Of a DNA stretch of 43,412 nucleotides, positions 1 to 43,412 are shown one piece after another (the first letter of the stretch is position 1; each line of letters begins with the position of its first letter). Under the pieces are notes generated by a model that saw nothing but the letters and a program-made list of their open reading frames with translations, made no database searches and was not told the DNA's origin. This DNA is from a virus (Duplodnaviria; Heunggongvirae; Uroviricota; Caudoviricetes), in the IMG/VR virus record IMGVR_UViG_3300048854_000273, positions 1 through 43,412 of that record; one strand, 5' to 3'. A program made the translations under genes and the position numbers.

Positions 1-627
1 TCACGCAAACCAGTGCGCGCGCTCCACATCAACGTCCAGACCAGCGATCGTTCGATAGGCCCGACGCATTTCCGGCCACTCTACATCGAAGATAGCCGCC
101 AGCTCAAGCGAAAGACCAAAAAGCGGGGCCGGCGCTCCATTCAGCTCCTGCCAGAATACATACTGCGTCCCCAGGCGCCGCGGTGCGAGTCTGAGCAGTT
201 CACGCGCAATCTCGGAGAGCTGGCCCTGCCGCAACTCCTTTGCGCGTTCCCATGTGAGCGTGATGACCTGGTCGATTTCCAGATCCGCTTCAAGACCGAA
301 CAGCACTGCAGCCGGCCGGGGCCGCTCAAGCTGCTCCAGACCCTTTCTGAGCTCGCCAAGTGTCATGCGCTCAAGTGGGATAGTGAATGATAGAAGCGGC
401 ACGTCTGGTATCGCTCCCCGGCGGTGAGCGTCTTTTAGCTCCGCGAGGATCGTTTCGAGAATGACTTTGGCTTCCTCACCGTGATCATCAAACGCCATGC
501 GCGTCTGAAAAGCGATGAACTGCGCCGGGTGGATCTCGTCGACCGGCTTGTTCCACAGGGAGGATTGAGCGATGGGCGAATTGCCCAGTAGGAGGGAAAT
601 ATCCCCAATTTCTTTGAGCGCCTGCAT
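1..627 (-). CDS. Hypothetical phage protein (208 aa)
   Basis: ORF with GGAG RBS 6 nt upstream of ATG and an extended -10 at 649-659; no recognisable motif. Confidence 0.65.
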   Translation of the reverse strand: MQALKEIGDISLLLGNSPIAQSSLWNKPVDEIHPAQFIAFQTRMAFDDHGEEAKVILETILAELKDAHRRGAIPDVPLLSFTIPLERMTLGELRKGLEQLERPRPAAVLFGLEADLEIDQVITLTWERAKELRQGQLSEIARELLRLAPRRLGTQYVFWQELNGAPAPLFGLSLELAAIFDVEWPEMRRAYRTIAGLDVDVERAHWFA

Positions 628-648
628 GATGTTCTCCAGAGGCGCTCA

Positions 649-659
649 AAGATACCACA
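649..659 (-). promoter_or_regulatory. Extended -10 promoter TGTGGTATCTT
   Basis: TG-N-TAnnnT in the 43-bp intergenic gap; the same TGTGGTA string occurs at 35149-35159 and 39399-39409. Confidence 0.5.
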
Positions 660-670
660 GGGGGTTACTG

Positions 671-931
671 CTAGTCGCGCGTCTTGACCTGTTCCTTGAG
701 GTCTTTGAGAGTCGCAATGCGTGCGGTGGATTGCGCCGTCAGGATTTCGAGCTTGCCGCGAAGCTCCTGCAGCTTCCGCGTCATGATCTGCGTGATGCCG
801 ATGAACACGCAAGACGTGGTGACGAATGCGAGGCCAACGATGATCTGCGCCTGCACAGTCGTTAGGCTGCTGTGCAGCAGTGCGTAGACCATAACTGCGA
901 AGGAAACGAATGCGAGGCCGAAGTAGCTCAT
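671..931 (-). CDS. Small membrane protein (2 predicted TM helices plus C-terminal coiled coil)
   Basis: Two hydrophobic stretches then a heptad-like charged tail; ATGA overlap with upstream kinase. Confidence 0.7.
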   Translation of the reverse strand: MSYFGLAFVSFAVMVYALLHSSLTTVQAQIIVGLAFVTTSCVFIGITQIMTRKLQELRGKLEILTAQSTARIATLKDLKEQVKTRD

Positions 932-1599
932 GCCGCCACCTGCCGGATCGGTCGCAGCTTGCGCATGTCGGCGTAGCCGGTAACCTGCGCCTTAATGTAT
1001 TCGACCACCGACTCCTGGTTATCCGCATTGAACATCGGCACGTAGACACCGATCTCCTCGCTCTTGATCAGCTTCGCCCAGGACTGCTCAGTCGAGAGCA
1101 TTTCGGCGAGGCGCGAAGCGTAGCCCTTGAGCACCTTCGCCGCCTCGTCGGGGCTCTTATGGATCATGGCTTCAGCGACGTCGATGCCGGCGCGCTTCAT
1201 GAAACGATCGGCAATCACCTGCGACGGGTTATCCACGTAGACCGCAACGTGATGCACGTCGTTTGCTTTGGACCACGCCGCGATCTGGCGCAGTCCTTCC
1301 GGCTCACAAACCAGCACGACATCCTTGTCGCGGGCGAAAGCGTTCTGTGCCTCGATCTTCATCAAGCCGTAGTGATTGCCGCCGAAACGCACATTCTCGA
1401 TAAACGCTTCCTGCGCGACAAGACGCTTGAACTGGCTGTCATCCACGAAGTAGTAGTTCTTGCCGTCTTTCTCGCCCTCGCGGGGTGTTCGCGTCGTGGT
1501 GCTGATAAGGCTAACCAGCCCTTCAGCCTTCAGCAGGCCTTCCAACGTAGTCTTTCCAGCGCAGGAGGGGCCGGTCAGGGTCACGATCGTCTTACGCAT
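928..1599 (-). CDS. gmk: Guanylate-kinase-like nucleotide kinase
   Basis: Walker A GPSCAGKTTL and Gmk signature ISTTTRTPREGEKDGKNYYFV. Confidence 0.85.
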   Translation of the reverse strand: MRKTIVTLTGPSCAGKTTLEGLLKAEGLVSLISTTTRTPREGEKDGKNYYFVDDSQFKRLVAQEAFIENVRFGGNHYGLMKIEAQNAFARDKDVVLVCEPEGLRQIAAWSKANDVHHVAVYVDNPSQVIADRFMKRAGIDVAEAMIHKSPDEAAKVLKGYASRLAEMLSTEQSWAKLIKSEEIGVYVPMFNADNQESVVEYIKAQVTGYADMRKLRPIRQVAA

Positions 1600-1798
1600 C
1601 GGTTTTCTCCTCTGCCGGCTTGAGTGCCAGCTTGTTTGTGATCACTTCCAGGAAGCGGCACATCGTGATCAGATCCACCTCCTGACCGTGCTTGTTGATG
1701 ACCTTGATCTGGCCGCCGATCATGCCGCGCGCTGCTGGGAACACCACGTGCCGCCAGGGCATCGTTGCCTGAAGCCCCTTGAATTCTTTTTCATCCAT
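1592..1798 (-). CDS. Hypothetical protein (68 aa)
   Basis: Fills the gap in the operon and overlaps both neighbours. Confidence 0.6.
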   Translation of the reverse strand: MDEKEFKGLQATMPWRHVVFPAARGMIGGQIKVINKHGQEVDLITMCRFLEVITNKLALKPAEEKTDA

Positions 1799-2199
1799 CA
1801 GATCACCATCTGTTCCAGGTTTAGGGGCATCGGTGCATCCGGCCCTCGTGTTTCGAATGCGTGAAATGCAAGCGTTCGCATGTCTGCAAGATGCGCTTGT
1901 ATCGCTGCCACTTGCGCTTCGTGACCGCTCGACGCTTCACCGCTTGAAGGACGGAAGCCCGCTTTGTAAAGCGCGTCGAACAGGGTCTGCGCGCCGCGGT
2001 GCGAGAGTGTCACCATCGGCTCGGGCGGCATCATTTCGCCGGGCGCCACCGTCTGGATCTCCGGCGTGTGCAGCGGCTTGAAAACCCCTGCCCCGCCTCC
2101 ACCCCGATAGCTCAGCGCGTGAAGGTCGAAACCGCCCATTGCCAGGTTCTCAGCGAGCCTTGCGTCCTCCAGATGGAGGTAGGCAATGCTTGTGCTCAA
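1798..2199 (-). CDS. Hypothetical phage protein (133 aa, TTG start)
   Basis: TTGA overlap with ligase stop; GAGG SD-like sequence upstream. Confidence 0.65.
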   Translation of the reverse strand: MSTSIAYLHLEDARLAENLAMGGFDLHALSYRGGGGAGVFKPLHTPEIQTVAPGEMMPPEPMVTLSHRGAQTLFDALYKAGFRPSSGEASSGHEAQVAAIQAHLADMRTLAFHAFETRGPDAPMPLNLEQMVI

Positions 2200-3620
2200 G
2201 CGGCCTCCGCGAGTTCGGGCGTTACCTTCTCGCCGCGCACCGCCGCTTCTCGCTGGGCGTAGACTTCGGCGAGCGAATCAGCTTCGTCCTTATCCGTGCG
2301 GAACGAGTCCTCGATCATGCGTGGCAGGAACAGCGAGTGCAGAGGGTTGCTGTCGGACGGCTCCATGATTTCGTTGAAGCGCACCGGCCAGATGCGATCG
2401 ATAAAGGCGCGGGGATCAGCCTCGATGGCGTCGCGCAGCTTTTCGTTCTTCACGGCGACGTTCACGCGCAGCAGTCCATCGCGCGTTTCCATCATCACGC
2501 GACCAGGACGCGATTCGTTCTTCGTGCCCGGCTCGCCGTCGAGAATTGCCTTCGAGATCAGGTCGACGTCCACCTCGAGCTTGAGCTTGACCACGTCCGG
2601 GTTGCCGCCGCTCGTGTCCTTCCAGAAGCCCTCGCCGTTCTTCAGCACCGTGCCTTCCTTGCCCTGACCCTGCAGGCTGGTGCAGTGTGCGTAGGCGTCC
2701 GGCAGGGAATGCACCAGCTTGGTTGGGATGATCCGCACCGTGCCGCGCAGGGGTCCGCCCTCGAAGATTGCCGACGTGTGCTGACGCAGCAGGTTCGAAA
2801 AGCGGGTGCGATACGGCACTTCGTAGACCCCCTTCGGCACGGCAGCTTCAAGCGGGATTTGGTCCCACGCGTAGAAGACCGGCACTTCGTTATGCAGGAA
2901 CTCACCACCGGCCAACACGCGGTTCAGAATGCCGTTGCCCGTCGCGCGGTCTGCGACCAGCCCGTTGACCAGCACGACGATTTCGCCGTGTGTCTGTGTG
3001 TCGACCGGGAACACGTTCCTGATTTCCTCGACCATGCGCTCGAACTGCTCGACCGGATATTCGTTGCCTGCGCGGGTGGTCAGTCGGACCACTTCACTCG
3101 CCTCACGGTCGACGTTCGTGAAGGCGCCATCCGCCTTATGCTGGCTGAATGCGCCAGCCACCCAGTTCCATTTGTCGAATTTCGCTTTTTCCGGCAGCAC
3201 GCAGCGCATGTAGGGGAAGGTGCGGATCGTGCCTTTCTTCGCCTTGTTGACCGTCTCGCCCGAGAACCCAGCGCGCAGGTCTTTCTTGATGATTCGCCAG
3301 AACAGTTCGCTTGACGCCGCTTCGAGGCGGATTATTTCACCAGCGACCGTCTGGATCGCGTTATTGCCGGTCAGCCGGCGGGTAGCTAGGTCTTCGATGA
3401 TGGCCCACGTGCCGGCGTCGAACATGGCGCCGCCGAGCTTTGTCGTGTCGATGACCGGCCGCTTGCTGATGCCGTAGCTCACCAGCGGATCGAGCGCAGC
3501 GCGCAGAACCGCCTCAAACTGGATGTCATCTATGTGTTTCTTAACCAGCGCCTGCTTGTCGTTCTTGCTGCTCGTGCCCGCGATCTGCGAGATCAGGACG
3601 AAAATTTCGTTCGAGTTCAT
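2196..3620 (-). CDS. ATP-dependent DNA ligase (T4/phage type)
   Basis: Motif I QHKADG, motif IV GKEGTVLK, motif V VKLK and a T4-like N-terminal DNA-binding domain. Confidence 0.92.
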   Translation of the reverse strand: MNSNEIFVLISQIAGTSSKNDKQALVKKHIDDIQFEAVLRAALDPLVSYGISKRPVIDTTKLGGAMFDAGTWAIIEDLATRRLTGNNAIQTVAGEIIRLEAASSELFWRIIKKDLRAGFSGETVNKAKKGTIRTFPYMRCVLPEKAKFDKWNWVAGAFSQHKADGAFTNVDREASEVVRLTTRAGNEYPVEQFERMVEEIRNVFPVDTQTHGEIVVLVNGLVADRATGNGILNRVLAGGEFLHNEVPVFYAWDQIPLEAAVPKGVYEVPYRTRFSNLLRQHTSAIFEGGPLRGTVRIIPTKLVHSLPDAYAHCTSLQGQGKEGTVLKNGEGFWKDTSGGNPDVVKLKLEVDVDLISKAILDGEPGTKNESRPGRVMMETRDGLLRVNVAVKNEKLRDAIEADPRAFIDRIWPVRFNEIMEPSDSNPLHSLFLPRMIEDSFRTDKDEADSLAEVYAQREAAVRGEKVTPELAEAA

Positions 3621-3644
3621 GGTTCTCCTTCGGTGTGTGTTGGG

Positions 3645-4349
3645 TTATACGGACGCGCGGGCTTCGCGCTGACGTTTGGCGAAATCGAGCAACGACTCGC
3701 CGGGCAGCGGCTTGAGCGTGAGTGCTGAGCCTGTCGGCTTGAGCGGTTCGCCGATGGCGGCCGCCGTCTTCATGGCGCTCTTGAGCGCATCGTTGGCTGC
3801 TGGCGGGTTTTCAAGCGCCTTTTCGAAGCGCGCCGACTCCTCTTTGCTCAGCTTGATAGGCTCACCGGTTGTCTCGGCCATCGCTGCATTGATTGCAGCC
3901 GCGTAGCCGCCTTCCATCGACGCGACGATCGGTGCCTCGGTGCGCTTGACTGGCTCGGTGCGTTTCGCTGCGACCTTTGCGCGGCTGTTTGCCGCTGTGA
4001 CCTTCAGTTCGTTCAGGAACTCGCTATGAACCGGCTGCTTGTTCTGTTCCGCGATCCACTCGTTGAGCTTCGGACGGCTCACGTAAAAGAGCGCACGGCC
4101 TTCCAGACGCTCCTTTTCACGTAGATGGAATGCTGGGCACGAGCGACCGCTGATCGCTGCTTCGCAGCCACCGAGCAGACCTTCCAGACGACGCTCCTCG
4201 ACCGCCTTGATCTTGTTCAGGCACACCGCATAGCCCGGACGATGACCACCGGCCTCACAGTAGTCGAGGTAGTGCGCGTTATCGCCGCGCATGCTTGCGT
4301 CGGGCGGGTAGAGGGTGTCGTCGTGAAATGCGTGTTTCGTATCGGGCAT
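3645..4349 (-). CDS. Hypothetical protein with Cys-rich N-terminus (234 aa from MPDTKH)
   Basis: Start moved to ATG 4349 because of the AGGAGAGGG RBS; four spaced Cys (YCEAG..VCL..GCE..SCP) are a possible Zn site. Confidence 0.7.
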   Translation of the reverse strand: MPDTKHAFHDDTLYPPDASMRGDNAHYLDYCEAGGHRPGYAVCLNKIKAVEERRLEGLLGGCEAAISGRSCPAFHLREKERLEGRALFYVSRPKLNEWIAEQNKQPVHSEFLNELKVTAANSRAKVAAKRTEPVKRTEAPIVASMEGGYAAAINAAMAETTGEPIKLSKEESARFEKALENPPAANDALKSAMKTAAAIGEPLKPTGSALTLKPLPGESLLDFAKRQREARASV

Positions 4350-4359
4350 CGCCCTCTCC

Positions 4360-4629
4360 TTACCAAGAGCCCCACTCGGGGCGGATTTCTTCGAATACCT
4401 GCTGGGCGTCCGCATGAACGCGCAACATGTTGGCGAATGTGTTGATCACAGCTTTCTTTTCAGCGGCCTGACGGATCACGCTGTTCAGGCGGAACTTCGC
4501 GTCGAACTCGACCAGCTTGCGAACATCGGGCGACATGGCTTCGAGCAGTTCTTCTGCGCCTTCCCTTCTGCCAATCGCTCGGCCTTCCCGCTTTCCGTTG
4601 AAATAGACTTCGGTCACCATGACCCCCAT
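4360..4629 (-). CDS. Hypothetical protein (89 aa), ends RPEWGSW
   Basis: Operon-packed ORF. Confidence 0.6.
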   Translation of the reverse strand: MGVMVTEVYFNGKREGRAIGRREGAEELLEAMSPDVRKLVEFDAKFRLNSVIRQAAEKKAVINTFANMLRVHADAQQVFEEIRPEWGSW

Positions 4630-5078
4630 GATTCGCCGCGGTCGGGTTCGGGCCGACGTTTTTCGGGCTGCACCGGCTCTACTTCCGTTTCGTCGCCAAA
4701 CGTTGCGCTGCCCGTCGCCACGCGCAGCGAGCCAACCATTTCGGCGTCCGCGTAGTGCTCGCCGATGCCGCGATAAGCGTCACCAAGCGACTGACTACCC
4801 GTATGCTGGTGAACACCGAATTTCGCCGGCTTGTCCTCGTAGCCCTTCGCGCGTTTGGCTCGCAACTGTTTTTTGCACGACTCAAGTGCCTGTGCCGCGG
4901 TGTCGTGCGCCAGAATCGAGGTCTGACCGCCACCACTCCTCGCTGTAACCATCGCTCCCCAGCGCCGGACCTCCACGAACTTCTTGGAGTCCTCGTTCAG
5001 GAAGGTGACGATTTCGTAATACTTGGTCCCGCCGCTGTGGACGAGATATTCGGCTCCGATAGTGAGCGCTGATCGCAT
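4614..5078 (-). CDS. WGR-domain-like protein
   Basis: GTKYYEI...VRRWG....GQ....AKRAKGY pattern typical of WGR domains; GAGG RBS. Confidence 0.65.
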   Translation of the reverse strand: MRSALTIGAEYLVHSGGTKYYEIVTFLNEDSKKFVEVRRWGAMVTARSGGGQTSILAHDTAAQALESCKKQLRAKRAKGYEDKPAKFGVHQHTGSQSLGDAYRGIGEHYADAEMVGSLRVATGSATFGDETEVEPVQPEKRRPEPDRGESWGSW

Positions 5079-5149
5079 CAGATTCCTCTCTCGCGCTTGA
5101 CTGTCGCGCTTTCAATACAAAACATTCTACGAACCGCACACAGGGGAGT

Positions 5150-5167
5150 ATAGTCAGTTTCTACTAT
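5150..5167. promoter_or_regulatory. Palindromic motif copy 1 (ATAGTCAGTTTCTACTAT, degenerate), overlapping minus-strand -10 TATACT (5147-5152)
   Basis: 16/18 match to consensus, 15 bp downstream of the primase stop. Confidence 0.7.
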
Positions 5168-5181
5168 CCTTTTCGGCGAAA

Positions 5182-6264
5182 TCATCGGCCTTTTGTGAGC
5201 TTCATGCGGGTTGCCGTCATCGGGTTTATTACCGTCGCGCGCCAGAAGGCATCCCGCACGACCGACGGTGCCACTTCGTTGGGGTCGCGGTCCTTTGGCA
5301 GCACCGCAACGCGGGCAACCATGCCATGCCCCTTGATCATCAGCGCCGTCTCGATCGCGGCGTCGATAGCCTTATCCTCGCCATCCCACATGATCGTGAC
5401 CTGCTCCAACCCCTTCTCGCGCAGCTCCACCAGCTTTGCCATCTGTGACTGGTCATCGCCGTTGGATAGATGCTTGCCGAAGCTGCCGATCGGAACCACG
5501 TCGCGCAGATTCATGTCGCCATCAAGAGCGATCTTGGTTGCGGCGACGTCGAACACGCCTTCCCCGATACACACCCGCTTCGCGCCGATGGCGTTCTGCC
5601 CGTTGTAGAGGACCGAGCCTGTCGATGCGAACCCAGGCGGAAACAGATACTTCTTGTCGGCCTCGCCGGTAATGTCCCGGCCCTGAAACGTGACGAGGTC
5701 GCCTTCAAGGTCAAAGACCGGGATGATCACGCGGTTGGCGTAGTTCTGCACGCGCCGGCTGCCGTCATCGTCCATGTAGAAGAACTTGCCCTTCTGCGAG
5801 AAGCGCAGGCTGAAATACGACGAGATCGTGCCGGTGATGTTGCGACGGTCCAGATACTTCAGGTTGCGCCCGCTGTGCGGCAACGCAATCGACTCGGGCA
5901 GCTTGAGTTCGGTGTTTAGATTAACGGCGACAGCCTTCTTTTTCGCCGGTCGCCATCCCTGCTGTTTAGCGAACTGCTTGATGTGGTCAACCACGTCGCG
6001 GTTGCTGGTCGCGTTCAGCGAAGCCCGGATGAAGCTCCACTTGTTGAACTTGGCTTCGCAATCGCCTGAAAAGCAGTTGCCAAAGCCGGTCTCGAGGCCG
6101 ATATACACCTTCCAGTTCGAGTTGCCACAGCATGGGCATTCCTTGACGTTAGCCTGCCGGCCACGCGCACCGCGCGCCTGCTTGTAGACCACGCCCTGAT
6201 CATCGAGCCAGGACTCGATATCGATCTGGTCGAGCGCTTCCTGGAGTTCCGCGTTATCGCTCAT
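5182..6264 (-). CDS. dnaG: DNA primase (Zn finger plus TOPRIM)
   Basis: CPCC...C zinc finger, IIPVFD..G....FQGR, TOPRIM EGVFD...WDGED. Confidence 0.88.
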   Translation of the reverse strand: MSDNAELQEALDQIDIESWLDDQGVVYKQARGARGRQANVKECPCCGNSNWKVYIGLETGFGNCFSGDCEAKFNKWSFIRASLNATSNRDVVDHIKQFAKQQGWRPAKKKAVAVNLNTELKLPESIALPHSGRNLKYLDRRNITGTISSYFSLRFSQKGKFFYMDDDGSRRVQNYANRVIIPVFDLEGDLVTFQGRDITGEADKKYLFPPGFASTGSVLYNGQNAIGAKRVCIGEGVFDVAATKIALDGDMNLRDVVPIGSFGKHLSNGDDQSQMAKLVELREKGLEQVTIMWDGEDKAIDAAIETALMIKGHGMVARVAVLPKDRDPNEVAPSVVRDAFWRATVINPMTATRMKLTKGR

Positions 6265-6342
6265 ACGTCACACATTGTTAGTCAGTTACGCGCACGATAC
6301 GCGTAGAAATCAGGGGGTTGTGAGCCCCCTATAAAAGTGCCG

Positions 6343-6591
6343 TCAGAACCTGCCGATTCGATTTCCAAGCACGCCAGAAAGCTCGCGCATCAGGGCATAT
6401 TGGTAACGCATATCGAACTTTTCCTCCTCGACCAGATTGGCGAAGATGGAAGTGTCGAAGAATGCGCTCAGCTTCCCCATGCGCTCGTCGTTCTGCGCCT
6501 TTTCATCGACCACGCGCTGCTGGTGCGGCGGTAGCGTGCCGTATTCTTTCGCGATCACTTCCTTTTCTTTTTCACCGTTATTGACGCCCAT
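6343..6591 (-). CDS. Small helical protein, crAss001_48-like
   Basis: PPHQQRVVDEK...L..F...F......Q...M..L..VL..RI pattern recalled for this family; not searched. Confidence 0.6.
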   Translation of the reverse strand: MGVNNGEKEKEVIAKEYGTLPPHQQRVVDEKAQNDERMGKLSAFFDTSIFANLVEEEKFDMRYQYALMRELSGVLGNRIGRF

Positions 6592-8000
6592 TATTCGACC
6601 CTTATGATGGATTTGATAAACGTCATGGTTGCCATGTCCTGCTGGATAAACACGGTAAACCCTGACTCCTGGTTCCGGGACGCCGCGAAGTAAAGCCGTG
6701 CCTCGTTCTTGGTGCGTTCTTCGTCGGTGATGTTGATGGAGATCACCAAGTCGGCAATACGGATGCGGTTAAAGTCTTCCGCGACGTGCTCGGCTTTCGC
6801 CACCGTTGACTTGAAGCCTTCCCGGTTCGTCTGAGTTGCCGACAGCATCGCGAACCCTTCAATCAGCGCAATCGCCCGCATATCCGTGTAGATGGATTTC
6901 GAGTTCTCCACCGAGTCCTGCGAGCGGAAGTTCGGCGCCATAATGTCGAGGTAGTCGACCACCACCAGATCGAAGACGATGCCCTTCGCCTTGTAGCGGT
7001 CGATCAGCGCCTGCATGGAGTTCGGCGTGAACTTCGACGAGGCGAATTCATGCACCCGCAGCAGCCCCGCGCGCTTGCTCAGTGCCTCAATCTTGGTGCG
7101 CACATCGTGGATGTTCTTGCCAAGTTCCTTGATGATGTTCTCGGAGATCGACGCATCCAGACGCTCGGAGATAATCCGGGCCGCGAGCTCCAGCGTCACA
7201 TACAGGACGTTCTTGCCCGCCATCGAAGCGCTCTTTGCGAAGTTGATGAGGGCGGTCGACTTACCCGCTTTCGCTCCGCCCATCAGCAGCGTGAGTTCCT
7301 TGCGGCCCCAGCCCTTGTGCATCAGTAGCTCGTCCAGCTTGGGCAGCCCCGACGAGATACCCTTCGGCGGCGTCTTGCCGCTGGCTTCATCGAGGCGTTC
7401 TTCTGTGCGGGCCTCGATCATGCTCCAGTAGTCGTAGCCCTCGTCGGCCTCATTCAGACCGACGTCATAGGCGTCCTTGATCGCCTTGAGGATCGGATCG
7501 AACTTCTTCTTCTCCAGCAGGCTGACGGACGACAGGATGGCCTGACTGACTGCCTGGTGACGGGCGAATTCGGCCACCTTCTCGGCGACATACTCGCGGT
7601 CTCCGACCGAACCATCCTTCATGGTCTTGTATGCGCGCACCACTTCGGCTGCGACGTCCTTTTTCATGCGGGCGTTCGTGACGGCATCGCGGATCAGGGT
7701 CGGGACAACCGATGCATCAGGAACGCGCTTGAACCGCTCGTAATAGCGCAGCACCAGATCCATCATCCCGGCTTCACCGGTTGACTCGAAGTATTCGGGC
7801 TTCAGCAGGTGCGCGGCGCGGCGCATGAATTCAGTGTCACGCAGCGCGAGCGTGGCGATAGTGGTCTGGAACTGCTCGTCAAACTCGAACTTCTCAACCT
7901 CGAAAGCCTCTTCCGGCGCGTCGGTGGCGGCGCCGGCATACGCGGCACCCACCATCTTCGCGACCGAGTCCTCGACTGCGTCAATGGTGGCAGCGCTCAT
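6591..8000 (-). CDS. dnaB: DnaB-like replicative helicase
   Basis: Walker A GGAKAGKS, YVTLE, Walker B VVVDYLD, SATQTNR, ADLVI motifs. Confidence 0.92.
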   Translation of the reverse strand: MSAATIDAVEDSVAKMVGAAYAGAATDAPEEAFEVEKFEFDEQFQTTIATLALRDTEFMRRAAHLLKPEYFESTGEAGMMDLVLRYYERFKRVPDASVVPTLIRDAVTNARMKKDVAAEVVRAYKTMKDGSVGDREYVAEKVAEFARHQAVSQAILSSVSLLEKKKFDPILKAIKDAYDVGLNEADEGYDYWSMIEARTEERLDEASGKTPPKGISSGLPKLDELLMHKGWGRKELTLLMGGAKAGKSTALINFAKSASMAGKNVLYVTLELAARIISERLDASISENIIKELGKNIHDVRTKIEALSKRAGLLRVHEFASSKFTPNSMQALIDRYKAKGIVFDLVVVDYLDIMAPNFRSQDSVENSKSIYTDMRAIALIEGFAMLSATQTNREGFKSTVAKAEHVAEDFNRIRIADLVISINITDEERTKNEARLYFAASRNQESGFTVFIQQDMATMTFIKSIIRVE

Positions 8001-8422
8001 GCCGCGAGCTCCGCACTGGATTCAACCGGCATCACACGCGGCCGCGGCAGCGGGGAGAAGCGTTGGACCGCGTGCTTGAAGATCACCTCGGTTGTGCCCT
8101 TCACGTCCAGCGAGATCGTGTATTTGTCCGTTGCACGAATCTTGCCCTGCAGCGGCTCCAGCAGATCGAGCAGGTAGACGCGAATCTCAGCGCCGGACTC
8201 GTGCAGCGCCTTCAGGAAGGCTTCGTGACCTTTGGGAGCACCTGTGGGCTTTGCACGGGTCGAAGCGCGTGCCAGCGGGGCGCTGGCGCGGCTCGCGGGG
8301 GCTTCGTAATCGCGGCGGGTGCCCAGACGCGGGCGAAAGGTGGGGAGTGCGTCACCGTCGTCGCGAGCCAGGCGTAGGCCTTCGCGAAGCTGTTCGGCGC
8401 GTTCTTGATCGGAATTCATCAT
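7997..8422 (-). CDS. hfq: Hfq-like Sm-fold RNA-binding protein with basic N-terminal extension
   Basis: HEAFLKAL..IRVYL..LQGKI..DKYTISL..VIFKHAV aligns by eye with Hfq QDPFLNAL..VSIYL..LQGQI..DQFVILL..MVYKHAI; start at 8422 or 8419 after GGAGAG. Confidence 0.8.
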   Translation of the reverse strand: MMNSDQERAEQLREGLRLARDDGDALPTFRPRLGTRRDYEAPASRASAPLARASTRAKPTGAPKGHEAFLKALHESGAEIRVYLLDLLEPLQGKIRATDKYTISLDVKGTTEVIFKHAVQRFSPLPRPRVMPVESSAELAA

Positions 8423-8480
8423 GCAGCTCTCCAACATTGGGAAATGGGTCAGTCAAACGTTTTGCAGCGACACACTCAGT

Positions 8481-8498
8481 ATAGTCAGTTTTGACTAT
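8481..8498. promoter_or_regulatory. Palindromic motif copy 2 (perfect ATAGTCAGTTTTGACTAT), overlapping -10 TATACT (8478-8483) and the upstream stop codon
   Basis: Exact consensus upstream of hfq-dnaB. Confidence 0.85.
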
Positions 8499-9232
8499 CA
8501 TTGAGCGGCAAGCGACACCGCTGCATCGACGAGTCCCGGTGGAAACTCCCTGAGCGCGGCTTCAATTCGCAGCACCCCGTAGGTGTAGAGGGCTGCGCTC
8601 AGCGAATGCTGCTTGTGGATGCGCTGCTTGATCTGGCCGATGAGGAAGTTTTCATAGGCGATCTGGTCCGTATGGCCAAACCAGTTCTTGGCCAGATACC
8701 GCTCGTCCTTGCAGATTTGCAGGCTGTTATGGCACTCCTCCTCCCAGGCAAGGCCAACGTCGACCAGCAGCTCCTCATTGGCGTTGATATGCGAGGGGCG
8801 CGGCGCGTGATGCCAGTTATGGGCCACCTTCCAGCTCATCGCCTGACGCAGAAAAAATTCGTATCTCATGCCGGCTGCGTCTGCCGTTTGTCGGAGCTGC
8901 CAGAGTGCCTTGCGCTCTTTCGCATCCATGAAATCGTCGCTCGTGCCCTTGAACGGTCGCATGTATTGCCCCCGCACGTGATCGAACGTCATGCGCATGA
9001 AGTCCTTGTAGGCCCGGTCGTAGCACTTCGCGAACAGGTAAGTCGCCTTCGTCGGGTGCATCCGGCGATAGTCGAACCACTTGGTCGTCAGTAACTCCGG
9101 CTCCTTCTTCAGCAGCTTGCCGTCAATGTTCTGGATCGCCTTGATCTCGCAATGCAGGAACGACATGTCGTGCCCATAGAAGTCGCCGAACCATTCCGCG
9201 AGTCTGGGTTCCGTGATTAGCGTTTGGGTCAT
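8498..9232 (-). CDS. Conserved-looking phage hypothetical protein (244 aa) heading the hfq-dnaB-primase cluster
   Basis: Long aromatic-rich ORF with GAAAGGA RBS; function not recognised. Confidence 0.75.
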   Translation of the reverse strand: MTQTLITEPRLAEWFGDFYGHDMSFLHCEIKAIQNIDGKLLKKEPELLTTKWFDYRRMHPTKATYLFAKCYDRAYKDFMRMTFDHVRGQYMRPFKGTSDDFMDAKERKALWQLRQTADAAGMRYEFFLRQAMSWKVAHNWHHAPRPSHINANEELLVDVGLAWEEECHNSLQICKDERYLAKNWFGHTDQIAYENFLIGQIKQRIHKQHSLSAALYTYGVLRIEAALREFPPGLVDAAVSLAAQ

Positions 9233-9245
9233 CCTTTCCGCCTCG

Positions 9246-9300
9246 AAAATACTTAAATAAGAGTTACTTAAATGTAGTCTTATTATTCTTTAATACATAC
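9246..9300. promoter_or_regulatory. AT-rich regulatory patch with a TACTTAAAT direct repeat (9250-9258, 9265-9273)
   Basis: Sharp AT-rich island in a GC-rich genome, directly upstream of the 244-aa gene. Confidence 0.5.
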
Positions 9301-9347
9301 GGGAATGACACGGGAGCCCAGGTGGGAGACCAAGTTACCCAAGTGAC

Positions 9348-9370
9348 AGCGGCCCCAGAACGGAGCCGCT
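9348..9370 (-). terminator. GC-rich hairpin downstream of acb2 (AGCGGCTCC-GTTCT-GGGGCCGCT); weak U-tract
   Basis: 9-bp stem including one G-U pair. Confidence 0.35.
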
Positions 9371-9395
9371 TTCCTTCAAAAAGAGACTGCGGACC

Positions 9396-9620
9396 CTAGA
9401 AAGTTGTGGGTTGAGCCACACCCCTAACGAGAGCCATGATCCCGGTCTGGAGATCCGTGGCCCCGATTGAGATCCAGCGTTGGTCGAGTCCCTGCGCCGC
9501 TCGCAGCTCCGCCACCAGTTCACCCAGCTCCGAACCCTTCGCCTTGATCTTGTTCATCAGGTCGATCTCGTTCTGGGACAGGTCGCGATAGCCTGAGATT
9601 TTCGTGTGCTGGTCTTTCAT
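9396..9620 (-). CDS. acb2: Acb2-like cyclic-oligonucleotide sponge (anti-CBASS), 74 aa
   Basis: MKDQHTKISGYRDLSQNEIDLMNKIK...RWISIGATDLQTGIMALVRGVAQPTTF matches the recalled Acb2 pattern [26 protein letters not shown]...[27 protein letters not shown]; the true start is the ATG overlapping the phoH stop (the track ORF is over-extended). Confidence 0.85.
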   Translation of the reverse strand: MKDQHTKISGYRDLSQNEIDLMNKIKAKGSELGELVAELRAAQGLDQRWISIGATDLQTGIMALVRGVAQPTTF

Positions 9621-10393
9621 GCGGCTTCCTTCAGAGGTTGGTATTCGGCGGCGTATGCCTCGAGGATTTCCTGGATCACGCCGTGGCGCACGATGTCCTT
9701 CTTCTGGAACTCTACGTGACCGATCGACGGAATCCACGAGAGTCGCTCAACAGCGTCCTTCAGACCCGACTTGCCACGGATATCGACCTGCTCGACGTCG
9801 CCGTTGATGACCATGCGAGAGCCTTCGCCGATGCGGGTCAGGAACATCTTCATCTGTTCGGGCGTGGTGTTCTGCGCCTCATCCAGGATCACGACCGCGT
9901 TCTTGAACGTGCGGCCGCGCATATAGGCAAGCGGTGCTCCCTCGATGTTCCCCGCGCGCTTGTGATACTCGTAGGCGCCGGACCCGAGCCGCTCGATCAG
10001 CGCCTCCTCGAATGGGATAAGGTAGTGAGCGAACTTCTCTTCCATTTCCCCCGGCAGAAAGCCCAGGCTCTCGCCCGCCTCCACCGCCGGCCGTGTCACG
10101 ATGACCTTGTCGATCAGCTTGTCGCGCAGGGCATCAGCAGCGAGGGACGCGCAGACCCACGTTTTGCCGGTGCCGGCGGGGCCGGTCGCAAATGTGATTG
10201 TCTTGCCCTTGATGGACGCGATGTAGCGTCCCTGAGCGTCTGTGCGAGCGCGAATCGGTTCATAGCATGCGCGCACCTTTTCGACCCGCTCAGCTTGAGC
10301 TGCGGCATTGTGAAGTGCGGTATGGTCCTCATTGCGCCGACGGTCGGCACGTTGCTTCTGGCGGGTCTGGTGTTGCTGCTTCTGGCGGGGCAT
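9617..10393 (-). CDS. phoH: PhoH-family ATPase
   Basis: GPAGTGKT, TRPAVEAGESLGFLPG, YMRGRTF, ILDEAQN, MKMFLTRIG, NGDVEQVD. Confidence 0.95.
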   Translation of the reverse strand: MPRQKQQHQTRQKQRADRRRNEDHTALHNAAAQAERVEKVRACYEPIRARTDAQGRYIASIKGKTITFATGPAGTGKTWVCASLAADALRDKLIDKVIVTRPAVEAGESLGFLPGEMEEKFAHYLIPFEEALIERLGSGAYEYHKRAGNIEGAPLAYMRGRTFKNAVVILDEAQNTTPEQMKMFLTRIGEGSRMVINGDVEQVDIRGKSGLKDAVERLSWIPSIGHVEFQKKDIVRHGVIQEILEAYAAEYQPLKEAA

Positions 10394-10429
10394 GAGGGCG
10401 TCCTAGGGGATGGCTAAGAGCCCTCATCA

Positions 10430-10447
10430 TAAGTCAGTTTTGACTGT
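10430..10447. promoter_or_regulatory. Palindromic motif copy 3 (TAAGTCAGTTTTGACTGT) in the spacer of putative promoter TAGAAA-17-TATGAT for phoH-acb2
   Basis: Exact 14-bp core; -10 at 10426-10431 on minus strand. Confidence 0.8.
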
Positions 10448-10497
10448 TTTTCTACATGCGCGCGTGATGGCTGAGTCGCAATGATACCCGCGCTTGC

Positions 10498-10523
10498 AAA
10501 AAAAACCCGCCGCAGCGGGTTTT
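10498..10523 (-). terminator. Rho-independent terminator AAAACCCGC-TGCG-GCGGGTTTTTTTT
   Basis: Perfect stem with 8-U tail on minus strand, 4-U tail on plus strand. Confidence 0.85.
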
Positions 10524-10583
10524 GATTTCTGCAAGTCGTGCGCACCAAAGCAAATGCGCAAGCCCCAGATCAAGTCAAATCCT

Positions 10584-10769
10584 TTATTGCACGTTCGCCT
10601 TATCCAGCTGCGACTTATCCAAGACGAACGGCTTCTTGGCGCTCTTATGCTTGCTCGCTTTCGGCTTAGCGGCCGTGGTCGAGGGAGTCGTCGATACCGG
10701 TGCCGAAGCCTGCGCGAACGCGCTGGCGGCAAACAGTGATGCAATCAGAACAGCGGCAAACTTCTTCAT
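10584..10769 (-). CDS. Small secreted/periplasmic basic peptide (61 aa, Sec signal)
   Basis: MKK-hydrophobic core-AFA signal peptide, Lys/Ala/Pro-rich mature part, CAGGAG RBS and its own terminator. Confidence 0.75.
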   Translation of the reverse strand: MKKFAAVLIASLFAASAFAQASAPVSTTPSTTAAKPKASKHKSAKKPFVLDKSQLDKANVQ

Positions 10770-10845
10770 CTGGGTCTCCTGGAGGTGGTAGGCGAACTGT
10801 GTGTTCGCTTAGCGTCATAACGCGCCGGGCAACCGTTTCGTTGAC

Positions 10846-12168
10846 TCAGCACGCCACTCGCTGATTTGGCAAAACCAGCGCCTTGACCACCGAATGGTCC
10901 ATCTCCGCAACTTCCCGGTAATACCACTTTCCGCCCGAGACCGCAAAGTCCGTCACCGGCACATAGTCGAAGTTGGTCGCCCGCGTCTCGGTGTCCACAT
11001 TGACCAGCGCGAAGCCGTTATGCCAGCGCTCGCCCTCGCAGTAGGAGGCGCTACGCTTGTGACCGCTGCCAAGCTGGTGCCATTCATAGGCGCCGTAGAT
11101 CGGGCTGAACTGACTCCAGACCTGATGGCGGTGATGATGACCATTCACACCCGGCAGGCCCATATTGCGAGCGTGCGGGAAGTGATGGCACAGCACTGTG
11201 TCGAAGTAGACCCTGTAGTTATTGGCCAGCTCGTTCTCGAAGTCGCGCTTGGTGAAGGCAGCAAGATCAGCCTTGGCGACGTAGTTGATCTCGAACTTGT
11301 CGAGACCCAGCAGCTTGCTCACCGTCATGCCATGCAGGTCCGAGAGAACCGCGCGTAGCGCTGGCGTTGCATCGGCCATGTGCCGCAGCAGCCGGGCTTC
11401 GTGGTTGCCTTCAATAAAGTCTATTTGCGCGTTCGGACAAACCTTGCGAAGCGGCGCGAAAATGTTGTCGTGCGTGAAGCGGATACGGCCGGTCACGTCC
11501 CACTCACGCGGGTCGACGCCGTATTTCCCGAATTCAGGCAGGTCGAGCACGTCACCGTTGAAGACGATCACGTCCGGCTGCACGCGCTTGGCCGTATCGA
11601 TCAGCACACGCAGGTAGAACAGGTCGACCTCCTTGTCGTGCAGGTCCGAGCACACCAGGATTGTCTTGAAGCGGCTTGCGTTCGTGCGCACGTAGCGCTC
11701 AGCCCAGTCCCGGCGGTCCACATTCAGACGACGGTAGTGGTCGACGGAAACGTGCTTGGCAAGGTTGCGTTCGTGGGCGTGCTGCTGGCGCGTCAGTTCG
11801 AGCTGAGCCTGGCGGCGGAATTCATGAAAAGAGCCAAAGTGGCAGTTCCACGCCGACTCTGCAAGTGGCCCTTCACGGCGAAAGCGGTCGCGAGTGACCT
11901 GGCGCTCGGGATTCAGAAGCGCGAACGTGCGCAGCGCCTCGATACATTCTTCAGGCGTGGCTTTGACGATCCGCTCAACGTTCTCCGACATGGGCAGTTC
12001 AATACCGCTGCGGTTGATAACCTTGCCCGCGTATTCCTTCATCCGGCGGATTGCGACCGCCTTGTTCTTGACCGTCTGCGCCGAGAGACCAAGCTCCCGC
12101 GCAACGTCCTGCATGGTCGGAAAGCGCTTCGTGTTGTTGAAAGTCTTGACGAATTGGTCGTGCAGCAT
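10846..12168 (-). CDS. N-terminal HTH fused to calcineurin-like metallophosphoesterase
   Basis: HTH-like PTMQDVARELGLSAQTV; metallophosphoesterase motifs SDLH, NGD, EGNHE, GHHH. Confidence 0.82.
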   Translation of the reverse strand: MLHDQFVKTFNNTKRFPTMQDVARELGLSAQTVKNKAVAIRRMKEYAGKVINRSGIELPMSENVERIVKATPEECIEALRTFALLNPERQVTRDRFRREGPLAESAWNCHFGSFHEFRRQAQLELTRQQHAHERNLAKHVSVDHYRRLNVDRRDWAERYVRTNASRFKTILVCSDLHDKEVDLFYLRVLIDTAKRVQPDVIVFNGDVLDLPEFGKYGVDPREWDVTGRIRFTHDNIFAPLRKVCPNAQIDFIEGNHEARLLRHMADATPALRAVLSDLHGMTVSKLLGLDKFEINYVAKADLAAFTKRDFENELANNYRVYFDTVLCHHFPHARNMGLPGVNGHHHRHQVWSQFSPIYGAYEWHQLGSGHKRSASYCEGERWHNGFALVNVDTETRATNFDYVPVTDFAVSGGKWYYREVAEMDHSVVKALVLPNQRVAC

Positions 12169-12194
12169 CCGGTCTTCCTGGAGCGGATATGAGA

Positions 12195-12214
12195 ACGGCC
12201 CATCGCTGGGCCGT
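12195..12214 (-). terminator. Hairpin ACGGCCCA-GCGA-TGGGCCGT after the o-spanin (GNRA loop, weak U-tract)
   Basis: 8-bp perfect stem 5 nt after the stop codon. Confidence 0.5.
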
Positions 12215-12219
12215 GCGGG

Positions 12220-12534
12220 TTACTGAGCAGTTTTTGCCTGACCGTCGATCAGCGACTGCACCCAGTCCACAAGCGAGTCGTGGTAGGTGGCTAGCGCGTG
12301 ATACATGCTGACAACGTCGAGGTCGTTGTCGACGAACTCAGTGACTGTCGGGACGTGGTCTTCCGGCAGCAGCGGGAGCGCTTGCGACTTTTGCATCGCT
12401 GCCGCTGGCGGCATTGACAGCGACTCCGCGGCGGGCAGCGTTGAGCAGCCGCACAGTATCGAGATCGAAAGGCATAGGCTGGTCGCCAGCAGGGAGGTTT
12501 TGAACTTCACTTGCGGCAGCTTGAGAAGTGGCAT
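12220..12534 (-). CDS. o-spanin (Rz1-like lipoprotein)
   Basis: Hydrophobic signal with LCGC lipobox; overlaps the 3' end of the i-spanin in another frame. Confidence 0.8.
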   Translation of the reverse strand: MPLLKLPQVKFKTSLLATSLCLSISILCGCSTLPAAESLSMPPAAAMQKSQALPLLPEDHVPTVTEFVDNDLDVVSMYHALATYHDSLVDWVQSLIDGQAKTAQ

Positions 12535-12796
12535 GAGTGACCTTCAGGGGTTGTGCGAGCCGTTTGTCGACGGCTTCCTTGACGCTTGCGACCGCGGCCT
12601 GCTGCGTGTTGGCCTGGGTCTGGATCTGGTTGCTTACGGCGATCGACTTCGGAATTTCGACGGCCGTCGCCTTCACTTCCTTCTTCTCGGCGACCACCTG
12701 TGATGCCACGTTGAATTTGTGCTCGGTGTAGAAGCCAGCGCCAAATGCGGCCGCACAGGCCAGCGCGAGGATGCCGATCTGCTGTAGAGGGTTCAT
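12338..12796 (-). CDS. i-spanin (Rz-like), 152 aa from MNPLQQ
   Basis: N-terminal TM then Ala/Gln-rich coiled coil; TAATG overlap with the holin stop (track ORF over-extended). Confidence 0.78.
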   Translation of the reverse strand: MNPLQQIGILALACAAAFGAGFYTEHKFNVASQVVAEKKEVKATAVEIPKSIAVSNQIQTQANTQQAAVASVKEAVDKRLAQPLKVTHATSQAAASEVQNLPAGDQPMPFDLDTVRLLNAARRGVAVNAASGSDAKVASAPAAAGRPRPDSH

Positions 12797-13029
12797 TAGC
12801 TTCCTTTCGGTTTGGGCTCGGTCAGTGCCTTGCCGGCGATCGTCACGCCCGCGGCGGTCAGAAACTCCGTCCACGAGCGTGTCATCACGCCAAAGTCGAA
12901 ATTGATCCCCTTGTAAGCCGTCCAGCCGCTCGCGGAGAGCAGGACAACGAACACCAGGAACCACCAGATTCGAAGCGGACACGGTGTATCGTTGTCGCGC
13001 TCGGTGAGAAATCGTGGAAAGAACTTCAT
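12796..13029 (-). CDS. Putative holin (77 aa, 2 TM, basic C-tail)
   Basis: Two hydrophobic segments, located between endolysin and spanins. Confidence 0.7.
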   Translation of the reverse strand: MKFFPRFLTERDNDTPCPLRIWWFLVFVVLLSASGWTAYKGINFDFGVMTRSWTEFLTAAGVTIAGKALTEPKPKGS

Positions 13030-13562
13030 GCAGCCACCCCCAGAAACTCAGCCTTCTCCGCGAGACGTCGGCGCAACAGCCCCGCGACGTGCTGGCCGCC
13101 CGCCATGTCCCATTTCTGGAACTCATTGGCAGCCGCAGCGTGGTTGCCAGAATTGAGCAGCTTGAGCATGGTCGAGCCAGCGAATGCGGCCACACCGAGG
13201 TTGAACACGAAGTCCACCAGTGCGTCGAATTCACCCTGTGTCAGCGGCGTCGTCACGAGATGATTGACAGCGGCGACTGCACCCGCCGTATCCGCGAGCA
13301 GTTGCGCGTCTGCCTGCGCCTGGGTCCAGACGAGGCCGTAATGGACTTCGGGGCCGGTATGGCCCCATGCGATCGTCCAAGGCGCTCCCGAAAGGATCAG
13401 TAGCGATTGCGGGATTGCCCCACCGGCGATCACCGAGCGCCACATGCCGCGTGCGATCAGAGCCTTGCCAAGCGGGGAAGCCGGGTCCGGGTAAGCCTTC
13501 AGACAGCAGCTTTCAAAACCCTGCGTGACGGCGAGACCCGTCTTCGAGTATTGCATTGTCAT
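13026..13562 (-). CDS. Endolysin, GH24/T4-lysozyme-like muramidase (start 13562 or 13556)
   Basis: FE-x8-D catalytic pair, PWTIAWGHT, QGEFDALVDFVFNLG, GLLRRRLAE. Confidence 0.92.
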   Translation of the reverse strand: MTMQYSKTGLAVTQGFESCCLKAYPDPASPLGKALIARGMWRSVIAGGAIPQSLLILSGAPWTIAWGHTGPEVHYGLVWTQAQADAQLLADTAGAVAAVNHLVTTPLTQGEFDALVDFVFNLGVAAFAGSTMLKLLNSGNHAAAANEFQKWDMAGGQHVAGLLRRRLAEKAEFLGVAA

Positions 13563-13578
13563 AGTCAGTTTTGACTAC
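13561..13578. promoter_or_regulatory. Palindromic motif copy 4 (ATAGTCAGTTTTGACTAC), filling the intergenic gap and overlapping the endolysin ATG
   Basis: 17/18 match to consensus. Confidence 0.85.
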
Positions 13579-13580
13579 CT

Positions 13581-13928
13581 TTAAGCATACTGGTGAAAAA
13601 TCTTTGCGGCGACAGCCAGCACTCCTGCGCCGACCAGACCCCAAATGACCTTGACGGTGCGCTTGACCCCCTCGGCCATCGCTTCGTGCTTGATGTTGGC
13701 TTTTTCCAGTTCTGCCGTTTTCTTCACCGCGTCATCGAGCTGGATCTCGAGGCGGTCCACGCGACGCTGGGTGGTCAAGTGACGTTCTTCGATGACAGCC
13801 AGTTTGACGAGCGCGTCGGCAACCTTGGTCATGCTGGTGCGGATTTCACGAACGTCGTCCTGGACACCTGTAATCTGGCTCTCAAGAGCGGCAAACTCGG
13901 ACACGCGGGCCTCTGTTTCAGTGGTCAT
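13581..13928 (-). CDS. Coiled-coil protein with C-terminal TM (115 aa from MTTETE), lysis-module accessory
   Basis: Heptad pattern plus VIWGLVGAGVLAVAA anchor; GAGG RBS. Confidence 0.7.
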   Translation of the reverse strand: MTTETEARVSEFAALESQITGVQDDVREIRTSMTKVADALVKLAVIEERHLTTQRRVDRLEIQLDDAVKKTAELEKANIKHEAMAEGVKRTVKVIWGLVGAGVLAVAAKIFHQYA

Positions 13929-13981
13929 ACCGGAATTTCCTCTGTCGCTCTCTTGCAAAGGTCGAGCCTGGATGATAGGCC

Positions 13982-14023
13982 AAAATGAAAACGGCGGCAA
14001 GTCAGTTTTGACTGTTGCCGCCG
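13982..14023 (-). terminator. Rho-independent terminator whose upper stem-loop is motif copy 5 (13998-14015)
   Basis: Minus strand CGGCGGCA-AC-AGTCA-AAAC-TGACT-TGCCGCCG-TTTTCATTTT. Confidence 0.8.
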
Positions 14024-14043
14024 CATCGACAAAAGCGATCTGG

Positions 14044-14373
14044 TTAAACCGCCGTGCCGCCCGCAAGGATGTAGCGGTTCGCCGCATACGGCAACGACGC
14101 TTCTGCCGGGTCCGGCGTCTCAGGCTGTGCGGCGATCAGTGTCTGCTCGGCATAAGCGACAGCATTCTGGCTGTCAGCAGGCACGCCCTTCATGAACAGC
14201 GAGAACGCGCTTTGCACCGGCTGCTTTCCGGCCGCATAAGTGTCCTGCGACACGTAGCTCATCAGCGCCACGCTGGTGGTCTTGTTCAGCATGTCGAGAG
14301 ACACTTGCTGGATTACGTGGTAGCCCGCGACCACACCGGTCGAGTCGAGGGTGATATCTTTCTTGATTGCCAT
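14044..14373 (-). CDS. Hypothetical tail-fibre-region protein (109 aa from MAIKKD)
   Basis: GGAG RBS before ATG 14373. Confidence 0.7.
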   Translation of the reverse strand: MAIKKDITLDSTGVVAGYHVIQQVSLDMLNKTTSVALMSYVSQDTYAAGKQPVQSAFSLFMKGVPADSQNAVAYAEQTLIAAQPETPDPAEASLPYAANRYILAGGTAV

Positions 14374-14394
14374 ACGGAAACTCCAGTTGGAATG

Positions 14395-14412
14395 AAAGTC
14401 AGTTTTGAGTGT
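14395..14412. promoter_or_regulatory. Palindromic motif copy 6 (AAAGTCAGTTTTGAGTGT, degenerate)
   Basis: 13/14 core match in an intergenic gap. Confidence 0.7.
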
Positions 14413-14428
14413 AACTCGGGACGTCGGA

Positions 14429-14896
14429 TTAGGCCAGCGCCGTCTGTGGAATTGTTGCAACCACGTCGTGCGTAACTACGGCGGCGAACGTGTTCGGGTC
14501 ATAGCGCCACGATTCCGCGTAGCCCAACGCCTCGGCCACGGACTCGGAACAGAACCACTCGCCCTTCTCGCCCTCGTAGTGACGGAACACGAAGCCGAAC
14601 AGACCCGCCACGTCATACGGCTGGCCGGCATGCGCTTCGAACCAGGCAACCGCCGCGGTCTCCTGTTCAGGCGTCGTCGCGATATCGATCACGTCCCAGT
14701 CGGCCGGATCGAGGCTGATGACAGTGCGGCGCACGCCCTTGTCCAGGTAGGCCGAGGACCAGCAGACAGCCATGTCGTTCTCGTATCCGGTGACGAGTTC
14801 GCAATGACTGTAGGCGCCGCGCGTCCACCATTTCGTCAAGACTCCCAGCCAACCCTTGATGCCTGGGTGTCGCCCTTTGAAGAATGCAATTTTCAT
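14429..14896 (-). CDS. Permuted papain-like NlpC/P60 (YiiX-type) protein, 155 aa from MKIAFF
   Basis: N-terminal SHCE (His) precedes C-terminal WFCSE (Cys), with the GQPYD motif between them. Confidence 0.7.
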   Translation of the reverse strand: MKIAFFKGRHPGIKGWLGVLTKWWTRGAYSHCELVTGYENDMAVCWSSAYLDKGVRRTVISLDPADWDVIDIATTPEQETAAVAWFEAHAGQPYDVAGLFGFVFRHYEGEKGEWFCSESVAEALGYAESWRYDPNTFAAVVTHDVVATIPQTALA

Positions 14897-14901
14897 AGCT
14901 C

Positions 14902-15453
14902 TCACTGGATTGTTGCGGCCACCGCTTCGATAGCGGCGACCACGTTGAGGTATGCGGCGCCCGCTGCATCGGCGGTCGTCGCGTTCAGGACTTCGTATTT
15001 GCGCATGCGCAGACAGCCGAGCTGCTCAAGTGCGCCGTTAAGCAAGGTCGATTGCGAAAGGATGAGATCGGCCGCCGCGGTGTTGCTCATGCCGGCCGCC
15101 GTTGCAAATGCAGACACCCACGGACCTGGGTCGCCCTGATAGCCCGAGTCCTTGAATGCCTGTGCCGCGGCCGCGCGAAGCAGGTATTCCTGCTGGAAGC
15201 GATTGAAGTCCGAGTAGATCGAGGCAACCAGGTCATCGATCTTGGTGGCCAGCTCCTGCGCGGAGGGCTGTGGGATCACCGTAACTTGTGGGCTGGGGCC
15301 AGCGAATGCCTTGCCGTCGTAGGTGAATCCGATATGAACTGCGTCGGTCGCGGAGACGGCAGTGACGCCGTCGCCAAAGTTTGCGGAGACCGCGCCGTCC
15401 CACTCGATCATGTTGACGACGACACCACCCGAAACCAGTGCGTAAGTTGCCAT
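14902..15453 (-). CDS. Tail fibre assembly/chaperone-like protein
   Basis: YALV..GVVVNMIEWDG...IGFTYDG..F pattern; directly after the tail fibre. Confidence 0.7.
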   Translation of the reverse strand: MATYALVSGGVVVNMIEWDGAVSANFGDGVTAVSATDAVHIGFTYDGKAFAGPSPQVTVIPQPSAQELATKIDDLVASIYSDFNRFQQEYLLRAAAAQAFKDSGYQGDPGPWVSAFATAAGMSNTAAADLILSQSTLLNGALEQLGCLRMRKYEVLNATTADAAGAAYLNVVAAIEAVAATIQ

Positions 15454-18400
15454 TTATGCATACTCCCAAACGATAACGCAGCCGGGGTAACCAACGTTGC
15501 CCGCTACTGCTGATGCCGACTGTCCGTTACCTGAACCGCCACCACCCGAACCTTTGCCAGTCATGCCTCCCATCATGGAAGGCTGCGGTGGCGAAGGCAT
15601 AACCAAACCGAGACTCAATGCCGCCCAGCTAGTGACTGGCGTCGCGCCGGGTGCATTCTGGATATTGCCCGCTGTGGTGATGCTTCCAAGAATCGACGTA
15701 AGACCCGCGGCCGAGTTTGGTCCGGCAGTGCCCGCACCGCCGCCGGCGCCGCCAGCCGCCGCAGCGACCGAACCGAACGAACTTGCGCCGCCGTTGCCGC
15801 CGTTGCCGCCTGCTGGCCCGGCAGCGCCAGCCGCGCCGACGATGACCGACGATCCGTCGAAGCCCGATGACAGTCTCGTTTTCACGTAGCCACCCGACTG
15901 ACCCGGCGAGCCGACCGAAACCTGGCCCGACGCAGTAGCGACTGAGCCCGCACCGCCGCCACCCGCCGCTTGGACCTCTACAACGACGCTGTTCGTGCCA
16001 GGCGTCCTCGTATATGTGCCACTCGACGTGAACACCTGCACGTTGAGCAGGCGGCCGGTCGTGTAGGACGCGACGTTATTTGAGGTCAGAACGGTGCCAC
16101 CGTTGACCGATAGCTGCTGCGAGGCGAAGTTGTAGTTAAACTGGCCTTTCGTGCCGCTATACCAACCCACCTGCGCCGCATTACCGTAGAAGTAGCCGTC
16201 GTTCTGACCTAGCCATGCCTGACCTTCACCAGCGCCACGCCCGACGCTGATGTGCTGACCGGAGAACGAACCGGTGCCGTTTACTTGCACCTTGTCGGAA
16301 CCGTTATCGCTGCCCCCGCCTAAAAGCAGGTTACCGGTATTGCGCGGAATGTAGATCGGGCAGTCGGTCCAGGCGCCGTTATCGGCAAAGCGTGAGAGAT
16401 ACCAGTTCGAACCCGAGTTGCCGCCCTGCTCGGCGCCGCCTTCAGCGCCCAATTCCCAGCGCATGACGGCTGCCGTCTTGAAATCAACGCAACGGTAAGT
16501 GCCGGAGTTTCCGTTGAACACAAAGTAGCCATTGCTGGCACCACGGTTCATCCAGACATCGCCATTAAACAGCGAGATGCCGCCTCCAACCTGAAGCACC
16601 GACGAGCCATCGTCGGTCGTCGTGCCGAGCAACATGCGCGGGACAGTGCCACTTACGAAGCGCGCGGCTTCCTTGCCGTTGTTCGTGATGCCGAAGGTGC
16701 CGTCGCTGATATGGAAGAAGCCAGTGTCCGGCGCGCCATCATTCTGGAACGAGTATCCGGGCGTCGTGACGCTTCCTTCTGCCGCGAGGATTTGTCCGAA
16801 GATCTTGGCCGAGCCGTTCACTTGCAACAGGCTTGATCCGTCGTCAGTTGACGTGCCGATAAGCACGTTGCCTGTCGAACGCTTGATGACCATCGGCGTG
16901 CTGAGATAAGCGCCCGAATCATCGAAGCAGTTCAGATACCAGTTCGATCCGGCGTTGCTACCGCTTTCAGCGTCGGAATTAGCACCATGCTCCCAACGAC
17001 GTTTGCCGCTCGTCAAATACTGGGTAAATCTGAACTGCCCGGCGGGCGCCGAATACATCGTAGCCGCATAGCCTGCCGTGTTATTTACGTTGATCTGGCC
17101 GCCGTTAGCGGTCAACTGCCCGCTGGCCGTTGCGTTTCCCGCGACTTGCAACTGACTTGCGCCGTCATCATATGCGGTGTTCCCGATCAGAGTGCGACCG
17201 GATGGCAGCACACGAAGCCACGACTTGTTGCCCGCGATCAGATCCGTAAATCCATAGGCCGACTCAGAGCCTACCGTGGCATTGCCTGCCGTTCGGAAGT
17301 AGCCGTAGCCCGCATCAGAGGAGACCCACGCGGTCGCGGTCCCCGCAGCGCCAGCGAAAACCGTGCCGTAGGTTCGCTGGTTGCCGTTCACCTGAAGTCG
17401 GTTCGTGCCGTCGTCCGTCACCGTGCCGATAAGCAGATTTCCGCCGTAAGGCGAGATCGCGACTGGCTTCTTGACGGTGTTGCCGATGTTGAACGTTTCG
17501 ATGGACAAGCCGTCGAAGTTGTTCGGGGTAATCACCGCAGTTCGCGCGCCCGGCGAAGTCAGCGTTACCCCGCCCAATCCGAGAATGGTCCCGCCCACTT
17601 GCAGGGTCGTCGCTCCGTCATCGACCGTGTTGTTGCCAACCACCATGCGACCGCCATAGGCGAGTCGAAGCATGCGCGTCTGGTTCGCATCACTCTGCGA
17701 GTCGTTCGTGGCGCTGTTCAGATAGAAGTCGAGGTATTCCTTGCCCCACGTTTGCGTGAAACCGGCACGAATTGAGGCGACCATGCGCGTGCCGAGATCA
17801 GTGCCGGTGCCGAAAGTGCCATAGAACCGCTGCTTGCCCTCGCGGGCGAGTGCGCCACTTGAAGGCCGCAACGTCAGATGCGCCGTGTTGACGGCGGGCA
17901 CCATGTCGATGAACGTGGCCGCGCTGATCACGCCGCCCTTGTTCACATCAAAAGGCGCAAGGTTGCCCGAGTGCCATACAGGATAGGTATTGACGCAGAT
18001 GTTCCTCTGCGTGAAGTCGTAGTCCCATGTTCCCTGGGTCGGAGACCACCAGCCTGCCGAAGCTGCGCTTCCGTAGAAATAGCCGTCGTTCTGGCCGAGC
18101 AGAAGATCGCCCTCGCCGTTCGTGCGGTTTATCGTCAGATTGCCAGTGACGTCGATGCCAGAGCCGATGCCTACGCGGCCCGACGCGCGGTTGATCGACA
18201 ATGGATTAGACAGCCATGCGCCAGCATCGGTGAATGCCTGAATGAAAAAATTCGAGCCTGCGTTTGAGCCTGATTCCGCGTCGGCGGAAGTCATGATCTC
18301 CCAGCGGTTAAGATTGCCCGTCTGGAACTGAAGGTTGCGCTGCTGACCCGCATTGGCACGAATCGCAAGTGGTTGGGCCGCGCCTGTGCTGTTCGACACG

Positions 18401-20784
18401 ATGACGGGGCCGCCGAAGGTCGTGCTGGCGCCCGTGCCGTCGATACCCACCGCGCCAGAGGCCAGGCTCCACTGAAACGGACGATAGGCGTTGCCAGCGC
18501 CATACTGGTCGCCGCTCGCTGTCTGAAAAAGAAAAACATTGGTGCCGTCGTTACGCAAGGAGGCGCCATAGCTGCCCGTCACCATGCGCAAGCCATATCC
18601 GGTGGTCTGCACTTCACCCGAAAATCGGCCATTACCCCCGACCTGGAATGCGGAGGAGCCATCGTCCGAGATAACGCCGACCTGGACTCGCCCGCCGCCA
18701 GCCATGATTTTCATACTGCCTAGCGTCAACCCGTTGCCGGCTGGCCGCAGGACCGTGATTGCGTTTTGTGCATTGGTGTAGCCGTCATTGACCGAGCGCA
18801 ATGAAAAGCTGCCATCCGAGCCGGACAAAAGCTCCCATTGTTTTTCGTCGGTCCCGGCTCCCTGACGCGTCAACATAATCGACGTCTGCCCAACGCCGCT
18901 TCCATTCGAGGCGATCAGCGCGGAGTTAGAACTCATGCCCTTGACCTGGCCCTGAACCTGCAGCGCATTCACGCCGTCGTCATTGGTCGTGTTGATCAGA
19001 ATTCGGCCGCTAGCCGTGACACGCATCCGCTCCGCGGCGCCTGCCACCAGCATTAGCGCGCCTTGCGCACCTCGTGCGCCCATATAGGTGTTGCTGTTGC
19101 CGTAGACGTAGAGGCTGTTCGCGTCCGCGTTCGCCCAACCGTATCCGTTGACGCCAATACCAAAGTAAGTTGTTCCGCTTACTTTCGCGTCACCGGAAAA
19201 CTGTGTCAGGCCCTGACTGAATCGAGCGGTCTCCTGTCCGTTGTTCGTGACACCGAAGACGCCATCAGAGATGTGCCAAAGGCCTGTGTCGGGCGTGCCG
19301 TCATTGACGAATGACAGGCCAGGTGCGGTGACGGAGCCCTCGGCAAGACGCAGCTGACCCGCCATGTCATCGCCGTTCTTTGACACAGGGTTACCAATCG
19401 TGGCTGCCGTCGCGGCCGCTGACGCCGCACTCGCGGCGGCGTTAGTCTCGCTCGTCTTGGAATTCGTCTCGGAGGTTTTGGAATTCGTTTCCGAGGCCTT
19501 AGCATTGGTCGCACTTGTCGCCGACGCGCTCTGCGACGATGATGCCGCCGACGCAGAAGCCGCCGAGTTCGTCTCGCTGGTCTTTGCTGCGACTTGTGAT
19601 GCTGCTGCAGCCGACGCCGAACCTGCAGCCGCTGATGCGCTTGCCGTCGCATTCGCTGCCATCGTCTCAGAGGTCTGGTCCTCGTCCTGCCAGCCGGTGC
19701 TGGTATAGACGCGGGTCTGCTGGCTGGTCGTGTTGAAATATTTCGAGCCGACCGTCAGTGCGTTGCCGTTGTTGTCCTTGGTGGGGTCGCCCGTCTTCGA
19801 GCCGAGCTGAAGCGCGTTCAGCGTGGCGAGGATGCCCTGCACCTGCGACAGCGAGGATGCCGCGCTAGTTGCCGAACCCGCGCTCGCAGTGGCGCTACCA
19901 GCAGATGCATTGGCGCTATTGGCCGCTGCTGTGGCACTGCCCGCTGCGTTGGTCTCGCTGGTCTTTGCGTTGGTTTCCGAGGTCTTGGCGTTAGTCTCGG
20001 AGGTCTTCGAATTGGTTTCGCTGGTTTTCGCCGCCGTCTGCGATGCGCTCGCAGCGCCCTGCGAGGTGGAGGCTGCATTCGCTGATCCAGCCGCAACCGT
20101 CGCGCTATTCGCTGCACTGGTGGCCGAGCTGGCAGCCGAACCCTGCGACGACGATGCCGCCGACGCACTATTCGCCGCGGCAGTTGCGCTACCCGCCGCG
20201 GCGGTCTTGCTCGCCGCTGCGTTGGTCTCGCTGGTGCCAGCATTCGTCTTGCTGGTGGCCGCAGCGCTGGCGCTACCGGATGCAGCGCTTGCGCTACCTG
20301 CGGCATTGGTCTCGCTGGTCTTGGCGGCATTCTGGGAGCCAAGGGCGGCGGCAGCGCTCGCGGCAGCGGCAGCTTGCGCCTGCTGTGCACCATTCAGGCT
20401 CGCATGGATGTCATTGACCGACGCGACCAGGCCCGATGGCGAAACCTCCGTCATCAGCGCCTGGATCTTATACATCGTGTTGGTCCAGATCGCAGCCGTG
20501 CCGACGTCGCCCTGCGAGATCAGCGGTAGATTATCTGGGACAGTGAAGTCGGTCGCGACCACGCCATTGGTCATTGATGCGCTCGGCCCCTGATAGAGGC
20601 CAGCGAGCGTGAAAGTGGTGTTCTTGCCGTCATAGACGGCGTCGGCCGCAATCACATATGGCACCAACTCGTTCGCGACCATGAAAATGTTGTTCGCACG
20701 AATGCGATACGCCACGTTCACGCCGATGACGGTGATGGTCTGACTGCCGTTAACGACGGTGCAGACCTGCTTGAGTTGTGCCAT
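15454..20784 (-). CDS. Long tail fibre protein (1776 aa): Stf-like Ala/Ser repeats, repeated DDG-x4-LQV modules, Gly-rich C-terminal domain
   Basis: ETNA/ASASAA repeats, internally duplicated modules, RLLNVQVFTSSGTY-type Gly-rich tail. Confidence 0.88.
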   Translation of the reverse strand: MAQLKQVCTVVNGSQTITVIGVNVAYRIRANNIFMVANELVPYVIAADAVYDGKNTTFTLAGLYQGPSASMTNGVVATDFTVPDNLPLISQGDVGTAAIWTNTMYKIQALMTEVSPSGLVASVNDIHASLNGAQQAQAAAAASAAAALGSQNAAKTSETNAAGSASAASGSASAAATSKTNAGTSETNAAASKTAAAGSATAAANSASAASSSQGSAASSATSAANSATVAAGSANAASTSQGAASASQTAAKTSETNSKTSETNAKTSETNAKTSETNAAGSATAAANSANASAGSATASAGSATSAASSLSQVQGILATLNALQLGSKTGDPTKDNNGNALTVGSKYFNTTSQQTRVYTSTGWQDEDQTSETMAANATASASAAAGSASAAAASQVAAKTSETNSAASASAASSSQSASATSATNAKASETNSKTSETNSKTSETNAAASAASAAATAATIGNPVSKNGDDMAGQLRLAEGSVTAPGLSFVNDGTPDTGLWHISDGVFGVTNNGQETARFSQGLTQFSGDAKVSGTTYFGIGVNGYGWANADANSLYVYGNSNTYMGARGAQGALMLVAGAAERMRVTASGRILINTTNDDGVNALQVQGQVKGMSSNSALIASNGSGVGQTSIMLTRQGAGTDEKQWELLSGSDGSFSLRSVNDGYTNAQNAITVLRPAGNGLTLGSMKIMAGGGRVQVGVISDDGSSAFQVGGNGRFSGEVQTTGYGLRMVTGSYGASLRNDGTNVFLFQTASGDQYGAGNAYRPFQWSLASGAVGIDGTGASTTFGGPVIVSNSTGAAQPLAIRANAGQQRNLQFQTGNLNRWEIMTSADAESGSNAGSNFFIQAFTDAGAWLSNPLSINRASGRVGIGSGIDVTGNLTINRTNGEGDLLLGQNDGYFYGSAASAGWWSPTQGTWDYDFTQRNICVNTYPVWHSGNLAPFDVNKGGVISAATFIDMVPAVNTAHLTLRPSSGALAREGKQRFYGTFGTGTDLGTRMVASIRAGFTQTWGKEYLDFYLNSATNDSQSDANQTRMLRLAYGGRMVVGNNTVDDGATTLQVGGTILGLGGVTLTSPGARTAVITPNNFDGLSIETFNIGNTVKKPVAISPYGGNLLIGTVTDDGTNRLQVNGNQRTYGTVFAGAAGTATAWVSSDAGYGYFRTAGNATVGSESAYGFTDLIAGNKSWLRVLPSGRTLIGNTAYDDGASQLQVAGNATASGQLTANGGQINVNNTAGYAATMYSAPAGQFRFTQYLTSGKRRWEHGANSDAESGSNAGSNWYLNCFDDSGAYLSTPMVIKRSTGNVLIGTSTDDGSSLLQVNGSAKIFGQILAAEGSVTTPGYSFQNDGAPDTGFFHISDGTFGITNNGKEAARFVSGTVPRMLLGTTTDDGSSVLQVGGGISLFNGDVWMNRGASNGYFVFNGNSGTYRCVDFKTAAVMRWELGAEGGAEQGGNSGSNWYLSRFADNGAWTDCPIYIPRNTGNLLLGGGSDNGSDKVQVNGTGSFSGQHISVGRGAGEGQAWLGQNDGYFYGNAAQVGWYSGTKGQFNYNFASQQLSVNGGTVLTSNNVASYTTGRLLNVQVFTSSGTYTRTPGTNSVVVEVQAAGGGGAGSVATASGQVSVGSPGQSGGYVKTRLSSGFDGSSVIVGAAGAAGPAGGNGGNGGASSFGSVAAAAGGAGGGAGTAGPNSAAGLTSILGSITTAGNIQNAPGATPVTSWAALSLGLVMPSPPQPSMMGGMTGKGSGGGGSGNGQSASAVAGNVGYPGCVIVWEYA
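19950..20035 (-). repeat. 21-bp/7-aa tandem repeat (KTSETN[A/S]) x4 in tail fibre
   Basis: AKTSETNSKTSETNAKTSETNAKTSETNA; further copies near 19440-19500. Confidence 0.8.
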
Positions 20785-20817
20785 TGCGAATAGCCTATGA
20801 GCGTCTTGGTGGAGCCG

Positions 20818-20847
20818 ATTATACAGTCAGTTTTGACTGTTGAACAA
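20818..20847 (-). promoter_or_regulatory. Sigma70-like promoter TTGTTC-18-TATAAT for the tail fibre, with motif copy 7 (20823-20840, ACAGTCAGTTTTGACTGT) as its spacer
   Basis: Perfect TATAAT at 20818-20823 abutting the palindrome. Confidence 0.8.
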
Positions 20848-20876
20848 GCAACGCTTTGCCGCTCAAAGGCTCTCCG

Positions 20877-21065
20877 TCAAGCCTTCTTATACTTTGCTTT
20901 CACCTGTTCGCAATGATCGATCCACGAGACCGTCTCGGGCGGCAACTGAATGCCCTGCGCGCCGAGTTGCGCGAGCGCCTTCATGATGGCGTCGATCTGA
21001 TCGCCGATTGACATGTAAGAAGCGGCGCGCAGCGGCGCAGCGTCAACTTCATGATGGATTTTCAT
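20877..21065 (-). CDS. Small tail-associated protein (62 aa)
   Basis: YMSIGDQIDAI pattern seen in small tail-module proteins; ATGA overlap. Confidence 0.65.
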   Translation of the reverse strand: MKIHHEVDAAPLRAASYMSIGDQIDAIMKALAQLGAQGIQLPPETVSWIDHCEQVKAKYKKA

Positions 21066-21421
21066 ACCTGCGTTACCTCGAAAGTTGCGTCAAGCATCGG
21101 GAACGCGGAGACCGTGACCGTATAGGTGCCCGGCTGCGAGAACGACAGGTCGGCTGTGCCGTCCGTGACGGTGTAGTCGGTGCCCTCGATTGTCACCGTG
21201 GCGCCGGCCGGCACGTTCGTGAGCTTCATCCCGTTGAGCGTCGTTGAGTTGACCGGGCGAGGCTGAAGCTCCCCGCCGGTGACCCAATCGGTGTCCATAT
21301 CACACGTTACGAGCAGCAGTGAGTGGCCAGCAGGCACGACCTGCTGGTCGATCATTTTCTCGGGCATCCGAGCCTTCACGTAGATGCGACCCGTCTGGTC
21401 GTGAATCAGGTAGTCCTGCAT
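21062..21421 (-). CDS. Tail-associated protein with beta-rich C-terminus (119 aa from MQDYLI)
   Basis: AAGGAAG RBS; VTIEGTDYTV..GTYTVTV beta pattern. Confidence 0.65.
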   Translation of the reverse strand: MQDYLIHDQTGRIYVKARMPEKMIDQQVVPAGHSLLLVTCDMDTDWVTGGELQPRPVNSTTLNGMKLTNVPAGATVTIEGTDYTVTDGTADLSFSQPGTYTVTVSAFPMLDATFEVTQV

Positions 21422-21437
21422 GTTCGAAGTCACTTCC

Positions 21438-24400
21438 TTATCGTTTGAATTCCAGAACGTTGATCGACACCGTTTTGTTGCCACTCCAGGCACCTGCGAA
21501 TGACACTGTGTGATTTCCCGCGGTCATCGTGCCGGACCAGAGACCAAATATCGTCTGCCCGCCGGAAAGCACGATGCTGCTGAGCCCGTTACCATCGAGG
21601 CGCAGGGATACCGTGTCGCCCGTAGTGTTCGCGGACGTCATGCCATACACAATCACCACGGGGTTTCCGGTTGATGTGTAGGTAAATCCGGTGCCGTTGC
21701 GATCGGCGCTCGCGGACCAGGGCACGCCAGTTGTCACCGCGTTTGCACCAATGCGTAGCGTATCGATCTGCGCTTCGGCGATATGGGCGGTGTTGATCTG
21801 CGCGTTGCCGATCTTGGCCGACGTGATCTGGGCATTCCCGATCTTCGCGTTGTCGATCGACGCGTCACCAATCAGGGCACTGCTGATGATCACCTGCGGC
21901 ACGCCGTAGACTGCGCCGATCGTGAACGGATGCACACCGGCGTATCCCGGCAGGTTCACCGAGAAGGTATCCGTGCGCACCGCAAACTCGCTGGTCGTCA
22001 CGCCGTTGACGGACGTCGAGGCAAGCCCATAGCCAGCCACATACCCGTTGTTGTCGATCTTGACCGTGTATTGCGCCGACAGTCCATTGATCGAGGACGA
22101 CTGAGCCTGGATTGAGGCGGTGTTGCTGCCTACGGTCGATTGCAGCGTTGAGATCAGCGAGGCGCTGGATGCGTCGGCGGCCGCACGTGTGGTCTGCTCG
22201 GTCTGGATCAGCGCGTTGGCCGTGCCGAGCGACGCCGACAGCGTGTCGATGCGCGACGAGAGCGCAGTGTCCGCCGTCGCGCGTGCGTTGGTTTCCGCCG
22301 TTACTGCAGCCTGAACCGGCTGCGTCAGGCTGGCCGGGCGCCATTCCGCATCTGTGAAATACCAGCGGTTTGCGTCGCTCGTGGCCGTGATATTGATCTG
22401 CGTCCAGAACTGCGCCTGCGTGTAGCCCGCGGGGATCGTCACGTAGCCGTAGACGCGCGTCCAGCTCGAAGTAGCCGCGAGCGTGGCCGCCGTTATCCAC
22501 GTCGTCGCACCGCTCGCCGTCATCAGCTTCAGACCTACGGCGAATTGCGCCGCATTCGACACGGGCGTAGCGGCCGACACCTCCACGTAATGCTGCTGAC
22601 CCGGCGACACATCGACAGTGCGGCCGGAGAAGAAGTTGTCACGGACGTTCTGTTCAAAGACGTTTGCCGCCGGCGCGCTAACCGGCACGTCCGCATTGGT
22701 CTTCGCCAGCACCGCCACGGCGGACCACCCTGTTGTGCCGTTTGTGCCAACCGGGTTCGCGACGAGATTGGTCGGATCGTTGCCGAAGCTCGCGACCACC
22801 GTATCCACACGACTTGAGATCGCGCTGTCCGCAGCCACGCGCGCGTTGGTCTCCGTCTGGATCGCGGACGTGTTTGCGCCATTCGAGGCCGCGACCACGT
22901 CAATACGGGCGCCGAGCGCCGTGTCAGCGGTCGTGCGCGCCGTCTGTTCGGACTGAACGAGTGCCGTGTTGCTGGCGTTCGCAGCTACAACACTGTCGAT
23001 ACGCGTGGACAATGCGCCATCGGCGCCTGAGCGCGCCGTTGATTCGGTGGTGATCGCCGCAGTATTGGCCGCTGTGGTGGCGCTGACTGTGTCGATTCGG
23101 GTTCCAAGCGCGCTGTCAGCGGCTGTGCGAGCCGTTTGCTCGGTCGAAACCGCGGCGGCGTTGGCCGCGGTCGAAGCGCTGACCGTGTCGATCCGGCTTC
23201 CCAGTGCGCTGTCCGCTGTCGTGCGTGCGGTCGTCTCGGACGTGATCGCTGCTGCGTTCGTGGCGGTCGACGCAGTGACCGTATCAATGCGCGTGCTAAG
23301 AGCGCCGTCTGCGTTAACCCGGGCGCTCGTCTCGGTGCTGATAGCGGCAGCGTTGGCCGCGTTCGTCGCAACGACTGTGTCGATCCGCGTGCCCAGCGCA
23401 CCGTCTGCGTTGCTGCGTGCGGTCTGCTCGGTGCGAATTGCCGTGCCGTTCGCGTCAGTGTTGGCCGAGACCGTGTTGACCTGCGAAGAGAGGCTGTCTG
23501 TCGCGCTCTGGCGCGTCGAAGCCTCATTCGAGATCGCGGTCGTCAGTGCGGCAGTCATGGCCGCCTGAACAGCGGCGTCCGCCTGCGCTGCGGCTACTGC
23601 GGCGGCCGCAATGGCTGTCGTGGTTGCGTTCGCCGCCGCGTCCTTCAGCCTCGCGTTGACCGATCCGACAATACTGTCCGGCGCGTCGATCAAATCAATA
23701 CGGGTCTGCAACCCCGGAACGAGCTGCGAGCCGCTCAGCACGCCGTCGGCGATCGCGTTCACATCCATATATGGCGTGTGAAACGTGAATGCGGCGCTCG
23801 GAATCAGGTCGCTCTTGCCGAATGCGTCATACGGCGCGAGCATGAACTGATAGTCCGAGTTGAACATCAGGTTTGTCAGCAGGACCGACGTGTCCGGGCC
23901 GTCATAGGCGAGCTGAGCGGGGTCAATCGACACCGTGTTGTCCACATCGCCGCTCCAGGCGAGGTAGATGGACGTGCCTGCGTAGTCCGGGTCGCCGGTC
24001 GTCGTGAAGTCGATCTGGACGCGATCGTAGGCGGGCGTCGCATTCACACTCACAATCTGCGGCGGCGGATTGTAGGCGTCGATGACGGCCGGGTTGCCCT
24101 TGTTGTTAAAAATGTCCCGCACCATCACGTGGAAGGACAGCCGGCGGTGAAGACCGTCGGCAAAGTTCTTCTCGTAGGTGTAGTCGTAGCCGTTGTCGGT
24201 GGTGTGCTCGGTGCGCAGCAACACCCCGTTTTCGTCGTAGACCTGGATCTCGTAGTCGAGGAAATGCGGGTCACGCGTGCCGCCGTCAGCACCGTTGGGC
24301 TCCGAGCCGAACTCGAACGAACTCGTCACCGAGTTGTAGTTCCAGAACAGCTTGCAGTCCTGGCCCGACCAGATATAGTCCGCGCCCGTGACCGGTGCTA

Positions 24401-27400
24401 CGGTCAGCGAGCCTGGCTGGCCTACTACCGTGTGTGACGCGGTAGGCGCCAGGTCGTAACTCGCGCGCTTGTTCCACAGGTCATAGGCAACTACCTTAAC
24501 CGCAACGAGGTCGCCCGTCTTTGCGTTGGCGACCACGTAGCTGGGCGAAGCCGGCACCGGAGCGGCGAGTGTGAAAGCGCCGCCGTTGATCTGCACATAG
24601 ACGTCGGCGCCAGAGTAAGAACCCGTGATCGGCAACGACCAGCTCGCACGCACTTGCGTGAGGATCTGCGTGCCCTGGACGTAGGTTTCCTCATAGACGG
24701 TCAGATCCTGCACTTCGCCGATCGCCGCCTGCGAGGGGTCGAGCGCCGGCGGGGTCAGCGTGCTTGCGACACCGCTATAGGACGAAAGGTCGTAGACCGC
24801 CTCGTTGTATTCCAGCGCCTGGATCGTGCGGTTCATCGAACTGGACGACAGCGTGATCGACTTGACGCGGAACGGCTTGCGCACCTTCGTCGATTCACCA
24901 AACATGTAGTTCGTGAACTGGTCCGGCACGTAAGTCAGCGGCGACTGCAGGGTCACGACAGTCGAATCGCCCGCGACTGTGTTCACCACCGCGTCCGTCA
25001 CCACGTCCGTGTCGTAGAACGTGCAGGTATCACCCGCAACGAAGCCCGTAGCATCGTCCACGTAGACGCCATCCGGCACCACGGTCGTGATCCCCGCCTC
25101 GGCGCCGTTGCCACCCCGGATGCGCGTGGCGCGCGTGGACAGGTTCAGTCCGCCGCGCACCTGGATAAAGTTGCTCAGGACGCTCTGGGTGACGCCGCTG
25201 TAGCGGACAACGTAGTTGGTGAGCAGCAACAGCTTGTAGCTTTTGCCTGCTTCCATCGTGACGGGCTTGTCCAGCACCAGCGAGCTGGCCGTCGACCCCG
25301 CGTCTAGGCGCCCTGAGTAGGCCCACGCCGGCATGTCGTGCTGAACGAGGATCACATCGCCCGGCGTGCAGGCAATTGCCTCAACCGGAGCATCGAACTG
25401 CGCGGTCTGGGTCAGGTAGCGATTCAGGTTGAGCTGGAAGGCGCCTTCCATGTAGGCGCGCTCAATGGTCGTCACGCCGTAGAGCGTGATCGCCGACACG
25501 TTCTGACTCTCGGCCGTCAGCGCGGCTGTCGTATCCTGAACCTTGACCGTCTTCTGCTTGTTGTAATCGGTCTCGTCAAAATAGGTGACGTCGATCTCGG
25601 TGGCCCGGTCCTTCATGCCGAGCCAGTTCAGGCTGAAGCTGCCCTGAACGATGTTGCCCATGCCAAACATCATCACCGGGTCGGCGGGTGCCTCTGTCGC
25701 GATGTAGTAGCGCGTGCCGACCTGGATAACCTGCGCGTGGCCGACGCGGAACACCAGCGCCGATGCGTCCCAGAAATTCTGGATCTGGTCGAGCGGTCCA
25801 TTCCATGTGAGGCCTGCCGAGTCGCAGTATTGCGCCCAGGCGATGACTGAATCGAGGTCAATGCGCGCCTGATTGAGCGCGGCCCCATAGATCGGGTTGG
25901 TCGCCATGTCCCACCAGACCCAGGCGGGATTGCTATCGGAGACCGTCGATACAGTGGTCACACCGTCGTTGCGACTGATGACGTTAATCAGCTTGCCGCC
26001 GTGCTGGAACGTCACCGTCGGCACGCCCGAGAGCTGCGAGTCCATCTGGATGCGAATCGCCAGCAGGGCCGTGTTGTTATAGGCAACGCCGTCGAGCGTG
26101 ATCTCGTTAATGTCCGAGATGTAGGTGTCGCTTTCGGCGTTGTCCGACGTATCCGTTGGAAACGTCGAGTTGATCGAGTTGGTGTAGCTGTTGACGGTTT
26201 CAACCGTGTAATTCGTGTTCCGCCGAATCCGCATCTCATATTTAGCGAGCGGGACTTGCGGGGACGTGAAGCTGCGGCGCACGGTCGCGCGCAGGTTGTC
26301 AGTGATCGTCAGATTGCCGGTCGTATTGGTCGTGGCAAGAACGAACGTTGCGGCCCCACCTTGCGCGACAGGCCATGAGCTGACGGCCCGACCAATGAAC
26401 TGGCCATAACGCGACGTCGCCTCCGCCTTGTCCGCGTCAGTCATGTTGAGACTGCCGTCCGCGTAGGTGATCGACAGTCCGGTGATGACCAGGCTACCGT
26501 TGTAGTCGTAAGGGTTAAGCGTCCCGTTGACCACCGGCGCGACCGAGACTTCCCGATAGCTGGTCGACGTCGGACCCATTCCGATCCAGTCGGTCGCGCC
26601 GACTTGCCGGTAATCGATCTCGATGGCGACCGTGTTCGACTCGAATGCCCCGTTCTTCGTATTGACCGAGTAGAGACCGCTCGGGCAGGCGAAGTCGAAG
26701 CGGAGCTGCTCGCATTCCTCGACGGTCGTGAAATTCACGTAGCTGCCGTCTGAAGGCAGCAGGACGTTGCGGTTGACCGGCGTGATGACCGTAGAGAACC
26801 AGTCGATCGGCGACTGTGAGCCGTAACCCATCCGGGTCTGGAGCGTGACGTCCAGATACTCGTCAGCGGGCCGGTCGTTGATCCGCACGTCGGTGATCGA
26901 GGCAATCGGCCCCTCACCGGCGTTGATCAGCATGTAGAGGATCTGGTTATTGCCGTTGTTGCTTGCGTCAGTGCCGCTCGTGTTCTGTTCGGTGTAAAGG
27001 CCGATGATGTTCCCGGCCATACGGTAGGAGCCGTAGCTGACCGGGACCGCGATGCCTTCAGCGCTGGTGTTCTTTGCGCCGTCCGCGCCATAGGACGCGC
27101 TGTTCGCGATGCTGCCGCCCGAGTTGGACGCGACTGCTGGCGGGAGCAATGCATTGACCAGCAGACTGCCGGCGATCGTCAGGCCGACCGACACCGCGCC
27201 GGTAATCGCCGTCAGACCAGCAGAGCCCACGGCTGCCGCGAGACCGATCCCACCTACCGAAGCCACCAGTGCGGACGCCGCATACGGGGCAACCACAGCG
27301 ATGGCAAGCATCGCCACCATTCGGAAAATGCCCTTCGCGCCGCTGGCTCCTCGGGGAATCGGGCAGATCACCACGTAGTCATCGGCGTCAAGGAAAGTCT

Positions 27401-27629
27401 TCGCGAAGTCTTTGGCCTCAATCACCGCGCCGTTGCGGGAAATCACGTTGTCGTCAGCGATTCCTGCCGGCAGATAAGTCGCGAGGGTCTTGCGCTTCTT
27501 CCACGCCCACTGCTCTACCACCACGCTCGTGAGTGGCTCAAAAGGGTTGGTCACCCGCCGGACAGTGACGTGTCGGGGTGCCTTTTTGACGTGTGCTTTA
27601 CGCTTGCCCTTCGTCTGCGCAATATTCAT
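21438..27629 (-). CDS. Central tail tip/host-specificity protein (lambda I-J-like fusion, ~2063 aa)
   Basis: N-terminal I-like region with Gly/Ala hydrophobic stretch, SYG..G..NTS.EG..VPV.YG, J-like core, FN3-like domains, coiled-coil repeats, YTVKIDNNGYVAGYGL; first ATG at 27629. Confidence 0.88.
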   Translation of the reverse strand: MNIAQTKGKRKAHVKKAPRHVTVRRVTNPFEPLTSVVVEQWAWKKRKTLATYLPAGIADDNVISRNGAVIEAKDFAKTFLDADDYVVICPIPRGASGAKGIFRMVAMLAIAVVAPYAASALVASVGGIGLAAAVGSAGLTAITGAVSVGLTIAGSLLVNALLPPAVASNSGGSIANSASYGADGAKNTSAEGIAVPVSYGSYRMAGNIIGLYTEQNTSGTDASNNGNNQILYMLINAGEGPIASITDVRINDRPADEYLDVTLQTRMGYGSQSPIDWFSTVITPVNRNVLLPSDGSYVNFTTVEECEQLRFDFACPSGLYSVNTKNGAFESNTVAIEIDYRQVGATDWIGMGPTSTSYREVSVAPVVNGTLNPYDYNGSLVITGLSITYADGSLNMTDADKAEATSRYGQFIGRAVSSWPVAQGGAATFVLATTNTTGNLTITDNLRATVRRSFTSPQVPLAKYEMRIRRNTNYTVETVNSYTNSINSTFPTDTSDNAESDTYISDINEITLDGVAYNNTALLAIRIQMDSQLSGVPTVTFQHGGKLINVISRNDGVTTVSTVSDSNPAWVWWDMATNPIYGAALNQARIDLDSVIAWAQYCDSAGLTWNGPLDQIQNFWDASALVFRVGHAQVIQVGTRYYIATEAPADPVMMFGMGNIVQGSFSLNWLGMKDRATEIDVTYFDETDYNKQKTVKVQDTTAALTAESQNVSAITLYGVTTIERAYMEGAFQLNLNRYLTQTAQFDAPVEAIACTPGDVILVQHDMPAWAYSGRLDAGSTASSLVLDKPVTMEAGKSYKLLLLTNYVVRYSGVTQSVLSNFIQVRGGLNLSTRATRIRGGNGAEAGITTVVPDGVYVDDATGFVAGDTCTFYDTDVVTDAVVNTVAGDSTVVTLQSPLTYVPDQFTNYMFGESTKVRKPFRVKSITLSSSSMNRTIQALEYNEAVYDLSSYSGVASTLTPPALDPSQAAIGEVQDLTVYEETYVQGTQILTQVRASWSLPITGSYSGADVYVQINGGAFTLAAPVPASPSYVVANAKTGDLVAVKVVAYDLWNKRASYDLAPTASHTVVGQPGSLTVAPVTGADYIWSGQDCKLFWNYNSVTSSFEFGSEPNGADGGTRDPHFLDYEIQVYDENGVLLRTEHTTDNGYDYTYEKNFADGLHRRLSFHVMVRDIFNNKGNPAVIDAYNPPPQIVSVNATPAYDRVQIDFTTTGDPDYAGTSIYLAWSGDVDNTVSIDPAQLAYDGPDTSVLLTNLMFNSDYQFMLAPYDAFGKSDLIPSAAFTFHTPYMDVNAIADGVLSGSQLVPGLQTRIDLIDAPDSIVGSVNARLKDAAANATTTAIAAAAVAAAQADAAVQAAMTAALTTAISNEASTRQSATDSLSSQVNTVSANTDANGTAIRTEQTARSNADGALGTRIDTVVATNAANAAAISTETSARVNADGALSTRIDTVTASTATNAAAITSETTARTTADSALGSRIDTVSASTAANAAAVSTEQTARTAADSALGTRIDTVSATTAANTAAITTESTARSGADGALSTRIDSVVAANASNTALVQSEQTARTTADTALGARIDVVAASNGANTSAIQTETNARVAADSAISSRVDTVVASFGNDPTNLVANPVGTNGTTGWSAVAVLAKTNADVPVSAPAANVFEQNVRDNFFSGRTVDVSPGQQHYVEVSAATPVSNAAQFAVGLKLMTASGATTWITAATLAATSSWTRVYGYVTIPAGYTQAQFWTQINITATSDANRWYFTDAEWRPASLTQPVQAAVTAETNARATADTALSSRIDTLSASLGTANALIQTEQTTRAAADASSASLISTLQSTVGSNTASIQAQSSSINGLSAQYTVKIDNNGYVAGYGLASTSVNGVTTSEFAVRTDTFSVNLPGYAGVHPFTIGAVYGVPQVIISSALIGDASIDNAKIGNAQITSAKIGNAQINTAHIAEAQIDTLRIGANAVTTGVPWSASADRNGTGFTYTSTGNPVVIVYGMTSANTTGDTVSLRLDGNGLSSIVLSGGQTIFGLWSGTMTAGNHTVSFAGAWSGNKTVSINVLEFKR
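22787..23525 (-). repeat. Eight 32-aa (96-bp) E-x-x-AR-x-x-AD-x-AL-x-x-RID repeats in the tail tip protein (two more after the CBM-like insert)
   Basis: Counted in the translation from EASTRQSATD to ETNARVAAD; the last copy is partial. Confidence 0.8.
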
Positions 27630-27996
27630 AGAAGCCGACAATCCGATTTTTCCAGTGCTCTAGCCGCTCGATCACCACCCCACCCGACTGCTGCCAGGTA
27701 TGGATGAACCTATAGTCAGTTTTGACTATCCCAACATGCGTAATAAAGCGCCCTGTCTTGAACATCACTATCGAGCCGGTTTTCGGCTGTTCGAGACGCT
27801 TCCAGAAGAACGCGGAACCGACCATCAGCGCCTGAATTGCCCCCTGATCTGCCGGTGCGCCGTAGTCGGGCACCAAAATGCCCGAATCGCGCTCGATGAT
27901 GTAGCGGCACAGGCCATAGCAGTCGAAACTTGCCGGGCCACGGCCACCACGCTCGAATGGAATGCCGATCAAGTCGGTATCTGTGAGATATTCCAT
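27598..27996 (-). CDS. NlpC/P60 tail tip protein (lambda K-like)
   Basis: IGIPFERGGR....FDCYGL...HVGI....FIH catalytic Cys/His pattern. Confidence 0.88.
   Translation of the reverse strand: MEYLTDTDLIGIPFERGGRGPASFDCYGLCRYIIERDSGILVPDYGAPADQGAIQALMVGSAFFWKRLEQPKTGSIVMFKTGRFITHVGIVKTDYRFIHTWQQSGGVVIERLEHWKNRIVGFYEYCADEGQA
27712..27729. promoter_or_regulatory. Palindromic motif copy 8 (perfect) inside the NlpC/P60 CDS, encoding IVKTDY
   Basis: ATA GTC AAA ACT GAC TAT in frame on the minus strand. Confidence 0.8.
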
Positions 27997-28012
27997 AGTC
28001 AGTTTTGACTGT
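27995..28012. promoter_or_regulatory. Palindromic motif copy 9 (ATAGTCAGTTTTGACTGT) overlapping the NlpC/P60 ATG
   Basis: 17/18 match; fills most of the 20-bp gap. Confidence 0.85.
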
Positions 28013-28016
28013 TATT

Positions 28017-28652
28017 CTACACGTAAAGAGAGCCTTGAGGCACCAGGTTCGGGCACCCACCGAAATTCACGACATTCTGATGTGCCCGGCACCCATTTGT
28101 GCCGTCCAGCGTGTGATCGCAGGCGCCGATTGTTCCCGAGTAGCGGCAGGTGCTGGCGTCCCGGTAGATCCACTGGCAGAAGTCGCGCCGCTGAATGCGC
28201 TTGGGAAACTGGCGGTTCAACGCGTTCTCCGCGCCCAGCGTGAAGTTGACTTCGTAGTTTGCCGCGCTGGCGTTGATGACCTCGTAATATTCGGTGACTT
28301 CCGCGTCACCGCTCAGGTTGTTCGAGGCGAATACCGAAATGTTGATCTGGAAGCCGATGCCGCCCGCGTTCTCACTCATGCGCGCGAGCACTTCCTGGCT
28401 GTAGTCGAAGAAGTTCAGCGTCACACTTGGCACCCCGCCGAGTTCCGACTTCACTTCGAGCGAGAACTGGACCGCCTTATACGTGATGCCGTTGCGCACC
28501 ACGTCCTCGGTGTTGTTGGCGTAGTGCAGCGTCTCAACGATCTCACCCGTCGCGGTATCCGGCACGAGGATATCCAAGCAGGCCAGGTAGGCGGCCTCAC
28601 TGGATAGCCGGTTCTTTTCGATGACGCTCGCGACTGAAATCTTGTTGCTCAT
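28017..28652 (-). CDS. Minor tail protein L-like (C-terminal 4-Cys Fe-S motif)
   Basis: CQW-x7-C-x6-C-x7-C...FGGCP C-terminus; position after the distal tail protein. Confidence 0.82.
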   Translation of the reverse strand: MSNKISVASVIEKNRLSSEAAYLACLDILVPDTATGEIVETLHYANNTEDVVRNGITYKAVQFSLEVKSELGGVPSVTLNFFDYSQEVLARMSENAGGIGFQINISVFASNNLSGDAEVTEYYEVINASAANYEVNFTLGAENALNRQFPKRIQRRDFCQWIYRDASTCRYSGTIGACDHTLDGTNGCRAHQNVVNFGGCPNLVPQGSLYV

Positions 28653-29017
28653 TACGCCTCCTGGAGCTTGAATGAGACGTCATAGCGCCGTGCGAACCCA
28701 TAGCCGGTGTAGCTGAAGGCGAGCGTCGTATCGGTCGTAAAGCGCACCGCCTTCACCGTGTCGTCGGTCGGATTGGTCCAGTTGAAAATCACCGAGCCCC
28801 CGAACACCGAGTCGAAGAAATCCTGCAGGGTGTTCTTCTGGTCTTCGGTCAGGTTCGTGAAGCCGGACTGGTAGGTCTTGCGTGGCTTGCGGGTGTGACG
28901 CGGGCGCGTCACCACATAGCCACCTTCCATCGGCGAAGCCAATGCCTGGTTTTCTTGGGACACGCCGTATTTGGACGAGTCCTGGAGATCAGCAAAGGGA
29001 AAAGTCAGTGTCGTCAT
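28652..29017 (-). CDS. Distal tail protein (M/Dit-like)
   Basis: Directly after the TMP; LQDFF...GGSVIFNWTNP..V.F pattern. Confidence 0.75.
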   Translation of the reverse strand: MTTLTFPFADLQDSSKYGVSQENQALASPMEGGYVVTRPRHTRKPRKTYQSGFTNLTEDQKNTLQDFFDSVFGGSVIFNWTNPTDDTVKAVRFTTDTTLAFSYTGYGFARRYDVSFKLQEA

Positions 29018-32000
29018 TGAATTGCGCTTTTCATGCCGTCGCGGAACGAACCCGGCTGCTGAACGCCCGACAACACCACATCGAGGATCATCTGCCGACC
29101 GTCAAAGCGAGGCTGGTTCTGAGTAGCCGAGACCTGCTGGCCAGTCTGGTTGATGACGTTGACCGTCACCGAAGGGGTGGACGAGCCGGTGCTGCTCGAA
29201 TCGGAACTCGAGGACGAACCACTGATCGTCACGGGGATGGAGCGGCCGTCCGGCAGCGGCACGTAGGCTTCAGCCATCGAGCCTTCACCGTAGAGGGCGA
29301 GCTGCGGGCTATCGGCGACGCCACCGTTCGCGTATTTGCGAAGCTGCACGGCGCCGGCGGAAGTCATAATTCCGCCGTTTGCGAATGCCGATGGCATCGT
29401 GAAGCCGTAGGTGTTCGAGCCAACGCCTGCCGCACTGGCGATCGAGCTGCTGCTGCCGCTAATCATGGAGCTGACCGAACTGAACACACCGCCCAGAGCG
29501 CTCGAGCCGTTGCCACCCGCAATCGTTGCAAGTGCTTGCGCGGCATACAGTGCGGCATTCGCGAGCGCACCCAAGGACGTCGTAGCAGCCCCCTGAACAT
29601 TGCCACTGGTGATCAGCTGCGTGACTTGCGTGCCGAGCGCATTGGTGGTCTGCTGCACGCCTTGAGTCGAAAGCGTCGAGAAGCTGGACTTCAGGATATC
29701 GGCGTTGCCCGTTACCCCCTGGAGTGCCTTGCTCACCGCGCTTGCGCCAGCGTCACCCGCGACCGAGGCACCGGTCGCCGTCGAGGCATTCGGGAAAACG
29801 AGTTTGCTGATTCCACTCGTGAGCGCATCCAGGCCTGTCTTCAGGGGCGCCGAGAAGGTCTCCTGCAGTTTGACCTTCAGCACGTCGAGCGCCATGCTCT
29901 CGGCGAGCTCACTGATATTTGCCTTTCCGGTCTTGACGAAGGTCATGAACGTGTCGATCACGCTGTTCGCCCAGCTCGCTTCCGCGTCTTGCATCTCCTT
30001 GAGCGTGTCGTTCCACGTCTCAACCAGACCGTCCATCGGTGTGCGCAACAGCCGCGCACGTTCGGCAGTTGCGACCTGGAGGTGCTGATTGAACGCCTGC
30101 TCTGCCTGCAGTTGCAGGTCGAGCCCACGCTTGCGCTCCGCGGCGGCCTGTTCCGGCGTCGTCGCCGAATTGACGGCAGCGTCCGTATTGGACTGCAGCG
30201 TCGTCATGTCGAGCCGATACTGGTCCTGGTCCTTGGACGCCTGCGTGTCGAATGCGGCCGTCTTGCGCTGGGAGTCAAATGGCAGCAGTGACTGCAGCGT
30301 CTGGTCGTCCTTGCTCTTGAAGCTGGAGGCGAAGTTGATCAGATCGGCGCCGGCGCGGTTCTGCAACGCCTCGTTCTTGCGGGCGTTCCATTCACTCCAA
30401 GCTTTGGTGCCCGTGCCAAGACGTTCTTCGGCGCGCGCCAGCTCGCGCTCGAGCGCCGTCATTTCGCGGGTCTGCTTCGCGGAGCCGTTGTCGGCCGCGT
30501 TGCTCATTGCCTCTTTGAGGTCGTTCTCAGTCGAGGCAAGCCGCTCATTCGCGAACGTGACCGCCTTCGTCTGCTCCTCGACCTGCTTGAGCTGCGCCAT
30601 CTTGTCGATGGTTGCTTGGACAGTCGGGTCGGTCACGTCCAGCGAACCATCAGCGTTCTTCCACTGCCGGTTGCGAGGGTCGTGTGCCTTGTCGAAGTCG
30701 CCGCCCTGCCACTTTGCGGTGAATTCCGTCAGTGCGTCCGAGCGAAGCGCGTCCATGCCCTTCGGCTGGCGTGCGGTCAGTGCGTTCAGGCTCGACTGAT
30801 CGACCTGCAGTTTCGAGGCGATCTGTTCCTGGAACTTGACGAACGGGTCTTCGAATTCCCGCTTCGGTCGTGCGGTGCCCGCGGCGAGCTTTTGTGCGTC
30901 GGTGTCATCAAGCTCCAAGCCGCCACGTTTCGGCTGCACCGGCGCTGGCTGGTTCTGCGCTGCAAGGCTTGCGTTACGGTTCGCTTCGCGCTGGTCGCTC
31001 GTCGGGTCATTGAAGGCGGTTTCGCGGGCCAGGCGCGCGGCGTCAGCTGCCTGAACACGTGCTGCGTCCGCTGCCGCCCTTGCATTGGGTGCGCCCGAAG
31101 TCGTGCCGTGTGCATTCGTGTCGAACCTCGGGACGAAGCCTGACTTGGCCGGCGCAGAATTCGAGCCATCACTCTTGCCCGAGTCGTCAAAGAGCTTCCA
31201 GCTCTTGATATCGGCAAACTTCCGCTTGAGGTCTGACCAGAATTTGGTTGCCTTGTCCTGCAACGTGTCGAACCAGTTCTGGAACCAGTCCTCGACCTTG
31301 TGACCGCCAATCTCCAGTCCGCCCACCAGCTTGGTCAGATCCCATGCGACGAGCAGCCATCCCACGTATGGGACCGCGCGCAGGAACAACTTGCCGGCAG
31401 ACGTGACGAAGAGACTGACGCTTGCAAGGAGACCCTCAAGTGCAGTCGTGGTCGTGGCTGCTGCCGCGGCCGTTGCGGCGCCGAGTGCTGCCGGCGCTTC
31501 GGCGACGCCTGCAAGTGTGCGGATTGCCGTGATGACGCCGCCCACCATGCCTGTGAGCTTGGTGAAGCCGGAGAACGCAAGAACAACACCAGCGACGGCT
31601 GCCGCGAGCGTGTTCATTTGCACCAGTGCGGGGTTCTCGCTACCGATGCGCTTGAACCACTGGAACAGGTCGTTGATGCCCTGGATCAGGGCCGTGACCT
31701 GCGGCAGCACCGAATTGCCGATCATCGTGCTCAGGTCCGTGAGGTTCGCTTTGAACTCCTTCACGGCGCCCGAATACTGCTTCATCAACTGGTCGTTGAT
31801 CTCGTCAACACCCTTTGAGCCCTTGACGGTGTTGCGCTGCACGTTGATCCGGTCAGCAGATGCCGGGTCCATCGCGGTCGACATGGCCTGCGACGCGGTC
31901 GTCGTGACGCCGAGACCAACCAGCACCTTGGCAATGGCGACACCCTGCGCCTGCGGGTCGTTAATGTCCTTGCCCTGGTAATACTTGCCCTGGTTCTGCT

Positions 32001-33780
32001 TTTGCTGGGTAAATGACAGGAGCTCGTCATAGTGCTTCTGGAGCCACTTGACCGGGTCTTCTGCTGCCAGGTCGCCGTCCACCAGGCCTGCGTGTTTAGA
32101 CTGGAAGCGAACGTCCTTCGCCGAGCCTGAAAAATCGATGGCGCCCGTATTGAGCAGCCCCGAGCCGGCAAAAATCTGCACGGCTTGGTCCGTCATCTGT
32201 TTGCCCAGCGCGTATTGCTGGAACATTTTGTAGGCCGTGCCCACGCGTGACACGCCCGCACCCCCACCACCTTCGCCGCCGGCGACCTTGAACTGGTCGA
32301 CCACGGACATAAGGTTGATCAGGCCGTCATCGGACAGGCGCGCGGCGCCCGTTCCCATCTGACGCAACACCGTTTCCGCGTCCTGGATCTGGACCTTGCC
32401 GCCAGTCGCCGTCGAGACCTGCTGAAGCAGATTGAACGTGCGCTTGGCCGCTTCGGGGTCGTTGACCTGCTGGCGCGTTTCCACCACCCCGTAGAGGTTG
32501 CGGATCGTCGATTGCATGTCGCCGTGGGCCATACCCAACGACTGCAGGTTGTTCGCCGCGCGCACCGCCGTCTGAAGCGTCGCGTCAATCACACCGACAT
32601 TGTTCTCGCCTACCGAGGCGATCGCTGACATGCGCGACTTCACCGCATCCAGTTGCGAGAGAAACTGATTCGTCTTGGTGAGATCGAACGCCTTATCGAA
32701 GAACTCCTGGGTCTGTCCGCCGGGCAGGTTCAGCGACTCCACGATCGTGCGCTGCTGCTGCATTTCTGCCGCGTCACCCACGCTTGCCTTCAGACCGTTC
32801 TCGATCTTCAGGGCGGCCCACATCTGGGCCATCCCTTTGAGCGAGTCCGTCAGCGCGTCGGACTGCCCGCGCACGGTGTTCATGTTGCGACCGGCAGCCA
32901 GCATCTGGTTGGTCTGCGAGGCCGTGACGCCGGTGTTGGCCTGCGTCGCGCGCGTAAGCGCTTCGGTGGACACCGTGTTCTTGTCCGTGGAGACGGCAAG
33001 ATTGTTGTTTGCCTTGACGAGCTGAACCACCGTGCCGGCGAGCTTGCCGATCGTGGTCTCAAGCGAGGTGATCGCTTTCGTCAATGCCGCGTTCGACTGT
33101 GTCGCCTTGGTAGCGGCCGCCGACTGCGTGTTCTTGGCGCCCGCGGCTTTCGTTGCGGAAGCAGCGAGCTGGTTGTTCGCGAGTGCAGCCTTCATGGCTG
33201 CGCTGGGCGCCTGCAGAAGGGCCGCCACGGTCTTGTTGCTCGACGAGGCAACCGATGCACTCGCCGCGTTCATCTGGGCCGCTGACGAGGCTGCAGTCGC
33301 GGCAGTGTCGGCCAGGCTCGTGCGGGCGCGCAGAAGCGCCGGCACCGTCTTGTCGTATCCGGCAGCCAGGCCGGTAGCGGCAACCGCCGCAGCTTCGGTG
33401 TTCTTTGCGGCGGGAGCAGCCGCATCACTCACGCCCGTGAGGGCCTTCTGTGCCTGCGCTGCAGATTCGGACGCCTTCGACAGACCCGTCGCAAGGTTCG
33501 AGACTGCTTCGGCCGTTGCGGCCACGGTCTTGCCAAGAGGGCTGATGGAGGCATCAGCCGCGCCGGCATTCTTGGAGAAATCGCCCATCTTCTGGGCGAT
33601 CCCCTGCATCGTTGAGGCGAGATCCTGCAGCGGCGCATCTACGCCTGCCGCAGTCGATTGAAGCCCTTTCAGTCCCGCATTGAGCGAATCGGATTGCTCC
33701 TTTGCCCGTTGCGTCTTGAGGGTGAAGCCGTTGTCGTCCAGTGTGAGGACAACCTTGATCTCGCCGCCGATACCACTCAT
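29014..33780 (-). CDS. Tail tape measure protein (1588 aa)
   Basis: Very long Ala-rich helical ORF after the chaperone G/GT; hydrophobic central segment; C-terminal FANGG...GEGSMAEAYVP motif. Confidence 0.92.
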   Translation of the reverse strand: MSGIGGEIKVVLTLDDNGFTLKTQRAKEQSDSLNAGLKGLQSTAAGVDAPLQDLASTMQGIAQKMGDFSKNAGAADASISPLGKTVAATAEAVSNLATGLSKASESAAQAQKALTGVSDAAAPAAKNTEAAAVAATGLAAGYDKTVPALLRARTSLADTAATAASSAAQMNAASASVASSSNKTVAALLQAPSAAMKAALANNQLAASATKAAGAKNTQSAAATKATQSNAALTKAITSLETTIGKLAGTVVQLVKANNNLAVSTDKNTVSTEALTRATQANTGVTASQTNQMLAAGRNMNTVRGQSDALTDSLKGMAQMWAALKIENGLKASVGDAAEMQQQRTIVESLNLPGGQTQEFFDKAFDLTKTNQFLSQLDAVKSRMSAIASVGENNVGVIDATLQTAVRAANNLQSLGMAHGDMQSTIRNLYGVVETRQQVNDPEAAKRTFNLLQQVSTATGGKVQIQDAETVLRQMGTGAARLSDDGLINLMSVVDQFKVAGGEGGGGAGVSRVGTAYKMFQQYALGKQMTDQAVQIFAGSGLLNTGAIDFSGSAKDVRFQSKHAGLVDGDLAAEDPVKWLQKHYDELLSFTQQKQNQGKYYQGKDINDPQAQGVAIAKVLVGLGVTTTASQAMSTAMDPASADRINVQRNTVKGSKGVDEINDQLMKQYSGAVKEFKANLTDLSTMIGNSVLPQVTALIQGINDLFQWFKRIGSENPALVQMNTLAAAVAGVVLAFSGFTKLTGMVGGVITAIRTLAGVAEAPAALGAATAAAAATTTTALEGLLASVSLFVTSAGKLFLRAVPYVGWLLVAWDLTKLVGGLEIGGHKVEDWFQNWFDTLQDKATKFWSDLKRKFADIKSWKLFDDSGKSDGSNSAPAKSGFVPRFDTNAHGTTSGAPNARAAADAARVQAADAARLARETAFNDPTSDQREANRNASLAAQNQPAPVQPKRGGLELDDTDAQKLAAGTARPKREFEDPFVKFQEQIASKLQVDQSSLNALTARQPKGMDALRSDALTEFTAKWQGGDFDKAHDPRNRQWKNADGSLDVTDPTVQATIDKMAQLKQVEEQTKAVTFANERLASTENDLKEAMSNAADNGSAKQTREMTALERELARAEERLGTGTKAWSEWNARKNEALQNRAGADLINFASSFKSKDDQTLQSLLPFDSQRKTAAFDTQASKDQDQYRLDMTTLQSNTDAAVNSATTPEQAAAERKRGLDLQLQAEQAFNQHLQVATAERARLLRTPMDGLVETWNDTLKEMQDAEASWANSVIDTFMTFVKTGKANISELAESMALDVLKVKLQETFSAPLKTGLDALTSGISKLVFPNASTATGASVAGDAGASAVSKALQGVTGNADILKSSFSTLSTQGVQQTTNALGTQVTQLITSGNVQGAATTSLGALANAALYAAQALATIAGGNGSSALGGVFSSVSSMISGSSSSIASAAGVGSNTYGFTMPSAFANGGIMTSAGAVQLRKYANGGVADSPQLALYGEGSMAEAYVPLPDGRSIPVTISGSSSSSDSSSTGSSTPSVTVNVINQTGQQVSATQNQPRFDGRQMILDVVLSGVQQPGSFRDGMKSAIQ

Positions 33781-34484
33781 TTAAGCCCTCGACCCAATAG
33801 TCTGTTCAGCCATGCCTTTCAGTAAGTCGATGCCTCCCTCGTCTCGCTGTGCGCTTTCTTCCATGACCGACTTCGAGGTCATCTTCGCCACGTTGCCCAC
33901 CTCAACCACCAGCCTGCGCCGGTAATCGGTGGCCATCTCGCCGCTCCGGGAGCAAGCAGAGACCGTGAGAGCACGCATGTCCTTCTGCGCGCTGATCCGA
34001 TCGACGTTTTCGTGGAACAACCAGAAACGTTTCATCGTCCAGCCGAGGATTCGGTCGTCGTCGTAGCCGTAAAAGTGGGCGACCCGGCAAAAGAGGAACC
34101 CGAAATCGAGCTCCTCAAGTGCCGGCTTGCTCAGTTTCCCGAGGCGGCCTCGCCGTCCGTTTCAGCAGTCGCCTGTGCGGCCGCTTCAGCCTTCTCGACG
34201 TCTTCCCCGCGAATGAAGGCCGTGATCGCGTTCAGTTGCGAGAGGGAGAGCTTGCGAAGCACCATGGATTCGGCGCTCGGGATGCAGCGCGCGACCATGT
34301 CAACGGCGGCCTCAATCTGGTCGGCCACCGTCGCTTCCGGGTTCGCTGCCAGCTTGTCGGCCATGCGACTCGTTTCCACGAAGTTCTCGACCGTCATTTC
34401 CGGCACGGCATAGCTCACGCCACCGATGACGACTTCGCGTGCGTTGCCTGCCGACAGTGCATCCAGATTCAGAATCTTTGCCAT
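33781..34484 (-). CDS. Tail assembly chaperone GT (-1 frameshift extension of G)
   Basis: The -1 frame from GGGAAAC is open (KLSKPALEELDFGFLFCRVAHFYGYDDDRILGWT) and runs into the 33781-34035 ORF. Confidence 0.85.
34131..34484 (-). CDS. Tail assembly chaperone G (117 aa from MAKIL)
   Basis: AGGAG RBS 7 nt upstream of ATG 34484; lies between tube and TMP; ends at the slippery site. Confidence 0.85.
   Translation of the reverse strand: MAKILNLDALSAGNAREVVIGGVSYAVPEMTVENFVETSRMADKLAANPEATVADQIEAAVDMVARCIPSAESMVLRKLSLSQLNAITAFIRGEDVEKAEAAAQATAETDGEAASGN
34134..34140 (-). other. -1 programmed ribosomal frameshift site G GGA AAC
   Basis: X XXY YYZ heptamer immediately before the TGA of chaperone G. 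Confidence 0.88.
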
Positions 34485-34501
34485 GTGCATACTCCTGGGA
34501 G

Positions 34502-34530
34502 TGAGACAGCCCCGCTTGTCTCAGCGGGGC
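34502..34530 (-). terminator. Hairpin GCCCCGCT-GAGACA-AGCGGGGC with an alternative pairing TGAGACA/TGTCTCA
   Basis: Interleaved inverted repeats between tube stop and chaperone RBS. Confidence 0.55.
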
Positions 34531-34536
34531 TTTAAG

Positions 34537-34554
34537 ATAGTCAGTTTTGACTGT
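34537..34554. promoter_or_regulatory. Palindromic motif copy 10 (ATAGTCAGTTTTGACTGT) overlapping -10 TATCTT (34534-34539)
   Basis: 8 bp after the tail tube stop. Confidence 0.85.
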
Positions 34555-34562
34555 ATTGACGC

Positions 34563-35096
34563 TTACGGCGTTGTGGGTGGCGTAGGTGCCGTGCCGACGC
34601 GGAACAGCTTCTGCGTGACCGGGTCCGGGTAGCCGGTAAAGTCCACGCTGTAGACGCGTTCCTTCTCGACGTCGTAGGAGAAGTCGAGCGCGCCGGCCGT
34701 TGCCGCCAGCGGAATCACGAAGTCTTCCGAGTAGTCGTCGGCCGCTTTCGCGATCGGGTGCAGGCGCAGCTCCTTCGCGATCGACAGCAGGTCGGTGCCG
34801 ATGCCCACGCTCACGTCCACGCTCTTGGCCTGGGTGGTCGCGTCGGTCGTCAGGGTCGCGCCCGGCATGATGTTCACCATGTTTTCCAGCGTCGTTTCCG
34901 CGAGCGGCACCTTCACCGTCACGTCGCGCTGCATGATGATTTCGTTGATAGTGGTCTTGCCGAACTGATCGACGTTGACCTTGTGGGTGTCGGTTTTCAC
35001 GGTCACCTGGACGCCGCCCTGGGTGTAGCCCAGATCAACGCCGTCGAAGAAGACCGAGCAGACACCCAACTTCACATTCTTGGTATCGCTTGCCAC
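34563..35096 (-). CDS. Major tail tube protein (177 aa, GTG start)
   Basis: AAGGAG RBS; DLGYTQGGV.V...VDQFG...V..PLAE..L.N tube motif. Confidence 0.85.
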   Translation of the reverse strand: MASDTKNVKLGVCSVFFDGVDLGYTQGGVQVTVKTDTHKVNVDQFGKTTINEIIMQRDVTVKVPLAETTLENMVNIMPGATLTTDATTQAKSVDVSVGIGTDLLSIAKELRLHPIAKAADDYSEDFVIPLAATAGALDFSYDVEKERVYSVDFTGYPDPVTQKLFRVGTAPTPPTTP

Positions 35097-35124
35097 TCTA
35101 AACTCCTTTGCAAAGAGGTTTCGG

Positions 35125-35159
35125 ATAGTCAATTTTGACTATCGCGCGAGTCTACCACA
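35125..35159 (-). promoter_or_regulatory. Extended -10 TGTGGTAGACT (35149-35159) with motif copy 11 (35125-35142, ATAGTCAATTTTGACTAT) at about +1 to +18
   Basis: Extends to the 20-bp palindrome GATAGTCAA-TT-TTGACTATC. Confidence 0.75.
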
Positions 35160-35176
35160 GAGACCCTGGCGAGTCA

Positions 35177-35659
35177 CTAGATAGCCTTCTGGCAGGCTGT
35201 CGTGAGGTTGGCGAGCAGCTCCTTCTCGATCTCATCGGAGGCACGCTCCAGATATTTGCCGCCCACCTTGCCGCTACCGCCGTCCTTCTCCTGCGACTTC
35301 GGTCCCAATTGCAGCGGGCCGGCCGGTGTCAGGTGCTCATGCATTTCCCATGCGTAGTCCCCCACCGTCTTGCCGGGACGCTCCCTGCCGTTCGAGTCGT
35401 GCGCGGGGAGTGTCTCGTCCACATACACCTCGATGCTCTTGCGGGCGAACTGCCCGCGATCGTTGCGGCCGCCGCCGGCTTCACGCACCTTGATCGCCTT
35501 CTCCAGGTCGCCATGATCGACCGGCGCGTTCTCGCGGGCCTTTTCTGCGAGCTTTTCCGCCTCAACCTTCATCTGGGCGTAGATGCCGCGCACCGCCTTC
35601 TCACCCACCTGCTGCAACAGCACGCCCAGGTTGTCGGTCCCTTCGATCGTCACGCTCAT
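35177..35659 (-). CDS. HK97 gp10-like neck/tail-completion protein (160 aa from MSVTIE)
   Basis: ARENAPVDHGDLEKAI...YAWEMHE...GGKYLERA pattern. Confidence 0.75.
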   Translation of the reverse strand: MSVTIEGTDNLGVLLQQVGEKAVRGIYAQMKVEAEKLAEKARENAPVDHGDLEKAIKVREAGGGRNDRGQFARKSIEVYVDETLPAHDSNGRERPGKTVGDYAWEMHEHLTPAGPLQLGPKSQEKDGGSGKVGGKYLERASDEIEKELLANLTTACQKAI

Positions 35660-36051
35660 GGCAGCTCCTCTGTATCGACATAGCAAAGCTCGAAGTTGGT
35701 GCTCCACTCCGTCAGGTTTGCGCTCGACAGCGGGAACGGGACGGGCAGCGCAAGAGGGCGGCAGTAGTTGATCTTCATCGTGCCGATGACCGTATCCGCC
35801 GGCACCTTCAGCACGGCCATTGCCTGCTTGATGAGGGTCTGCCCCGCGTCGTAGGTCGGCGCGCGCGCAATCACCTGAAAGCGGGCGCGGTAGAAGCCCG
35901 GCAGGTAGTTATCGATCGGCACGCCGGAAAGCGGCGTGCGCAGCATCACGGCCGTTGTCACCGCCGTCGGCATTTGGTCGACGAAAAGCGAAGCGCCCTG
36001 CTCGCCCAGACCGGCGTCCTCGAGGCGCTGTGTGAGAAGCTGAAGGTTCAT
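35656..36051 (-). CDS. Tail terminator-like protein (131 aa)
   Basis: RFQVIARA..YD.G..L pattern typical of terminator/gp17-like proteins. Confidence 0.65.
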   Translation of the reverse strand: MNLQLLTQRLEDAGLGEQGASLFVDQMPTAVTTAVMLRTPLSGVPIDNYLPGFYRARFQVIARAPTYDAGQTLIKQAMAVLKVPADTVIGTMKINYCRPLALPVPFPLSSANLTEWSTNFELCYVDTEELP

Positions 36052-36398
36052 GCGGCACTCCAGACATTGAGCCGGACTTCATAGTGGTCGAGCCGGCCGT
36101 TCAGATCGTATTGGGGCGACTTCGACACCACGCGCAGAGACAGGCCCGCGGCCCTGACCACGTCGTCGATGTTCGCCCGAGTCTTCGGAGAGAACAACAA
36201 CAGCGCGTCCTCGTTCAGCTCGAAGGCCGTGCCGCGGCTGGCCGTCGTGTCGCTGCTAACGGACGTCCGGGTGGACTTGATCTCGATCTTGACCACACTG
36301 ACCCGCTCGGGGATGCTCACGCCCGGCAATGGCTCTCCATGCACGTTGGTCTTGCCCGAGGCGACCTCGATCACGCAGGAGACGGTCGGATTAAACAT
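36048..36398 (-). CDS. Head closure/adaptor-like protein (116 aa from MFNPTV)
   Basis: Position and C-terminal G.LDHYEV motif; overlaps the upstream stop. Confidence 0.6.
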   Translation of the reverse strand: MFNPTVSCVIEVASGKTNVHGEPLPGVSIPERVSVVKIEIKSTRTSVSSDTTASRGTAFELNEDALLLFSPKTRANIDDVVRAAGLSLRVVSKSPQYDLNGRLDHYEVRLNVWSAA

Positions 36399-37035
36399 GC
36401 AGCACCGCCTTGGTGTTCGGGTGGAAGATGCGCCGGCGGGCTTCCTCGAGCGAGAGGTAGCCGTGCTTGCCCGAAATCGACACCCCTTCGGGACTCGCGT
36501 CGGCCCGCTCGATGAACACCACATCCTGCCCCCGGCGGTTCGCGTCGGACACCACCGCGTCGATCGCCGTCTGGATCGCGAAGTGACGCAGGGTTGTGCG
36601 CATCAGCACCGTCGCCTCAAACATGCGGCCGCGCGCGTCAGCCACGCGATACTCGAGGCTGCCCAGCTTCTTCTGCAGGAGCAGGCCCATGCCGCCCGAG
36701 GCGCCCTTGAGCATTGCCGCGGGAGACTGCTGGGCGCCACGCAGGGACTTCATCACAGTCTTGATGTTCTGTGCGACGGCGACACGCAGTCCCGCACGCG
36801 TTACGTCGCTCAGGTTGCCCTCCTCGCTAAGCGTCGCTTCATACCGCGTCATCTCACTGTCGGCGCGCGCAAAGAAGGTCTGGGCGAGCGCATGCGCGTT
36901 ATGCGACACGTTCGTCAGGGTCTGCGGTGATACCGTCGATCCGGGCGTCGTCACACCGAGATAGAGCCCGGTAAGCGCCGACAGGAACGACCGGTAGTCG
37001 CCCATCACCGCGTTGGTGAAATCGTCATAGGTCAC
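36391..37035 (-). CDS. Hypothetical virion morphogenesis protein (214 aa from GTG 37035)
   Basis: GTGA overlap with the upstream gene is preferred over the GTG at 37101. Confidence 0.6.
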   Translation of the reverse strand: MTYDDFTNAVMGDYRSFLSALTGLYLGVTTPGSTVSPQTLTNVSHNAHALAQTFFARADSEMTRYEATLSEEGNLSDVTRAGLRVAVAQNIKTVMKSLRGAQQSPAAMLKGASGGMGLLLQKKLGSLEYRVADARGRMFEATVLMRTTLRHFAIQTAIDAVVSDANRRGQDVVFIERADASPEGVSISGKHGYLSLEEARRRIFHPNTKAVLHV

Positions 37036-37895
37036 GTGCGTGCGAGCCTTTTCGAGTTGGACACGAAGTAGCTGACGTAGGACATGGCGCGCTTGCAGCA
37101 CGGCATTTCCAGCGGCTTGGTCGAGCGGTAGGTCTGCTTGGTCGTGCCGACCGCGTCGGAGACAAGACCCATTTCCCGCTTGAGGGCGATCGGATCATTG
37201 CCGAGGATCGCGTCGGCTTCTGCAACCTGTGCCTTTCTGAGCGCGCCCTTGAACCGCTCCGGCAGTGAGTCGAACTGCTGCGCGTTGAGCAGCTCCAGAT
37301 TGCCGTCGAACATGAACAGGCTATCGGTCGCCGCATACTTCGACGTGTAGGTGCCTTCAGGCACGAAATTCAGGCTGTCCTGCCCGAAGTTCATATTCGA
37401 GTTGAGCAGGTAGTAGCTGAGCTTGCACAGGTGCCAGCGAGCCTCAATCATGGCCGCAAATCGCTCCTCGTCGGTCGCCGCATCCCAGGCCGGGGTGCCC
37501 GGAATGTCGATCGCCGCAAGCTGCGCCTGCGCATAGGTCTGGAAGCTGTTCACGCCCGGCACGAGGGTATCGACGGGCTCGATGCCATAGACGTAGGTCA
37601 GGCCGACCGCGTTGCCATCATCGAGCGTGAGAAACAGCTCCACGATGCGACCCTCGCGCGTGGGCACCGTGTGTTCGGTGGGCGTCGCACCCAGCACGTT
37701 CAGACTCGCCGGAACCGTGATCTGCACGTCAGCCGATCCAGCGACGAAGTCAGCGAGCGCCGAGCGCGCGACCAGTTCCGCATTGGCCTGGTCGACGATC
37801 CGGTATTCGACCGAGGCAACGTTCAGAGGCGCTCCGGTGCGGTCGAGCAGCGGAATCACGCACAAGACATTGGTTCCAGCGAGAAAGACCTGCAT
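37032..37895 (-). CDS. Head-tail connector/adaptor protein (287 aa)
   Basis: GVNSFQTYAQA...W..A....AAMIEA...L motif typical of adaptor proteins; head-module position. Confidence 0.65.
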   Translation of the reverse strand: MQVFLAGTNVLCVIPLLDRTGAPLNVASVEYRIVDQANAELVARSALADFVAGSADVQITVPASLNVLGATPTEHTVPTREGRIVELFLTLDDGNAVGLTYVYGIEPVDTLVPGVNSFQTYAQAQLAAIDIPGTPAWDAATDEERFAAMIEARWHLCKLSYYLLNSNMNFGQDSLNFVPEGTYTSKYAATDSLFMFDGNLELLNAQQFDSLPERFKGALRKAQVAEADAILGNDPIALKREMGLVSDAVGTTKQTYRSTKPLEMPCCKRAMSYVSYFVSNSKRLART

Positions 37896-37899
37896 CGCG

Positions 37900-38340
37900 T
37901 TACTCGCCCTTTTCTTCGAAGACGCCGCCCGTTGCCTTGACGATCGCGTCGATCAGGCCACGAATGGAGTTGTTCTTGATGCCCAGCGGCTCAGCGATCT
38001 CGCGCACGCCACCGATGCCTTTCTCGTCAGCAACGGCAGCCAGCTCGACCTCGCTCCAGACCTTAACGTCCGTCTTGACGGGCACCACCGGCACTGTATT
38101 GGCTGCCTCTGTTGCGACAGTTGTTGCGCTTGTCGATACGGCCGGCGCATGCATCTGGTCGAGCAGGAACTGCGACACGCTTGGGTTCGAGCCGTCTTCC
38201 CATTCGCACGCATATACGGCAGCAATGCGAGTGGCGTCCTTATGCGACACGTCAGCGGTCGATTCGCCGTCCACGAAGAAGACCGCGCCCATCTGTGCGG
38301 TGTAGCGCTCCATGCCTGGCGTTTTCAATCGAAGTTTCAT
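37900..38340 (-). CDS. Hypothetical head-module protein (146 aa from MKLRLK) with small helical C-domain
   Basis: Follows the capsid terminator; the track start at 38388 lies in the regulatory region. Confidence 0.65.
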   Translation of the reverse strand: MKLRLKTPGMERYTAQMGAVFFVDGESTADVSHKDATRIAAVYACEWEDGSNPSVSQFLLDQMHAPAVSTSATTVATEAANTVPVVPVKTDVKVWSEVELAAVADEKGIGGVREIAEPLGIKNNSIRGLIDAIVKATGGVFEEKGE

Positions 38341-38357
38341 TTGGTATCCCTGATGTG

Positions 38358-38385
38358 AAAAAGGGCGAGCCCTAGGCCCGCCCTT
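38358..38385 (-). terminator. Rho-independent terminator after the capsid gene (AAGGGCGGGCC-TAG-GGCTCGCCCTT-TTT)
   Basis: 11-bp stem plus U-tract. Confidence 0.8.
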
Positions 38386-38386
38386 C

Positions 38387-38415
38387 ATGATAGTCAGTTT
38401 TGACTATCCCAACAA
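38387..38415 (-). promoter_or_regulatory. Motif copy 12 (38390-38407, perfect) within putative promoter TTGTTG-17-TATCAT
   Basis: Exact consensus 8 bp after the capsid stop; -10 at 38387-38392. Confidence 0.85.
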
Positions 38416-39327
38416 TTAAATGTTGGAAACGCCTTGCAGACGTGCGATCGAACGCGTGGACTTCAGCGCGAGGCCGGTATACCACTTCAGGCGGATACGC
38501 GTTGCGTCCTTGTTCTGCACCGTGCCGATGTTCTCGACCACGATACCCGCGTCGCCACCGCCGTAGATGCCGTGCAGGCCATCCAGCTCATTCAGGCGCA
38601 GCGCGTAGACCGAACACAGGTTCGAGCCGGTGCCGACACTTTCGTTAGCGCCGAGGAACTCGTTCATGATGATCGGAATGCCGTTGTGTGTGAGCATCGG
38701 GCGGCCGAAGTTCTGCAACTGCTGCATCACAGCGTCGGTGCCGTAGGTCGCGCGCAGCAGGCCGCGGAATGCGCGGATCGTGCCACGACGCATCACCAGC
38801 ACGTCAGCGCCGTTCGGCACTGCGTCGAGCAGCTCGTCCAGCATCGTCAGCGTGAGTGCATTGCCATTCGCGCCAGCGTTGATCGTCTGCGTGCCGCCAG
38901 CCTGAACAGCCAGATTCGGCAGACCGTCGAACGCTTTCGGGTTCGCGGTTGCGTCGCCCGTTGCCAGCGTCTGGTGGAACACGCGCGCAACACCCTTGGC
39001 CTTCTTGGCGATCTGGATCGCCATCTGGTCGTTGGTGTCGCTTTCGGTCGACTGCAGGAACTTGTCGACGTCCACGTCGCCCGCCAGGATGCGCAGCTTC
39101 GTCACGACTTCCGTCACGGTCGATGCACTTTCGTTCACCGTATCGTTCGGGTCGAGGAAGTCAGCGCCTGCCAGCGAGTCTTCGCGGTTGTAGACATACG
39201 CCTTGCCGTTCACGCCGACAAAGGGCAGGACCGAGAACAGGTCGTCGCGGTCGATGATTTCGTCGATAACGCCAGCGACCAACTGGTTGTTGCTCAGCAG
39301 GTCGGCCGTATCTTTCAAAAGAGGCAT
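38416..39327 (-). CDS. Major capsid protein (HK97 fold, 303 aa)
   Basis: Follows the scaffold; AAAGGA RBS; FDGL motif; recalled similarity to SSU5-type capsids. Confidence 0.9.
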   Translation of the reverse strand: MPLLKDTADLLSNNQLVAGVIDEIIDRDDLFSVLPFVGVNGKAYVYNREDSLAGADFLDPNDTVNESASTVTEVVTKLRILAGDVDVDKFLQSTESDTNDQMAIQIAKKAKGVARVFHQTLATGDATANPKAFDGLPNLAVQAGGTQTINAGANGNALTLTMLDELLDAVPNGADVLVMRRGTIRAFRGLLRATYGTDAVMQQLQNFGRPMLTHNGIPIIMNEFLGANESVGTGSNLCSVYALRLNELDGLHGIYGGGDAGIVVENIGTVQNKDATRIRLKWYTGLALKSTRSIARLQGVSNI

Positions 39328-39398
39328 TGCTTTTCCTTTAAGAGAGTAGAAACAGTTTCGTTTCGGGCCTAGGTCGCTTTAGTCACCGATAGGACGCC

Positions 39399-39409
39399 AC
39401 AATACCACA
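39399..39409 (-). promoter_or_regulatory. Extended -10 TGTGGTATTGT upstream of the capsid gene
   Basis: TG-N-TAnnnT, same 5' string as two other sites. Confidence 0.6.
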
Positions 39410-39454
39410 AAAGGGGCGCTTTGAACAGTCAGTTATTACTATCGTAAGCGCCCC
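39409..39454 (-). terminator. Terminator GGGGCGCTT...AAGCGCCCC-TTTT whose 24-nt loop holds motif copy 13 (39425-39442, ACAGTCAGTTATTACTAT)
   Basis: 9-bp perfect inverted repeat flanking a degenerate motif, 7 bp after the scaffold stop. Confidence 0.7.
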
Positions 39455-39461
39455 AGAATGG

Positions 39462-40385
39462 TCAGCCGTTCAACTTCACATTCAGCCCCTTCAGGCCCGC
39501 TGCGATGCGCGAAAGACCCTTCGACGAGCCCTCAGCCTGTTCGATCGTCGTCACCTTGGCGCTGGCAAGACGCGAGTCGGAACCGGCGCCGGGCTTCACT
39601 TTGCTCTTGAACAGATGATCCTTCTCGGGGTCGGCCTCGACGATCTTGCGCAGCGCCTCGTCAAAGCTCATGGCTGCGCCCGAACCGTTGACGATCATCG
39701 TGCGCTCGGTCGCGCCCTTCGGCTTGTCGTATGCAACGACCTTGCCGTCGACCAGCTCGAAGTGGTCGCCGTAAATCACGCGCGCCTTGGCCGGCGTCAG
39801 AGCCAGTTCTGCGCTGATGAACTGCGACTGCGAGAACTGCGTGCCGACGGTCAATTCGTTGATCACACCGTCGCGCTGGCCGAGCTGCGCCTGGAGCGCG
39901 TCGATCTTTTCCTGCAAGGTCTTCTTTTCCTTGCCGTGTTCGTCGGCCATGCGCTCTTTCAGGCGCGACCACTCGCCCTTCGCTTCGAGTGCGGCGGTTT
40001 CGGCGTCCTGCTTTTCCTTCAGCAGCGCGCGCACCGCTTCCGGGTCGATACCTTCGAACTTCTTCAGTTGCTCCTGGGCTGTCGACAGTGCCGCATTGGC
40101 CTCGTCGAGCTTGCCCTTTTTCTGCATCACTTCCTTCAGCAGCTTGGCTTCTTCGTCAGTCGGCTTGCGATCACCGCCGCCCTGCTTTGCCCGCTCGGCC
40201 GCCGCGGCCGCTTCTGCCGCTTCGGCGTCGGCTGCCTCTGCTGCTGCCTTAGCGGCAGCTGTCTTGGCGGCTTCAGCGGCCAGGCCAGCAGCAATTGCAG
40301 CGGCACCGCCCGATTTCGTGCCGTCGTCGCCCGCCGCATCCATGTAGCGTTGGGCCATCATCAGTTTGCGCAGAAGGTGAGTCAT
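39462..40385 (-). CDS. Capsid scaffolding protein (DUF4355-like)
   Basis: Ala/Glu/Lys coiled coil between portal and capsid; C-terminal L...G tail. Confidence 0.82.
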   Translation of the reverse strand: MTHLLRKLMMAQRYMDAAGDDGTKSGGAAAIAAGLAAEAAKTAAAKAAAEAADAEAAEAAAAAERAKQGGGDRKPTDEEAKLLKEVMQKKGKLDEANAALSTAQEQLKKFEGIDPEAVRALLKEKQDAETAALEAKGEWSRLKERMADEHGKEKKTLQEKIDALQAQLGQRDGVINELTVGTQFSQSQFISAELALTPAKARVIYGDHFELVDGKVVAYDKPKGATERTMIVNGSGAAMSFDEALRKIVEADPEKDHLFKSKVKPGAGSDSRLASAKVTTIEQAEGSSKGLSRIAAGLKGLNVKLNG

Positions 40386-40427
40386 GTTTCGTGTTTCCTT
40401 GACCAGTCTCTAGGTCGTAGTTGTGAA

Positions 40428-40455
40428 AATGCCGGCCCATCACTTGGCCGGCGTT
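40428..40455. terminator. Hairpin GCCGGCC-N8-GGCCGGC with flanking A/T runs after the portal stop
   Basis: 7-bp perfect stem, extendable by AAAT/GTTT. Confidence 0.55.
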
Positions 40456-40459
40456 TGGT

Positions 40460-42082
40460 TTAGCCTTCCGACTTCGTGGTTAGCGACTCGCTCGCCAACG
40501 CGCGGTCGGAAGATTTCTGGAGCTGCTGTTGCGTGCCCGCCTGGGCTTGAGCAACCAGTGGGTCCACCGGCGGCCAGTCATTCAGGTCAGCGAGGATCTT
40601 GTCCTTGATGCCTTTGGCGAGTTGCGGGAACAATTTGTCGATCACTGCCTTCATCTGTTCCTGACGCAGTGAGTCCGGCGCCTCGATCAGCGAAAGACGA
40701 GCGGCAATGTCGAACTCGTCGTAGAGCCCGCGGGTGTCAAAATCGTCCGGGTAGGTCACAAACTGCTTGTCGTCGGAGAGCGGTTCCCCGTTCCAGAGCG
40801 CGACCAGAGCCGCGATCTTGTTCTCGATCGACTGCAGTGAGTCCGCCTTGGCCGCCAACAGAGCGTTCACTCGCTCGAAGTCGTATGCCTTGGCTACACC
40901 GGAGCTGTTGTCGATCCCGAGCGAGTTGTCCTGTTTGGTGCGCTCGCCTGCGAGACCAACTGTGTGATAAATCTCGTTGATGATCTTGTGGATCACCGCG
41001 AGGATCATCTGGGCCTGTTTAGGGTCCGGGGAAATGTATTTGGGCTCGCCACCCTCGCCGTCGTAGAGGAAGATGCGCTTGGTGCCCATCTCCATCATCT
41101 TCGTGTAGTTGTCGTCGCCAGGCATCATGCCCTGCGCCGGCATTGCGAGCTGGCTGAACGTCTGGTCCTGAATGATGGCGTCGAGGTTCGACAGGTAGTT
41201 GCCCACCGCGCGATCGAGGTAGGCAATGTCGTCGATCATCGACGGCGCAACGTAAAGCTCGTCCGAGATCACGTGGTCCGCCAAGATCACCGGCACCACA
41301 CCCAACTGATGGTTGCCCTCGCCGATCTGCACCACCTTCATTTTCTTGCCCTTGCCCTGCAGCTCGAAAAGGCGCCAGTCCATCTTGGTCCAGAGCCGGA
41401 AGCGTTGCAGAACCGCGCCGCTCGACGTCATCGGGTCGGCGTCGTCGCGCGCCGTCTCCTGGATCAGTGCCCAGTTCAGCGCGCCCATGCCGTCGTAGCT
41501 GTAGTCGAGCAACTGCTCGGGACCGACGAGATAGGCATAAGTCATGACGCCGGCAGCCCGCTCCTCGGCTTTGGTCTGCACCGCGTCGGTCTTCGTGTTG
41601 TCGATCACGATGCCGATGCGGCCCTGCCGGGAGGTGCGTGAGGCGATCTGTCGCGCGAAGTCCTGGATGCCGAGCCCGTTGCGGGTGCTTTTCAGCCAGA
41701 ACTGCTTCACGCAGTCAGGCGCGTCTTCCGTGTTGCGGGTGATCGCCTGCTTGAACAGATATTTGTTCAGCAGGTCGACGACTTCCTTTGTGTGGTTGAA
41801 GCGATACGCCCGCGCGAGTCGGTCGTTGTATTCCTTGTCGCCTTCCTTGATGTAGCGGAACACATTGTCAGCAAACCACTCGCGGCCGCCTTCATACGTC
41901 TGCTCGATGAAGCGCCAGTGATCGACGTTGCACGCGTATTCCGGGTGACGGCGCGCAATCAGCGCGCGGAGCTTCTTCTGCTCATCGTCGGCGACAGGGG
42001 CGATCCCCATAGCGGCGGCAGACTCGACATCATTCGGGTCGATGGAGAACTGCTCGCCGGCGGTGAAGTTCGAAATATCCAT
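40460..42082 (-). CDS. Portal protein (540 aa)
   Basis: Size and position after terminase; RHPEY...W..I...YEGG, ERTKQDN..SSGVAKAYDF motifs. Confidence 0.88.
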   Translation of the reverse strand: MDISNFTAGEQFSIDPNDVESAAAMGIAPVADDEQKKLRALIARRHPEYACNVDHWRFIEQTYEGGREWFADNVFRYIKEGDKEYNDRLARAYRFNHTKEVVDLLNKYLFKQAITRNTEDAPDCVKQFWLKSTRNGLGIQDFARQIASRTSRQGRIGIVIDNTKTDAVQTKAEERAAGVMTYAYLVGPEQLLDYSYDGMGALNWALIQETARDDADPMTSSGAVLQRFRLWTKMDWRLFELQGKGKKMKVVQIGEGNHQLGVVPVILADHVISDELYVAPSMIDDIAYLDRAVGNYLSNLDAIIQDQTFSQLAMPAQGMMPGDDNYTKMMEMGTKRIFLYDGEGGEPKYISPDPKQAQMILAVIHKIINEIYHTVGLAGERTKQDNSLGIDNSSGVAKAYDFERVNALLAAKADSLQSIENKIAALVALWNGEPLSDDKQFVTYPDDFDTRGLYDEFDIAARLSLIEAPDSLRQEQMKAVIDKLFPQLAKGIKDKILADLNDWPPVDPLVAQAQAGTQQQLQKSSDRALASESLTTKSEG

Positions 42083-42090
42083 TGGTCGTG

Positions 42091-42141
42091 AGTATTGGTG
42101 AGGGTTGCTCTTTTGTCAACAGTCAGTTTTGACTGTATAAC
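42091..42141. promoter_or_regulatory. Motif copy 14 (42119-42136) with two overlapping divergent promoters: minus TTGACA-17-AATACT and plus TTGTCA-17-TATAAC
   Basis: Hexamers at 42114-42119/42091-42096 (minus) and 42113-42118/42136-42141 (plus). Confidence 0.7.
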
Positions 42142-42144
42142 CCG

Positions 42145-43412
42145 TTAAACAGAAAGCCCGCCAAGCTCCAGACGACGGACCGGAAATTCCAGGTCGATGC
42201 AGTAGCCTGCGGCGTCGGCCGAGTGTTCGGTGCCGGTGTCCTTGTCCACATCGCGCGAGCCCGGTTTGTAGATCGTCTGCTCCAACGACTTGATGAAGTG
42301 CTTGCAGGACGGGTCGATACGCATACGCACCCCGCCGTCGGCCGAGCGCAGCATCCGGTTCACCGAGTTGACGCGATCGGCCACGAGAGGTGACTTGCGA
42401 CGGAACTTGATGCGCTTGAAGCCCTTCTCGCGGAGAATGTCCAGGTCGGTCTCGCCCCGCGCGTGCTGCCGCTGCCCACCCGCCGGGTCAGGGTAGATCG
42501 TCATCTGCTTCTGGTAGCGCCAGTATTTCTTCTCAAGCGCGTCAGCCGTTTCTTCGGTGTTCGAGCCGAACTGCACGATCTCGTCTACCGCCCACAGCTC
42601 GCCGTTTTCCTGGAGCTGGAAAATCACCGTCGACATTGGGTCGATGTTGAAGTCCATCCCCACCCAGATCGGCAGCTTCGGATTGAAGTCCAACTTCTGA
42701 ACGTGGATCGCGCGGTCGAACGGGTAATAGACGCGCCCGCTCATCGTCTCGAAACTCGCCTCGAACTCCTGCTTGTAGGATTTCGGGTCCATGTCGCGCT
42801 TGGCCGCTTCAAGCTCCGAGCGCGGAATGAACGGCGACGTGAAGGTCGGGAACTGCCAGCTCGCCCAGTCGTTCTCGCGCATGCGGCCGTTCTGGTCGAG
42901 ATACTTCTCGCCGCGCTGGCCCAGCATGTAGACGGTGTGCAGGTAGTTGTAGGCTTTCGGCGTGCCGATGAACATCGCGTGGCCGCCGGTGTCGGCGAGC
43001 GTCGGGCGCAGCACCTTGGTCCAGGTCTCCTCGCTCATGTCCTGGAATTCGTCCAGCACGAGGAAGTGAATACCCACGCCGCGCAGCGAGTCAGCCTTGT
43101 CGGCGCCCTTCAGCTCGATCCGCGTGCCATTGCGTAGCGTGATCGTGAGGGTCGTCTCGTTGATCTTCTTGATCCACTTCTTCGGCAGCGCGTCGAGCAA
43201 GTCGGTCCAGAGAATCTGTTTCGCCATCTTGTAGGTCGGCGCGACATACCAGACTTTGCGTTTCCTGATCTGGGCGAACTTGATGATCAGCACCTTGGAG
43301 AGCTGCGTCTTGCCCCACCGCCTGCCAGCAACCACGACCCGGAACCGGTGCTTGTCCTGAAACACCATCATCTGTTTCGGGTGGAGTGAAAGGGTCGACG
43401 TTTTACGCGCCA
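42145..43412 (-). CDS. terL: Terminase large subunit (start codon truncated by 1 nt at the window edge; reads [M]ARKTSTLSLHPKQ...)
   Basis: Walker A VAGRRWGKT, Walker B LVLDEFQD, coupling motif IGTPK, nuclease GMDFN...DPAG...H..DA. Confidence 0.95.
   Translation of the reverse strand, partial: ARKTSTLSLHPKQMMVFQDKHRFRVVVAGRRWGKTQLSKVLIIKFAQIRKRKVWYVAPTYKMAKQILWTDLLDALPKKWIKKINETTLTITLRNGTRIELKGADKADSLRGVGIHFLVLDEFQDMSEETWTKVLRPTLADTGGHAMFIGTPKAYNYLHTVYMLGQRGEKYLDQNGRMRENDWASWQFPTFTSPFIPRSELEAAKRDMDPKSYKQEFEASFETMSGRVYYPFDRAIHVQKLDFNPKLPIWVGMDFNIDPMSTVIFQLQENGELWAVDEIVQFGSNTEETADALEKKYWRYQKQMTIYPDPAGGQRQHARGETDLDILREKGFKRIKFRRKSPLVADRVNSVNRMLRSADGGVRMRIDPSCKHFIKSLEQTIYKPGSRDVDKDTGTEHSADAAGYCIDLEFPVRRLELGGLSV

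Follow-up and report, generated by a model that had tools for sequence, protein, structure and literature searches.

A genome-wide oriented near-palindrome in a Paraburkholderia-type prophage and its probable role as a set of dispersed operators for a Cro-like dimer

An 18-base near-palindrome recurs throughout an integrated prophage record of Paraburkholderia type (110,191 bp), where it precedes about one third of the genes, and its copies are probably the dispersed operators of a single phage-encoded HTH homodimer of the XRE/434-Cro type, acting in the manner of stoperators or of the C1 sites of P1. The candidate reader is a small protein of 132 aa, and we infer both its binding to these sites and its repressive effect. 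The motif was encountered in the window, the stretch of 43,412 nt of this record that was analysed.

A search of the window for the 14-bp core, allowing at most two mismatches, returned 14 matches on one strand, of which ten are exact, two carry one mismatch and two carry two, whereas dinucleotide-preserving shuffles gave a mean of 0.11 and a maximum of 2. The 14 co-oriented copies, ten with an exact core, reported in the first-pass annotation were recovered at the same coordinates, and its arithmetic (3e-4 copies expected by chance and an orientation probability of 1 in 8192) is correct. Every gene of the window lies on the minus strand, so that in gene sense the palindrome reads AYAGTCAAAACTGACTRT, with the consensus AYAGTCA-AAAC-TGACTRT in a 7+4+7 layout. 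Thirteen of the 14 copies are intergenic, as had been claimed, once over-extended ORF starts are corrected. The copies in the window are:

5150..5167, minus strand: two core mismatches; 14 nt past the stop of the primase-like gene 5182-6264; the WGR-domain gene 4614-5078 starts 71 nt further on
8481..8498, minus strand: exact; touches the stop codon of 8498-9232; the Hfq-like gene 7997-8437 follows after 43 nt
10430..10447, minus strand: exact; 36 nt ahead of the PhoH-like gene 9617-10393; GC hairpin after the motif
13561..13578, minus strand: exact; stop of the upstream gene 2 nt before the motif; in-frame ATG of 13026-13562 at motif position 17; G001 conserves a start that lies 4 nt past the motif
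13998..14015, minus strand: exact; forms the tip of a longer, terminator-like GC hairpin with a T-run behind it; about 69 nt to the likely ATG of the gene downstream
14395..14412, minus strand: one mismatch; 16 nt past the stop of 14429-14905 and 23 nt ahead of an ATG with a GGAG ribosome site
20823..20840, minus strand: exact; 38 nt ahead of the 1776-aa tail-fibre gene 15454-20784
27712..27729, minus strand: exact; the single intragenic copy, within the 3' part of 27598-27996; 70 nt ahead of the J-like central tail fibre gene 21438-27641
27995..28012, minus strand: exact; nearly fills the 20-nt gap past gene 28017-28652; ATG of 27598-27996 at motif position 17, without a Shine-Dalgarno sequence
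34537..34554, minus strand: exact; 8 nt past the stop of the Ig-domain tail tube gene 34563-35132, with a GC hairpin directly after (a stop-motif-hairpin cassette)
35125..35142, minus strand: one mismatch, spacer AAAT; 34 nt past the stop of 35177-35707 and about 31 nt ahead of a GTG with the ribosome site AAGGAG, where the tail tube gene likely starts
38390..38407, minus strand: exact; 8 nt past the stop of the major head protein gene 38416-39327, with a hairpin and T-run directly after (intrinsic-terminator-like)
39425..39442, minus strand: two mismatches; separates the scaffold gene 39462-40385 from the head protein gene and makes up the loop of a 9-bp GC hairpin, with a T-run behind it
42119..42136, minus strand: exact; 8 nt past the stop of the large terminase gene 42145-43569 and 36 nt ahead of the portal gene 40460-42082

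The asymmetry of the near-palindrome is confined to its 4-bp spacer, AAAC, which is as conserved as the 7-bp arms and strictly oriented with transcription; the arm centres are about 9-11 bp apart, and the A/T-rich flanks are symmetric. Only at copy 20823 does a TTGTTC-like hexamer pair with TATAAT such that the motif fills their 17-bp spacer exactly. A search of intergenic DNA for a further dyad motif yielded nothing but the palindrome, scans of the window for tRNAs and against Rfam gave no match, and neither flanking duplications nor longer repeat units were seen around the motif copies.

Across the whole record there are 46 copies, 42 oriented with minus-strand genes and four reversed. All four reversed copies adjoin the few plus-strand genes, an arrangement with a chance probability of about 2e-4, although three of these four copies are imperfect. 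It had been stated that strand and transcription direction cannot be separated; this holds within the window, with its minus-strand genes only, and is partly resolved by the reversed copies of the complete genome. Palindromes are found in the packaging, head, tail, lysis, nucleotide metabolism and replication modules as well as in the sigma-factor operon. The phage-wide regulon signal proposed from the window was borne out. In a Paraburkholderia genome of about 8 Mb, a related prophage of about 101 kb, integrated beside host pgsA and uvrC, holds 35 of the 39 AGTCA-N4-TGACT sites. The palindrome is therefore not a host factor site, and the equal frequency in the host chromosome for which a check had been suggested is not observed, with four of the 39 sites lying outside the prophage. 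Circularity, which in-frame ORFs at both ends of the record might suggest, was rejected, as this relative sits integrated in the chromosome and the record itself was extracted as a provirus with the cut at the integrase gene. Megablast with 25 kb of window sequence gave no match in a phage collection, and relatives were found by protein search. The motif family appears to be undescribed for the cultured relatives: no description of it was found in the literature on SSU5, RHEph10 and B1VFA, and the B1VFA genome paper makes no mention of it.

Comparison of the relatives shows that the 7+4+7 layout is kept while both arms vary in concert. The arms are AYAGTCA in genomes G000, G001 and G005, TAAGTCA in G003 and G004, TAAGTAA in B1VFA (40 copies), and TCAATCA in RHEph10, where a symmetric ATAT spacer makes the site fully symmetric. 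The gene sbcD is preceded by the palindrome in G000, G001, G005, G003 and B1VFA, each time in the arm version of its own genome. Such concerted change of both arms points to a symmetric dimer rather than to a sigma factor or an RNA hairpin as the reader or form of the site. B1VFA additionally carries a bipartite promoter-like element, consisting of CTCC, about 14 nt and GCGCTATAA, in 11 exact copies; a palindrome follows nine of these after 2-9 nt and is missing from the other two, and the remaining B1VFA palindromes have quite different flanks. As judged from sequence, the palindrome would be a separable module, located in B1VFA at or just past the predicted start point.

Among about 140 genes profiled over ten genomes, only two track the palindrome, found in every one of the eight genomes that carry it and in neither of the two that do not, nickie and SSU5:

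Genome 107275-107673, plus strand: candidate regulator, 132-aa HTH protein; outside the window, beside the int-xis-CI lysogeny module
Genome 102640-103287: phage sigma factor, 215 aa, sigma-70 family with only region 2 detectable

The two genes share this profile, and co-occurrence therefore cannot tell them apart. The HTH gene adjoins an integrase, an excisionase-like HTH_17 protein and a 215-aa HTH_3 protein, a temperate context, and in G000 it also adjoins a cluster of four sites, with similar clusters in G001 and G005. The AlphaFold model of the 132-aa protein (mean pLDDT 79.5) has 434 Cro as its top Foldseek match in the PDB (TM 0.83 on target, rmsd 1.5 A, 64 residues), with the 434 repressor, restriction-modification (R-M) controller proteins, SinR, DdrO and P22 c2 among the further best matches; its match to Pfam HTH_3 is weak (E = 0.002) and below the curated cut-off, and beyond the single 434-Cro-like HTH the C-terminal part is predicted to be helical. 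Homodimer prediction gave a score of 0.44 against 0.00 for the best of three controls, the mark used being reached by 21 of 30 one-chain pairs and by none of 23 proteins solved as single chains; at least 86% of contacts agree between runs, with a partner pLDDT of at least 81. XRE dimers are common among solved structures, so that this pass may partly reflect likeness. The recognition helix PN..SM and the arm sequence both barely vary over the eight genomes and 12 further loci. Other candidate readers were rejected: a Cys4 winged-helix protein encoded beside the sigma gene is kept by nickie, which lacks the palindrome, and a winged-helix protein (genome 44629-44955) and the ParB-like proteins fail on phyletic profile. 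The gene at 10846-12168, suggested as the binder in the first-pass annotation, encodes a metallophosphoesterase with a sub-threshold HTH-like match and is missing from palindrome-bearing B1VFA. The broader proposal of one dimeric regulator fared better and is most likely right, given the joint change of the arms, the co-occurrence of the Cro-like HTH gene and the predicted homodimer.

It is proposed that the 132-aa homodimer would occupy the 18-bp sites as double-stranded DNA, sitting on or just past transcription start points and blocking read-through in the short intergenic gaps, as stoperators and P1 C1 operators do. With a site ahead of about every third gene in every module, one protein could silence the whole lytic programme. 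The HTH gene and the palindrome are both kept in the integrase-less relatives RHEph10 and G001-G004; they therefore belong to the core of the clade, and lysogeny repression need not be the role of the protein. Immunity could instead rest with a separate CI-like protein of 215 aa. The oriented AAAC spacer is not explained by a symmetric dimer alone, and its polarity suggests either an orientation-dependent block or that a polar signal overlaps the site, for example a start point or -10-like element.

The proposed arrangement resembles repressor systems known to work genome-wide in other phages, but appears undescribed for the present group, and the analogies drawn earlier with stoperators and P1 C1 are apt as modes of action. 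The stoperators of Cluster A mycobacteriophages (L5 gp71, TipsytheTRex repressor) number in the dozens, with near-identical copies throughout the genome, each a 13-bp asymmetric sequence read by a monomer with two different DNA-binding domains (PMC9283540). Like these, the palindrome occurs in a temperate phage with an integrase as more than 20 near-identical sites, situated in promoters or short intergenic gaps of early and late modules, and its orientation correlates with the direction of transcription. In contrast to the 13-bp asymmetric stoperators, the site is an 18-bp near-palindrome; the candidate has one HTH, of 434-Cro-like type, lacks a stoperator domain and is predicted to pair as a homodimer, whereas the stoperator reader is a monomer with an HTH and a stoperator domain. 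Host phylum and phage lineage also differ, and a block to elongation would apply here only by analogy.

Closer in fold are the XRE dimers of 434, P22 and lambda (Cro/CI), with 434 Cro as the top structural match. The five-helix HTH_3 fold, the predicted homodimer and a two-fold symmetric site with half-sites about one helical turn apart are those of an XRE/434-type repressor and operator, and, by analogy with those palindromes with a non-contacted central spacer, the A-tract could tune affinity through indirect readout. Those phages have six operators in two control regions, in contrast to the 46 genome-wide sites with an oriented spacer found here. P1 operators are asymmetric 17-mers that are bound by a monomer and do not lie ahead of late structural operons. 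By analogy with P1 C1, one repressor may serve many scattered operators of unrelated operons in a genome of about 100 kb; unlike those of P1, the near-palindromic sites also precede late structural operons. The phage itself is a distant SSU5/P1-style large temperate phage. The C-boxes of R-M systems (C.Esp1396I, C.BclI) are likewise read by a small XRE dimer, with a structural match to the candidate, and have half-sites built from GACT and AGTC; their GACT-N3-AGTC form has the opposite half-site order and another spacing, and they number one or two per operon rather than forming a genome-wide set.

If one small dimer gates about 46 sites, the clade of RHEph10- and B1VFA-like rhizobiophages and Paraburkholderia prophages would hold a second, independently evolved case of whole-genome silencing by dispersed operators. 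In contrast to mycobacteriophage stoperators, its site would be one for a dimer, symmetric but for a polar spacer. In practice, the motif marks the boundaries of transcription units in poorly annotated 110-kb phages, the changes of arm sequence between relatives predict immunity groups, and the 18-mer with its protein could be a compact orthogonal switch.

A rather unlikely alternative is that the palindrome is itself a phage-specific promoter, read by host RNA polymerase with the 215-aa phage sigma, in which GTCAAA or the A..T of AYAGT would be the -10-like element, transcription would start inside the motif or at its 3' end, and the palindromic shape would be secondary. Besides the encoded sigma-70-family protein and its co-occurrence with the palindrome, several features are consistent with this: the orientation tracks transcription, no copy is nearer to its start codon than -2, two or three in-frame ATGs lie at motif position 17 without a ribosome site, as in leaderless mRNAs, position 17 is a purine after T in 38 of 46 copies, and the sequence 13-21 nt upstream holds a T-rich tract. 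The window shows no enrichment of sigma-70-type promoters (7 against 5.5 expected, and 0 against 3.5 expected), and no other conserved intergenic motif is found there, which leaves the palindrome as the sole candidate promoter signal in G000. However, sigma factors read asymmetric elements, whereas the arms change together between genomes and the RHEph10 site is fully symmetric; for this reason an ECF-type promoter with GTCAAA as its -10 was downgraded. No asymmetric -35/-10 pair was found at fixed spacing around the palindrome, matches to the sigma-70 consensus in the window are at chance level, and the distance of the upstream T-tract is variable (14-19 nt). A terminator hairpin directly after three of the copies (34537, 38390, 84434) makes little sense for a promoter, the sites occur across all gene classes including the sigma operon itself, and B1VFA has its distinct bipartite element upstream of the palindrome, sometimes without one. 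It is also conceivable, though unlikely, that palindrome, Cro-like dimer and phage sigma make up a self-contained transcription system in which one 18-bp cassette serves as promoter and operator genome-wide. All transcription units of these phages of about 110 kb would then start inside the palindrome, at the A-rich spacer; the sigma factor would read the left arm together with the oriented centre, and the Cro-like dimer would gate this same sequence.

The dimer evidence would also fit with the palindrome as the site of an activator, the same 132-aa HTH protein recruiting polymerase to promoters that lack a -35 element, so that the motif would mark units that are switched on instead of silenced; we regard this as distinctly unlikely. 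The models are the P1 Lpa late promoters, lambda CI at PRM and the R-M controller proteins, and XRE-type proteins such as controller proteins and lambda CI are able to activate. TAT plus three A/T-rich nt after the motif gives a -10-like hexamer in 14 of 46 copies, and the system is kept in the integrase-less relatives. Yet there is no -10 hexamer at a fixed distance, the final T being present in only 15 of 46 copies and TGT occurring in 14, and the symmetry of the A/T-rich flanks is as expected of protein contacts and not of a -10 element. Copies between -2 and 15 nt from start codons would place start points within ribosome sites or coding sequence, and in B1VFA the palindrome lies downstream of the -10-like element. 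The layout of P1 Lpa late promoters, invoked in the first-pass annotation, agrees in having an inverted repeat without a -35 element close to genes; P1 late promoters, however, carry a strong TATAAT at a fixed distance from the repeat, whereas here no sigma-70-type -10 element was found at such a distance, and the sites precede both early- and late-type genes.

An RNA hairpin with a 7-bp stem and an AAAC loop, serving in processing, as a stabiliser, as part of a terminator or as a protein-binding element, is very improbable. At least one copy, in the 30-nt gap ahead of sbcD, is transcribed, four of the 46 copies cap a longer hairpin, against 0.27 expected, and two of these four have T-runs, the loop is oriented, and the phage encodes an Hfq-like protein. 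Against this, no compensatory changes were seen in the stem among copies, positions 2 and 17, the variable pair, are not associated (Fisher p = 0.48), and pairing is broken by a change on one side in 7 copies (G-G) and in 9 (A-G). Most copies lack T-runs, some lie in divergent regions where no upstream transcript ends, and there is no Rfam match; RNase III needs a longer stem than this one. That the motif has no phage-specific function, being the site of a host transcription factor or a selfish miniature repeat, is scarcely credible; the repetitiveness alone speaks for this reading, which is already largely refuted by the distribution of sites in the 8-Mb lysogen genome and disagrees with the conservation of positions between relatives while the sequence co-evolves and with the lack of flanking duplications or longer repeat units. 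Among public sequencing runs, none of RNA was listed as containing the phage, and its DNA was observed in soil and plant metagenomes only.

The first-pass annotation had claimed 14 copies of an 18-bp near-palindrome (two 7-bp arms around a 4-bp spacer) in the window, ten of them with an exact 14-bp core, and all 14 were recovered position for position, with 10 exact cores, 2 with one mismatch and 2 with two; shuffled sequence gave a mean of 0.11 core matches over the same window. Because all credible window genes lie on the minus strand, the site reads AYAGTCA-AAAC-TGACTRT in gene sense.

Minus-strand genes of the window
Packaging and head: terminase, portal, scaffold, head protein
Tail: tail tube, tape measure, J-like fibre, 1776-aa fibre
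Other: PhoH, DnaB-like helicase, primase, ligase

Once ORF starts, which the mechanical caller over-extends, had been corrected, 13 of the 14 copies were intergenic, as had been claimed, the sole exception being copy 27712 within the 3' end of gene 27598-27996. The window makes up the opening 43 kb of a 110,191-bp virus record (G000); over this whole record, and allowing up to two mismatches, 42 copies share this orientation and 4 are reversed. Strand and transcription direction had been considered inseparable, and here the whole genome helps, as the four reversed copies adjoin plus-strand genes:

Reversed copy 1: within the plus-strand block at 50-53 kb
Reversed copy 2: ahead of a weak ORF on the plus strand, at 65.3 kb
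Reversed copies 3 and 4: ahead of the HTH gene on the plus strand, at 107.3 kb

Such placement beside the few plus-strand genes would arise at random about 2 times in 10,000; since three of the four copies are imperfect, support for an orientation that tracks transcription direction is moderate. The spacer is more variable in relatives, yet the gene-sense bias to NNAC over its complement persists.

The motif is a phage signal. The first-pass annotation had proposed a phage regulon and had counted an equal frequency of the motif in the host chromosome among the refuting observations, and the motif is not equally frequent there: in the Paraburkholderia lysogen GCA_047605525.1, a genome of about 8 Mb, 35 of 39 AGTCA-N4-TGACT sites fall inside a prophage of about 101 kb, and the motif therefore belongs to the phage. 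The portal is about 50% identical to those of Rhizobium phages RHEph10, RHph_N1_10 and B1VFA, Pseudomonas phage nickie and Salmonella phage SSU5, and the Paraburkholderia prophage just named, a close relative, adjoins pgsA and uvrC of its host chromosome. The phage is an integrated, temperate one; a circular record was considered and rejected, the record being a provirus cut out at its own integrase gene. The lysogeny module (genome 107933-110191, right end, outside the window; locus L184) comprises the following, where G001 and G005 are two of five related genomes (G001-G005):

408-aa tyrosine integrase, found among the relatives only in G005
114-aa HTH_17 excisionase-like protein
215-aa HTH_3 CI-like protein, its gene present only in G001 and G005

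One motif copy, 108622, lies in this module, 41 nt before the CI-like gene.

Across related genomes the 7+4+7 layout is kept and both arms are altered jointly.

Arm versions of the palindrome in related genomes
AYAGTCA: G000, G001, G005
TAAGTCA: G003, G004
TCAATCA, around a symmetric ATAT spacer: RHEph10
TAAGTAA: B1VFA, 40 copies

The gene sbcD is preceded by a site in G000, G001, G005, G003 and B1VFA, always in the arm version of its own genome. This comparison is decisive for the type of reader, as a symmetric, concerted arm change is predicted for a homodimeric DNA-binding protein and not for a sigma factor. It fits the single dimeric regulator put forward by the first-pass annotation, which had left silencing and activation side by side; for the candidate reader we infer repression.

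All of the approximately 140 genes were profiled against nine relatives, and only two occur in all genomes with the palindrome and are missing, like the palindrome itself, from nickie and SSU5 (NC_018843.1):

Genome 102640-103287, outside the window: phage sigma factor with only region 2 detectable, represented in G002 solely by a 210-aa ORF at the corresponding position
Genome 107275-107673, plus strand, outside the window: 132-aa HTH gene

The HTH gene always lies just upstream of a cobT-cobS-sigma-wH-dnaE block, and four sites within about 500 bp flank it in G000, with similar clusters in G001 and G005. Its product, the probable though by no means assured reader of an operator system, has a weak HTH_3 match, and a 65%-identical homologue is named at NCBI as a helix-turn-helix domain-containing protein of Paraburkholderia. 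The structural model is confident (pLDDT 79.5), and its N-terminal 65 residues superpose on 434 Cro (TM 0.83 on target, rmsd 1.5 A) as well as on other XRE dimers. A homodimer prediction passed with a score of 0.44 (best of 3 controls 0.00), a mark that 21 of 30 proteins solved as same-chain pairs attained and none of 23 solved as single chains; the runs gave at least 86% contact agreement and a partner pLDDT of at least 81, and the predicted interface is C-terminal. Part of this pass may be due to likeness with solved XRE dimers, as these are common among solved structures.

In every examined relative with the HTH gene, a 69-76-aa ORF (genome 106760-106987, minus strand, outside the window) separates that gene from cobT, as a positional orthologue of little sequence similarity, and its product might act with or against the regulator. 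A conserved 238-aa protein of phrog_3616, with no assigned family, follows the sigma factor (locus L005, genome 101914-103287), both lying within the cobT-cobS-sigma-wH-dnaE block; nickie keeps the phrog_3616 protein without the sigma factor, and SSU5 has neither.

A promoter role for the motif is unlikely and an activator site more so; both are retained on account of the sigma factor's phyletic profile, identical to that of the HTH gene, and of some observations in favour of a polar function that overlaps the site, for instance a start point within its A-rich centre. The AAAC spacer is strictly oriented and conserved, the distance from motif to start codons has a hard lower limit of -2 nt, and two or three ATGs that lack a ribosome site start at motif position 17. 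In G000, sigma-70-type promoters were not enriched, and no second conserved element was found beside the palindrome except A/T-rich flanks, which are symmetric, and an upstream T-tract whose position is loose. Rhizobium phage B1VFA (MT770738.1) carries 11 exact copies of a bipartite promoter-like element (CTCC, about 14 nt, GCGCTATAA), all on the same strand and close to the two genome ends (for example at 473, 4524, 20041, 104735 and 118921); the element does not match the rhizobial sigma-70 consensus. The palindrome follows 2-9 nt downstream in 9 of these copies and is missing after the other 2, and the remaining B1VFA palindromes have wholly different flanks, including stop-palindrome-hairpin cassettes after late genes; the palindrome is therefore a separable module. 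Its placement at or just after predicted start points is that expected of a repressor site.

A function as an RNA hairpin is very unlikely. No arm covariation was found among the motif copies; one-sided changes at positions 4/15 and 6/13 give G-G in 7 copies and A-G in 9, and no association is seen at 2/17, the one pair that varies often (p = 0.48). Rfam returned no match. A longer hairpin carries the motif at its tip in four of the 46 copies (0.27 expected), with T-runs in two of these (13998 and 39425). Three copies directly precede a terminator-like hairpin, each downstream of one of these genes:

Head protein
Tail tube
Ribonucleotide reductase large subunit (genome 84456-86717)

These hairpin-associated copies look like space-saving overlaps rather than the general function.

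On protein fold and operator symmetry, the modelled system would be placed in the XRE repressor-operator class, at an unusual genome-wide scale. The closest match in working is found in Cluster A mycobacteriophages, whose operators and stoperators are likewise many oriented intergenic sites in all modules of a temperate phage (PMC9283540), and P1 C1 operators are also resembled. These two analogies of the first-pass annotation hold for the manner of working and not for membership, because the palindrome here is of dimer type and has a Cro-like dimer as its candidate reader; the layout of P1 Lpa late promoters, also invoked, is not that of the palindrome. In the literature on the cultured relatives no description of the motif was found. 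SSU5 has over-represented palindromes of its own, AAACA-N3-TGTTT (14 copies, 0.18 expected) and TAAGT-N4-ACTTA (8 copies, 0.04 expected).

Other features near motif copies include an Hfq-like protein with a long N-terminal extension (window 7997-8437, minus strand; Pfam Hfq E = 8.6e-10), whose gene closely follows an exact motif copy and runs into the start of the DnaB-like helicase gene; homologues of the protein were found only in G001 and G005. An AT-rich non-coding stretch without the palindrome (window 9233-9395, minus strand), before gene 8498-9232, holds a terminator-like hairpin as well as two copies, 16 bp apart, of the direct repeat ATTTAAGTA, and may represent another type of promoter or control region. 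Outside the window, a homing-endonuclease gene of HNH/NUMOD4 type, opposite in strand (genome 53489-54070, plus strand), splits motif copy 54412 from the gene probably served (52963-53499) and has the appearance of a mobile insertion. Genome 49013-49399 and 52351-52731, also outside the window, encode a Tad2-like anti-Thoeris domain protein and a YspA/SLOG-family protein, and an Nmad5 protein (78229-52) together with ThyX suggests nucleotide modification.
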